Source: Moniliella sp. 'wahieum'
Taxonomy: Eukaryota
Length of the DNA: 64,000 bases
Direction: 5' to 3'
Assembly: GCA_003971905.1 (NCBI GenBank)
Contig: RSEE01000028.1
Coordinates: 558,001-622,000, forward strand
In this document: piece by piece, positions 1-64,000 of the stretch
How positions within the stretch are numbered: the stretch's first letter is position 1
Layout of the letters: every line of letters starts with the position of its first letter
Program-made: the position numbers and the translations under genes
The notes under the pieces: generated by a model
Seen by the model: only the letters and a program-made list of their open reading frames with translations
Told to the model about the DNA's origin: nothing
Databases searched by the model: none

Positions 1-905
1 TGTGCTGAACGTAGGCATATGCTGAGAACGTCTGAACGATGTGTCCCTTTGAGAACGTTCAAGCTCTTGAAGAGCGCAATACGCACACGCGATAATCTCA
101 GTATTCAAGTTCACTACTGCATGCATAGTATGTCGGCACTCCATGTATTCGTATGCTCAAGATGCGAGGGGGACTAGAAAGGGCAGAGCGACCTACTAAT
201 CGTCCTTAGCTATACACACCTATTCATGCACCTCATCTGCCCAGGGTGTGCACAGCTTAGAATCGCAGTCAGCGCAGATTTGCGTCTTGGGGGACTCTCC
301 ACCATATCTCGCTCTGGAGCGCTGAGGCGTTGAAACGAGAGGGTCCGAAAAAATCAATGTCAAACATATATGCTGCCCCTACGGAGATGGAGGCAGGCAT
401 GCGTCCTGCTGCTACCGCATGGAATTGCTGGCGCCGGTTGGTCCGTCTGTAGGACGTTGTTGGCCCACCGCAAAAGCTCCTACACAGTGATACAAAGCAT
501 GGTGCCATGTGTAGCGTATGTGCAAAAGGCTGTCTACTCGATATATATATAGCCGACGATGCAATTCATTAATTGCGGCCGCAGTAACCACGGAGCATGT
601 AATAACCAGCAAAACCGACACTGTTATAACATGGTAAAAAATCCACATTTTGTAAAGTAAAAATCATCGGAGAGCTGCGGAGATCCGCCATCGCATGTAC
701 ACGTTACACGCAGGCCACACTACTCAGGAAGACCCCAGTCATCTCGATGTGGCCCCGCGTCTGTCTCACTATATGCAGGTCCTAGTAGGCATGAGATATG
801 CATGCAATACTCATATGCCACCTTCCCCATACTGCTATTATATAAAAGAGTATATATAAGCGAGATGATCGACGTCCTAGAATGCCGACACCAACATCTT
901 GATAC

Positions 906-2350
906 TATGCGTACTGCCCTCGCTTCCTGTACGCCCTAACAAAAGAGAGTTGCCCCACAAATTGATCGTCACCGAGAAAGAAAGGAGGGCCACACATAAC
1001 CATCGATTTGTCATCCAACCCACACCAACGCCGAAAATAATGTTTGTGTAGTAGCTGGGCTAAATCCCACTGGGCCGACGAGGCAACTATTGTTAAGGAG
1101 ATGAGAAACTATTGTTAAGGAGATGAGAGGCATCGGATAATCCTTTGAGGAGTGAGAAGCCACAAGCTTTAGCCATTGAATACTGCTGAAGGAGGAGTGG
1201 AATGGAGGATGTGGTTCTGAGGAGAGGTACAGGAGGCTATGAGAAGGGTAGGGCCTTATATAGACGAGGGTACCGCGGAGCTGAGGAAGCTTCCGGGCGG
1301 ATAAGAGGGGTGATGACTATCACGCAGGATGGCATGATTGGGGCATCGCCCCAAACATGTTGTGGCAAAAAGAACGAAGGGAAGACTGGAGAGTTTAGGT
1401 GATGAGACCTGGAGTCCTGATGCACTGATGATCCTCGAGGGTAATGCAATCGCACTGGTAATGGCGGCAGTCTAAGTCAGCCAGCAACGCCTACTTGGTA
1501 GTGCAGAGGAACATCAAACAGATACAGTCGCCACCAGGGCTAGTAGGCTGCGGAACAAAAGGAAAACACAGAAGCGAGAGAAACAACGCGGAGAACTCCT
1601 ATTACCCCTGGGGAGGGACTGAAGTGCCGTTGGCCAAAATTCACACGAGAACCACCCGCGATGGCTACATTGAGCGAGAAGACGAAAAGGCGAAGGAAGA
1701 GTACCAAGAACGGGACCATCGATCCGTCTCTCGCTTGTTTATTATTCTGAACCTCGTGTCCAGCCCCCCAAAACTCCACCTAGACACACCATACTAGAGT
1801 GCCACCAATGGCACTATAGGCGACTGCCAGGGAGGTTCGGCCAGAGGACAACAATAGAAAATGCATCGTCCGGGGTCTATCATTTTGAGCAAGTGTGCTG
1901 TGATCCCGATGCTGTGGTATAGTATACTATCGCTGATCCTGATGAAGCGACCTTTGCGGTTGTACTTAAAAACCATCCACGTTCGCGGTCTCTGTCAGAA
2001 CCAAGGCTATAGCGTACTGTATATTCTGTCTGCATTTCAAGCTTTTAGCACTTCTGAGCTTTGGTCAATGTTCGCCATCATATATGAGAACTGATTAATG
2101 ATTGGTGGTGGGTCTGTTGTATTATACTTGTATTTATAGGACAGCAGCATGTTGATGCCCCATCATCGGGTTCAGTCTGAGCCATTCTTCTACACGGCGG
2201 TCTCCCATGTCATCGTTTGGCTGATCTCGCACTCCCATTTCCAACTTCTTCTCGTCCCAAGAAGCGCTTAGCTCTTTCCCTGTGTTCTTCTGCTTTTTCG
2301 CACCGCCTGCCTCTGTTTTCTCGTCTTCCCAAGAACGATTGTTACACATC
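906..2350 (-). CDS. Possible fragmented membrane-protein gene, unidentified
   Basis: Several hydrophobic minus-strand peptides are separated by frame breaks, for example VPFLVLFLRLFVFSLNVAIAGG near 1640-1720 and TNIIFGVGVGWMTNRWLCVALLSFSVTINLWGNSLLLGAYRK near 910-1050. No family motif was recognised and the boundaries are guesses. Confidence 0.2.
1085..1128. repeat. Perfect 22-bp tandem duplication (AACTATTGTTAAGGAGATGAGA)x2
   Basis: Read directly at 1085-1106 and 1107-1128. Confidence 0.9.
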
Positions 2351-3874
2351 CCTTGACTACCGTATCACTCTGGTCTCCCTCGCCTTTAGCCCTGATTGCG
2401 ACTACTAGACCTCGGTTATCGGTACTGCGGTTTCCACGGCTAGACCTTGTGTACCTGAGAGGTCAATCACAACGGAAAAATCGTATGCACACAATAGGAG
2501 TGGAGTGAGACAGCGGTACTATTACGAATTGGAATCCGCCGGCTGTCGAGAACGCGGTAGACGTGCCAATGCCCTGGCCCGACGCGTCATGACGTGCATC
2601 AGGCAGTAATGCAGCGAGGGCAGAATCTCAGGCAGCCAACTATCGATCATACGTACTATGTGTCGTAAATCGTCCCCACAGCCCTATATAATTAACGGTT
2701 CTCACGTTTGCCGCTTATCGATTCACGTTTTAAAGCGTGTAAAAAACGTTAACGTGTTTAACCGACCCGAACGAGTCATTTTCGCACTATACAACAGTCA
2801 ACCCACGCACACGTACACCACCGAGAGGATAACTATGCAGACTACTATTATATGTGGGCCACAGCAGTGGGGAGTACGGTGAGTGGCGATGAGTACTGGG
2901 TACTCATCAGACTGAGTTCCTACCAACTCCGACTGCTAGATATCCTCGAAAAATGTGGAGCTGGCGCCGATGTACTGGTGGTTTTGCACTGGCCTTGAAG
3001 AGGATGTATAGCACGAGGGGCGGCGGCTGCTGATGAGATTATATATACCTCAGTTACCCCCCCCCCCCCCGTTGCCGTTTGTGAGAGAGTATAGTAGAAA
3101 GACTGTGTGTGGATGTGCAAGTGCCACATATCAAAGGGAACTTCTGCCATCTTCGTCTCTTGCATCATGTTGCATCATACTCCCTTGGGACACTAGTTGT
3201 CGGCAGGGTGGTGCTCGCATGGCGGCGGCTGGTTAGCCATGAGCGCTGGGCGTGCCATGGTGCGTAAGCACCATTAGTCGCGCCGTCACGCGCACCAACC
3301 TGTCGACTGCTCTCAGGCCGATGCTGGTCTCGATCGTCCGGCCCCACTGGAGAGACAAAATGGGTGGCGAGCACAGGCGCTGCGTGTTGGATGCATGTAC
3401 GTAATCACAGCGGCGATTAATGACGTCGGTGGCAGGCGGGCAGTTGCGCACGTTGGGCCTGGGGCGGGGAATATTGAGGGCGCCGCAGGGTCTGAGATGT
3501 GCCTGTTTCGATCGCCCGCACTGTTCACGTTGGGCAGCGTTGCTTGCTGGCCTTGCGAGTCGGCCGACTGGGAGCAGCAGACGTTGCCTGTGGGCGCCGA
3601 CACGCGCTCTACCGTCATCGCAACACCACAGCTCCACCTCCATTCACCCAGTACCTTGGCGCTGCTGAGGGTCTGGCTCCCTGGCCTTGCTGCCCTCTGC
3701 TGTCTCGCCCCTCGCCCCTCGCACCTCGCATCTGGCATCTGGCATCTGTGCACCGCGCATCCGACACCCGGCGTCTGTGCCATTGGGTTCTGTTCACTGG
3801 CCTCTGTCCACTGGGCTTTGCCTTCTGGCCGCCGACCTCTGGCTCGGAATTCCGCCTCTCCACCTCCATTCGCC

Positions 3875-5858
3875 ATGCACGGCTCAAGCGCCAGCGCCAG
3901 GTCAAGCTCCAGTCCTAGTCCTGGAAACGCTGCTGGCGCCACCAGCCCCAATACACTACTGCCCCCCATTGCCGCGCTCTTCCCTCCCCCTACTACGCAT
4001 CCGCCCCTTCTCGCTCGGTCCCCGTCCCCGTCGCCTATGGCCAACTCCGTCCATCATGCGGAATCAAGTCCCGTCGTACCATCTCACTCAATAACCCTTC
4101 CACCTCTAGCTCCGAGCGTGCTTCATTCACTCATTTGGTTCTCTGAGTTCCTGGCCCTCTCGGCCAGTAGCTTCTCGTCCTCGGCGTCACTCCCTGTACG
4201 CCCCAAGCTTAGTTCGGTCCGAACATCGAGTCCAAACGCGGCGAACTGGTCCAGTAATTCGTCTGAATTGCTGCAGCGTCCTGTATCTCGGAGCCATCTG
4301 GCTCCGCCTGTACCGGCTGATCAGCCTACGCCTGAATCCCTTCTGCTTAATGCTCCGGGATTATCCCCACATCAATCACTCACTGAATCCCCCCTTCCTG
4401 ATGCAACAGCAACCACAAATTCTAGTTCGGGTGAGGGCTACTCCAACTCTTTCAGGCTCAAGCGAATCCGCTTCCACTTTCCCCCCCGTCCACATACCGA
4501 ACAAGAGATTTATTTTTGCGGCGCAGCCTCAGCGAAGGGAACTGAGTACCAGTGCGCCTCCGCCCTTAATGCCCAGAGGATATCATCCTTCTGGCATCAA
4601 CCTCAGCGCCGTCGAGCAGCATGACCTCATTTCTCCCGAGGGAGGACTGTCTCAGCCTGTGTATCCGCCATCTGCAAGACCAAGGCTCTCTAACCCCACC
4701 CAGTACAGCCTAATTGGCCAGACGCAGAGTACATCTCACCCACATCGTCCACCATGCCGGCCTTCCCAAGGATTGGGGGTGCCTCTATCTCGTTCTGCTG
4801 GATCAAATTTGGAGCCTGACTCGACAAGGGGAGAGGAGAGGGAAGGCGGCGTTTGCCCCCCTAGACTCTTGTTCCCCGACGCCCCATGACCTCGTTGCCA
4901 TCTCAACATTCGGTCTCTTTGCCTAGCATGATGGCCACGCCAATCTCTCCCCCAACTCGCGCATCTCCCTCGACACAAATGCACCAGCGCCAACTGGTCT
5001 TCCCCTAAATGAAGAACCATTGCTGGGCCTGCAGCGTCTGACCCTCAGTCTTTATGGGTACGGGAACTCCCCGAACTCCCCATCAAACCACGTATCCGTC
5101 CCAGTCATCCAGGGGTCTTCCAGGACCTGACTTGAGGCCATCACCCTCCGGTCTCCACCTCTCTAAGAATTCTGGCACCACGACTGCAAGTGGTGAGCCC
5201 GATATGCTTCAGCCCAGCCAGACTGCTATGCACACCTCTATTTCGGGTCCTTCGGGGGGCTCAGATTCGGGTGGAAGAGGGGTATGAGCAACCTCGGACT
5301 GGGCGAACAACGAAGCGAGCCAGGCGAGGTGGAGGGAGGAACATGCATTCTAGCTCCTCTGCTACCTCCCTGCCTACTGGAGGGAAGAAAAAGCTAGGCC
5401 GGCCCCGCAACCAGTCGGGACCGGCAGCTGACCATCCTGTCAGGCCAAGATGGGGGAGGGGCCGGTGGGACGCGCTCGTCCGCGAGAAAAACGTCGCCCT
5501 CTGCCCCAGGCTCGTCCCAAGCTGAGATGGGAGCCGATCCAGCTGCTTCGGGTGACGGGGACAAGGAAGCAACCCCAACACCTGCGACTAGTATCTGCAC
5601 CTACCTCCACCCCTGACGGGAGCTTACTGTGGCACACACTGCAATCGTCTCTATGACCTAGTCCGCCACCGTCAGATCCATGCCCGAGACGAGCTAAGGG
5701 CGATCGAGTCAGGAGCCCTCGCCCCCGAGCAAGCGCTCATCTGGGGCAAAGAGGTAGATCCGGCCTCTTCAGTATCAACAAGGTATGGATGTGCGACTGT
5801 GGTAGCGTCTTCTCCCGCAAAGATGCTGCTGCGCCACAAACGGCTTCGGGGTCACTGA
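3875..5858 (+). CDS. C2H2 zinc-finger transcription factor, Rpn4-like fingers (frameshifted)
   Basis: A long Ser/Pro-rich N-terminus starts MHGSSASARSSSSP. Joining frames at 5590-5858 gives ICTYLHPDG.YCGTHCNRLYDLVRHRQIHARDE...WGKEVD...VWMCDCGSVFSRKDA.LRHKRLRGH*. The YDLxRH..IH and FSRKDALxRH motifs resemble Rpn4-type fingers. Confidence 0.75.
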
Positions 5859-7194
5859 TCATCGATCAGTACTCAGTTCAGTACCACGCGCCACCTGGCT
5901 TTACCAAGTTTACTGGCGCTGTACCGGCCGTTTCTGTGGTATGCCCATGCTTCCGTTTTGGCTTATTTACTGGTGTTACCTAAACGCCCTCAATCCCTCG
6001 CCGCTTGTGCCCATTGTAGTCCCTGTTGTCGCGTCTTCCTTCCCGTTCTCGCATTTTGGTTTTTCTTTCTGTCACGGCGGCTGCACTCAAGCTCAAGGCG
6101 CTCAAGGCGTTATCTATTTGCACAATGAAGCTCCCAACTGGAATACTCAGACTATGGGTATGTTTACCGGTGGGGTCTTTCCGGAAAGATGTCTCCAAGC
6201 AAGGTGGCCGGCCTGAAGCTTGAAGGCTGGCCTGATGGGTAGATGTGTTCCACGTTTACCGCGCCCAACCCGCTGTTCCTTCTAAGAACAGCCCCTAGAC
6301 GTATCGGAGTGTTGTGCATGCATGGGGGATATCTGGCATGATGTATAACTCGCATCATGATGCATGGGCAAGGAGTAGCAGAGCACAGGCCAGGACGGCT
6401 GCTATTATTTAAGGGGGTGTGGCACGCGCCCTCTGCCACAATATGAAAAATGGCAAAGTGAAAAGATTCCGTGAGGTTAGGTGGCGTAGCTATAATGGTT
6501 TTAGACGCCATCCCTTTTAGTTTTGGCTGCCTCCTGTCCGTTTCTTGGATGGCCGGCGGGGAGTGTTCCGACTGAGCACAGAGAGGAAAGGGGCGGGAAG
6601 AGGGGTAGACGCGGGTGGTGGAATGAGCTTCGGCGCTGCACCACCAAGCCTCGGGACGCCGGCACGTGCTGGATTGGAGGGACTGCCACTGCGAAACCAA
6701 CGCAGCCAGCCTTGCCGCCACCCACTCCTTTCCATTCACAATTAAGCAGTCGGCGCCGCTCCGACGTTTTAACGTTCAGTTCAACGTTCAACGTACGTTC
6801 AAGCTGAAAGCTCCAATACAAGCTTTCGCGGTTTGTCCCATTTCGAAATGTACGTGTGAATCTCTGCTTTTGCTTTCCTCCACCGCCACCCACCCACACT
6901 CTCCAAGTTGCCCGCATCCACACCCCCGCCCCCCCTCCAACTCTCACCCATCCACTAAATTGCGCTACTCCCAATGTACCGTACCCGTCTCCCTCGCGGG
7001 GCCGCGTCCCGCAGGTTTGATCATGTATGTATTGGTATCTCTCGGATCTGGTATCAGGGCTTTGGCGTGGGCCCCTGTGCAGGTTCTGGGCTTGTACCAT
7101 CAGGCACCCTAAGTTTGGTATAGGGGTGCTGCCCTTGCCGGCTTGGTGTGCGCTACTGACATATCTATTCTTGGTCTATTAGGTCACATTTAGC

Positions 7195-8865
7195 ATGAAT
7201 AGCAGTGACAACACGATGCCCGAAGCACGGCAGGCCCACCTCGCGGCTGCTGGCCAAGTATACTGATCTATTCACCATCTCCCCCTCCCAGCTGCAAGAC
7301 ATTACTCGCAATTTTGTCGATGTCTTGCAGAACGGGCTGGACAAGCACGAACAGACGGTTCGCATGTTTGCCACCTACGTCTTTGGGTTCCCATCCGGGC
7401 AAGAAGAGGGCAAGTATCTTGCTCTGGACCTAGGTGGGACCAACCTGCGCGTCTGTCTTGTTGAACTTCACGGTAATCGCACATTTCAAGTGACACAGTC
7501 CAAGTTCAAGCTCACCGAGGAGCAGAAGCATTGCGAAGGTTCTGAGCTGTTCGACTTTTGTGCCCAGTGCCTCGGTACCTTTGTCGATGAGACCATCCCC
7601 ACAAGGCCGATGGTTCTTTAAACATCGAACACCGCATCCCTCTCGGATTTACTTTCTCCTACCCCATGGAGCAGGAACGGATTGATCATGGCGAGTTGGT
7701 GCGCTGGACCAAAGGGTTTGGCAATCCCAACACGGAGAACCAAGATGTGGCTGCTCTCTTCCGGGACTCACTTACCAAGTAAACATTCCTATCCGTCTCA
7801 CATCGCTCATCAATGACACCACCGGTACGTTGATTGCATCTCATTATACCAACCCGGATGTGAAGATCGCCTGCATTTTTGGCACAGGGTGCAACGCGGC
7901 CTATATGGAGCACGTGCAGGACATTCCCAAATTTACCAAGGACCACCCTGAAGTGAGTCTAGATGACGAGATGGCAATTAACTGTGAGTATGGTGCGTTT
8001 GACTCCTACCACCCCAAGTTCCTGCCACGGACCAAGTACGACGAAATGATCGACATGTCATCCAACAAGCCGACACGCAAGTGTACGAGAAGATGATTGC
8101 CGGCCTTTACCTCGGTGAAATCTTCCGTCTCTGCATGACCGAGATGGTCGATGAGGGATCGTTATTTGTCGGCCAGAACACATACAAAATCGAGTCCCAT
8201 TTGTGTTTGATACTGCGTTCCTCTCCCTCATGGAGGCCGATCGAACATCCGAGTTGCTTACCATCACTGGCCTCTTTGTTCACTTTTTTGGGTTGGAGAC
8301 CACCTTGGCTGAACGCCAGTTCCTTCGCAACTTGGCCAAACTAATTGGTACTCGCTCCGCACGGCTGTCAGCATGCGGGATCGCCGCCCTAGTCACCAAG
8401 ATGGGATACATTGAGGAAGGGTGTGGGGTAGGAGCAGACGGAAGCCTGTTCACCAAGTACCCTGGCTTTCCCGAACGCATCTCTCAAGCTCTCGTTGATA
8501 TCTTTGGTGAGCCAGGACGAAAGATCAAGCTGCACCAGGCAGAGGATGGCTCTGGTGTTGGCTCTGCCATCATTGCAGCCATGACCAAGAGCCGCAAGGA
8601 CCAGGGCAAGTACGACAACTGTAAGACGGCCTTGGACGATAATTGCTTTCTGCCTTGTCTCTCTATCCTGGCTCCTCCTCACCCAACTTTTCCTCCATCT
8701 CTCTTTTCACTCATTCATTCTGATCCTTTCTTGTCCGCACCCGCAAACTTATACCGCTACCATTACGATTCCCCGCGCCCCATTGGACCCCCTTGTGGGC
8801 TTGTGGCCTTCAAAGTGGGCCCCCCTCGCGCATATCCTCACCCCTCTCTTCCACATCCAGTGTGA
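7195..8865 (+). CDS. HXK: Hexokinase (frameshifted; probable 5'UTR intron ending at 7182 and terminal intron 8621-8860)
   Basis: Motifs seen: YLALDLGGTNLRVCLV, LGFTFSYP, RWTKGF, LINDTTGT, CIFGTGCNAAYME, INCEYGAFD, YEKMIAGLYLGEIFRL, ADGSLFTKYP and AEDGSGVGSAIIAAM. A GTAAGA donor at 8621 and a CAG acceptor at 8860 give ...YDNL*. Confidence 0.95.
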
Positions 8866-9690
8866 GAGTTGTTTCACGACGATCTTCCATCCCTTTGGCG
8901 TTTTGGTTACATGATCGAGGTTGTTGCCCCACCTACCTGTTGTCGAGATCACAATTTCAATTTCCTTCGTTCGGCTCAACTTCAAGACAACGTTGATGGT
9001 ACTTTCGCTACGCTTTATTCCACACTTTCGTACCTCTCGCCCGACCGATTGACCGATCAGTGAGCAGATAGCATAGGCGGTAAACTGACGGTACGTCGTC
9101 GTCGGGGATCTAGGCGGCCACTAGCACGCACTACCAAAATCTGAGAGTAGTAAATATAAACGCTGTCCCCGATGTCCGACCACACTAACAGCGGTGACAG
9201 ACGATGCTGGCGGCACCGGGGGCAACCCATGAGCCAAAGGTCTGGAGCCACCGCCAAAATCTCAGCATTAAGTTCGCCCCTCTCCGCCTGCGGGGATTGA
9301 GACCAGGGAGCGATAGGCGCCACGAAAGGAGCCCAAAAATTCGGGAGAGGCTCATACAAAGTGTGCTCAGGAAGTTTGCGGGGGCGGCCACGGCGAGCGT
9401 TATAGGACAATGCTGAGAAGGAAATTTGTATCATCACTCCTACGTGTAATGATATACCTATCGGGCGTGCGAGGGACAATGCAAGGCTCTTCTGCGATGG
9501 CCAATGGACGAAGGTGCAGAAATGGTGGTGGCACATACATCGGACGCAAGATCGGTGGTCTGGCGGTTGACTAGCGGGCAAAAACCTGTTACGGGTTTGT
9601 TATAGGTGTTGACGCTGACGCTTTGGAGATCGGTTCAATTAGATAATCAACTAACTTGTGTGGAGTTATGACAGCAACTCATTACGTAGT

Positions 9691-9788
9691 GCTCTGATCT
9701 TCCAGTGGTTAGGAAGTAGGATTTTGAATCCCTCTGCTAAAGGTGGAAGAAACTTCCTGAAACCTGGGTTCGAATCCCAGTCGGAGCT
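9691..9788 (+). tRNA. tRNA-Gln(UUG) with a 26-nt intron (9728-9753)
   Basis: Acceptor stem GCTCTGA/TCGGAGC, D arm TTCC-AGTGGTTA-GGAA, anticodon stem TAGGA/TCCTG with TTG at 9724-9726, T arm CTGGG-TTCGAAT-CCCAG, discriminator T. A T7 Pol III terminator follows. Confidence 0.9.
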
Positions 9789-9791
9789 AAC

Positions 9792-9798
9792 TTTTTTT
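9792..9798 (+). terminator. RNA polymerase III oligo-T terminator of the tRNA gene
   Basis: A run of 7 T starts a few nt after the discriminator base. Confidence 0.75.
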
Positions 9799-10195
9799 AG
9801 CATGGTTGGCTAATTTTGGCAGGAACTGAGCCTCCCCGTGCAATGGGATGCCATATTTGCTGCTGAGAAACTTATGGGGCATGCTGACGTCATGCACGCC
9901 ATGCACAAGCCAGTTTCATATTTCACACTTGGCTGGCGCGCACCCTGCCTCCAAGGCAGGGTGAGCGATTAAGCCCAGGCAGGAGGTGGCTTATGTAACG
10001 CCTCGGAGGTATCAGTCCAGTGGCGTCCGTTATCTGCGCAGGGGTACGGTCTGGTACGGCCTGGTACGGCGCCTGTGCGTATCGGTAATCACTGCCTTGT
10101 TACCCCTCCCCCTTTCCTCTCTGCGCTCCTCCGCCCTCCTTTTGCCTCCTCAACCACCATCCCCTGCTGTCGGCCCCACAATAAGACGCTTCCTT

Positions 10196-12488
10196 ATGCT
10201 TTCATCCTCCCCCGTACACCCAGCGCGGCTCGTTTTCTCCCCGCCTTCTCATGAAGCTGCGCCTGACGACCTGGCCGAGCCCAGCGACGTGTCGAGCCTT
10301 GGCACATCCGAACTTGACGAGTATGACTTTCTACATGATGTCCTCCCGTCAGACCATGGCTGGGGATCAGAGACCCTGCTCTCTACTTTCCTTTCTGCCC
10401 CTCCCAGTCTACCATCGCCATCGCCAGTACTCGCGCCTGACGTGACCGATAGTCCGTCTGTGCGCCCAACAGTCGGCCCTCAACCGATCTTGATCTATCC
10501 TACACTACACTTTCAGCCGCAGTATCGACATCGGTTGACGTTCTGGACCTACCCCACCATAATTCCGGATTATTTACCTCGACATCTCCTTCTATCGAGG
10601 AGAGCTGGTATGCACCCACATGCACAGGCTTAGCCGGAACGGCTCCCACTCCAGTACAACCGTCAGCACCCCTTGACCGTTCTTGGAACTCGCGTCCCAG
10701 CAAGCTGTTTGACCCTCCATCTCATGAATTTTCTTTCGGGCGCACCCCGACCTATGTCGATGCTCATTTGCATGAGGTGCAGGTTATGGTTCACATTCTG
10801 TCCGCTTCATCGTCTGCTCGGGTTCTTTGCCCCCCGTCGTAGAGGAAATCCAAGCGTCATTGTCCGTGGCTTTCCCAACTCGCAAGGTAAGGCATACACC
10901 CTTCAGCCTTCCTGCAGCGAAGGCATTCCTTTGACTCTATTTACCCCTTTCATCTTTTTTTTTGCTCGCAGGTATCGGTGAATGCTACTACGGGAGTGTC
11001 CCTTCCAAGGGAAAGCAGGACGTTCTTTGTCATTGTGCCATTCACCCGGTGCCCCACCAACCTAACCGTTAATGGCCTTAACTCATTCCCCCCGGAGGCA
11101 ATCGTTCTTCCTGTCGTATTGCCTGACACTGCAAAGGACCAAGACATCTCATTTGTAAAGTGGGAGGAGAATGTTTGCTCAGGTCAGCGTGCCGCATCCA
11201 GTACGCAAGTTGTTGGCACGGTCTTGCCTCCTCTTTGCCTGAATGAGTTTGTCTGCGGAATTCGCCACGCTCATTGTGATCGCCGGGAGTGGGCTGGAAG
11301 GTATGTTTCTCTCAATCCGAGCGGTAAGGTAGGCTCGGTGCAGGCGAACGCTCCAGTCTCGGCAACAGCATCAATCCCTTATGCATCCCCTAACTCGTTG
11401 GTCGCGAAGCCTCAAGTCACAAAAGATGTGCGCGAGAGGGCATGTGCGGTCCAACTTCACTACCACATTTGTTGAACATAATGCAGCCTTTCGGCTGGAT
11501 TGTCTTACTTCTTCTCCCATTGCTAGGCATCGCGATCCAGCTAAGCCCTAGCGCTTGGTCAATGATGTCGTCTTTGTCTACGGCTCAACTGAGGTATTCG
11601 AACAGTGCGGAAGTGGGGCTTTCTCTCGCTTCGTGGGGTCCAAGCGGCATAGCGGTCACACCTACCCAGCCTGGTTCGGCATTGTGGTCCCGTGTTCATC
11701 AGACGCCTTCAAATGCCGTTTTTTCTGACGTGATCCTCTCTCGTCTCTACCAACGCTCGAGTCCCAACGAGTCATCTGTCATTTCTATGTCACCTAGTCC
11801 CACCCCTACAATGATGGACGACTGTGCCACCCACAACAAGGGCCGCATCTTGGCTGCCTCCTCCAAGGAAAACTACAGCACCAGAGCCAAGTTATCTTGC
11901 ACCTTGTACGTTCCCCTTCCATTTGGTAAATGAAGAGGTATTAATACCAGTTTCAGGGTTGGAAGAGAACCTCGAGGAATTCTGGAGCGACTGTGTTGCG
12001 ATGGAATCGGGAGCTCAATGAGTTTGTGATTCAGCTTCAGGAAGAAGGTATCTTGATCCGTGACTTGGTTGCCGAATGGTTCCCTTGCCTGGTCGGGTTC
12101 CTGGGGTGCTCACAGCGGCGGGGGGGGATCGGCTCACAACGTCGTTTCGTCGACGGCAGAGCGAATTCGGGCTCTGTCGACTTCACTGTCCAACTCGGTC
12201 CAACGGGTGACCAAGCAATCCGCCAAGGGAGCTCATACTACCCGTTTAAAGGCACAGAGGGATGCACTGATGTCAGCCCACAAGATCCATCAGATTTTTG
12301 ATGACAGTCTCATCACCTTGAGTCGCACCGCGCACTATGTGCACGATCACACACGCGATATGGATGTCCAAGCCCAGCATTCAGGCCGTTTTGTTGCAAA
12401 GAAGATGCATAGGTCCTTTGACCAAATTTGGTCCTATTCCTGCCGTCATGCCTTCAACGCCTACCGTGCCGTACAGAATTTCGAGTAG
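10196..12488 (+). CDS. Uncharacterised protein with an acidic/Ser-rich N-terminus and one predicted TM segment (frameshifted)
   Basis: Consecutive overlapping plus-strand ORFs begin MLSSSPVHPARLVFSPP. There is a hydrophobic GWIVLLLLPLLGIAIQL segment near 11490-11545 and a helical C-terminal part ending NAYRAVQNFE*. Confidence 0.5.
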
Positions 12489-12829
12489 TGTCGCGGTTTA
12501 CTGGCCACGAGTGCAGAAGAGTACGTGTTTCCCTTTTCTTCCATGCTCAACTAACCCATTCCTCTTTGGTTATTACAGCACACACTTGAGGGGATCCGTC
12601 TGCAATCGGCACCTAACATCTACGTATCTGAGGACCGTTAGTTGGTCCAGCTTTTTGATTTGACGCTTCCGTTTTGATCGCCTGTACTATACTCTCTACT
12701 ATGTTTTTAGCTCGAAAACTGTAAGCCTATTATCCGTAGTTCCGTGAGGTGTATTTGTGGCAAACACGATAGAACAGGACATGGAAAATGCATATACAAC
12801 AGAGCCTTCGCGTGAGGTGGGGCGAGGCT

Positions 12830-15698
12830 AAGACGATGTTTTTACCGTGGCAGACAGAATGAGAATGGTTGGAACGGACGATGGGCCGCATCTGCAAAGA
12901 AACTGTCTGAATCATCGTCAGAGTTGGAAGGCGTCCTGTGGGAGGAACACGACTCCACAAGCCGGCCTTGGGCTTGGAATCGGACCCGATCATCCCATCG
13001 TCGTCAGGAAGGGGTTGTCCTTGTGAGCTGGGCCAGTGCGCATGTGTGCTTCATACAAGGGCCGCAGCAGCCCAATTTGTTCCTCGGCGCCCTCTCGCCC
13101 AAGAGGGACATACGGAGGAGGAGTAAAGTCCGCTCCATCCACAGCAGATGATGCAGCACCCTCATCCCCCACAGAAGCGGGGGCTGCTTGCCCCGCACTC
13201 CTTGGAGTAAGTGCAGCGGCACCGAGAGAGCCCACGTCAATTCCCAGCTCGCGGAACCCGAAAAAGTCAATCCCGGTTTGATCTGCAAAGCCGCCGGCAG
13301 CAAGCGCCGTTGAGCTTGGGTCGGCATAAAGTCGTTCGTGAGCATCGGCTAACCGAGAATTAGAAACGCTGACTTGTCCCTCCCATGCGTGGTTGAGACG
13401 ACGAAGGAGGTCGCTATACGGGCCCTTTGGCGTTCCACCCCTTTGACATAAGCCAAGAGCGATTCGAACGTCTGCCCGCTTACCTCCTGCAGGGCATGGC
13501 TCACCATCTCGTCGGGGGGCATAGCGTGTGCAGGGCGGAGAGATTGTGTCATCCCCAGAGCCATCGGAACGGCCAAAGGGGAATTCCTTGTTTGCGGCAG
13601 GGACAAAGCAGCTGGCAACATCTCCCCGCTTGGATTCGCCTCTCGATCAGCATATGCACGCAATGTCCTGCCTACAGCAGTGATCATTTCAGCCCCCAGG
13701 TCAGCAAGCACGCTAAGAGGAGCACGGTGTGCAGCATCCACCCCATGCACACTTGCCAACTGGGCAGCCACATGAGCCATGACATGCGTAGCCCCGGCAG
13801 AGTCACGCGCGATAAAGGTGCCATCGGCTGCTCACCTCATCTTGCCCGGCCTTGGGTGCGGCTGAAGGTGAAGTGATCATACCAAAGCCCAAAGCGAAAT
13901 TACGCTCTGGGTTTGGAACGGATCTCTTCGCCTGCTTTGGCCGGACCATCTTCCCCTCTTCCCCCTCTTTCTCGTCTCCTCCTCTTCGCCCTCGGCGTTC
14001 AGGCCCAGGTTGGAATTGGATCGTTGGATCCATTGGCCTGTACCAATGCACCCAGTTTGGCATTCACTGACCGGACCTTAGCCAACGTAGCGATGGACTG
14101 AGGGATTCGGTTGCGGTATCGCTTGCGGGGTGGGGGTGACTTGCATCCTCCTGATGACGCAGGGCCCTCTTCCACAGGAGCATCAAGGCGTTTTTTTAGC
14201 GCGTTGGAAACGGTGGGCCAAATGAGCCTGACGAGCGGTGGCCTCCTCATCTGTCAAATGCCGACTTGGTGGTAGTGAAGCAGGGATCCCGTTTCCCGCC
14301 AACGAGGTGGACGGCATAGCATCCCACCATGACCAAGAGGAGAGGGAAGTGTGTCACTGCTTCCGCGGCCGTGGACGCACCCGACTGTTCAGATGAGGAT
14401 GAAGGGAGGTTTGGGTCGTCCAGTGGGTCCGAAGGACGTGCGGTTCGAAGATGACCCCGCTTTCTTTGGATAGGCCGTCAACGATGAATGGAGGGGACCA
14501 AGCATACGGAAGTCACGAATTGCCGCATCAAAAGCGAAATGATCCAAAGGGGCAGTTGGGGGATGTCGGTGCCCCTCGTGTGGCGAAAAGTGGCGGGCAG
14601 GAGAAGAAGCTTCTTTCGCAGGGGATTGGCGCGGAGAAATGCGGGGGCAGACGGACTAGATGGATGTAACGACGGCTGGGGAGATAAAGAACGAGATGAA
14701 CTTTGCAGAGAGGACAATGACCTGTCCAGCAAAGAAAACGTGCTCATGTCCTGGACTGAGCGGAGAAGAGCAGGGATCGCCGAAAGGGACGGATAATGCA
14801 GGAAACGGAGCACGTAGGGTCGTTCCAGATGTATCGGAAGAATCGCCCACTGCAGTAGTCGAATCACCTGTTCTGCCCGATCCAAGTCAGGTGAGGGTTG
14901 GGCACCGGCGACAGCCCCCAGAACCCGGGCCCGCCAACGCGGGCGGAGTCTGGTCTGCCAGGTCGCTGCAATCGACTCGAATTGGCGCAGAGCTTCCTGT
15001 GGCTCGACTTATCGTGGACAAAACTGAGAAGGTGGGCGGCCTTCTTGCGCATAAAGTACACACTGCGGCGGAGTGGGTGGGGGGTTGGTAATATATGAGG
15101 CAGTTGTTCCAGATGAGGTCCAGATCATGCGCAAACTGCTTCTTGTTCTTGTACTGGCCTTGGCGCACCTTCTTCTGCATGGTGCCAATATCCATGGGCT
15201 GCTTGATCACATCGTAGTAGTCCGGTGCTTCGCGCTTGCTGACACGGTTGAGGAAGGCGGCTGAATGCTCCGAGTAGGCGCGCAACTCAGCCAGGACGCG
15301 TTCGATGGACTCGAGAAACTCCTCTCGTTGGTCACGGGCCTTGTGGGTATCGGAAATCAGTGTCCAAAGATCGCGGTCGGCGACGGGGACGTCGGCGCGG
15401 TGCGCCTGGATCGCCTGGAGGAGATACTTCATGGCGGCGATCACGATCACAGCACGGCGGTGGAGTGCAATCGATCAGACGCGATCGAGATATTCGACCG
15501 ACTAGCCGAAATCGCAAGGTAGGTGGTGCAGTCCATTCCGCCCGCGGAAAGAAAGCGCGATGCGTTCGGTGCAATATGGGCTGGCGGTGCTGCGACGCCG
15601 AGGCTGAGCTCAGTCAGCGCAGCGGCGCTGCAGGGGGCTACGCGCCCGCGGGGCAGCCGGGATGGGCGCGCTGGGTGCGCCCAGCGTGCGCCCCCATG
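12830..15698 (-). CDS. SPT7: SAGA subunit Spt7: bromodomain plus histone-fold region (frameshifted; ends approximate)
   Basis: Bromodomain EHSAAFLNRVSKREAPDYYDVIKQPMDIGTMQKKVRQGQYKNKKQFAHDLDLIWNNCLIY at 15090-15270. Histone-fold-like segment LSVLADLGAEMITAVGRTLRAY at 13650-13780. Spt7-type motif GIDFFGFRELGID at 13235-13275. Confidence 0.85.
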
Positions 15699-15755
15699 TC
15701 GCGCGCGCGCGTCGGCCCTGCGCTCGTCTCTGTTCCCACCACCATCTCCTCTGCT

Positions 15756-17037
15756 ATGGGCATCTTCAAGAAGAAAAAGGACCGCGCCGACCGGACCTGG
15801 AGGGGCGTCCCCCTCTACCCCCCCAGTCACCCACGCCTGCCGGGCCCCCCTCGTCCGACAAGGCCCACGGGGAATGGAGCAACCAGCTCCACTGGCACAT
15901 CTCGTGCGCGTAACCCCCCAGCGGTTATGGTGGGCGCAGTGCCGCTTCTGAAAATTCTCATACGGGCGGAGGAAAGACAAGTGGTGGCCATGCCAAAAAA
16001 AGGAACGTGTCAATGCTGCGCTCGAACTGGGCGCGGACGTGTCACGCACCATGGTCCATGTCGGCGGCTTGCCAGTCAACGTGTTTGGTGGGACGAGTTG
16101 ACACCCATAACTTCACGCACTTCTGCGGCGCCTACTCCCAAGGTGACAGTTGTAATCCACATGCACGGGCGCACCGGCTCAGCTGCCAAGGCCGAAGGGA
16201 TGGTGCGACAACTGTACGATCGTGTACGCAAGTCTAAAGCTGCCTCTCAGGGGCAGACTGGCCAACAAAATGACTTTTTGGTCTGTTCTTTTGACCAGCG
16301 CAACATGGGCATCGCAAAACGTCTGAAATCGCTCAAAAAGCGTGGAAAGAGGGTAACAAATCCCATGCGGTTGACCTCTACGCCATGTACGACGGCACGG
16401 CACGAGACGTGTCTTATCTTCTCGACTACCTCCCGCGTATCTCTTTCCTCATGATGAAAGGCAGATTACCTCTTGGGCCGTGACGGGCCAAAGTCTGGGT
16501 GGGCACGCTGCCTGGCACGTGCTGCAGAACGAGCCGAGGGTAAGTATTGGGGTACCCATGATTGGCATGCCAGATGTGAGCAAACTCCTTGCGCGCCGCA
16601 CCGCCAGTAATTTTATCCCCAATGCCCCCCCCGCTGTGCCGGGGTCATTGCGCTCCTTGATTGCCCGGACCGACCCGGCGGCGGTGGCTGCTGCCAATGC
16701 CGCTGCGGCTGCAGGGGCCGGGGGACAAGTGCAGCCCCCAAATCCTTTCTGGGGCAAAAAGATTCTCGTACTGGCCGGGCAGGACGACCGTTTAGTGCGG
16801 TGGGACTATTCGTCCGAGTTTGTGGATGCGCTGGTAGTCGACAACTATGGGTCTTTTGCCCGTCCCACTCCTTCTTATCCCCGTCCCCACCAGGACAGGG
16901 CCCCAGCCCGGCATGCCCCGACCCGGCCTCGACGTGGTCATTCAGCCTGGTGTGGGTCACGCTGTTACGCCCGCCATGGTGGATCGGGCGGCAGAGTGGA
17001 TCTGGTACTGGGGCTTCTATCTCATGAGACCGCCTGA
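15756..17037 (+). CDS. Alpha/beta hydrolase fold protein (frameshifted)
   Basis: VVIHMHGRTGS, FDQRN, nucleophile elbow TGQSLGGHAAW, ILVLAGQDDRLV (acid) and QPGVGHAVTPAMV (His) together give a complete Ser-Asp-His triad pattern. Confidence 0.85.
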
Positions 17038-17788
17038 GTGTGTGTCGTTTATACTCCAGTCCCCCGCTGATGAGGTCCCTGCCTTTGTTTCCACCCTTTT
17101 CACTGGTTCCCGCCTGTGTCCTTGTTGACTATTATCTTTTCGCCTGGGATGAGACACATCGCTATCCTGCGATCGCAACCAATCCTATCGGTAGGTATCA
17201 GGTCGACGACATCCTGCTCCCCTACTCGCATTTTTGCCAGACCTCAACGTACTACCCCCCTGTAGCTACAAAGGATATCCATTACCTCGGGTTCTTCGAG
17301 CGGTGGCAATTGGTGTTAGTACGAGGCCTCGGGACTCACTGTGGACTCGATCGCAAGCCAGCCTGAACACCAAAGTTTCCCCAATTAGGCCTTAGGTCAT
17401 ATTTGTTGCGTGAAAAGTGTCGTAGGAGTAAGGATATGATGCTGCCGCTTGCGATGAACTTCTTCCCGTTGCTTAGGTCTCTTCAGCCTGAGGCATTTTT
17501 CGTTACCGTGGCAGGAAACGGCGCATTCGATATACATATGCTGCCGATGAGCTCGAGCGAGGTAAGGCAACTGAAATCATTTTAAGGGAGCGGTGGTTTA
17601 AGCTCCCTGGAAACATCAAGTAGGACGGTAACGGCAACAACTGTAGTTCTTACTATGATGTAAAGTCAGCGCTAAGGCTCGGCACTCAGGCCAAGTCGAA
17701 GTTGAAGTCCGCAAATGGGAACATGCAATTTCACGATGCGAAAAGGTTGGCAGTAGCCCATCCGCAGTGGACCGAGCAGGCATCAAGT

Positions 17789-18289
17789 TTAACGGCTCCT
17801 GTGAAGGTGAGCAATGGTCAGTATCAGTCCGGGCAGAGAGGAAAGACTGCAAAACATACTTGAAGTACTCGGTGAGGACGTTCAGGCCCTCCGACGGCTC
17901 GCCGAAGTCGCGCACACAACACACGAGCAGCCAACAACCTTACGAGGGTTACCCTCACGGTCGATCTTGGCGAGACCAGCCCAGGTGCCGAGGGTCTTGG
18001 CGTCCGAGACCTTCAAGAGGTCAATCTTGTGGTCGTTGCAGAGAGCCTCAATGAGCTTGATGTACTCGCCCTCAGTGTTGGTCTCAACCAGCACACACAG
18101 CTGGGCGTTGCCACGGTCGAGGGCATGAGCACACTCGCGCAGGCCACGGGCCAGGCTGTCGTGGATGAGAGCCTTCTTGAGCACCTCCTGGAGAGCCTCC
18201 TCGATGGTCAGGCCCGTCTTGACGGGCGCAGTCTCCTCGACGGCAACCTCCTCGACAACGTCGATCTGCTGTTCCTCAATGTCGGACAT
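17789..18289 (-). CDS. RPS12: 40S ribosomal protein S12 (eS12); intron 17799-17859, 5'UTR intron 18310-18385, one frameshift
   Basis: MSDIEEQQ...[32 protein letters not shown]...YIKLIEALC...[43 protein letters not shown]. Both introns have GT donors, CTGAC branch points and CAG acceptors. Confidence 0.97.
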
Positions 18290-18718
18290 TTTGAGTGGAT
18301 GAAAGTAAGCTGCGTCGTCCAAGGGAGATGAGTCCTTGTCAGTCAGCGACGAATGGTGGGTGGGACCCAGAAGCGGGTTGCTCACCTGTTGTTCTCGTAG
18401 AAGCGGCCGGCCACCAGAGCTGCAAGTCAGGCGTGTTGCCGCAAACCAATGCAGCAGCAGGGCGCCAGTGTCCACCCTTCCATTTCAAACTTGCACTTTC
18501 GAGCAACCCTGCTGCATGTGGCGCAATTAAATAATTTAAAGGAGGGGATAACTGGCGCTGTGCCTTCGGCATCCTGATTCGGCATAAGGCCAGTGCTGCG
18601 CATTTGCCTCTCGCATGGGCCCACTGTTGCTTCTGTAGCCCACGCCAGGTGCCCAGCTGGCCGCGGCGCTTCCGTCTCGAGCTGCGCTCACCACCTGACT
18701 CCCCGTACCGACTCCAAG

Positions 18719-19203
18719 ATGTCCAACGTTGAGCTTGGTGTGCAGCACGAGCGCGCCTTCCAGAAGCAGCCTCTCTTCCAGAACGCCAAGGTGGCTGCTG
18801 GCAAGAAGGTCAACAACAAGACCAAGCGCTGGCACAAGGACATTGGTCTGGGCTTCAAGACCCCGGCTGCTGCGATTGGCGGCACCTACATTGACAAGAA
18901 GTGCCCCTGGACTGGCCTTGTGTCGATCCGCGGCCGTATCCTTACTGGCCGTGTCGTCTCCACGAAGATGACCCGCACCATCATCATCCGCCGGAGTACC
19001 TGCACTTTGTGCCCAAGTACAACCGTTACGAGAAGCGCCACAAGAACCTCGCGGCCCACTGCTCGCCCGCTTTCCGTGTCGACGTCGGTGACGAGGTCAC
19101 TGTTGGTCAGTGCCGCCCTCTGTCCAAGACGGTGCGCTTCAACGTTCTTAAGGTGACCAAGAACAAGGCTCTTGAGAAGGCCGCCAAGCAGTTCGGTCGC
19201 TAA
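18719..19203 (+). CDS. RPS11: 40S ribosomal protein S11 (uS17); one frameshift near 18994
   Basis: [18 protein letters not shown]...IGLGFKTP...[36 protein letters not shown] / [52 protein letters not shown]. Confidence 0.98.
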
Positions 19204-20349
19204 GCGCCTGTTACTGTCCCCAAGACCATAGGTCTAGCGGGCTTATGCATTTGACGGCCCCTTTCAGACTAAGAACGGGCGTCTTGGCTTTGCTTCTTCC
19301 TATGTCTCTGCTCTCTTTTATGGGCATCTCATCCAAAAATCTCGGTCCGCTTGCGCCGTTCCATGCCTATGCACCTTCATTGTTCGTGCACCTGTGAGAA
19401 TCGTAGGCAGCCTTCGTTTTCCGTACCCCCAATCAGTGTACCACTGACGAATTGGGCTTATGAGGCAATAGGAAGTCGCCAGGGCGATAGTAGATCAAGC
19501 TAGTTGAGAATATTACGAGGTGCTTGGATGGACTTAGGGGAACCGCCTGCTGTGGTTGATACTTGCGGTAACCGCTCAAGTACAGTGGACCCAGCTATGT
19601 GCCGCACTGATCGTCTTGACTGGATTGACTGTTACTGTGCAACATTGATCTCCCATCATGCATCAGCGCCTCTGCGGCGGATGGGCAACAACTGCGCGGG
19701 CGTGGCGAAGGCCTGTTGGGCATCTCTCTAGCACCTTAGTATTTGATTCATGCATAAATCGTACTCCGGTACAGGGAAGGGGTTGATAGCGCCCGTATCC
19801 TCCCTTAGGCCTTAGACCTTACTGTAACTGTACTACTGCCAGTGGTTGACCGGTCTTTTACTATCCCCCATCTCTCGGGATGCCCATTATCAACATTTCG
19901 ACACATCAGAGAATGGCTCGTCATGACACCGCCATGGCCACACAGCAGGGCCACACCAGTCCCCCTCTCCAGAGGCCGTCCACATGGTCTGGGGCGAGAA
20001 CTACGATGCACATGATGCATGATGATGATGATGATCATGGGTTCACCACATGTTCACGCGCCAAGCTTCAGAAAACATAGGCTTTTCTCGACACGATCTC
20101 ATCGCCATATACAATTCATGTGCTGCATGACGCATGACGCCATGACGTTGAGCACTGGACGATCCGCAGTTGTTACCAACTCATCTTGCCTCTCCGGTCC
20201 ATGCAGTCTTTTGCTCCCTCCCACTACCCCCTTTGCAGCACAAAGGGTGTCAGCCAGTCTACTCCTCGATTGACGCTCTCATTCCTCCTTCTTTCCACCG
20301 ACGTTCTTCGCGTTGTCCTCTTGACGCTTGTTGGCTCGCTCTCCACACC

Positions 20350-20580
20350 ATGTCAGCCCCTGAACAGCCTGACCACCATCAATGCCGAGAAGCACGTCAT
20401 ATGGACCGGATCCACCATGAGATTGCCTATCTCAAGAGCAAGTACCACCAGAACGCGGAAAACTACAAGCGCAATACAGGGAATCAGCTGGGTCAGCCTG
20501 CCGCGTCCGGGGAGGACAAAGGGGTTGGTTTGGACAAGTCCACTGCCTCTGAAGGCATGCCAACCACCAAAGACACTTGA
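20350..20580 (+). CDS. Small hydrophilic hypothetical protein (76 aa)
   Basis: Uninterrupted ORF MSAPEQPDHHQCREARHMDRIHHEIAYLKSKYHQNAENYKR... with a pyrimidine-rich leader, CACCATG start context and C/G-ending codon bias. No family was recognised. Confidence 0.45.
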   Translation: MSAPEQPDHHQCREARHMDRIHHEIAYLKSKYHQNAENYKRNTGNQLGQPAASGEDKGVGLDKSTASEGMPTTKDT

Positions 20581-20991
20581 TCCTTGGGCTTGAGCGTGCT
20601 TCTCTCCTCAATCTTTTCTTTTTATACGCAGCCAAGTGATTCCTTGCCTGTGGATTATAAGCGGAGGCAACTCGGGCTGGGGCGCCACGCACCTCCCATC
20701 TCCCCTGGAACAACATGACAGTCCCTCAGCCTCTTGTTCTCGCCATGCAAAGCCTCTCCCATCATAGAGCCAAGTATACAAGGCAGCGAGACAAGTTGAT
20801 CGCATTTGCATATGCCGGGGGCGAGAGTGTGCTTATGGGGGGCGTAAGAGCTGGCTCACTCCTATCGTGGGCACGAATGGGAAGCTGAAACCAAATTCGA
20901 TACTTTTAAGACACAAGTAGGATAGAAGACAACCAAAACCACACGCCACAGGGAATAGGATACCGACAGGACCTACCGGGAAGAGAGGTGG

Positions 20992-22475
20992 TCAAAACGG
21001 TTTACTGAGCCGAAACGAGAGCCGTAACGGTCTCCTCCGCTTTAGGTGCCGCAATTTTTTCTTTGCTTTACGCGGGAAGACGGCTTCAGTAGCATGGTTC
21101 TCAAAGTCTTTCGACTGCACGTCAAACGAGATACCAGGCGGCAGCCCGGCCACTTGCAGCTTCTGGATCTCCGGGTTGTTCGCCGCCATCGCGGCTGCTG
21201 ACAAGCCAGCTTCGTACGCCTTGCGCAGCCAGGGCCGGCTCCAGTCCACGGGCCATGGACTCGTCGTAGGTCTTGCGTGATTCGTCATACCGCACCTTGT
21301 CCTGCTCGGCCTTCATGACGAAGGGCTGCTTCTCTAGTTCGGGAAGCTCGCGCCATTTGAGCGCCGCGAGAACACTCTGTTTTGTCATTTCTTCCGCCTC
21401 GCCAAAGACAGATTTCTTCATTTCAGGCGAGGCTCGAATGGCGCGCAAGAACAAGAAGTAGGCCGACATTGGTTTCTTGGGGGCGTGGGGATCTTTGAGG
21501 TTAGACTTGCGACTCTTGCCCGCCTTACGTTGCTGAGTGCGGTACGCGTTCTCTAGCTTAATGTCTTCGGGCGAAAGCGACTCTTTCCAACTGCGCATGT
21601 CTTGCTCCCATTGCTCCTTGAGACGCAGACTCTCTTTTTGATACTTCTCCTTTTCGGCAGCGGGTAACGCGTTGTACTTCTCCCCAGCAGCCTTAGAGGC
21701 GTGGGCCACATTCAATCGTTGTCCGGGATTGGCTTGACGAATCGTAGCCAACTCTTGGCTAAAGAAGATCTGCCAGGCCGAGGGGGCTTGCTTGGGTTGC
21801 TTGAGACGGGCGCGCAGTACCTTCTTGGGAACCTCGGCAGGCTTCTGGAAAATCAGAAAGGTTAGTATTATGGTGTGGTCCAACCAAAACGGATATGAGA
21901 AGCCGAAGCACACACCTCGGCCTTTGGCTTGGTCCCTTTGCCTGCAACCTGAGCCGGGGCGACAAGGTCGGTGTAGGAGGCGGTGTTGTTCTGAACAGCG
22001 CCTTGCACATTATTGGCAAAGTAATGCGCTTGATAGGGCATGTACTGCTGCATGTTGGCAGCAGCCGCAGCAGCTTGGGCTGCCTCTGCTGAATTCTCGC
22101 CTTGGGCCACATTGACGTCGCCACCCATCACAGCAGGATTGACCATGGAGGTCTGGAAGCCGCCGTAGACGCTGGGATTGTACGCGTACCCATACCCCGG
22201 GGGCAAGTTGTAACCATAAGCGGGGTGATGGCCTGTATCAGAAGGAATGATGGAAGCAACGAGGAAAGAGAGGTAGGGTCAGGCAAACGAGGATGCAAGA
22301 CGCGTGTCATATCCGCCCTTCCGACGCGTAGTGGCGGAAGGGAAGGCAGAGATGAGGACGTACTGGTGGGGGCGTAGGCTTGCTCCGAGCCCGGAGGCAA
22401 CTGATGGGCTGATGGGTGGGAGCCAAACTGGCTGGCATGCATGTACGCGGCGTGGGCGCCCGTCTGATCCTCCAT
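20992..22475 (-). CDS. Double HMG-box protein (non-sequence-specific HMGB/NHP10-like); introns 22233-22363 and 21845-21915
   Basis: Box 1 is PKQAPSAWQIFF...HASKAAGEKYNALPAAEKEKY. Box 2 is KDPHAPKKPMSAYFLF...LAALKWRELPELEKQPFVMKAEQDKVRYD. Introns read GTACGT..CTGAC..CAG and GTGTGT..CTAAC..CAG. Confidence 0.9.
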
Positions 22476-23522
22476 CGTGTCGGGTAGAAGCAGGTGGTGG
22501 ATGAGAACCGAAGCGAGGAGCTAGCTGCCTTGCTATTCGTCCGCCTCGATTCGACGCGAGCGCCCAACGAGCCACATGTCATGCCCGTCGCGAAACTGCC
22601 CGCCAGGACGCCTGTGTAACGGAGCTGCCGCACCACGCCAGTGCAAAAGCTCCACTGCCCTTGTCCCTGATGCGGATGTGTGCCCCTGTGCCTGAGCTTG
22701 AAGCTTGAAGAATAAGGCGTGACACGGGACGCGTGAAGCGTGACGCCGCGTTCGAGTGTCTGCAGCATAGGCGCGTGCTGCGAGAAAAATGTAATTTCAG
22801 CCATGGTTCCCTGCGCCGAGCTCGCCGAGCTTTGCGCCGCCTGAACGAAGCGAAGCTGGAAATGGGACGCCGCTCGCAGGCTGACTCCCCTCACCCCCCC
22901 CCCCCCGCCCCAGGCTGCATCCGTGCTCCGCGCTCGCCGCTCACTAGGCTCACTCCCGCCTCATCGAATTGGGATACGGGCGAATGAAGGGCCACCAGGA
23001 GCAGCCCCGTGGCGACGACAACGGACTAGATCACATGTAGTTCTGCTACACGCGAGGCATGAGCGAATCTGATTGTCATAGCACTGCTGCTATTGCTGGC
23101 TAACAAAGGTTTGGAAGGATGGCGCTCTTGGATGGGAATATGGGAGAATGCAGGCGCGGGTGGGTAGCTGAGAGAGAGCCGGATGCAGTTTCTTGTTACA
23201 CTTAATAGTTGGTATCTTGCAAACTCCGGACATGGTCCCATCTTTGACCCGTTCCAAGTCGGGAGGAGAGACACGACGAATCGGCTTTGAGAAACGTGTG
23301 CTCACGTTAGCATACCGACATACCAACTTATCGGCGTGTCCCGCCCAGAAATCGGCTCTGGAAGTAGCCTTGCCCATCGTCGCATGGCTGCAGTACGCAA
23401 CAGCCACACTTCGCTGAGGCTCAACGGTCAACTTGAACGGTCAAAGGTTCTAGCAAGTGACAGTCACTAGTCATCGCCAACGTAGCAGGGTAGGAGTGAC
23501 ATTGGTGCTACCCATTATTCCA

Positions 23523-24142
23523 TCACCAGATCCGCCTTTTCAGCCGCAGTTCGGCCATTGCCTCCTGCACCTCGGAACGGATGGAACGGATGTGGCGCTG
23601 GGCAGACGTGTACCACTCGGGAGGTGGGCGAAGGGAAGCAGGATCTTGTCCCAGCTCAAGCTGCTCGTTCGTCTCCGCGGTCACGCGCAACAATGGCACG
23701 TAGCAAAGCGTTCTCCCCGCTTTGCACTTGGTCCAGGATACGCGCAAGATCCGCTCGTCCAAACCCCTGTTCGGATTCTTCGTCCAGCAGAGCGCTCGCA
23801 GGAGAGCCAGAGGGAAGGGAGCTGGGTCTGGATCGCGCGCAGTTCATGGCCGGCTTCCAACAACCCCGAAGCAACGATCCGCGTAATTTCAGAGATGGTG
23901 CCTTGGTCTGGGGCAAGACGTGCTGGCCCCTCATGCGCACACGAATGCGAATGCCCGTTCGCCTGCGGTTCCGAGCCGGATGGTTCCTGCCCACTGGTTG
24001 GAACAGGAGGAGCGGCAAAGAATGCGTCCACCGCCTCGTTGTATTCACTCCATAGAGCCACACGCCGCTCCTGAAGTGCCTCTACGGCTTTGAGAGCATC
24101 CAGGAGTGTTGGGGTCGCGTCAGCGTTGCTGGCGGCGGGCAT
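23523..24142 (-). CDS. Helical protein resembling the REX1-B (required for excision 1-B) family (frameshifted)
   Basis: LLDALKAVEALQERRVALWSEYNEAVDAFF...ITRIVASGLLEAGHELRAIQTQL...IRSEVQEAMAELR resembles my recollection of the REX1-B pattern (LQxxRVxxYxxF...IT..F...I.E.LEELR). The family call is an inference. Confidence 0.55.
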
Positions 24143-24480
24143 TAGAGTGAAATAAGCTGGCGCTGGTGGCGTGGTGGCAAGGAAGGTATCGCGAACATGC
24201 ATCATGCACACCGGGGTTGCGTGGCCCGCGCTCCTCGGAACGTTTCAACCTTTATTTCCGCGTATACGCCACCTGCCACCTGTCTTCGGTTGTCTAAAAT
24301 GCACCTTGTGATCGATTCTCCCCCCATCGACCTTGTGATAGATTCTCCCCATCGAAGGGCAAGAGGTGCTACATGGTTACGTGCATCTTCTCGGGAGAAG
24401 TGAACTGCGTCCATTGAAACGGTCGAAAGATACTCATTCGAATACGGTACAGGGATCCAGACAATATATGGCACCCTCGT

Positions 24481-25880
24481 CTAGATGATGAAGGTGAGCG
24501 ACATGTCGATGGGGTGACTTGAAGACAACTTTCACACACGGTGGATGTCAGCTGTCAGCACCAAACTTCGCAACAAGATCACAGTTTAAAGACGTACCTG
24601 AGGCTTTTGCGAGTACTTGGCAACCAGTTCGTCGCGGATGGCATTGAGTAGCTGGTTGTAGGTCAGCCGGGGGTACTTGTTCATGACCGTAATGAACGCC
24701 CAGGAGCAAGCCCCAGTTGCCTTGTTGGCCTCAACCGCGTCGGCTGAAGTCTGCGAGTCCTTGCAGCCCGACAGCATCACCACATCAGCCCCGAGGAGCG
24801 GGTACGCTTGGTGATCTCCTCGGCCGAATTCGTGTTCTTGGCTGTCATGGCAGTGTTGAACAAGCCCTTGACCACGCCAGCCAAATCACCTCGAGCATAG
24901 TCCGCCGCAGCACCCAGCACACCCTTTCCAATTCCCCCCAAAATATTGGGTTCCTTGATCTTCCCGCTGGTGGAGTAAACGTAGGAAATCAAGTGCCGTG
25001 CCGTACCGAGTGACACGAATCAAAGATGGCCGTCAAGCGGCAACCAACCGGGAGGGACGGACCATAATGGCATGGAGCTCATCGTCTTCCATCTGGCCCG
25101 CACGCTGGTAATCAAGCGGAATAATGGTCTCGTTCAGACCATCGTCCTCGTCGCCATCATGAGCCGGCGCCTGGCCACCGTGGCCCGAGTAGTGGAAGAA
25201 GAGAGCGTCGCCCGGTTGCGCCCCCTTCACAAGCCAGTGCATGGCAGCAGTCATGTTGGCACGGGTGGGCTTGTTACGCGGGTTCTGGTCACGATCGGTA
25301 AGGACAACATGTCCTCTTGCTTGTAATTGCCCCGGGTAAGCAAAAAGTTGCGAATGTTATCCACATCGTTCCAGCAGCCACGCAGGGCCGCGTTGGTGCC
25401 GACATAGTTGATACCAATCAGCAGCGCCTTGCGCTTGCCCGTCATGGTCGAGTACTCGTAACGCATCCCATTGTCCATGACTTGGCCAGTGGGACGTTCG
25501 TAACGGACAGGCATGTTCTGATACGCCGCCGGTCCATCGGGCCTTGCGGGGGAGCACCCCACCCAGGGGGGGGCCAGAGGGGGAGCAAATCCCCCGGCCG
25601 CGTGCGGAGGGGGGCCAGGGGGCGGGGCAAAGCCGCCCGTCTGGAAGCCAGACATCGGGGGTGGGCCAGGGGGAGGTGCAAAGCCCCCGTATGAGCCGTA
25701 TCCATTGGAGGGAGGGGGCCAGGGGGTGGGGCAAAGCCACCCATGTTGAATCCGCCGGCATTTCCGTGTTGGGGGGAGGAGGGCCAGAGGGGGGGCCCAG
25801 AAACTGGGGGGGGCAGAGGGAGGGATGAAGTCAGCAGGGAGCGTGGAAGAGGATGGTGTGGAGATGGACCTACCCGCCAT
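24481..25880 (-). CDS. MCA1: Metacaspase-1 (type I, Pro-rich prodomain); intron 24529-24597
   Basis: TGKRKALLIGINY, LRGCWNDV, WLVKGAQPGDALFFHYSGHGGQ (catalytic His), AIFDSCHSxT (catalytic Cys, near 25000-25030), SGCKDSQTSADA, and YSQKPQ|LSSSHPIDM. Confidence 0.95.
25570..25750 (-). repeat. Coding repeat GGFAPPPGPPP, about 4 copies, in the metacaspase prodomain
   Basis: Repeated GGCTTTGCCCC/GGCCCCC units on the minus strand. Confidence 0.75.
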
Positions 25881-26979
25881 TGTTGTTGCCGTAAGACATG
25901 TGGGGCGTGAAGCTGGAGGCGAGAGCGTGGGATGTGGGTGGGGCCAGACTCAGACCGAGGAAGCGAGTGAGGTCGGAGGCGAGGTGGTGGCGGGGAAGCA
26001 GGGGGCTTCGGCGACTTGAGGGTGCGGGCTACGCTATGCAAGGGGGGCATTACCTCATCATCTCGCTCCCGGTCGTTCAGTGGCCAGTCACAGGCATCAC
26101 ACCAGCCAACTAGTCGCAGGGCGCGCGAACGCGGTCGGCTGGGGATGCTGCGAGACAGGCATGCTGCGGGCGGTGCCTGCTGCGCCGCGGCGCTTTAAAA
26201 AATCAGATGCCGTAAGGTGTGTGTGACTGCCCGGCTTCCGGCACGACCTTGGCGCAAATCATCTGACGCACTGGACGGCAGAGCGGCGGCTGGCCTGGCA
26301 ATGCCATGCATGCTGATGCGCTGAGGACTCGGCGATGGGGGTGCTGGCGGGGCTGGCAACGGTGGCTGAGCGCTGATGCATGATGGATGGTGGAGCTTGC
26401 CTCCTGGTTGGTGAGGATCTTGAAGCTTGAGCTTGCACGCGAAGCGGCCTGTACATACACGGTGGCACTCGGCCCGCAGCCAGAAAAGCGGGGCCGCGAG
26501 TGCGAACGGGCGCAGCAGCCGCATGCCGGTGTCTGCCGCCATCATTCATCACCCATCGTAACACTGCCGCTGTGCCATCTCCCTCGCACGGCGCCAGTCC
26601 TAGTCCCACCTGCCCACAGCTCACCGGCCACCGTGGCCGCTGAGCCTCAGCGTTCAGGCTGAGGTCAGCAGGTTAGCCATTTTCGGTACCCGGTACCATC
26701 TCCCAGAGTGATGAGATCGATGAGATCTCTGGAGCCTGATGCGGCTGATGGCCCTCGAGGGCGAGGCAATTGCACTAATGTGGGGGGGTGGACTAAGCAA
26801 ACCAGCAATGCCTACATAGGATCATCAAGCAGCCAGTCGCCATCAGGAGGCTGCGGAACGAGAAAAAAACAGAAGCGAGAAAACAACGGAACTCCTAGGC
26901 CTGAGGAAGGGGGGACTCAATTGAATCCTGCCTGCGAAACGGAACAGATGGAGCATGGGGGATGCGAGGAACCACGCGC

Positions 26980-28158
26980 TATAAGATCGAGGCCAATCGT
27001 TCGTTGCTCGATTCAAGGCAGAGGGGATGGCTCGCGTGAATGGGAAGCACGTGTGTGAAGGCAGAGGGCCATGCGTCGACTTTCCCGCTGGCTCTGCTTG
27101 TATGGGGAAGGGCATCTTGGACCGTCCCCCAAGAAGAACCGTCTGGTAAGCTCGAACGGAACTCTGGCGTTGTTGTTCCATGTACTCCCTCCGAAGTCAA
27201 ATTAGTTCTCGAATCCAGAGACACGGCCCGTCGCCCACGTTCGGGGCGGGCTATGTTGTGACGCATCAATCCCTGCTGCTGTTCTCCCACATCATGGACG
27301 CACGATCGTGCCAGTCTTGAAGTTGGATGGGGGTCAGCGACCGAGCAGCATGCGCTTCGCGCTCGCGTTTCCTTCGGGCCACCATCAGCCCCACCAAGGC
27401 CCCCATCAAAGCAATTGCTAGTGCGATGGGGATGGTGAACAGCCAAAATGGTGCCTACTTTATGGCGAGGATGATGTTTGGATAGGTTTGACACGTTTTT
27501 CATCTTGCTAGTGCCGAGGCACCCTGACACGTTGTTTCCCAATTGGACGTTCGTCAATGCCACCCAACTTGCCCACTAGATGACCTTACATTCCCCCCCC
27601 CACGGCAACCTCGACTCGCAGGTCCGTCCTTGCTGGGAAATCGACCTCAGTCCAGTTCCAAAGAGTTACCGGCGGAGGGATGGTCACATCGAGGCGATTG
27701 AGGATGTTGTGGTAGTTCATGACTGTTATTGTCACAGCCTGATCTGGGGTTGCCGTGATGTTGAGAATTGCAGGGAGACATTGGGTGAGTCCCTGCGTTG
27801 GAAACGTCACGTTCAAAAGCCCAGGACCAACCTTGGCACTCACGACGGATTTCTGAGCCTGATAGGATTTGGAGGGGTAATTGGAGCTACGAGTCCGTCT
27901 TGTTGAACCTCCATAAGAAGAGGGGATTGGATTGGGTGCACCACTAGAACTCGTTTTGACCTCATTGCTGGCGGCGGTTGTAGTCGTGACGCCCAAGGCC
28001 GTGTGTTCACCACGCGAAGCGTGGATGAATGTCCCGGATGAAAACGAGTGGAGTGGATGCCCGAGAACGAGGGGTGTAATGACGACACTCTGGGGTCGGA
28101 CGCCAAGGCAGACGAGGGGAAATCGTTGGAATCGAATCGGACTCTGCCGCCGACGCAC
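26980..28158 (-). CDS. Probable single-pass cell-surface protein with a basidiomycete TQC...W...SCL extracellular beta-domain (frameshifted)
   Basis: LTQCLPAILNIT...TLWNWTEVDFPARTDLRVEV...VQLGNNVSGCLG is followed by a TM-like VGTILAV.TIPIALAIALMGALVGLMV segment (about 27375-27460) and then basic residues. Ends are uncertain. Confidence 0.5.
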
Positions 28159-28423
28159 TGTCGGTAGCTAATGATAGACGGATCAATGGCCGGATTGGAG
28201 CTGGCACGGGGCTGGGCAGGTAGCTGCTGCGCGTCCGGGCGTGCAAACTTCTGCGCATGTGGTGGACAACCAAGATGAGCAGGCGCAATTGTAGAAGGGG
28301 CAACCAGATGAAGCAAGAAGAGAGAAGAGGCGGGGAGACAAGGCGAAATATAGACGAGAGTGATGAATGATATACTGACGACAGGCTGACAAAACTGACG
28401 CTCAGCTGGCTGAAGCTGGGCGG

Positions 28424-28480
28424 CGCTGACGCTGACGTTGACGCTGACGCTGACGTGACGCTGACGCTGACGCTGACGCT
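28424..28480. repeat. Hexamer microsatellite (CGCTGA)n, about 9 units with two variants
   Basis: Read directly: cgctgacgctgacgttgacgctgacgctgacgtgacgctgacgctgacgctgacgct. Confidence 0.9.
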
Positions 28481-28769
28481 ACTAATAATAAATCAGTACT
28501 ACTACACTCTCACATCGCATAGACATCGTCACATTGCTTGGGCTGTCGCAGGCCGTCGCCTGCTATCAGCGTAACCACGTTGCCGCTGTCACACGACGGC
28601 CATTACATGTTACAAGTGCAAATAAGTGTGTGGGACAGGCAACTGTTACACTCCGCTATCTGCTGTTCCTTGATGAGTGCCTTTAGTGCTATTGCAAGGG
28701 ACCGTTTGCACGATTACCCGCGGGATCATTCAGATCATCGATCACATCCGCGAAGGTAATATCCAACCT

Positions 28770-29960
28770 AAGTCTTAAGCCCTAATAAAGCCTAAGGCCT
28801 AACGTATTCACGTCGTTAACGTTTAACCACATTTAGCAAGTTATTACTGGTTCCGTTACCGGTGGTCTTGCACCCAACAGGTTACCGCAACTGTGCAGGA
28901 GAAAAAAGTACCCGTTACATGTTTTACAAGAGGCCAAGGCGGAACCGACCTTGCATCCTGAATCAGATGCATGCGGTGCTTATAGCATGCTGATTGTGCC
29001 GATCATGCACTAGAAGTGTTGGGACCCGTGGTCCCGTATATACGCCAAGGTGCCTTATCACCCTTTGCCTCTTAGGCCTTAGGCCTTATTTGACCTCCGA
29101 AGCCTCCACGTGTATACTCAGGCTTGTTTGAACCCCTGTCTCCTCTAGGTGTGGCATAAGGCTTAGACCTGACCACCACCACCGCGATTGCATTTGGCTC
29201 TACCTTTCCAGAGGTTCATCACCCAACCCCTTGGGTTCCTCGGGTCGTACAAGAAGTGGGAGCGCCGAGTGCGGTTTTAAAGACTAGAACGACATAATAG
29301 CAAACCCCACACATAATGGCATTCTGCTGTCGGTGCACAGTCTGTGCTGAAGCTGTAGGCTGTCACACCCAGACAGATCGTGAGGGGATGATGAAGAATG
29401 GAACCTGATTGTGATGGTAATGGTGGGGCTATGCCATCGCCTAGTACGCGCAGAAGAGGGTGGCAGGGCTATGGGTATAATACTCACTGGTATAGAATGA
29501 CGTGACGCGTGACGCGTGACGCTTGGCGTGGCCTCCATACAGGGTGCAGCTGGAGTGCACACTGCCGCGATGGGCGTGTCGCTGTTTGGCCGCTCCGATC
29601 ATAAAATGCCGATGTATGTGCCCGCAGTCTCACATGCTTTCATGATGCATGATGCATGAGCGCATGAGCACCACCCACGTGTGTCATGCATCTGCCACCG
29701 CTTCACGTCGAGGTGATGGGGCCGATGGGGGATCAGTATCACTATCCAATGAGGCTCTAAGTACCCAGTCCCCGAGGTATCTTGAGGCTTGATGAGGCCT
29801 TGAAGCTTGAAGCCTTAGGGAAGTCTGGCCAGAGGGCCACGCGCAACCATTCGTCGAATATGCGCTCAAGATTGAATAACTGAGGCCTGAGGCCCATCTG
29901 ATACATCAGAGGCCAGTTGGGTTTCACAACTCAGCACCAAGTACTCAGTACAAGTGCTAA
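28770..29960. repeat. Intergenic island dense in TNA-[palindrome]-TNA period-7 elements
   Basis: GGCC at 28793, 29072 and 29881; ACGT at 28816; CGCG at 29503; TGCA at 29643; AGCT at 29801; GTAC at 29941. Confidence 0.85.
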
Positions 29961-31403
29961 ATGCACGATCGAAATCCCATACACAGTATTCACGAACCGT
30001 CGCCGGACATCAGACGACGTCCGAGAAAACTGTGCAACTCCGACTGCAACTGTAGCTCTAGCCACCAAAGACATGTTCGTGTGATGCCCAGTTGAGATGT
30101 TGACTCGATGACTAGACGATTCGCACAGTAGTGTCTTTGCTCTTTGGCGGAGTACCGGAGTTGCCTGTAGAATTAATGTGTTTTCTGTTCTTGTTGGTGT
30201 ATAGCAAACGAGGCAACACTACAACTGTTGGCGCTCCCTGCTCTTCTCATCCAACTACCTTTCGTCCGATTGTGTCCACGAGTCTTCCCTTTGCCCCTCC
30301 CCCCTTGCCGAGCACTGAGTATACCGATTCGCCAAAGGGGTTTGTCTTGACTCTTCTCCTGATGAAAGAACTGAGTAAGCTGCACTCTATTCCACGAAGA
30401 GAATGGCGATCCTACTCCCGTTTGCCATCAAGTCACCGTTGAACTACTCCCTCCATTCCCCCTCCTTGTGCTGTTCTCGGTCATTGATATCTGCCTCCAC
30501 TGGGCTCTTCTGTCCTTAAACTCTCTTCTTCCAAGGTTTGGTTATCGCTCCCGTCTGTGGTGCTCTTCTTCGTAGACTTTCAATGTAACAACAGAAGCAC
30601 ATTCATGCGATGCAAAAAGAATCCATGCCGGGGGTATAGGCTGCGTGAAGCTCAACGGCCATGCCACACACTCAGTTCCTTATCGATATTACCCGACTAC
30701 TCCCTTCAAGTATTATGTTCTCTTTGCTGCTGGGCTCTTCAGGGCTTCACTACAGTAGTACCATCCCCTTCAGGAAACAAAACATATGTTAGACAGGCTT
30801 AATCGACACACACAAAGTGACGCTTGCCATTTCTTACATCTTCCCTGGCACAAAGGGGAATTGGGTTATGTAGGCCATGACCAAGTGCATGTTTTGTATG
30901 CCACCCCGGGCTCTTCTACTCATCTCAAGGGCAGTGTCACCCATGAGGCCTGAGGACGCCCAGCACTTTTCGCCAAGCTCATTAACCCCAAGGACCTCAC
31001 CAGTCAGCCCGATAGGCCCCTCGCGGTTCTAAGGACAATATGTCTACGTTTGAGCGGCGGGTAGACGACGTTCATCCGTGTGCGTTCCGCGTCCATAGAA
31101 TTACGAGTCGACATCCGGTAGCCCTGGTAATATGTAGCCCTTATCCCTGGCAACGGGATATTGGCCGCGTCACGATGAATGAAGCAGGGCTGACATGTAA
31201 ACAATGCTGGCCTTCCCCCGTAGTGTTGACATTAGTAGTAGGATATGGCCCTTTACTGTTACATGGCGATACATAGCCCAAGTTCACACCCATTAAGAGG
31301 AACTTGTGCGCCATCATGTATCAGACATCAGGGCTGACAGTGGTTAACCACATGAACGGCGAAACAAGGGGGAATACAAGGCAATGTAGATGTCGGATTC
31401 AGG

Positions 31404-32509
31404 TTATGTATGGGCCCATGGGCAACGGTTATCACGCTCAGCTCCCGTCAACTGGTTCAGCGAAGAGGATGGAGCAAACTCGCGGGTTTCGCGCAACAAC
31501 TGTGGAAGATCTTCCTCCTCGACCTTCTGCAACATTCGACTTCCGTATCCTGGCGACTCGATCCTGAGGCGAAATAAAATTGTCAGTGCACAGGGAAGCC
31601 AGATGCAGACAAACAAAACATACCGGTACGTAGTGGCCTTTTGGGTAATCTCAGGCATTTGGTGCCAGTACCTCATAAAGTAGAAGAAGCGCTCCACCAC
31701 TTCGGGGTTTGCATCGTAGAGATGGATCTCAGCACGCTTCGTCCGACGCCAGAATACTGCTGGCGCTTCTTGTGGACGAAAGGGGACTTGGGCGTTGTCC
31801 ACGTCTCGATCTTCTCTGGTAGACGAACCACGTTGGAAGTGGGGATACGCAAGGCATAAGCAGTCCACCGGGCAAAGTTGGCAAACATGTTCATGCTCTG
31901 CGTCCATTGAGGTTCGGTGCGGTAGCACTCGTACAGTAGCGTCCCCACCAGATACCCATGAGTCTTGGGGAGGGTGGGTGCGACCGTGAACGCCTTGGGC
32001 ACCGGCCCACCCGTCAGCGGCGGCAGCTCCAGACCCTTAAGGTCGGCACCAGCCGCTTCCTCTTCTCCGATACATCCGCTGGGTCTTCACCAGGCTCTGG
32101 CATGCCCTCTGGGACCAAGAGATCGGGACGACGCATTTCGTCAAGCTTCAGGTACCCTGGCTGGGAGGCGGAGATCATAACACTTTGGGGTAGCGGCTGA
32201 CCCGTCAAGTCATGGTATGGAACACGCAGTTTTTACCACCAATACGTCCGGGACCGTGGGGGAACGGAGCAGGTGGGTGAGAAGGAGGAGCAGGATGCTG
32301 AGGCGGGGCAGGCACATTGACATTGGTCTTGTCCTCAAGGCCCCGCTTTAAGCCGAGGAACATCTCGTCCGTGTCGAAAGAAGGCTTGAGGTATGTGCGA
32401 CGCCCAAGCAGAAAAGAAACGCCACAGGAGAGGAAGAGCCGAGGCGCCCTACGCTTCCCACCATGGCGGGGGCAACACGGGCCAGCATGCTCGCTGTCCT
32501 GGGCGCCAT
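31404..32509 (-). CDS. RSM10: Mitochondrial ribosomal protein S10 (uS10m); probable intron 31564-31623; frameshifted
   Basis: A presequence-like start MAPRTASMLARVAPAMVG is followed by FANFARWTAYALRIPTSNVVRLPEKIETWTTPKSPFVHKK..FWRRTKRAEIHLYDANPEVVERF, the S10 signature. Confidence 0.88.
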
Positions 32510-32660
32510 GGGTGGTCGAGGTCAAGGGTGGGGATGAGGCCTGAGGCGGGGAGGCCAGCTCCACCACGAAGAAGATCATAGCCATCTTCCCGGCCAACTC
32601 CGCGTCGGAGCGGAATTGAGCACACAACAAATATTTCAAATCAAACAGCCTCAGTACAGG

Positions 32661-32832
32661 CTGAGCTAAGCTTAGCGCTAAGGCTTAGCGGTCAGCCTGG
32701 GGTAACCGGTAACCGGTAACCAGCTATTAAGAACTTCAAGCTTCATCGACTAATTCGTCTCCCTTGGGCTTTAGCCTCGGGCCTCACGCATGTCACATGG
32801 GATACTCGTCAAGCGTCAAGCTTCAAGCTTCA
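32661..32832. repeat. Cluster of TNA-[palindrome]-TNA period-7 elements upstream of RSM10
   Basis: TTA GCGC TAA (32672), TAA CCGG TAA CCGG TAA (32703), TCA AGCT TCA TCGA (32736), TCA AGCT TCA AGCT TCA (32816). Confidence 0.85.
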
Positions 32833-33114
32833 AGGCGACCAAGACTGCTTCCCCGGATAGGCCCTAGGCTATTGATAGTCTTTCTCACCTGCCGTACCAC
32901 TATCCCTTCTTTGCCCTGACGGGCCACCATTCCTCACTCATCACGGTTTCTCTTTAGGTTGCGGCGAGGCCACCCATCATCCCCGTTTGCGGCAGCTCGC
33001 GTCCACTAAATTTAGGAGGCCGATAGACCAGAAACTAGAAGTACCGTAAGCGCCGCATTGCGATTCTTGACTGTACATGCGCCCGAGAGGATCCACGTAA
33101 CCGGGGAACCGCGT

Positions 33115-33996
33115 TCAAGAGGACGAAAGTTGAGCCTCAAGTTTTCTCCTCTTGGCTCGGAGTTCCTCAATCTCACGTTCGGTCGCACGAACGTTGGCGA
33201 CAGATATTTGGAGGGTATTGCTCACTAGGTTTGACCACTTGGACCCAGCTTGTTCCAGTTGGTGCTTGGTGCTGGGACGTACGTCGGAAGCAGCGAGCTG
33301 GGCGTCACGCCGCGCGCGGTTCACCGAGTTTGTATCTTGTTGTACTTGGGTTAGCGCCGCTTCAGCACGTTTTGCGTCCGTTTCGAGGTTGAAGGTATGC
33401 ATCCTCCATGCGTTGGCGCCATACGTCTTGAGTAACGATACATTTTCTGAGCGAATTTGTTGAGCAGCAAGCTGGACGCGCGCATTGTTCAGCGCTTCCT
33501 GCCACTCTTCCGGAGACGCGCTACTCCCCTTTTCGGGGCCAGGGACGGAAAATTTGGCGGAGTCAAACAGGGCATCTCGCTCCAAAGCATGTCCCTGAAG
33601 AAGCTTGTCGAGATCGGCGCGCGTTTCTGGAGACAACTGTGCTAGCAGGTCAGCATGGTGTGTCTGGTGTTCTGTGGTAACGGAAGCAAAGGCAGCGGAG
33701 GCCAGGGTTGAACCAACCTTGGTTGTAGAACGGTTCCAGTCGTAAGCGGGACCAAGTACTTGTTCCATTCGCTTGTCTACCTGGGCACGGGACGAAGTGC
33801 TGGCTCGTGCCTCGGCCGCGATTTCGGCATCAACACGAGCGCGCCATTTGGGGTCCTCGATCTCGCGGTCGATGTAAGGCAAGGCCGCCGTATGTGGCAC
33901 AAGAAGAGATGTGTACGCCGGTGGCGCAGGTGCACCGGTACTTTGCGTATCCGGTGTGGCAGAGGACACAACAAGCGCGGACGAAGTGGCTGCCAT
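33115..33996 (-). CDS. SPF27: Pre-mRNA splicing factor SPF27/BCAS2 (Cwf7)
   Basis: Intact 293-aa ORF with ALPYIDREIE..RARVDAEIAAE, EEWQEALNNARVQLAAQQIRSENVSLLKTYGANAWRMH and VNRARRDAQ...KWSNLVSNTLQISVA. Confidence 0.9.
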   Translation of the reverse strand: MAATSSALVVSSATPDTQSTGAPAPPAYTSLLVPHTAALPYIDREIEDPKWRARVDAEIAAEARASTSSRAQVDKRMEQVLGPAYDWNRSTTKVGSTLASAAFASVTTEHQTHHADLLAQLSPETRADLDKLLQGHALERDALFDSAKFSVPGPEKGSSASPEEWQEALNNARVQLAAQQIRSENVSLLKTYGANAWRMHTFNLETDAKRAEAALTQVQQDTNSVNRARRDAQLAASDVRPSTKHQLEQAGSKWSNLVSNTLQISVANVRATEREIEELRAKRRKLEAQLSSS

Positions 33997-34684
33997 GGAT
34001 GGGCGAGTGGTACTGGTTGCGGCAGGAGGTGGGTGAGAACGAGATACTGGGCCATATCATACGCGTGATATTATGGCTCACGGCGTAAAATTCCGCCAAG
34101 GTTGCAGTTCCGCTGGGTGTGAGGGATAGCCGCGCTTATGAGCGTAGGCCCTGCTTGGGCCTTTTTTTGGGAGTGCCCATAGTGCTTCACCTACCTACTT
34201 ACCTACCTTGCTTTGGTCCGCGTTCTAGCCTCTTTGTAACCAGTCTGTCCCCTATCTTGACATTTCGCATCCCGACAGACGTCCGGTTCATTTCACACCT
34301 TGCTGGTAGTAACCATTGAGGTGCATTGGACGAAAAGTGGTGCTCTGTATTTTCCCAGACTGCCACATACCCATCTTTCTTTGCGCTACCACATCTGTGG
34401 CACCGTATACCCGTTCCAGAGTGTATCGGCTCGGGCGAATTTTGCAGTACCAAGATTTTGGCATCGTCAACCTCCCCTTGTATTGGCAGAAACGGGTAAC
34501 CAGCAGGCCCGCTAACGAGGTGGTTGGTACCACATTCAGTGCGGCTGTTCGCATGGCCGCATCATGGTTGGGCCATTTCCCTCCCAAATCTTTGTTTCTT
34601 CCGCAGGCGAGAAAGCCCACTACAGGATGGATGAAGGTTGCGCCACGCCCCAGCAACTGGGGCATTGCACAGGTTGGTTGGGGG

Positions 34685-35031
34685 TCATTGCAGATCTCGT
34701 CGGCCGCGAAGTTTGGGTAGGTCGCCGAGGGGGGGAGGTAGATGAGGCGAGTTGCCAAGGCCCAGACAATTGGCGCAGCATGCGATGACCTTGCTGTAAT
34801 CGGTCCTTGATTTGTTCCTTGTCCGTCATGCCCTTGGTCGCATCAAACTCGTCCCGGATCCAGTCCAGTGTCTCGCGTCGCGCTTGCGGATTGGCAATGC
34901 CCCTCGACTCACGCACAATGTTGCGGTAGAGAGCAACGCCCTGGGAGCGCAGAATGAAGTGCTTGAGTCAAGGTCGCGCCGGGGTCCAACTTGCTCGCCG
35001 TCCGTGCCACGGCCATGGAACTGCGCAACAT
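34685..35031 (-). CDS. LYR-motif mitochondrial protein (LYRM2-like; frameshifted)
   Basis: MLRSSMAVARTASKLDPG / LKHFILRSQGVALYRNIVRESRGIANPQARRETLDWIRDEFD...IKDRLQQGHRML; removing one C from a homopolymer gives ...LPKLRGRRDLQ*. Confidence 0.8.
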
Positions 35032-35469
35032 GTTCCCCCACCAGTGGTGGCACTCAGCAAATGCGCCACCTGCCCCCAGTGGAGAGAATCGGAGGATTCC
35101 TGCATCGCACCGCCTCAAGTCATTGAACGTTTCATCAACTAACTCTGGTTTCCTATCGTGCGTCGACTGGACACCATGAGCATTCGCCCGCATACTCTGC
35201 CACCTGCTAGGCGATGCTGGTCATATATTGTTATACGGTTCGTATCTGACTATACGGATCTATGGCTCATGCCAACAGAAAATACATCAATCTGAAAAAG
35301 GGGGGAGAAGGGAGAAAAAAAAAGGCAAGAACACTATAGTGTCAACGCAGATGTTGTGACAAGCTCTTCATCCGGCCGTAGAAAACACGGGAGGCGGGGG
35401 GGGGGGGGGCATCGGCGCGGTATATGAGGGTTGCTCTTGTCGACGAAGGAAAGGATAAGCTGGCAAGGA

Positions 35470-38400
35470 TTAAACTTGGGAGGTACCTGCAGGGCTGGTG
35501 TCGGAAGCACTAGCGCCTTGGGACAGCTGATGCACGACAGATTGGTGGTGCGTTTGGAGCTGCTGATGATACAGTGCTTGGGAGGTAGACGTAGGGTCCG
35601 AAGAGTCCGGTTGACGAGCGGTACCGTCCGCAGGCCCTGACTCGGATCCAAGAGATGTGGAAGACTGGGAGGCAGAAATCGTCCTGGCAGGCTCCACCCC
35701 ATCAGCAGTACCAGGAAGAGAGAGGGGAATCTCCCACTGATGAAAAGTCAATTCCGGGAAAGAGGTTGTCCAATTGAATCGATGACAGCCCGTCCATTCC
35801 GTGGGTCAGGTCGGACAGTGGGTTGGGCATGGAATTGAGGGGGGAGTGATCACGGCCATGGCGTGGGCATTGGTTGTCACCTCCGTATCGGGCAGGGAGA
35901 TACTACGCCCAACTGCACCAACAAGCGAGGGGGGTTTCGGTTGTACGCCGCCGCGCCCTATGCCCGACACACTCCGTTGCACATCCTTGACAAGGGCCAT
36001 TGGCTTCGGTTCGCCATTAATCGGAGTAAAGGGACGAGGAGCCGAAGTGCGCCGACGCTTCTCCGATCGTCGACGTTCCATCTTAGGAATAAAGTCGTCC
36101 ACTTCATCATCGTCATCGTCCACGGCCCACTCGGTGTCCTTCTCGTCAATGATCACTCGGGGGCGACCGCAAGTTGCCATGACCAGTGGAGGACGTTCGG
36201 CTCAAGGGCGCTGGAGAGCCCTCGGCCGAAGCTCGGCCCGAACTGGGCATCGAGCGGGAGAAAGAGGAGCTGCGCCGCGACGGCGGATTGGTGCTCTGCA
36301 GGGGAAGGTTGAGCCGGCGAATCGGGCCCGAGAGCTCAGCTTCCGAGTCGGCATAAGCTGACTCGGACCATCCGGGCACCGGATCATCATCCACTGCAAT
36401 GTAATACGGAGGATCATAGATTTGCTGTCGGTGTTGGGCCAACCATTCCTTTCAAACATGACCGAGGGAAGACGTCGACCGCGCAGCTCAAGGGGAATCT
36501 CGTCCACCACAGGACGATCCCGTCGCCAACGCCGCGTTACGGGCTAAGCGAATCGCTTGGCCCATTCTTGGAAGAGTCTGCGTCCCTCGCCCGCGTCTGG
36601 AGGTAGTTCGACCCTTGAGCGCTCGGTTGTCCGCCGCAATGTACGCCCGGGTCAATGCTGGGTTTCGCCAGACAGGCGTTAAGGCTTCGTAGTCATGGAA
36701 CTGCTTGAACTTGCGCCGAGGACGGCCACCAGGAGAAGAGGGAGCACTTCCAGGCGAAAGATCAGGGAGTTTCCTAGCCCGCTCGGCTCGCCACTCGTCA
36801 TCGATAGGTTGTGCAAATCCTCGTCACTAGCGCAATCGTCGCTGTATGCGCCTGGGATCAAAAGCTGGCGTGGGATGGGTTTGCGCAGGCGGGAAGCCCC
36901 CCAGTCACGTTCTTGCCGCTTCAACTTGGTTCGCTCAGCCAGACGCTTCCGGATGGCCTTTTGCTCGGATGTTCTTGAGCGTCCTGAGAAGGTAAGGTCG
37001 TACGGCTTGGCGGAACCCAGACCGGGCACTGTCCATCAGATCTTTCGCCACATCCTCAATGTGACCTGACTGCAGCACCCCCGCGTTCGCAACGCCATAC
37101 TCGAACGGTTGGGCCTGAGCCAGCCCTAGACCGACACGGATCAGCTCGTCCATCAGCGCCCCATTGGTGCGGTAGTAATCCTTGCTCTGGAAATCAATGT
37201 GAAACAGGCGCGTGTCGGGAAAGACCCGATGCGAGCCAGAGATCCTCCTCCACCCGGAAGTGACGCCATGGCAGTGCTCTCAGTATCGTGATGGGACACC
37301 CACTCCGCGACGTTGTACGTGTCTGTAAGCAGGCGGAATTCTGTGGTGCCCAAAAAGCGATACAGGTACTCCCTCAGGTCGAGCTACAGCCAATAGTCCG
37401 GGTTAGTCGTTACGCTCAGATACAGAAGTGGGCAAGGGACATACGAGGAGTTTGCGGTTGCGGTAACGTTTGTCACTGGGTGCGATTTCGGTTACCAAGT
37501 CAGCTTCAGACTGGGACATCGACGCTGACTTGCGACCCGACTGGTAAGAGGTGTGCGGTAGACCATATCCCTGACCCATTTGGAGGAGGGGGTGCAGCTG
37601 GCCTTCGGCAAATGGGTAAGGGTTGCCTGCCTGACCAGGCATCGGTAAATGGGAACTTCCCTGGGGAGGTGGCTGCAGTACCGAGACGTTCATGCCCGGC
37701 GGAGGTTGCGTGCTGGGGGGTGGGACGAGTGGGGTGGGAACGCCTCCCTTTGAAAAAGCCCCAGCCGGTTGCTGGTCGCCCCTGGCAGCCGACATCTTGC
37801 TTAACCAAGATGCGAGAGCTGCCGGGGTAGTACCACCGACGTTCTCCATGTGGGGTGGAATAGGGGCCTGGGAAGGGTGGAAATCAGGTGCCGTGGACTG
37901 GGCAGGATAGTTGTTGGGGTTCAGCGGGCTGGGACGCGGTGCCATTTGGTTCATGGTGGTCAGCGGAGTAAATGCCGGGCGTACAGCTTGGTGCGCACCA
38001 GCACTGGAGCGTCGGTTGGAAGCCGCCAAAGGATGATCAAAAGTGGGGAGGACCGAAGCTGACTGGGTGCGTACGCTGGGGGAATCTATGCCCGAGGCCA
38101 GCGAGCCCATCGCATGCGGAGAGCGAGACTGTCATAGACGCTCGTCATGGCATCGGATGATCTCCCGTGGAAGTATGTTCAAATCTAGAGTCATGGGAGG
38201 AAAGAGACATGCCTTGTCCCAGACCAGTGGCGTCGAGCATGGGTTGGTCAGTGGGATAAGCAGGCGGCTGCGAATCAGGAACTTGAGAGTGGGATGGATC
38301 CATCCCTTGGGCCGGCGACTGGGATTGAAGGTGAAGTTGCTCCATCTGAGTAAAGACAGGGATCTGGTTGGCCAATCCACTAGGCATGCCCGTTGCGCTG

Positions 38401-39664
38401 ATACTGGAGGCATGGTGGCGAAGGGTGGTCCTGAGCTGGAATCAGCATTCCGGGACATGGGTGTGGATGCGGGGAGGCTCAGGCGCGCGCTGCCAGACTG
38501 GGTGTGGGCAGCCGATGGATCAAACATTGTGGGCGTTCCAGATGCCAACCCAGGGGGGACTGCTGGCGAGCTGGTGTAGGACGGCGTTGCTACCGGCCGA
38601 ACCTGCTGGCTGGGGCCGTACGGGTGGATGTGGAGGCATGTCCGACCCAAATCAGTGTTGATCCGTGTTGGGTCCCATTCCGACGAAATCTGGACTTGCG
38701 ATCCATTCAAATTAGACGCAGGAGGGGCAACGTGGGAGGCCGGATCAGGAGGGGTGGGAGCCAAGGCCATGGGATCATTGAGGCTGAGCACATGAAGATG
38801 CTTAATCTCCTCTTCCATCCAGAGCTGGAGGCGACGAATATCGGCTTCGACCGTGGCCACGTCATCTGCACCCAGCTCGCCCCGAAAGTTACGCCGAGCA
38901 TGCAGGCGACCAGCAATGGTTCCGAGGTCTGCTCCGACCGTGACGTACAAGTTGGCCGCCCGAGCAGCTGCATCGCTCGCCGATGATTGAGCAGACCAAG
39001 CGGTGGATGGGAGTTGGAGATTTGAGGTTGAATGCTGCGAGCCCTCCTGGACGTGCGGTTGCGGTTGCGGTTGTGGTTGCAGTTGTGGTTGCGGCTGCGG
39101 TTGCGGTTGCGCCTGCGGCTGCGGTTGCGGCTGCGCCTGCGGTTGCGGTTGCGGCTGCGGCTGCGATCCGGACACCCAGGGTGGCAGTGGGAAATGAGAG
39201 GACGATTGGGGAGGCTGAGCTTGGGCGACGTGGGACAGCACCTGGTTGGGTCCCAGCGATAGTGCAGACAGGTGACCGGGTAGGGGCTGAGCCGTCGCGG
39301 AGGCAAGCGAGTCTGGAGCAAGTGGGGTGCGGTCGGGCGCAGATTGGGAGGGAGCTGGAGGTTGGGGGTGAGTCTGAGCTTGGGTCGGGGACTGGGACTG
39401 GGGCTGAGTCTGGGACTGCGTGTGGGCCTGCGGACGCATCAAAGCCAAGGACGTGGCCATGTTGGGGTCGAGCCAATGGTCGGGCACGCCCAGGGCAAGG
39501 GACTGCTGGGGGATCTGGGGGGCTGGTCCTAGGGCAGGAGTGGGGGCGTCGGAGGCAGAGGCAGGCGTCGAGGCAGGGGCAGGGGCAGGCCCAGCGGCAG
39601 GCCTGGGGCTGGGGCCGGCGTGGTTGGGGTCCGAGGCGGGGCGCGCATCGGGAGTGAAAGACAT
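35470..39664 (-). CDS. Large uncharacterised protein: Q/P-rich N-terminus plus a central helical domain with a SDD.ASDE / P.WR.P / P..M...WL..H motif set; intron 37384-37444; frameshifted
   Basis: Chain of minus-strand ORFs from MSFTPDARPASDP. A canonical GTATGT..CTAAC..TAG intron joins RYRNRKLL|LDLREYLYRFLG. Later segments are RKRLAERTKLKRQER, AYSDDCASDED, YEALTPVWRNPALTRAYIAAD and LPSVMF..WLAQHRQ. Confidence 0.65.
39054..39164 (-). repeat. Coding hexamer repeat encoding a (QP)n tract with QA/QL variants
   Basis: (TGCGGT/TGCGGC)n on the plus strand reads SQPQPQPQPQAQPQPQPQAQPQPQPQPQLQPQPQPQPH on the minus strand. Confidence 0.9.
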
Positions 39665-40355
39665 TGCAGGGCTAGCGCAGCCGCCTCATCGGCAGCTCAG
39701 TCGGCGAGGGCAGCGAGACGGATGGATGGGGATGGGGTGGGGACAGCGGGGGCGCGGGGGGGGGGGGAATGGGGAATGGCGGAATGCGGACGGGGCGGAT
39801 GGGGCGGATGGCGGCGCAGCGACTGACTGGCTACCAATGCAATGCGGCAGCCGGGTGGTGGAAGCGCGGCGACGGGCTGCAATGCGCACTGGCCAAAACG
39901 AACACGCTGCGAGAAGCGTCCGCTTTCGCTTGCGCTTTATCATCGCATCGCATTGCATCGCGCTCCACGCCCTGGCGCCCCGCTCCGCTCTGCTCTCCCC
40001 GGCCACCACGCAGTCACCTCCAGCCACCCGCTTCGGCCCGGCTGACGCTGACGCGTGACATGCGACAGGCGCTTGATCGGTGAGTGCCGATGGCCGCACC
40101 AGCCTAGTGTTGGCACGGCTGCTCGTCTGTGCAACTGCCGGGCTACCCGGTGGCTTGCGCCGATGGTGCTTGGCCCGTAGCACACCCACCCGCTGCGCAC
40201 TGCACCAGTCTCCTCGCTGCTGCCATCGGGCTCGCCTCCTCCCTTGGCCCTGCCACTTGCACCCCCACGGCCTGCGCCCACGATCGACCCCCACCCATCG
40301 CTCTGACGTTGCCAACAACCACGAGCCTGGTTCGCGCTGCCCATCCCAACGTCCG

Positions 40356-40430
40356 CCATCGGCCATCGACCATTGACCATCGACCATTGACCATCGACCA
40401 TTGACCATCGACCATTGACCATCGACCATC
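40356..40430. repeat. Heptamer tandem repeat with a 14-bp higher-order unit (CCATCGA CCATTGA)x4 plus flanking variants
   Basis: Read directly; the CCATCGA and CCATTGA units alternate strictly. Confidence 0.92.
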
Positions 40431-40657
40431 CACCAAGGACACAACACTCACCCGCCCCCCCCCCCTCTCACCCCCTCCATCAAAGTACCAGCGCTCAACA
40501 TCCTATCGAGTACCTGCACCAACCAAAACAGAGCAAGGAACAGCAAAACAAATGAAGTGGGACGCTCGGACCGTCGCCGAGACAAAATGGGATGCGAAAT
40601 CGTTGTTCTAACGAGGCGGTCGGACCTACCGCCCAAAGTAAATGGGTGCCGCACTCG

Positions 40658-41475
40658 TCAGAAAACTTGATGTAGACAATAAAGCAAAATAGAAGCCCCA
40701 CTGCACCCCCCTTGCAACCCATAGCTTCAGTTAGTCCCATTGCTTCGCACAGTACACAAAGTAGGGGGAGATACACATACGGGGCCCATTTGCGGATCAT
40801 GGCGTCAATGTTGATCTTGCGTGCAGACCTTCGGTATCTCAGTGATTCATCTCGCAGCGAGCTGGACATGGTCGACATTTCTGATAGAGCAGTCATGTAT
40901 CATGTTAGAAAGGATGCCATGCGACTGGATTCGGGATCCAGCACCGTATACATACGATCCAAACTATCGCCCCGCCACAACAGGTCCTCCATGTTCTTGG
41001 TCATGATGCGTGTCACGTCCGCCAAATCCTCGTTGAGTCGGTCCAAGTTGTTGGACTTGGCCGATTGCGCGGTCCTTGCGTCGGCATAAAGGCGAGTGGT
41101 GCGCTGAATGAATGTGTCGAAGGCAACAAAGGCATAAGGACGAAGAGTACGTTGCCCTACTTGCTGGCCATAGGATTGGCCAAACTCAGCGGCGAGCTCA
41201 TCGAGATAGGAAAAGGCAAGTTTGCGAGGGTAGGACTTTTCACAGATCGCCACAAATACCACTGCCAATGGGTCAGGCGCAGGCGGACGAACAAGATAGT
41301 GAAGCGTCATGGGGCCACTCTCAATGCTGCATCGCGCCTCGCTGCCCGGGCCGAGACGACGAACAACCAGCTTGGCCTGCGCAGTGTATTCGGCCAACTG
41401 GGCCGAATTCTGCCCCTCACTCTGAGCAAGCGGAAGGCCATCGCTGACTCGGGCGATGAGCGTGGCGCGTACCAT
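40658..41475 (-). CDS. SEC22: R-SNARE Sec22 (longin + synaptobrevin + TM); intron 40881-40955 and a second intron near 40712-40780
   Basis: MVRATLIARVSDGLPLAQS, ICEKSYPRKLAFSYLDEL, RPYAFVAFDTFIQRT, NLDRLNEDLADVTRIMTKNMEDLLWRGDSLD|.MSTMSSSLRDESLRYRRSARKIN, and a C-terminal TM GAVGLLFCFIVYIKF. Confidence 0.96.
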
Positions 41476-42303
41476 GGTCAAGCGAGGGTCGACGTGTCAA
41501 CTGTCCAAGGAGCTGTTGGTTGCAACCGACGATCATCTCACTCCGCCCTCTTAACCCATCAAAGGCGCTGACTTGCGCCGACGTTGAGCAAGTGGAGAGC
41601 TGGGCACTAAGCGTTAGGTAAGCAACCGCTTGTATTTGACACGTGACACGGTCAGGCTTGAAGTGAAGCTTGAAGCTTGATTGGGCACATCACATGTGAC
41701 ACCTAAATGTGATGTTGAGTGATGTTGGTGCCGACGACAGATTCGAGACGTCATCGAGTCATACATCGGACTGATGCATCATGCATCATGATGGGCGTCA
41801 TGGATCGCGATGCCGCCGCCAGAGGAGCGACAGGTGGTGCTGGCTGGCGGGGACGATGCAGAACCGCATACGGCCCACAGCCTGCCCGACAGGGACAGCT
41901 GTTGGTTGGGCCTGCTACCTGCTGGGCTCGCGGTCGGTAGCAACTGCGGCCGCCCTGTTCGATGGTGCGGTGCTCGGGGCCTCCACGTCGGAAGACTCGG
42001 ACTCAGCACGCGCAGTGTGGTACTCAGCCCAGCGCTGAGTTCGAGCAGGTTGGTACTTTCGGGTGCTGGTGGCACGCAACGTCCATTACGCGTTGGTACG
42101 GCCCAACTAGCAACTCGCACCTGGTAACTGGGAATCGACGATACTCAGAACTCATTAATCAGCGCCAGTTGTTCAACGTTCAAGCATCAGCTCATCGCAG
42201 CCCAGCTGCTCTTAGAAAAGTGTACTCAGCTCTGTCTCTTGGCTGCAACTCCAGCCCCAGCCCATCCTCTTCTCGTCCAACCCCCTCTGCCCTGTCCCTC
42301 GCC

Positions 42304-45071
42304 ATGCTCGGCTCGGGCAAGCACAAGCGCCCCGACACCAAGCTCCTCGACAACCTCATTGCCTCACAGAAAAAGCTCACCAGTGCCCTTAGCAATGCCC
42401 GCACCGCCTCCGAATCCAGCAACCTCGTCACCTCGGCCTGGTCCACTCCCGACGGTCCAATGCGATGCAGACAGCCGTCATCTTGAACCGCGCTCTCGCC
42501 GCTACCAACACTGCCCTGGATGATTATTCTGTCTCCATCACCAACTTCACCAATGCTCTTCATGGCCTCTTGGCCCAAGAAGCCGCCGTCGCTGAGATTA
42601 TGCGCGATCGCGGTATTCTCGTTTCCCGCCTGGTCCGTCTCACCAAAAAGAAGCCCAAGGCCGGCCAAGAGGACAAGAATCTCCAAGCTCTCGCCGACAC
42701 GCAACAGGAACTCGCTGCCTGCGAGACTGTCCTGGCTGCCGAGCAGAACACCCTCTCTACCACCCGCCGCCAGACCTTGGCTGAGCATACACGTGCCCGT
42801 CTTCTCGCTCTTCAATTGTTTGGCTCTCAAATCCATCAGGCTGCTGTAGAGGGACTGCAGCAGTTTGATAGTTTATCTGGTACGTTCGATCCATCCCTAT
42901 CAAGGTCTTCTCCCACCCTGTTTCTCCTCCCGTCTCCTGCGCATTTGCCGGATGGAAATACTCACCTACCCCCTTCGCTCGTCCAGCCTACGCATCTTCT
43001 GTCTCACAACCCCAAGCGCCTCAATTTCCCTCGACCCCGCGCCTGCTCCCCACGTCCCATCTGTGATTCCAAGCTATGCGAGCCAGCGCAGAACCCCCTA
43101 CACGAGTGGGGTGCCACCTCACTATGTTGCCCCCCGTGCTTCTACATCTCTTCCGCCTAGGAGCATGTACGAGGCGGAACCAAGATACGAAAGTGCCGAC
43201 CAGATGTATGACGCACGTGATGCTGGGACGACTAGCGTTGTGCCTGTGCCGCAGCACCACGAGTCACGTCAGGAAACCCCTTCTGCGTTTGAACCTACTG
43301 TGCAACTCCCTGGGGCTCAAAGGCCCGAGGGAGAGATGGATGGGATGGCCATGGCCATGGGCACAAGTGACCGCGAAAGCGTACCGAGGAAACGGTACAG
43401 CTCTGACCCGGTCGGCGTTCCGTCTCCGTACCAAGCGGCTGAAGTGGGGGTTGTCGTGACTGCTCCTGACACAGCGGAGCAGCAGGCCATGGCGGCCCAA
43501 GTTCCAGTGGCAGAAACCCCAGGCCGTACGCTCGAAGCGCCTGGGAGCGACGAAGTTTTTCTCACTCCGGCAACCGAGTTGACGCCTGAAGATTTGACCC
43601 TGGCAATTCCTCTTCCGACCCGGACGCGAATGCAGTAGCACACCAGGGCCCGTATGTGGCCGGCTTATCTAACCGTCCCACCTCCCACCCCTGGCCCACG
43701 TCGCTCACGACCCCCGGCCCAGAGTGGCAGTTGACCAAGAAACGCTCCACCCGTCGCGTGGTCTACCATCGGAAGCACTCATCCGCGCCCAGTGGAACGT
43801 ACACCACTGGCCCGGATGGGGCGATTGATGCTGTAGGTATCGTGAGTCCCCCTGGTAACACCGTCCCCGTCGCACGCGATCGGGACGATGGCAGTCGTAC
43901 CTCTTCGGAACCGCCCAAGCTCTCGCGCCATCTTTCCTTGATGGGACACCGAAAGAAAGACAAGAGCAGTAAACCGTCCCATCCCAGCGAGCACACTTTT
44001 CTTTCCCGCTTGAACACGGTTTTGAAAACGGACATCACGGTTGCTGCGGCCGAGGCGAGTCACGATGAGATGATGGCGGGGGAGAGCCGCGGTGGGTTCC
44101 TCCGTCGTAGCCAATCCTCTTCCTCGGGCAAGCGCCACGCTTTCGCGCTCAAGCGCTCCTCGACAAAACTAGGCAAATCCGTTCTGCCTGTCGAAGAGGA
44201 CTCTTCGGAAGATGAGCTGGCTCGCAGCCCGGTGCACTCGACGTGGCAGACACGTACCGACCAGAACCTCCAGGATCGCGGAGCAGGACAGACCGAGGTC
44301 CGGCACTCTACCAAGTCCTCCTCGAAGCGCATCCCTTCCAGCCTCTTCAATTCCCCTCCGCCTCCCCCTCGAGCCAGAGCGGTACGTTGTACAACAAACG
44401 CCTCGCCACACCCCGCCAAGTCTTGCAGCCCGAACCCAGTAGCCCCGTGTCGGTGGATCCTCAAACCCCGGCTGGTACGGGAACGGTCACGGGTACGGCC
44501 ACGGGTACGACGTGGACCCAGTCCCCGTCCTTTGCTCCGGGCGGAACTACCTCGTTGCAGAGCACACCCAACATACGCCGGTCCCCTCGAGTCGAGGATA
44601 CAGGAACGCACACAGTGCCTTCCTCATCTACCTGGTCAGCACCTAAAGTGGCTCCTTTGGGCTTGGGACTGGGCTTGCCCTTTGGCCCTACCAAGGGGGA
44701 ACCTAGTAACTCCGCAGCGCCAGAATCTCCCAGTACCCACTGGACAGCTACCCCGGAAGTTCTCCCCCTCCCCCTATCCCCTGGCGCATCTGCATCTACC
44801 TCCCCCCAGTGGGTCGGACGGGGCCAGAAGATCATGCGACCGGGGCCCCGGTGCGAGTCAAGAAAGTGATTCGGGTCAAAAAGACTCGCAAGCCCGTTCG
44901 TCGGTCGGGGAAACCGAGCGAGCCCAACTCGACCGTGCCTTCCACTTATCCTATTCCCCTACCTCCGTCCCGAGCTCCGTGGGAAGCGGACTGTACTATG
45001 TCACTGCGCCTCCAAGCACGCTCGACAGTTACCCTTCCGTGCCCAAGGCCCCGCCACGAGGTGGGTACTGA
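42304..45071 (+). CDS. Pil1/Lsp1-like (AH/BAR) N-terminal domain protein with a long disordered tail (frameshifted)
   Basis: DTKLLDNLIASQKK...ALDDYS...EAAVAEIMRDRGILVSRLVRLTK...TQQELAACETVLAAEQ..L...R fits the basidiomycete Pil1-like family as I recall it. Ser/Pro-rich ORFs follow to ...PPRGGY*. Confidence 0.65.
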
Positions 45072-47420
45072 GCACTCAGCACTCAGCACTGAGTACCGAG
45101 CACTGAGAAAGTTTAGGATTCTCGCCTAGCATGTGTACGTCAACACATACGTGTCGCGTCCCTAACCCAGCTCATTCATCGCTCGCAGTCTTAGGACCTC
45201 TTCAAAGCTGCCGCCTTCGACCTCAGGTCCTCAGGTCCTCAGGAGCTCTCTGGCCAGGGATAGATGATTACGGATTGCATATGACATGTGTATCCTCCAC
45301 GGTCTACGTTCCATGTTCGTGCCTCTCGTTTTGCTGTGGTTATTATAACCCTGGCCCGAGGACCACCGACACGGTTCTCCTGCGTTTTGTCCTTTGCCCT
45401 TCCCCTCATGTCTTCCCACACTGCACCATGCACCGAATTATGCAGGTAGGCTTGCTTCTTCACCAGCTTCGCCGTCAGCGTTCCAACAATCGTGTTCAAC
45501 ATTCGTTCAACAATCGTTCAACGGGGACGTTCCTAACCGTAGTGCCCTCATCCCACTTCCGTTCCTTCTTTTTTACCGCCGGAAGATGTCGGGTGCGGCC
45601 GCTTCTAGCTTCAAGCTTCAAGCTTCACCCACTTCAAGCTTGACCAACTTCAAGCTTCAAGCTTCACCTCACCAATCCTCTTCCTTTGCCGATGTTTTCT
45701 GTCGCCGTTTTAGGCTCTTTTCGCGGTTTGTTTTTTTGTTTTTTTGTTGGGTCAATGTGTAATGTATCACCAAAACTTCGATGAGTGCGGGGACGTGTTG
45801 CTGTGGAAGCGGGATGATCGATGATCGATGATCTATGGTCGGAGCTTGAAGGATGTCTTCAAGTGGTCGCGGATGTCGTTATCAATTGGGAAGAGTCGAG
45901 GGACCGCGAGTTCCCAGGCCTAAGGTCTATCGATCTAAGGCCGAGAACGGCAAAAGGTAACGGCCGAGGTGTGCGAGATCTGTGACATGTGAGAGACTTG
46001 AGGGCCTGCGATCATCTCGATCGTAGACCAACCAGGCTATGACACAATGTACTTTCCGCGTAGAGCCTGTAGCATCTGAGATCTGAGAGCCGTGTGACAC
46101 ATGTGACAATGTGAAGCTTCAAGCTCCAAGAGCTTCAAGCACTTCAAGCTTCAAGCTTAGCTCTTTCAGCGCTCTAGCAGGCGACTACGCATATGGTGTG
46201 TGACGCACGAGATATGATGCAGATGGCCAGAGAGGTGTCTGTCTCGAGCTGTTGGACCGTGGTCTCTGCATGAAACAGACCATGGTTTTGGTTGGTGTTT
46301 GTGTTTACATTCTGGTTTACCCCATTGACCCAACTAGCGTTCCCGGGACCCGAGAGAGAACTCCGACGTGCCAGGATGTTTGGCCCTCGCTCTGGCCACT
46401 GTACATGTACGTGGATTGAATATTGAATATTGAACCGACCACAACTCGGGCCTCAGGCCTCCCTCAACAGCTCTTCAGGCTCGCGCTCAACATGCCCAAC
46501 ATGACTCCCAAGCTTTCCTTTCGAAGTTCCGTCGTGCGGTCTCCTCGCTGTGGGGGGTCAGCATTATGATGCAATGATGCGTGATGCACGATGTGTGATG
46601 CGCCAATGATAGAATAGGCTTGCTGTGCCCTCTGTGTCCTCTGTGATACAGAGCAGGTGAGCGCATCGAGGTTGTTGGGTGGGCCCTTCTGCCTGTTGCG
46701 TAGCACAGCAACCCCACTCAATATTCAATGTCCTACTTGAATCAGCCAGGTCAAGCTTCAAGGTGCTCCCAGATCTGTGGGGCACACAGCTCTGTTCTCT
46801 TACCCCAGGGCCAATGATTCAGAGCTGTCTGTCTGCGATGGATCCTATGTTGTGGGGAGAGTCAGGGAGCCGGCGAACGGCCGAGCGGCCCACCTGATGC
46901 CATGCGCTCTAAGATCTAGTACGCGCCGGAAGGATGTGGCAAAAGGGGCGGGGCATACTACAAACAAGAGGGGGTGGCAACATGCAACCCAGTGCGAGAA
47001 CTAGCAGTGGAGACTGTGCGTATATAAAACACGTAGCGGGGGAGTTACTAGTTACTAGTTACTAGTTCCTGAGTGAGGATTGTGTACACTGAAGAATGCT
47101 TTGCGTACAAGTTGAGTACCGAGTCTGAGGACCTCCCCCTGGAGCACTTGCTTATTGGGAAAGCGCACGCCCCTCCTCGATCCCTTCCCCCATCCACGCC
47201 TTGCATGGGCGATACGTCGGCGACTGTGATATGCGTCGTCACATCGTGATTAAGGTGATTGCTGATTGCCCAGACAGCAAATTGGTCAGCGATCGAAGCA
47301 TAAATTGGGGCTTTTAGATAGCAGGCACCAGACCACCCTGGCCACTGACGCAGGGCAGGCCAACGTTGGATATACGTTGATACGTTGAATATTGAATACG
47401 GCTGGCTACGCACTATGTAC
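45061..47420. repeat. Intergenic island dense in TNA-[palindrome]-TNA period-7 elements
   Basis: AGCT arrays at 45607-45666 and 46112-46160, TCGA at 45815, CATG at 45983, GATC at 46077, ATAT at 46417 and 47386, GGCC at 46449, CTAG at 47045. Confidence 0.85.
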
Positions 47421-47669
47421 GCGCAGCATATAGGCCGTAGTACCTGCACCCGCGCAACGCCCGCCCGCACTAGCCAGCAGCCGATCTGGGCAGAGCAGGC
47501 GTTGGCCTTGGATGGCCCATGCAGCATGCCTGTCCGTGATAATACACTTGGATCATTCATAATCAGTCGCAGTGATTGGTTTGTTTATCGTCTCGCATCG
47601 ATACAGCACACTGTCCATCGCGGTCCCCCTTCTCTCCTCCACCCCGCCACCTCCTCCTCTCGTCGCCCC

Positions 47670-49709
47670 ATGTCCACTGCCGCCCCGCAGCCCACCCCCA
47701 ACATCAGCCAACCCCAATCGAGCCGCCGCCCTCGCCCCCTCCCTTGGTCCCACCATGCCTCTTGGCTGGACAGCACCCCCTCCTGCCTCACCAAGCAGCC
47801 ATCCTTTCCTGGCCAACCGCTGGCCCGCCTGGCGTTGTCTCCCTTATCCCATCTACCCCCGCCTCTTCTCCAGGAGCCCCTGCTTCGTCTGCCCATCCCG
47901 CCCATTCTCCAGCCCCAGCGGGCATGGGGATGTCCTCAGCCATGATCCACTCCCCCTTTGCCCCATCCATTCCAGTCCCCACACCCCCGAGGTCGGTGGA
48001 CTACACGGTCGGATTGGTGGGTGCTCCCTTGGCGCAGCCCAAGGGCCTCCTGGTAGGCGGCCGACTCAACTGGTGTGACATGATTTGCCAAGCACTTGCC
48101 CAACAGTCCAATCCGCACATGGTTGTGCAAGACCTGTTTCTGTTTATGTGCCAGCTTTTTCCCGAGATTCGCGAATGGGCGGTTGGCAAAGATTGGGAGG
48201 TTAGTTTGCCCCGGTCGGTATGTCTTTAGTTGCTACCGTCTCATTGACTAACTTGGGCGGTTTATTTTCCTCTGTCTCCACAGGCCAAGGTTAAAAACCG
48301 TATCAAGTCCACGTTATCTATTAAAACCATATATTCTCCAAAGTTCCTCGCCCTTCCAATGTGCAGGGCAAAGGAGCCTGGTGGACCTTGACCCCGGAAG
48401 CCCTTGCTGAATGGCGGCAGGGAAAGAAGGCTGTGGTGGTGCGCTGCCCACCAGGCACTCTAATACGAACCCCCCTCGCTCAAACGCGACGGTCCAGGCT
48501 GCAGGTTCGGGCGGATCGACTCGTCCAAGCCCCAAGAAGAGTCGGGGGCATCCTCAGTCCCTTCCTACCAGTCGGTCAGCAGCTGTGCAACAGCCCTATT
48601 CCCCTCGTACCTGGTCCCAGTCCAGCATTGACAAGCTCTGCTCCACCTCCACTTGGAAGTTGCCCCCCCTTTCCGATGGGGATCCAGCATCCCAATTCGT
48701 TCGTAGGGCTATGATGGCAGGGTATTGCCCCTTCAACCCACACTCTACAGCTGATTGATACGGCCAATCTAACCACCACCTCAGCACCCTCCCTTGGTCT
48801 GCACTTTGGTGAGGCAGCCTCGACGTTGGCATCCATCTCCAACTCGCCTCCGGCCCAATTTCATCCGTTCGTCCCTACGAAGAATCCGGCTCATCAACCA
48901 TTAGGATCCTTTTTCCTGCGCGCCCTGTTGGCCCGCCATCACATCGCCCTCGTTGCCAAGTCCGCATTCCATCACGTACGTCGCATATCTGATCCTACTC
49001 AACAAGTGCTTACCTGGCTATGCTAACATGAATTGGTTCGGGTTCGGCTCAGTAATGGCTCACCGGAAGGTGGTCTGGCACTGCGCCGGCCATCGTTGTT
49101 GCCCGATGGGTCTGGCCTCAGTACCAGTCCATCGTATTCGCCGCAGCCGCCAAAGCCTAACCCGATGCGGGCCGAGATGGACGTGATATTTGGCTGGACG
49201 GGACAGGAGTCGTACGAGCACCGTGGCGTGATCAATGATGGCACCCCATCCACCCTCTCTTTCCCTTCCACTTTGTCGGTTGACAATGCTTCCCCTTGCT
49301 CGACTATGCGGCGGACCCGTACCCGTACCCGTACCCACCGGAACACAACTCAGGAGACAATGGTGTGCCCAGCCCAGCCCATTCCGACTCGAGCACAGAA
49401 CCAAGTATGTACTACAGGGATGGACAATCCCCTGAGGGAGCTCGACTCGCCCAGTGGCATCTCTTGTCCTTTGATGCCGATACAGGCGGATCCGATCTCT
49501 TCTTGTTTCATGGTATCCAACCTGATGGATGCGAGTGCGATGCCAGCTCGTTTGTCAAACCGTTTGCCCGGTGGACTACAGGGAGGAGAGCCCATTCACC
49601 CGCGGGCTCGCTCGCTCCGGGAACTGATGGCACCTTCTTTTATCGGCTCGTCTTTATCTTACCGGCTACCCCTCCACGTAAGATGAGGATAGGGCCGATC
49701 CGGTCCTGA
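47670..49709 (+). CDS. Forkhead (winged-helix) transcription factor; intron 48200-48283; frameshifted
   Basis: LNWCDMICQALAQQSNPHMVVQDLFLFMCQLFPEI...WE|AKVKNRIKSTLSIK..KVPRPS..QGKGAWWTL matches the forkhead pattern Y..LI..AI / W.NSIRHNLS / GKG..W. The intron reads GTTAGT..GACTAAC..CAG. Start and end are approximate. Confidence 0.85.
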
Positions 49710-50024
49710 TCAAGAGTCCCTTCAAGCTTCTTCAAGCTTCACTAGTCATTGATTGAGACTCAGGATGATATATGATACTCCAGCGCCCGATCGCCACACA
49801 CACAAGTCAAGGTGTCTTGGCTTGCTACTTGTTCCCCCATTTTTCTTGGATTACTGTTTTTAATGCCTGTTCCCAACCGTTATTCGCGTTATTTTTACTT
49901 TGGCCTGCCTATCTTTCTTGCCTACCTTGCATCCATCCCCGTATCCCGTATCCCGTTTATCTCTCACTTACACCATCGGCGTGGTACACGTGGTACATGT
50001 TACTTTTCGGTTTCCCCACCATCG

Positions 50025-50097
50025 TCCATCCATCCGTCCATCTCCACCCCATCCATCCATCCATCTATCCATCCGTCTATCTACCCATCCACCATCC
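50025..50097. repeat. Degenerate (CCAT/CTAT)n tetranucleotide microsatellite
   Basis: Read directly: ccatccatccgtccatctccaccccatccatccatccatctatccatccgtctatctacccatccaccatcc. Confidence 0.7.
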
Positions 50098-50669
50098 ACG
50101 CTCTGTACCATCTTTTGTTCTACATTGATATTGATTCTCCTCGCTGTGCATATGCGTTCAATATGGAACGTTGAGGTGGGTCGATTGAAATAGTAAACGC
50201 CAGCGGCGGGCCGAAAGGTAGCAAAAGGGAAGACGGCGGCAGGATGACTATGTGATCCTTCAAGCTTGCCAGAAAGGAGGGGACAGAGGACGATGCTTAC
50301 CCCGGGTACCTTAGTACCCATCTTAGTTTGGTAGAGCTAGTTGACTGCCACGCACAGTCGTACGACGGCAGCCTCTCTTCATCCGGCGCCATGCCCCGCC
50401 GCAAGCCTTCGCCGCAAGCTCAGCAGTACGATCGTAGCCAACAACTATGCTTTCACGCCCACATTTTCATCCCAAGAAGCTCGTCCACACCCACGAAACT
50501 AATGCAAAGGATTCGCATAGCTCCCACCGGGAGGTTCATGCATAAGAGGAAAAGGAAACAGAAGAAGAAAAAAAAAGAAAAAAAGAAAAAAGAGAACAGA
50601 TTGGGCTTGCTAGATTCGATCGTTCGGTCAAAGCAAGCCAAAAGGTGCCGGGCGCTTAAAGCTTCGGGT

Positions 50670-52862
50670 TCACCTTACCTTAGGCCTTAGGCCTTTAGGG
50701 GTGCATGGAACAGACGACAATGTCTGGTAGCTTGCCACATTAAGCCGCCGCCGGATCGGGGTCAGCGGCGCGACAGGGATCGAGGCACGGGGCTGTTGGT
50801 CCCGTGTCATGGCCTGCAACGAACGCAACAACGTATCCGACCACAGCGGTTCCGCCGCATCGTTCGACTCGGACTGGCGGAACAGGTCCGCGAGCGGGTC
50901 GGTGCCATCCTGCGGCGCACGACGTAGTTCCTCCGAACGGCGCAGACCTAATTTGGTCCATACCTGGTCCAAGGCTTGCACTAGGTGGTGCACGTCGGCC
51001 GAGGTATGGCCCGGAGTCGGGGTGATGCGCAGACGTTCGTGACCCTTGGGCACAGTGGGGAAGTTGATTGGTAACGTAGCAGCCGTGTTCCTCGAGTAAC
51101 AGATCCGATGCCGCCTTGGCCTTGGCCGCATCGCCAACGAGAACAGGCACAATGTGCGAAGGGTTGTGTTCGAGTGGAATGCCAGCCTGGCTTAGCAGAC
51201 GAACCGTTTCGCGCGTACGGACTTGCTGCGCAATGCGCGACTCGTTGCTTTCCATCAACACTTCGACGCCGTCCGGGCTCCGGTAACCACATGCGGCGGA
51301 AGCGTCGTACTAAAGATAAACTGAGGCGCATAGGAACGAATCATGTCGATAAACCGGTTGGATCCAGCCACGTATCCACCCACGTTCCCGTACGCCTTGC
51401 CCAACGTGCCTGTGATGATGTCAATCCGATCCATCAGCGTCGGCTTCTCCCCCGGCTGGGCACCACCGCGCACCTGCACATCCCAATCGAGATGTTCAGC
51501 AACACCAGCCCCACGCGGACCGTACATCCCACCGCGTGCACCTCGTCCAAAACGTTAACGCCCCGTACTTCTCTGCCAGCTCAATCGTCTTTTCAATGTG
51601 ACCCACAGTACCCGACATGGAGTACACCGATTCAAACGCAATTAGCTTCGGCACATCAATCGGGAGAGAAGCCAGTTTGGCTTCCAGGTCAGCCATATCG
51701 TTGTGCTTGTAGATCAACTTCTTGGAACGACCATGGCGGATGCCGTTGATCATACTCGCATGGTTCATCTCATCCGACAAATCACACAGTCCGGAAGCTT
51801 GGATCCCAAGAAGCCCAGCGTCGCATCGTTGGCAGCATAGCAGGAACCAAAGACCAAAGCGCCATCCTTACGATGCAACTGCGCCAACCGTTCTTCCAGA
51901 TCCTCCACCGCACTGTTGTGCCCGGCAATGTTGCGCGTACCACCGGCACCAGCTCCGTACTTGAACAAGGATTCTTGCATTGCCGCCAAGGCACGAGGAT
52001 GACGGGACATGTTCTGGTAGTCGTTCGAACACCACACTGTGATCTCATACTCCTCGTTTTGAAGATGGCCACGAGGCGCGACCAGCGAGACGATTGATGT
52101 TGTTAAAGTACCGGTACGACTTGTCGGTATGCTTGGCAGAGAGTTGGTTATGATAAAACAGTTCATAGTCGAATCCCGGCGCTTGCTTCAGCTTCGGAGC
52201 CGGGATCGGCCCGAGCCCCGAACCAGGCTTGCGCACTTGCTTCACCACCGCACGACGACGAGCAGCAGCGAGCTGGGCTTTGGCCTGGGCTGCCGCCTCG
52301 TCGGCCGGTTGAAGCGGGGCTTTCCCTTCGAGCGTCGCTTGCTCCACCGCGGCTGCCGCAGCGACGTGCGGACACTTGGACGCATCGCCATGGCCATTGG
52401 TCAGCACACCCTGCGTAGCGTGGATGCGTGACAGCTCGTCCGAGGGCGAGTCTTGGTCCAGGGGCGACGCTTGGCCAGCATGAGCCGAGGTGGACATGCT
52501 GCGGGCCTGGCCAGCGCCGGCACCAGCAAAGGGGCACCCCGACGCACGCGGCGAGGCGACCTTGTTGCTCTTGGCAAAAATGAGCGCATTGAGCGAGCCG
52601 CCGTACACAGCCGATCCAGCCGCAACGCTCATGGCAATCTCCTCGTGGCCCGGGATGGACGCGAGGTCGTACTGGCTCAGGTCAATCTGGTCACGGATGG
52701 CAGCCGACATGACGGGCAGCGCTGGGCGCTGACGGCGAGACGGGTGGGGCCGCCCGGGATGAGGGCGGTGGTAGACATGGCACGCAGCTGGGCCATGGAG
52801 GTGTGGCCGAGGAACGGGCAGGAAGTGCGCAGCGAGCGCAGCGCATTCATGCTGCGGTCCAT
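50670..52862 (-). CDS. HEM1: 5-aminolevulinate synthase, mitochondrial (frameshifted)
   Basis: [119 protein letters not shown] (PLP lysine) and [21 protein letters not shown]. Confidence 0.97.
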
Positions 52863-55143
52863 CGTGGAGGTGGGGGTGGTGGGGGAGCGAGAGAGAGGGT
52901 GCAAGGGTGGCCGAGAAGAACCGGAGGGCGCTGGGGGGGTGCGGAGAAAAAGTGAATTGAAACAAAGCACCACGCTTCCCCAACACGGAGCAGGCAGCAG
53001 ACGGGCAGTGTGCTGCTAGTGGCGCGGAGGCAGTGGCCGGGTGGCTCGTGGGGGACCGGTGATCGATGACCGAGCCTCGCCGAAAGGCACAAGGGCAGTG
53101 GCGAGGCGCGTGCGGTTACTAATGGGCACAAGCGCCGCCCCGACACGGTCTCTGTCTGGGCCGGGTCGCCGCGGCGGCTGAAAAGGACCGGAGGCGGGGC
53201 AGGCGCCATGCCCGCCACTGAGTAACTGAGTACAGACATCTGACAGCCACTAGTCACATCTCCGCTGAGTCCATTTCGTCTTGATGATCCATTCGGCTCG
53301 CCTCGCCACTGCCTGGCCGCGACACGCGACACCCGTCTTCCCTTGGCCTGATTCGACTCGATCCTTCCGGCCTTCGTCTGTCCTTGGCCAGTTACCGGTT
53401 ACTAAAACTGGCCTGTGACATGTGAGCCCCCAGTTTCTCGCTCCTCCGGCTCAGCCATAGTACGTACAACATACCCACACCCCATGGCACTGCATAATAA
53501 CTAACACCAACAAAGCCCACTCTAGTCACTCTAGCCACTGATATAACAGATCAAGTCGATGAGGTCACCCCGCTCGCCACATGCCATCTTGATGGCTTTG
53601 CATCTTTGCTTTTCACATTTGCTTGAGTGGCAGAGTTTGGTTACTGAGGGGCTCAATCTCGCTCTCATCACCGACACGCCCCAGAGTATAGCTGGTCGTT
53701 GACGGATCCGCGATCTCCTCCTGGTCCGCACGCTTCTCACCCTGCCCCCTCCGACGTATCTGCCGTGAGACCTTGTACAAAGGTGCGGTGAGGATGCCTC
53801 GCAGTCGTCCCGCTAACACAGTCTACTAGCACTCACCAAAGTGTGCCTGAGACTGCCCCACGTCTCTCTGATGTGGCTGAAAGACGGTCCCTCGAGGATC
53901 AAAAGGTGTGAGACGCGTGCGGAAAACCTGCTAACATCGCTTCGTCGTACATCGTGTACTGTACCACGGATCTCAAGACTGTGATTGGAAGATCCATACA
54001 GGTGGCTCTCCATGCCGCCCATTGCCGATACTATCGTCATTTCTCTACCCGTGTAGTGTATCTTTGACTTCCTTTGTGGCACTTGTTGGCTCCTCTCCCT
54101 TCTCGTCTCCCTGATACGAGGATGTCGGCAAAGATCTGCACTTGAGCTTAATTGGGAACGAAAACGATAGAGGGGAAAAGCAAGGTGAAAAAGGCCCTAC
54201 AATACAGTAATGAAATGCTTCTCGTGCTTCTCGAGGGTAGAAGCAGTGTACCGTGCCCATGACGGAGGAGAGAGAGGGAAAAAGTGGAGGCCACAGGCAT
54301 AGTATACCGTACGAGTGCGATGTGGAGGCGCATATGCTAGTTCCTGGTGTAAAGAGACTGCTTATAGCACACTTTTTCATACTCAATGAGTGTTCCCGGC
54401 TCCTGTTGGTGAAAGGACCATAGCATTATACGCGCCTGCTTCTAGTTCCCCCCGCTTTCCTCTAAAGTGGGTCGGTAAGAAACTCGCCCCATCATCACAA
54501 CTTGAACCGGATACGAGTCCGACCTTGTATACATGCTATACCCGTGCAATCACAACTTATGTGCATGATGGCGGGTTAAGCGCCGCCGACTGAAAATAGT
54601 GTCATAGAACAGTTTGGGAGTGGGGGGGGGTATCCGATAGAGAGAGATAACTAATATATGTTTAACCAGTGACTCGCCAATCATTTATCGACCCCATGAG
54701 ATATGGTAGAGGGAAGAGTGAGAGTGAGGTCTGCAGCTCAAAATGCTCAATCCTAAAAGCTAAAAATTAAGGTCTTTCACCATGCCGATCATCAATCGTG
54801 GAAACGTGATTCAGTGGACAACAGGGGGAGGAAAAGGAAATCGGTGCTCTTCTGGAACGAAGGGAAGGGAAGTGAGGACAAGAGAGCTGGTGGGACAAGA
54901 GGTAACGGTACAGAGTATTTCTACTTCACGCCGGTCGGCAAGTACTCATCCAACAACCGGGTGCATCAAAGAGGATCAGGGAATGAGAGACGAACAAAGA
55001 CAAACGAAACAAGCGTCAAGGGAGCCAGGGACGTGAGAAAGGGAAGAAAAACGGTGCTAGGCGGAGGCGGGTCAAGAAACGTGTGCTTTTAGTACGGTAG
55101 GTCAATGGAAAAAAGGAGTCCTGATGGTCGTTGGTCCATCAGC

Positions 55144-57007
55144 TCAGCTCAATGTGGAAAGAAGCTCACCCCCTTGACCAGCAAGGTAGTGGCCGACATC
55201 CTGGTAGAGTTCTACCAGTTCCTCGGGTTGAAGCCCCGCAATGGCCATCTCCAAGACCGACTTGACTGAAGAATGATGCTGGCGGATCAGGGCCGTGTAA
55301 TACGTATAGGCCCATAAGCCCATGAGGAACTGACAGTCAAACCGGTCAGTCAAGCCGCCATGACCAGGGATAGAATCACCAATCTTTGATCCCATAGGCG
55401 CGTTTGAATCCGAGGCAAAGAACCCCCCAAACGGTCCGACGAGCGAAGCGAAGGAAGCCATGACTAGCGTGTGGAACTGGAAGAGCGTGTAGGGCACATG
55501 CGTGACTGCCGTACCACCCGTTACAGGGCTCAGCAGAATCGTGGCCAGTGTTGCTGCCCACTGCGGTAGCGCAAAACTGTGCCAATGAAACGCGGGGTTG
55601 CGTTCGCAGGTCATCTGGCTCCAAGCGTTCTCCCCCAGCGATCTAGCAGGGCAGACCTGGATCATAATCATAAGCGAAGTAAGTCAGTATGGTGCGTGGA
55701 GAGGGGGGGGGGGGAGGAGGGTGCGGTGCGAAAATGTAGGAGGTGAGAAAGAAGACGAACCATGTAGTTGAAGTGCTGGAATAAAGAGCCCCAAAGTAGG
55801 CAAAGATGACCGTGATGACAAACGCACCCACAAAGCCTTCTCGCGTCTTTTTAGGGGAGAGGGAGATGAGTTGGGTACGCCCAAAGAGCATCCCGCAAAC
55901 GTAGGCAAAAACATCATTGCAAATGATCAGCGAGGCCGGTACCCAAAACCAGATGAGACCCTCCAGGATCGAGTTGACCATGAAATGGCTGCTGCCCACA
56001 ATGAGGAAAAGCGTCATGTGGATCCAGGCAAAGAGGCCAAACTGGGTTTGAAGGTTGTCTCTTCGCAAATGAAGAATGAATGCCATGAACCCAAGACGTA
56101 GAGCATTAGGCTCAGGAATCGATGGCTTTGAGCAAAGGGGACAAAGTAGACCGTCTCATCGTACACAATGTGTTTCAGGTAGTACACCAACGATTCCCCA
56201 TACAGGTAGTAGTTTGCAATGCTAAACATGTACCACGACAAGGTTTTGTTCCACATGGCTTCTTTCCGAGCCGCTGGTTGGTCGTCTAGCGAAATGGGAC
56301 CCCTATTAGGAAGGTCGAACAGATTGACAATCTCCTTGTACACAATGGTGGCCAAAACGGTAACCAATAAGATCATGTATGGGTGCCCCAGCAGCAAGAG
56401 CGTAATAAAGCCCCCAATCATTGCAAACGTAAGGATGGTACGTTGGTACACCTTGGTCCAGAAAGCTTCATTCGCCTGTCGCCTTTTCTGCTCCTCTGCC
56501 TGTGCGTTGGCAACAGGAAGAGTGTCCACAGCCGAAGCGGCGGGGACGACAGTAGACTTTTTTGTTGTACCTCCTCGTGCAATGCGGTATCGCTAAAGTC
56601 GGCGAGGACAATTGGACCTTTCTTCTCACCCTCGGTAGGTATCAGCTCCCGGGTCGGGAGCAGGGGGGAGGATGAGGGTGTACTGGGTGTAGGAGTGGTT
56701 CCCTCATCCACGGCGTGGTGCAAATCCAGGGGCGAATGGGGTGGGGAAAGAGCTCCATCCCGCTCGGAAGATGATCCATGGAGGGCGATGCGCTTCGCTG
56801 GGGTGAAAGGGGAATGAAGGGTCCCTGTGGTGCCTTCAACCAGAGATCCTTTCCCTCCGGGTGCAGTGTTGGGGCTGTGGGAGCATCCAACACCACTTTT
56901 TCTTCTTTAGAAGAATGGGGCAGCGCCGAGGAGGGGAGAGGAAGGGAAGTGGACGGGGGAGAGGAGTCCTCACCTTCAACGATCAGTGCTTCAAAGGGGT
57001 TGGGCAT
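55144..57007 (-). CDS. CDS1: Phosphatidate cytidylyltransferase (CDP-DAG synthase); intron 55657-55760; frameshifted; true start may lie further upstream
   Basis: RTILTFAMIGGF, YYLYGES, EGLIWFWVPASLIICNDVFAYVCG.LFGRTQLISLSPKKT.EGFVGA, FASLVGPFGGFFASGFKRA..IKD.GDSIPGHGGLTDRFDCQFLMG. Confidence 0.96.
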
Positions 57008-59059
57008 GGCACAGCCAGACCTGTGGTGGGTAGGGTGTGGGTGTAAGTGTGTTGGGTGGGTGTGCGGAGCAATGGAGCGTGCTCAACACGCGGGGACGGC
57101 CGCGGCAGTGAGTAGGGGGGTAGTAGGGGACAAGGCGAGCGGTGGCGAGGACAGGATGAATGGATTGACTTGGTGGTCAAGCGCCGTGAGAAGGATGGGA
57201 GGAGCTGGAGGGGCGAAGAAATGGGCAAGCGGGGACGAGGATGGGGTGGGGGGGTAAACGGAAGCGCCGCCGCAAGGGGCGAAACGCCTATGGGAGCTTC
57301 AAGCTTCAAGCTTGATTTTCTTCGCACGTGCGGGGTTGGTGGGGACACTGGCCCTGCGCGCTCGCGCACGCGCCCCTGCTGCTGAAACCGTACCGAGTCG
57401 GATGTATTGACTATCGATTGTCTTCTCCCAACCTCCGAGGTCCAACGTCCAAAAACTCACTTGGACACCCACCAACGCCGAAGCGATATTCCAAAAGCTC
57501 AGTGCGATCAGCGATCAACTGATCGTTCGACTCGAGGTCTTCTCGGGCTTTGGACGTTGCACGTTGAAGTGACTGCTGGACTGCTGAGTACCCCCGCTGA
57601 CTAGTAACTAGGTAACTCGCACTCTTCAGGGTGACTGCGAGTGCTACTTTTTGGCGCCACGCCCACAGACAGACAGACAGCGACTAGCGAGATCTGAGAA
57701 TGTCCCAACACTGCGACGGAGATTGGGGAGATCCCAGGGATGCATGATGCATAGCCGATGATCTGGATGATCATTCGATCATTAATTCATTCACCACAAT
57801 TGCCACTTGGGAATCTAAGCCTCAGATCTCAGACTGGGATCTCAGATGTGATTCATGTGACATGTGACATGTTTGCGGGGCCATAACGCAGAAAGAGTAC
57901 CAGACCCCACAGCGCATCTGCGTTGTGGCGCACGTGACGTGGAGAAGATAGCGTCGTTCAACGTTCACGCGTTCACATGCGTTCCGTGTGCTCAGTACTC
58001 AGTAGGTGCCAAGCTCCAACGGCAGAAGATGGATAGGGTTGCCACACCCACCTACGCATGCTTTAGTAGTCTTAGTAGTCACTTGAGCTCCCTCCGCCAC
58101 TCCCCTCCTATGTTGGCACAGAAGCCGCGCCATGCAGAAGCGTCGGCGTGGCACACAGTTGGCGGGGGTGTATCCATGTGACTTGCGCCGCTGTATGCCA
58201 ACAAGGAAATCACTTTGGTCTTCTCCGATCTCACCCAGCAATGCGTATGCAGCCAGCAGTCATCGACCGTGGGGGTGAGCAAAAAACCACAGGAATCCCA
58301 GTAGTACTCCCACTATACTACGTCCTGTTAATGCGGTTGAGAGAGCTCTACGGAATCGACAGGCTGCATCATCTGTAGGGCAGAAAAGAAAGAGAGAGAA
58401 AACTAGAGAGGGGGGGAGGGCGTAATACATACAACACAAAGTGGTCCCTCGCACTCCTGTGATGGTTCAACAAAACGCCTTGGGAAAATGGCGTGGAGGA
58501 GTGTCAAAGAGGGTTAATTTCGTAGCAAGATAGTCCAGTCTGTTTCTCTCTGAAAACGAGAGAGCGATCTGAAACGTAAGTCCATCAGGGGAGCAGAAGT
58601 CCTTTGGCATTCGCCGTCGGTAGAGTATTCCTGAGGCAGGGGGGTGGGATATGGGAAAAACGGATTGGTATGGGGAGAGGAAGCAAGTAGGAAAAGGAAG
58701 GGCGTGCAATGGGTCGCTCAAACACACCCGATATCATAGATCCACAGCAGGTAAAATGGATCTCCATAACATACGTGACCGTATACTCATACAGCGTGCG
58801 GGGATTGGCAAATGAAGAGGGTGATGGAAGGGGCAATACGGGCAGGGGGGCAGGGGTTCTAAGAAGGGTGGGTCATCGTGATCGACATGAGATGGTCTCC
58901 AATCAAAAAGAGAAAGGAGACTGGGGGGAATAACGATCGCGGTAGGAGCCCGATAAGAAAACACTGGCAGAGGCTGGAGAAAAACGACGTAAACAGGTGG
59001 ATAGTGGGAGGGGAAGTTTGATGCCAGAGCAGGTTGTCCGTGATGCTCCTCTTTTCCCT

Positions 59060-60835
59060 TTACACCCACCCCTGAGACCTTCCACAAGCAGCCATCAGCC
59101 CGGTTCCGCGAGGGGTTCTTAGATCGCTTCCCATGAAGGGTGCGGTGATGGGGGTAGATATTGGTCTCGACAGATGTACCATCCGCCGCTTGAACAAACA
59201 AGGTGGGTACTTGGTGAGCCATGGGCATAGTTGGAAGGAACATGCCGGGTTCAGTTGCTGCTTCCCAAGAGACGGACGAGGTAGAAGGTAAGAGATGCTC
59301 TTCACCTGAAAGGCTCATCTCGTTGTGAACATGGGCCGCGGCAGAGTAGGCCGGATTGTGCTCTGTGAACGAGCCAGAGTTGATCGAATGGGATGACCCT
59401 CGAGCTCTTCCAGGAAAAGATTCAGTGACATCACTCGAATAACTGGGCGTATCAGCCTGAACAAGCAAGACAAAAGCAGAATGTGTCAGATTCAATCATA
59501 TCACATGTCACAGTTCATTCCCTTTTGGGCTCCTGGCAAACCATAAAGAGAAGAAGGCTGTTGAGGAGAACGAAGTAACACACTGACCTGACGAGGCATA
59601 AATTCCTGATGATGGATCCAATCCCCTAATTTTGTTCAAGTGGATAGGCGGGAGGGAGTGTTCCAAGTGCAGAAGTCTCCGGACCCCAAAGCATAGAAGA
59701 AGTACGGATATCCGCATCGTCCATTATGGGCAATGGAGACGGCACCAATGATTGAAGGGGGGAATGATCTTGACCGACACACCACTCGATTGGAACCGAG
59801 GAGGAGGAGATCGAAGTAAGAGTGGGACCTTGTCGCTCCACGAGCGCCCCTTGATGTGGGGAGAATGTGGGCCACTTGCGGGATATGCCGGTAAGGACGA
59901 GAGCCAGGCGGGGACGTGAGAAGGGGGAGGAGGCGGATGGTGGAAGCCTTCTAGAGACTCGGTATGGCCCACCAAAGGTGGAAATGTAGAGGATGATGAT
60001 GAGGGTGCAGTGTTGAGGAACCAGCCTCGAAACCGATCGCCAATGAGTTGCCACCCAATACACGTTTCTCTCTTCCGGAAGAGAATAGATCAGTTCCAGG
60101 CGGATGATAGAGGTTGGGATTCTGCATCCTCATAGCAGCCTCAGCATCGGGCAGTGGGGAGTCTAGTCCAGCCCCAGAAGAAATGGTAAGATTCATAAGG
60201 TCAATGCCCTGAAGAAGAGGAACTTGGTTTGTTATCTCTCCATCAGGGTAAGAGAAGGATGCAGATGAACTGGCCGCGGCACTTGCACTGGCTTCCGCAG
60301 AGTACGTCTGCCATACACAGAGGTTAGGGACATCTAGCAAGAAAACCAAAAAGGAAAAGAAACGACTCTATTACTGATCACGGCAGAACCAAGGTGCTGA
60401 TCGAGTAACAGCCGGAAGGGTGGGACGGAAGCAGGGAAGGGGGGATGAGGGCGGATCGGACGTACACATTCCAGTCCTTTCTTCTCGCAGCGAGCGCATG
60501 GCCGTCCCAAAGAGCATTGCCTTTGCCTTGACGCACAGGACACAGCTCTTTGACGAGGGATATGGGGTTTGCGAGCCGAGATCTTTTCGCGCTTCATGTC
60601 GGCGCAAGAGATCATGACGAGTAAATCTTGAAGCAGTTGGGGCAAACGTGCTGTTGGTTATTGTGTGAAGGGGGAGGACGAGAAGGTTCCAGTGGAGGAG
60701 GGGGGGTGGGTCGCCCATGAGGCTGGCTCGCACTGTGCCGGGACCGAGTTTTGCGTTGAGGAGGGCGTACAAGGAACAAGGCGAAACAGTATGAGGTTGG
60801 ACAGTGCGAAAAGCGTGGACCGTCGTTTTACTCAT
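59060..60835 (-). CDS. Transcription factor with one C2H2-type finger followed by a Zn(II)2Cys6 cluster; intron 60308-60465; frameshifted; 3' end approximate
   Basis: Joining frames gives QHVCPNC.K.FTRHDLLRRHEARK, then SCVLCVKAK.QCSLGRPCARCEKKGLEC|TY. The intron reads GTACGT..CTAAC..GCAG. Confidence 0.8.
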
Positions 60836-62752
60836 GCAGACAGCACCTTCTTCACGCTAGGGGCGGTGTAGGGAGTGGCCAAAGAAGAGGCAAAACGACT
60901 GAGAAACCGGAACACAGGCGCGCGACGTTTGTAGTGGTGGCAAAGGGGTGGGTTGGTGCAGCGAAGGATGGCAGGCAAACAGGCGTGGACAGTTGAAGTT
61001 CAAACATTCAACGTTCAATGTATACCAAATGCAGCGTTGAATATTGACTGCCATACCCTGTGGGATACATAAGCACAAAAAGAGGTATCTGACCTACAGC
61101 AGCTTACGTAGTGTGCGGTGTCCCCTCTGTTAAAAACTACAAGTGATGGCGCATAGCCTTTGGTTCGTCCAAACTCTCAACAAGTGTTGTGGTGTTCAAC
61201 ACGCGGACAAAAGCCTTCGAGGCCGCAGCCTGGCCTCGGCAAAGAAATTGTCGAGCGAAAACAATCCACACCTTGTGCAGCCATGGCGAATGGAAGTGCT
61301 CTCACATGTTCTCTCTGAAGCTTCTTGTGGCAAAGCAGATCTACTGAATGTCCAGAGGCGTCGTTCGCTTTTTGTTCTTCCTCTATCTGCTGCCATCGGG
61401 ACGAGGACAGGGTGTTCTAGCAGGGTGTGGGGTCGAATTCGGAAGTGCTGGGAGTGGAGCGGGTAAAGGGGTATGGCGAATGGGAGGGTCACATGCATCA
61501 CACCGGCCACACCCGGGGAATGTTCCTGAACACGCGGGTGGCTAGCATAGCACGAGTGCTGTTTTGCAATCGTTCCTTCCCTTATCGATTATCATTCTCA
61601 CGCGTCACGTTCCTCAGGGGCTGAGCGCTGGGCCTCTCAGTGCTGGAGCTGAGTACTTAGCTGAGTACCGGACGAGAGCCCCAGCGCCTCGGCCCAGGCG
61701 CTCAGCACAGGGCGGCTTTGCGCGTGCTGAGTGGAGACGAGGCGGCTGCTCAGCCTGAGCGCCTGAGCGCTCTCGTGCCTCAGCAGCCGTCGGAGACCAG
61801 ACGACCGACGTTGGACTCCGTCGTGTTTCACCGCGCCGCAAGTCCGCGTACTGCCGCCCAACTCCGCCGACCGAGGGAGGCACACACGGCAGAGAGCGTT
61901 GATCGTTTCAAAAACGGAGTGGATACTTCCGCCTTCAACGTTTGCACGTGGAACTTCAACTTCAACTGCATGGTACACACCGAGCGCGTTCTCATTTCAC
62001 GCGTCACGGGTTCGGCGATGCTCGACGGCCGATGGACTGGGTCTCGCCACGCAAGAGCGCCACCTCGGTTAGTGTTGTGCCAATCCAACGACTCAACGCG
62101 CAATCTTTGAATGGATGATGATTACGTGGAACCCGAGTTCGCATATGTCCTGCAAGAGGTCGCTTTGGGTTTACCGCCGATATATCCGAGCATACTCACG
62201 TTCAGAATGGCTGGGAAGAGTGAGGCCGATTCAATGGCATTAGACCCCTGCCACTGTGGCTCCACTGCCGCTATGTCTACGTCCCAAAGAGTGTTCCGCG
62301 ATCTATATCTTCCACCTTTTCCATCCCAAGGCATTCTATTTGAAAGCCATATAATCCAAAAGGAGATAATGTGTATTGCGTGGTACAAAAAAACGGCCAC
62401 AAAAAGGTGAGAATCACCGGCCTCTCACCACCGAAACCCAAAGACACAAAAAGAGGGAAGAGGCAAATTTCCCTATGCTTGCATCACATGAAAAGTGTGG
62501 CAAAAAAGTGGTGGGAGGGCCTTGTCGTAGCAGAAACGAGGGTAGGGTATCGGGTAACGGGTATTCCAAAAACGTGGGACTCAACATTTATACCCGTGAT
62601 TCCACATCCGTCATCGCCCTCAAAAGGATGGATGGGATCTGAGCGTCTCAAAACAATGTCGGCGGGTATGGGCTGAAGAAGGGAAGCCAAGAAACCGACG
62701 GTGCTTGGGGGAGGGAAGTAGGGGAGAAAGAGTCAGAAATTGAAGGAAGAGC

Positions 62753-63888
62753 CTAGTCTGTCGATTCGGACGGCTTCTCCGTTGTCACAGGCTCTTCAGC
62801 TGGCTTGGTATCCGTCTTCTTGGCCGCCTCGTCCGTCTCGGTCTCCTTCGGGGCCTCGGTTGACTTCTTATTGTGTTCAAACTTGCTGGTCGTCCCGAAT
62901 GCCTTTTTGGTACGATCAAACAAGGAGTTGGCCCTGAGACTGATACTGTTTCTACCAGCTGCCTTTGTGGCAGGAGTAGGAGTACCTGTTCCAGCTTCTA
63001 CAGTACCGTTGGCAGCTTTGGGAGCGTCACCAGGCTTCTCTTCTTCCTTCTGCTCTTCCTTCGAAACTTCTTCAGCCTTGGCAGCCTTCTCCTTGGGAGT
63101 CTCCTCCGTTTTACTGGCCTCAAACTTGGCTGTAGCATCCTCAATGGCCTTCTTTGTACGGTCCAATAGGCCCGAAGGAAGCTTAGGAACCTTGATACTG
63201 AGGCGCCGACCCGCTTTAGCAGGCGCAGCTGCATCCGGTTTGGCGTTTTCCGCGATCGTGACCTCCTTGGTCTCCTCCTCGGGCTTCTTCTCAGATGTGG
63301 GTTCCTCGGTAGGCTTCTCCTCAGCCTTGGGTTCCTCCTTGGGTGCTTGTTCCACTTTGGCAGCCTTAGTCTTCTCGGGAGGGCTTCTGTCTTGCTGTGC
63401 TCAAACTTGGCCGCAGCATCCTCTATCGCTTTCTTGGTCCGGTCCAGCAGTCCAGCGGGCAACTTAGGAGCTTTGAAGCTGAGCCGGCGCCCGACGTTGT
63501 CCTTGGCAGGCGCAGGAGCATCGGGCTTGGCGTCTTCAGCTACAGCCACCTTGACCTCCTTGGTTTGCTGGTCTTCGGCAGCCTTGGGCTGTGTTTCGCT
63601 TTCGACTGGTGCCTCCTCCTCTAGGCGTCGACGTAGGCGTTGCAGCACTCTCTTTGCTCTTCTTGTACGATAGGGGGGTTAAGAGGGTGTGGAAATTGAA
63701 CACGGGTGCTTAGCGGGCACAGGCTCGGGGACAGGCACGGGCTCGGGCACGGGAGCCGGCTCGGTCTTGGCAGCCGTTTCGGCCTCGGTCTCAGGCGGAA
63801 CAGTAGCCGCCGGCTGCTCGATGGTAGCGGCGGCTGGAACAGGCTCTGCCACAGCGGCAGCCGGCACAGTCTCTAGCGCAACGGACAT
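62753..63888 (-). CDS. Glu/Lys/Ala/Pro-rich disordered protein with three internal repeats (frameshifted)
   Basis: Starts MSVALETVPAAAVAEP. Repeats are GRRLSFKAPKLPAGLLDRTKKAIEDAAAKFE, GRRLSIKVPKLPSGLLDRTKKAIEDATAKFE and GRNSISLRANSLFDRTKKAFGTTSKFE. Codon bias is strong (AAG/GAG). Confidence 0.8.
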
Positions 63889-64000
63889 GTCTGTGAGGGT
63901 GGTTGCACAAACACACAGCAGCAGTTAGGATCAGCCGTGACCTTTTCACCGGCGTGCAGAGCCGCAACGGATGGAGAAGTGGGGGGAAGGGGTACGTGCC

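Follow-up and report, generated by a model that had tools for sequence, protein, structure and literature searches.

The window, a 64,000-nucleotide stretch of Moniliella sp. 'wahieum' (assembly GCA_003971905.1, contig RSEE01000028.1, positions 558,001 to 622,000, forward strand), contains 11,002 bp (17.2%) of Pfam-supported open reading frame (ORF) segments, as well as 60 short arrays in which TNA trinucleotides alternate with 4-bp palindromes at a period of 7 bp, a density of about one per kb. The fungus is closest to Ustilaginomycotina. None of the 60 arrays falls within the Pfam-supported coding segments (10.3 expected under uniform placement), in line with an earlier note on this sequence, which placed the elements essentially outside coding sequence. 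The elements are located in intergenic DNA, probably in promoters.

The grammar is genuine and well above chance in the window. The same-N motif (TNA, a 4-bp palindrome, and TNA with the identical N) occurs 74 times against 2.55 expected from 100 dinucleotide shuffles, and these matches group into the 60 arrays; by the same procedure, the version with complementary N occurs 7 times (2.64 expected) and other N combinations 8 times (3.58 expected). The earlier note had proposed setting palindromic against non-palindromic cores, and the latter, with the same N, number 51 against 40.15 expected. All 16 of its cited examples are present where it placed them, and its rough chance figure of about 10 single units agrees with the 8.8 in the shuffles for any N. 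Its tally of 14 among 16 possible core palindromes was low, as TATA also occurs (at 49766); 15 are used, and AATT alone is missing, as it had reported. Among the 16 X-N-Y flank types compared, strong enrichment is confined to TNA, with CNA (15 vs. 3.6 expected) and CNT (10 vs. 3.5 expected) as runners-up. The window also contains 50 tandem runs with an exact 7-bp period and a length of 14 bp or more, compared with an average of 3.4 over 30 dinucleotide shuffles; for 28 of these runs, a rotation of the repeat unit is an odd palindrome (0.27 expected), centred on TNA in 25 (26 by a second routine), on GNC in 2, and on CNG in 1. Measured against shuffles, heptamer repeats without a palindrome are not commoner than 6- or 8-mers. 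No description of this 7-bp grammar was found in the literature searched.

The basic unit is a 12-mer, TNAxy + y'x' + TNAxy, in which the two copies of a 5-base direct repeat are separated by the reverse complement of the repeat's final two bases. The two strands together contain 89 such 12-mers (0.28 expected from shuffles), and of all 16 base combinations at positions 1 and 3, T.A alone is prominent (the next, C.T, occurs 7 times vs. 0.34). Period-7 runs around the 10-bp motif peak at a length of 12 bp (26 of 63 runs; 10 bp in 4, 11 bp in 2), with a second peak at 19 bp (12 + 7); the commonest structure, at 12 bp, amounts to 1.7 units and is not a symmetric product. The outer flank dinucleotide equals the adjacent core half in 51 of the 60 arrays (right in 19, left in 16, both in 16), the chance of such a match being about 12%.

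Arrays matching their right flank comprise (as TNA/core) TGA/TTAA (2092-2103), TGA/AGCT (6214-6225), TTA/GGCC (17385-17396), TTA/CATG (28603-28614), TTA/ACGT (28816-28827), TGA/GGCC (29881-29892, 30944-30955, and 32535-32546), TCA/ATAT (46718-46729), TCA/AGCT (46751-46762), TGA/ATAT (47386-47397), TGA/TATA (49766-49777, the core missed by the earlier note), TCA/GATC (57822-57833), TCA/GTAC (57992-58003), TCA/CATG (59501-59512), TTA/TCGA (61582-61593), TCA/CGCG (61598-61609 and 61997-62008), and a doubled TCA/AGCT (32816-32834). The left flank is matched by TCA/TGCA (19654-19665), TTA/GGCC (19803-19814), TCA/CTAG (23462-23473), TGA/AGCT (26419-26430), TCA/TCGA (28733-28744), TAA/GGCC (28791-28802), TCA/AGCT (32734-32745), TCA/ACGT (42171-42182 and 57956-57967), and TGA/CATG (45981-45992 and 53414-53425), and by doubled TGA/TGCA (29641-29659), TGA/ATAT (46415-46433), and TCA/AGCT (45609-45627, and 45648-45673, where a spacer-less 5-bp TCACC duplication follows). 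Both flanks are matched by TCA/ACGT (6779-6792, adjoined by a 5-bp duplication at 6774), TGA/TGCA (20011-20024), TGA/AGCT (22697-22710 and 29799-29812), TGA/GATC (46075-46088), TCA/AGCT (46142-46155, and 57297-57317, which runs on into a complementary-N variant), TTA/GGCC (50673-50695, adjoined by a spacer-less 5-bp duplication), and TGA/CATG (57856-57869); by doubled TGA/CGCG (29498-29522, preceded by a spacer-less 5-bp TGACG duplication), TAA/CCGG (32701-32721), and TGA/TCGA (45813-45833); and by the longest array, TTA/CTAG (47043-47067), a 25-bp period-7 run. A doubled TGA/AGCT (41659-41680) is preceded by a spacer-less 5-bp TGAAG duplication. A flank match is absent from the doubled TTA/GGCC (29072-29088) and from TCA/AGCT (32141-32150), TGA/CGCG (40049-40058), TCA/TTAA (42152-42161), TGA/TCGA (53060-53069), TGA/ATAT (61038-61047), TTA/CCGG (53392-53401), and TCA/ACGT (61008-61017), the last two matching by one base on each side.

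Fourteen arrays contain three TNAs, and 3 of these 14 hold two different cores. In the compound arrays at 5857-5877 (TCA, with TCGA then GTAC; flanks GA left, GT right) and 26365-26385 (TGA, with GCGC then TGCA), each core exactly matches its own outer flank, as expected if a single abTNAxy site can have both of its flanks copied; the array at 49730-49748 (TCA, with AGCT then CTAG) matches on the left and is one base off on the right. The same grammar is found in metagenomic fungal contigs, an agaricomycete among them, and in metagenome loci L083 and L093, too, the two cores of an array each agree with the outer flank on their own side. Of the seven palindromes with complementary N, six match a flank on one side, which fits longer hairpin-derived copies: this reading would apply to TTA/GCGC/TAA (32670-32683, left flank), a perfect 10-bp palindrome, and other cases are TCA/CATG/TGA (41688-41701, right), TCA/AGCT/TGA (45632-45645, left), TGA/AGCT/TCA (46110-46123, right), and a complementary-N variant followed by a TCA/TGCA unit (41770-41790), where the flanks match.

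In these sequences the insertion is 7 bp long: five of its bases repeat TNA and two bases of the flank directly, and the other two are a reverse-complement copy of that flank; either flank of one TNA can be the source. The basic unit is thus not a pre-existing palindrome; the event itself makes the palindrome with the flank as template, which accounts for the occurrence of almost any palindrome. The length of the reverse-complement insert is distributed as in hairpin opening: 0 nt in 13 cases (5.6 expected), 1 nt in 18 (1.5), 2 nt in 89 (0.28), 3 nt in 2, and 4 nt in 1. The zero class consists of spacer-less 5-bp duplications (TNAxyTNAxy), 6 of the 13 abutting palindromic arrays, while plain 7-bp duplications without a palindrome in the TNA-centred register number 3 (0.16 expected), not above other registers. 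Core usage tracks background TNAxy frequency to within about 3-fold, and 49 arrays have C or G as N and 11 have A or T (background 1990 to 761); thus, only T and A are specified. The copied half-site mildly prefers AG, and the un-copied half-site does not (AG in 1 of 35). There are also 90 12-mers that violate one of the nine constraints (8.3 expected), some being array edge windows, and these fit scars of differing ages.

We favor, with somewhat more confidence than doubt, an origin of the elements as excision footprints of at least one cut-and-paste DNA transposon with a 7-bp, TNA-centred target duplication and hairpin-capped flanks. Insertion at abTNAxy with a 7-bp stagger centred on N would duplicate the 7 bp on either side of the element; upon excision, the transposase would close each flank as a perfect hairpin, in the manner of RAG/Transib, hAT, and Mutator enzymes, flank hairpins having been demonstrated for hAT, Transib, RAG, and the MULE Muta1 (PMC5499845). 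A host nuclease would then open both hairpins by a nick 2 nt away from the tip, leaving duplex parts that end at ...abTNA and begin at TNAxy... and self-complementary 4-nt 3' overhangs (left xyy'x', right b'a'ab). Ligation of one overhang to the recessed 5' end on the opposite side of the break, with loss of the other, would give abTNA-xyy'x'-TNAxy or its mirror abTNA-b'a'ab-TNAxy. Either way the site would gain exactly 7 bp over its empty state, and repeated cycles at one spot would add further 7-bp units. The hairpins, the position of the nick, a duplication of 7 bp and not 5 bp, and indeed the transposon are all inferred. The window yielded no element that has inverted ends and is flanked by a 7-bp duplication of the form nnTNAnn, the same search across 121 metagenome loci returned array artefacts only, and none of the window's 289 ORF segments 90 aa or longer contains a transposase domain. 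About one scar per kb is a high density for footprints, and calls for an element that is very active and has persisted for long, or else for sites that are used again and again.

RAG/Artemis processing involves perfect (even-centred) hairpins and 2-nt P additions, and the pattern in the window implies both. Transib targets are odd palindromes (e.g., cCASTGg) symmetric about the centre of the duplication, but the duplication is 5 bp, the sites are GC-rich, and the only fungus in which Transib was reported is soybean rust (PMC1131882); in the window scars, TNA is central only under a 7-bp duplication. The symmetry of Transib targets favors TNA at the centre of 7 bp over the edge of 5 bp, and because the un-copied half-site lacks the AG preference, the symmetric 7-bp reading rests on symmetry arguments. 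Ac/Ds footprints in yeasts, including Candida albicans, contain palindromic P-nucleotide insertions and comprise a few predominant products; as in the window, both copies of the target duplication are retained, with a short reverse-complement copy of the flank at the joint, explained by hairpin-capped flanks, off-centre opening, and end joining (PMC5873905). The Ac/Ds duplication is 8 bp, however, and the odd palindrome is centred on the complement of the element-adjacent base (PMC5873905), whereas the window scars have period 7, a TNA-centred target, and a palindrome centre between two bases. Nearly everything in the window belongs to one product class, an outcome more uniform than the published Ac/Ds footprints. 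The only fungal families with 7-bp target duplications found in the literature searched are Kyakuja (KDZ superfamily; five Agaricomycotina orders) and hAT7 (Pucciniales), both in Basidiomycota; the accessible text is silent on their target preference, excision chemistry, and footprints, and reports neither from Ustilaginomycotina, the group nearest to this fungus (PMC12730594). Neither element was found in the window. In Tc4, TNA is the duplicated trinucleotide, cut as C|TNA|G (bioRxiv 10.1101/2023.11.06.565293), and PIF/Harbinger elements have 3-bp duplications of TNA or TWA type (Harbinger 3 bp: PMC12730594); a 3-bp duplication with end residues predicts cores independent of the flank, whereas the window core copies it in 51 of 60 arrays.

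The earlier note had raised several of these possibilities, and its hairpin-forming transposase footprint is the best anatomical fit, given a core templated by the flank in so many arrays, whereas its PIF/Harbinger target, its dimeric-protein sites, and its lead inference of iterated fold-back or template-switch synthesis fare poorly. That last route involves no sequence-specific nuclease: the polymerase would turn back along the strand it has just made and then resume. Formally, if it switched after TNAxy, copied y'x'T, and resumed at NAxy, the 12-mer would result, and template-switch mutations are well known at quasi-palindromes. We regard this route as very unlikely, as polymerase error offers no basis for a fixed T and A (1 of 16 flank types), no inverted repeat is already present in the empty site to drive the switch, the insert length is sharply peaked at 2 nt, and the commonest 12-bp form is asymmetric; moreover, iterated fold-back would alternate N and its complement in successive units, but N is the same 74 times and complementary only 7. 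Least probable of all is a mixed set of explanations comprising selected sites for a dimeric factor reading TNA half-sites, ordinary heptamer slippage, and assembly artefact. An intergenic, probably promoter, placement would suit binding sites, but 15 of 16 cores at near-background frequencies indicate that no protein reads the cores. The related metagenome contigs L046 and L074 differ by whole 7-bp array units, so slippage may contribute to array growth, although it cannot start from 1.7 units and non-palindromic heptamers show no matching excess; against artefact, independent metagenome assemblies carry the same grammar.

A transposon of Transib/RAG or hAT5 type that duplicates a 5-bp target, TNAxy, and leaves two P-nucleotides from one hairpin only also seems to us improbable, though less so. 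Read literally, the 12-mer is a 5-bp repeat, 2 nt, and a 5-bp repeat, and both the spacer-less duplications, 6 of which abut arrays, and the lack of preference in the un-copied flank agree with it. Its target, with T as the first base and A as the third, would be asymmetric, however, unlike the symmetric Transib targets, and soybean rust supplies the only fungal Transib in the 2005 paper (PMC1131882). If both hairpins were treated equally, the TNA end of the repeat should also yield P-nucleotides, yet these are not enriched (1 exclusive case vs. 0.28).

Beside transposon excision, a possibility with a smaller but appreciable chance of being correct is that the same end chemistry operates without a conventional resident transposon, through a host-encoded (e.g., domesticated) hairpin-forming nuclease or other repair of breaks at TNA. 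The absence of a transposon or transposase from the 64 kb and from about 500 kb of metagenome loci, the very high density and highly uniform outcome of the scars, and the presence of the grammar in distant basidiomycete lineages would all suit it, although a low-copy resident element would be unlikely to fall within 64 kb anyway. Both ends need the same TNA-containing bases before joining, which insertion and excision supply and a simple nuclease does not; by reasoning only, we could devise no route by which snap-back or fill-in at a 3-nt TNA overhang gives the observed product, and we know of no enzyme that adds such 7 bp directly at TNA. If this explanation were true, these fungi would possess an endogenous, sequence-programmed indel process that adds 7 bp directly.

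The window is intron-rich fungal DNA (56% G+C), and its ORF segments carry domains of a housekeeping kind: hexokinase (four pieces), ribosomal proteins, HMG box, metacaspase, BCAS2, longin SNARE, aminotransferase, CDP-diglyceride synthase, and fungal Zn2Cys6. A hexokinase exon resembles basidiomycete proteins most, which bears out a basidiomycete source; the best named matches (Tilletiaria anomala, 80%; Violaceomyces palustris, 78%; Pseudozyma flocculosa, 77%) are all Ustilaginomycotina, and every match is at or below 82%, so that the collection searched seems to lack the species itself. On the minus strand, a 517-codon open frame at 38135-39685, which has no Pfam match and is rich in hexamer repeats (TGCGGT, 18.7 copies, at 39054-39165), is probably a low-complexity coding region.

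The regularity described in the earlier note, in which a 4-bp palindromic core lies between two TNA trinucleotides and recurs with a 7-bp period, is real and striking, and all 16 of the 16 examples quoted for it sit where they were placed. The window has 50 tandem runs with an exact 7-bp period and a length of 14 bp or more (3.4 expected from dinucleotide shuffles), and the repeated unit is a rotated odd palindrome in 28 of these (0.27 expected), 25 of the 28 being TNA-centred. When palindromic and non-palindromic cores were compared against shuffled controls, a check proposed in that note, the palindromic motif with the same N on both sides occurred 74 times (2.55 expected), the version with complementary N seven times (2.64 expected), and the motif with a non-palindromic core 51 times (40.15 expected). 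Among X-N-Y flanks, the 15 types besides TNA all fell far short of its enrichment. The motif matches group into 60 arrays that use 15 of the 16 possible cores, at a density of approximately one per kb; set against 2,751 TNA trinucleotides in the window, this is approximately 2%. Pfam-supported ORF segments make up 17% of the window and contain none of the 60 arrays (10.3 expected). One array departs from the TNA-palindrome rule: at 40356-40435, a perfect 14-bp tandem repeat (CCATCGACCATTGA, 4.8 copies) lies inside a 7-bp repeat of 11.4 copies.

The length of the period-7 runs has a sharp mode at 12 bp (26 of 63 runs), with four runs of 10 bp, two of 11 bp, and a second mode at 19 bp (12 + 7). 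A 10-bp motif would produce matches that rarely extend past 10 bp, and a duplicated 7-mer would produce runs of at least 14 bp. The unit is the 12-mer TNAxy + y'x' + TNAxy, in which xy is the dinucleotide to the right of TNA (ab being that to the left) and the spacer y'x' is the reverse complement of the last two bases of the 5-base repeat. This 12-mer occurs 89 times on the two strands together (0.28 expected), and it needs T at position 1 and A at position 3, with no comparable enrichment for other base pairs. Its anatomy indicates that the original site was TNAxy, within abTNAxy, and that seven bases were added, the palindrome arising by backward copying of the flank. Backward copying accounts both for the freedom in the choice of palindrome and for the usage of cores, which tracks the TNAxy background within about 3-fold. 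In 51 of the 60 arrays the two bases that border the array are identical to the half-core next to them (19 right, 16 left, 16 both), for which the chance level is approximately 12%. The earlier proposal of an unknown palindrome-writing enzyme is not needed.

Compound arrays fit the same anatomy. Three TNA trinucleotides are present in 14 arrays, and 3 of these 14 have two different cores, close to the one in four that would be expected if a second event takes a random TNA and a random flank. In the arrays at 5857-5877 (GATCATCGATCAGTACTCAGT; implied original GATCAGT) and 26365-26385, each of the two cores is the palindrome made from the flank dinucleotide on its own side, left or right, showing that either flank of one TNA can serve as the source of the copy. 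Reverse-complement inserts of 0, 1, 2, 3, and 4 nt were found in 13, 18, 89, 2, and 1 cases, against 5.6, 1.5, 0.28, 0.1, and 0 expected; 6 of the 13 cases with 0 nt adjoin palindromic arrays, and most of the 1-nt cases come from a single hexamer array at 28424-28480. The latter (CGCTGA, 9.7 copies) consists of TGACG plus one base, iterated, which is the 1-nt-insert form of the TNA rule, and could record a series of events or be an ordinary microsatellite. The complementary-N motifs are perfect 10-bp palindromes, and in six of the seven there is a match to one flank too, the outcome to be expected of backward copies of greater length. The 12-mers that break one of nine constraints number 90 (8.3 expected; some are array-edge windows), nearly equal to the 89 that break none, which suggests scars of many ages. 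A nested palindromic block at 32665-32690 (13-bp unit GCTAAGGCTTAGC, 2.1 copies), adjoining a TAA/CCGG array, holds several inverted GCTAAG copies, suggestive of longer hairpin-derived copies. Just upstream of the densest scar cluster, an 11-bp repeat at 45479-45522 (CGTTCAACAAT, 3.7 copies) holds TCAAC half-units.

When a covalently closed hairpin is nicked off-centre, its characteristic product is a reverse-complement copy of the broken end, with the centre of symmetry exactly at that end; the copied bases are termed P nucleotides. The arrays are best accounted for as excision footprints of a putative hairpin-forming transposon, each unit being a flank-templated 7-bp insertion. In the scheme deduced from these products, a 7-bp target duplication abTNAxy would form with its dyad on N, and excision would leave both flanks capped by perfect hairpins. 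Nicking 2 nt from the hairpin tip would generate duplexes that end in abTNA or begin with TNAxy, carrying the 4-nt 3' overhangs xyy'x' and b'a'ab (primes denote complementary bases), and ligation of a single overhang to the opposite recessed 5' end would yield TNA, one 4-nt palindrome, and TNA, always with a gain of 7 bp and in either of two mirror-image versions. The rarer 0-nt and 1-nt forms would result if the overhang were trimmed. For products retaining both overhangs (TNA-palindrome-palindrome-TNA), one candidate was found (0.09 expected), with flanks that disagree with the scheme. Three other geometries were worked through on paper, and none gives the 12-mer: TNA duplicated as 3 bp between flank hairpins, x'TNAx duplicated as a symmetric 5-bp site, and an 8-bp duplication closed by odd-centred hairpins of hAT type.

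A 5-bp duplication of TNAxy, with P nucleotides contributed by one end only, would also yield the 12-mer, and the spacer-less 5-bp duplications agree with it. However, such a target would lack the symmetry of known Transib targets (cCASTGg; available part of PMC1131882), and P nucleotides at the TNA end are not enriched (one exclusive case). Plain 7-bp duplications occur two to three times in every register, and neither register nor half-site preference separates the two. The 7-bp duplication appears more likely than the 5-bp one.

Iterated fold-back synthesis, the lead idea of the earlier note, is contradicted by the arrays, in which N is repeated directly and not inverted across units. Template-switch (quasi-palindrome) mutation would be driven by an imperfect inverted repeat already in place and would leave an inverted copy, but N is direct, and abTNAxy, the inferred empty site, contains no inverted repeat. 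Microsatellite slippage acts on at least two pre-existing units and leaves the unit unconstrained, but the modal length of 12 bp is 1.7 units, and palindromic units make up 28 of the 50 runs against 0.27 expected. TNA is the duplicated trinucleotide of Harbinger-type elements. It is likewise that of Tc4 (C|TNA|G; available part of bioRxiv 10.1101/2023.11.06.565293), and in footprints of PIF/Harbinger or Tc4 type the core would come from the element termini and so bear no relation to the flank; the window has 15 different cores, flank-matched in 51 of 60 arrays. A 3-bp duplication cannot produce flank-copying cores. Of the transposase-footprint alternatives raised earlier, the hairpin version fits best once the unit is read as a flank-templated 7-bp insertion, and the 3-bp PIF/Harbinger version does not fit. 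The main rival to a hairpin-forming transposon is a transposon-free enzymatic process, which would also be the more novel. Elements with matching ends and 7-bp nnTNAnn duplications were absent from the window, and among the 121 metagenome loci listed the search returned array artefacts alone. Inverted repeats of at least 16 nt form 32 pairs in the window, the clearest being footprint arrays that pair with one another and the rest weak and scattered. Transposase domains were detected in none of the 289 window ORF segments of at least 90 aa and in none of 93 ORFs from 11 metagenome loci. An element present at a few tens of copies per genome would be expected to have no copy in 64 kb. For a 376-aa ORF adjoining the densest scar cluster, relatives were sought in metagenome contigs; none of 153 pattern matches was confirmed, and no close relative was found.

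Excision scars with P nucleotides are already known as a kind of event. Hairpins on flanking DNA are left by hAT, Transib, RAG, and Mutator-like Muta1 (available part of PMC5499845), and Ac/Ds excision in yeasts gives palindromic P insertions with a few predominant products (available part of PMC5873905). The window arrays resemble this general class in that target bases are kept as a direct repeat on either side of the joint (TNAxy at 7-bp spacing) and the insert is a reverse-complement copy of the flank (51 of 60 arrays; modal length 2 nt); they differ in that resident elements with the same duplication type are absent from the window and the metagenome loci listed. The hAT superfamily has an 8-bp target duplication, with 5-, 6-, and 7-bp variants described. 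The window period is 7, not 8, and a 7-bp group, hAT7, exists in rust fungi (available part of PMC12730594). Each window core is an even palindrome whose centre falls between y and y', and does not match the hAT feature, an odd-centred palindrome, given in the available part of PMC5873905. The known Transib/RAG-like duplication is 5 bp and symmetric about its midpoint (available part of PMC1131882); the window arrays do have a 5-bp repeat, but with TNA at its edge. Kyakuja, a KDZ-superfamily element with CA..TG termini and no inverted repeats, makes a 7-bp duplication and occurs in five orders of Agaricomycotina (available part of PMC12730594); that duplication fits the inferred window stagger, and the KDZ domain is absent from the window. 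KDZ elements of Cryptococcus have duplications of 8 bp, or of 4 to 8 bp (available parts of PMC11343200, PMC12810828). In the literature searched, which took in few subscription journals and no Repbase Reports, we found no description of a 7-bp geometry centred on TNA, of palindromes with an even centre, of an outcome so nearly uniform, of a density of approximately one per kb, or of such a spread across basidiomycetes.

A metagenome scan seeded with one 19-base array from the window returned at least 121 loci. Further arrays with other cores are present in 17 of those listed; at two loci (L083, L093) they are compound, as predicted. Across 426 kb of DNA from the listed loci, with the seeded arrays excised and four near-duplicate loci removed, the T.A 12-mer occurs 44 times (5.05 expected) and ranks top of 16 classes, several others also being raised in this mixed set. 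Of 44 arrays in these loci, 31 match a flank. Six loci (L072, L068, L019, L024, L036, L044) look eukaryotic, with split genes, and L068 is agaricomycete-like (best named match Thelephora terrestris, 64%). Bacterial loci were also seeded, for example L034 and L051, with L017, L055, and L056 judged by ORF layout only, and may represent a different phenomenon. On L051, a bacterial-looking contig (DUF5686, CarboxypepD_reg), intergenic TCAAGCT and GCCTTAG units at 259-566 are each followed by the same 8 bases; this stretch may belong to a bacterial heptamer-repeat phenomenon and not to the fungal scars. In two homologous loci, L046 (near position 620) and L074 (reverse), the longest matched segment is approximately 88% alike, and the edge of an AAGCTTC array has exactly one 7-bp unit more in one than in the other; other differences in aligned homologous metagenome contigs are unrelated indels. 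The TNA rule can be seen in metagenomic contigs of other basidiomycetes, and thus is probably not a peculiarity of one species. Since the same rule appears in independent assemblies, we consider an assembly artefact an unlikely source of the arrays.

It is conceivable, if rather doubtful, that the scars stem not from an ordinary resident transposon but from a machine not yet described, which could be a new group of transposons that cut TNA-centred sites with a 7-bp stagger and form perfect flank hairpins in the manner of RAG, or else a version of such a group domesticated by the host. That machine would act as a dominant, sequence-programmed origin of indels in the promoters of basidiomycetes, where it would keep making 6- to 10-bp palindromes. 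If the footprint reading is true, each site, at approximately one per kb and 2% of the TNA trinucleotides in the window, marks a past transposon visit, and to our knowledge the arrays would be among the densest footprint records known. A simple sequence rule could then be used to tally earlier cut-and-paste events in fungal genomes that have few or none of the elements left. The reading would also imply an element or enzyme whose target (nnTNAnn) and hairpin-opening offset are both defined and open to direct test, and it would identify a main origin of 7-bp indels and of new palindromes among promoter motifs.
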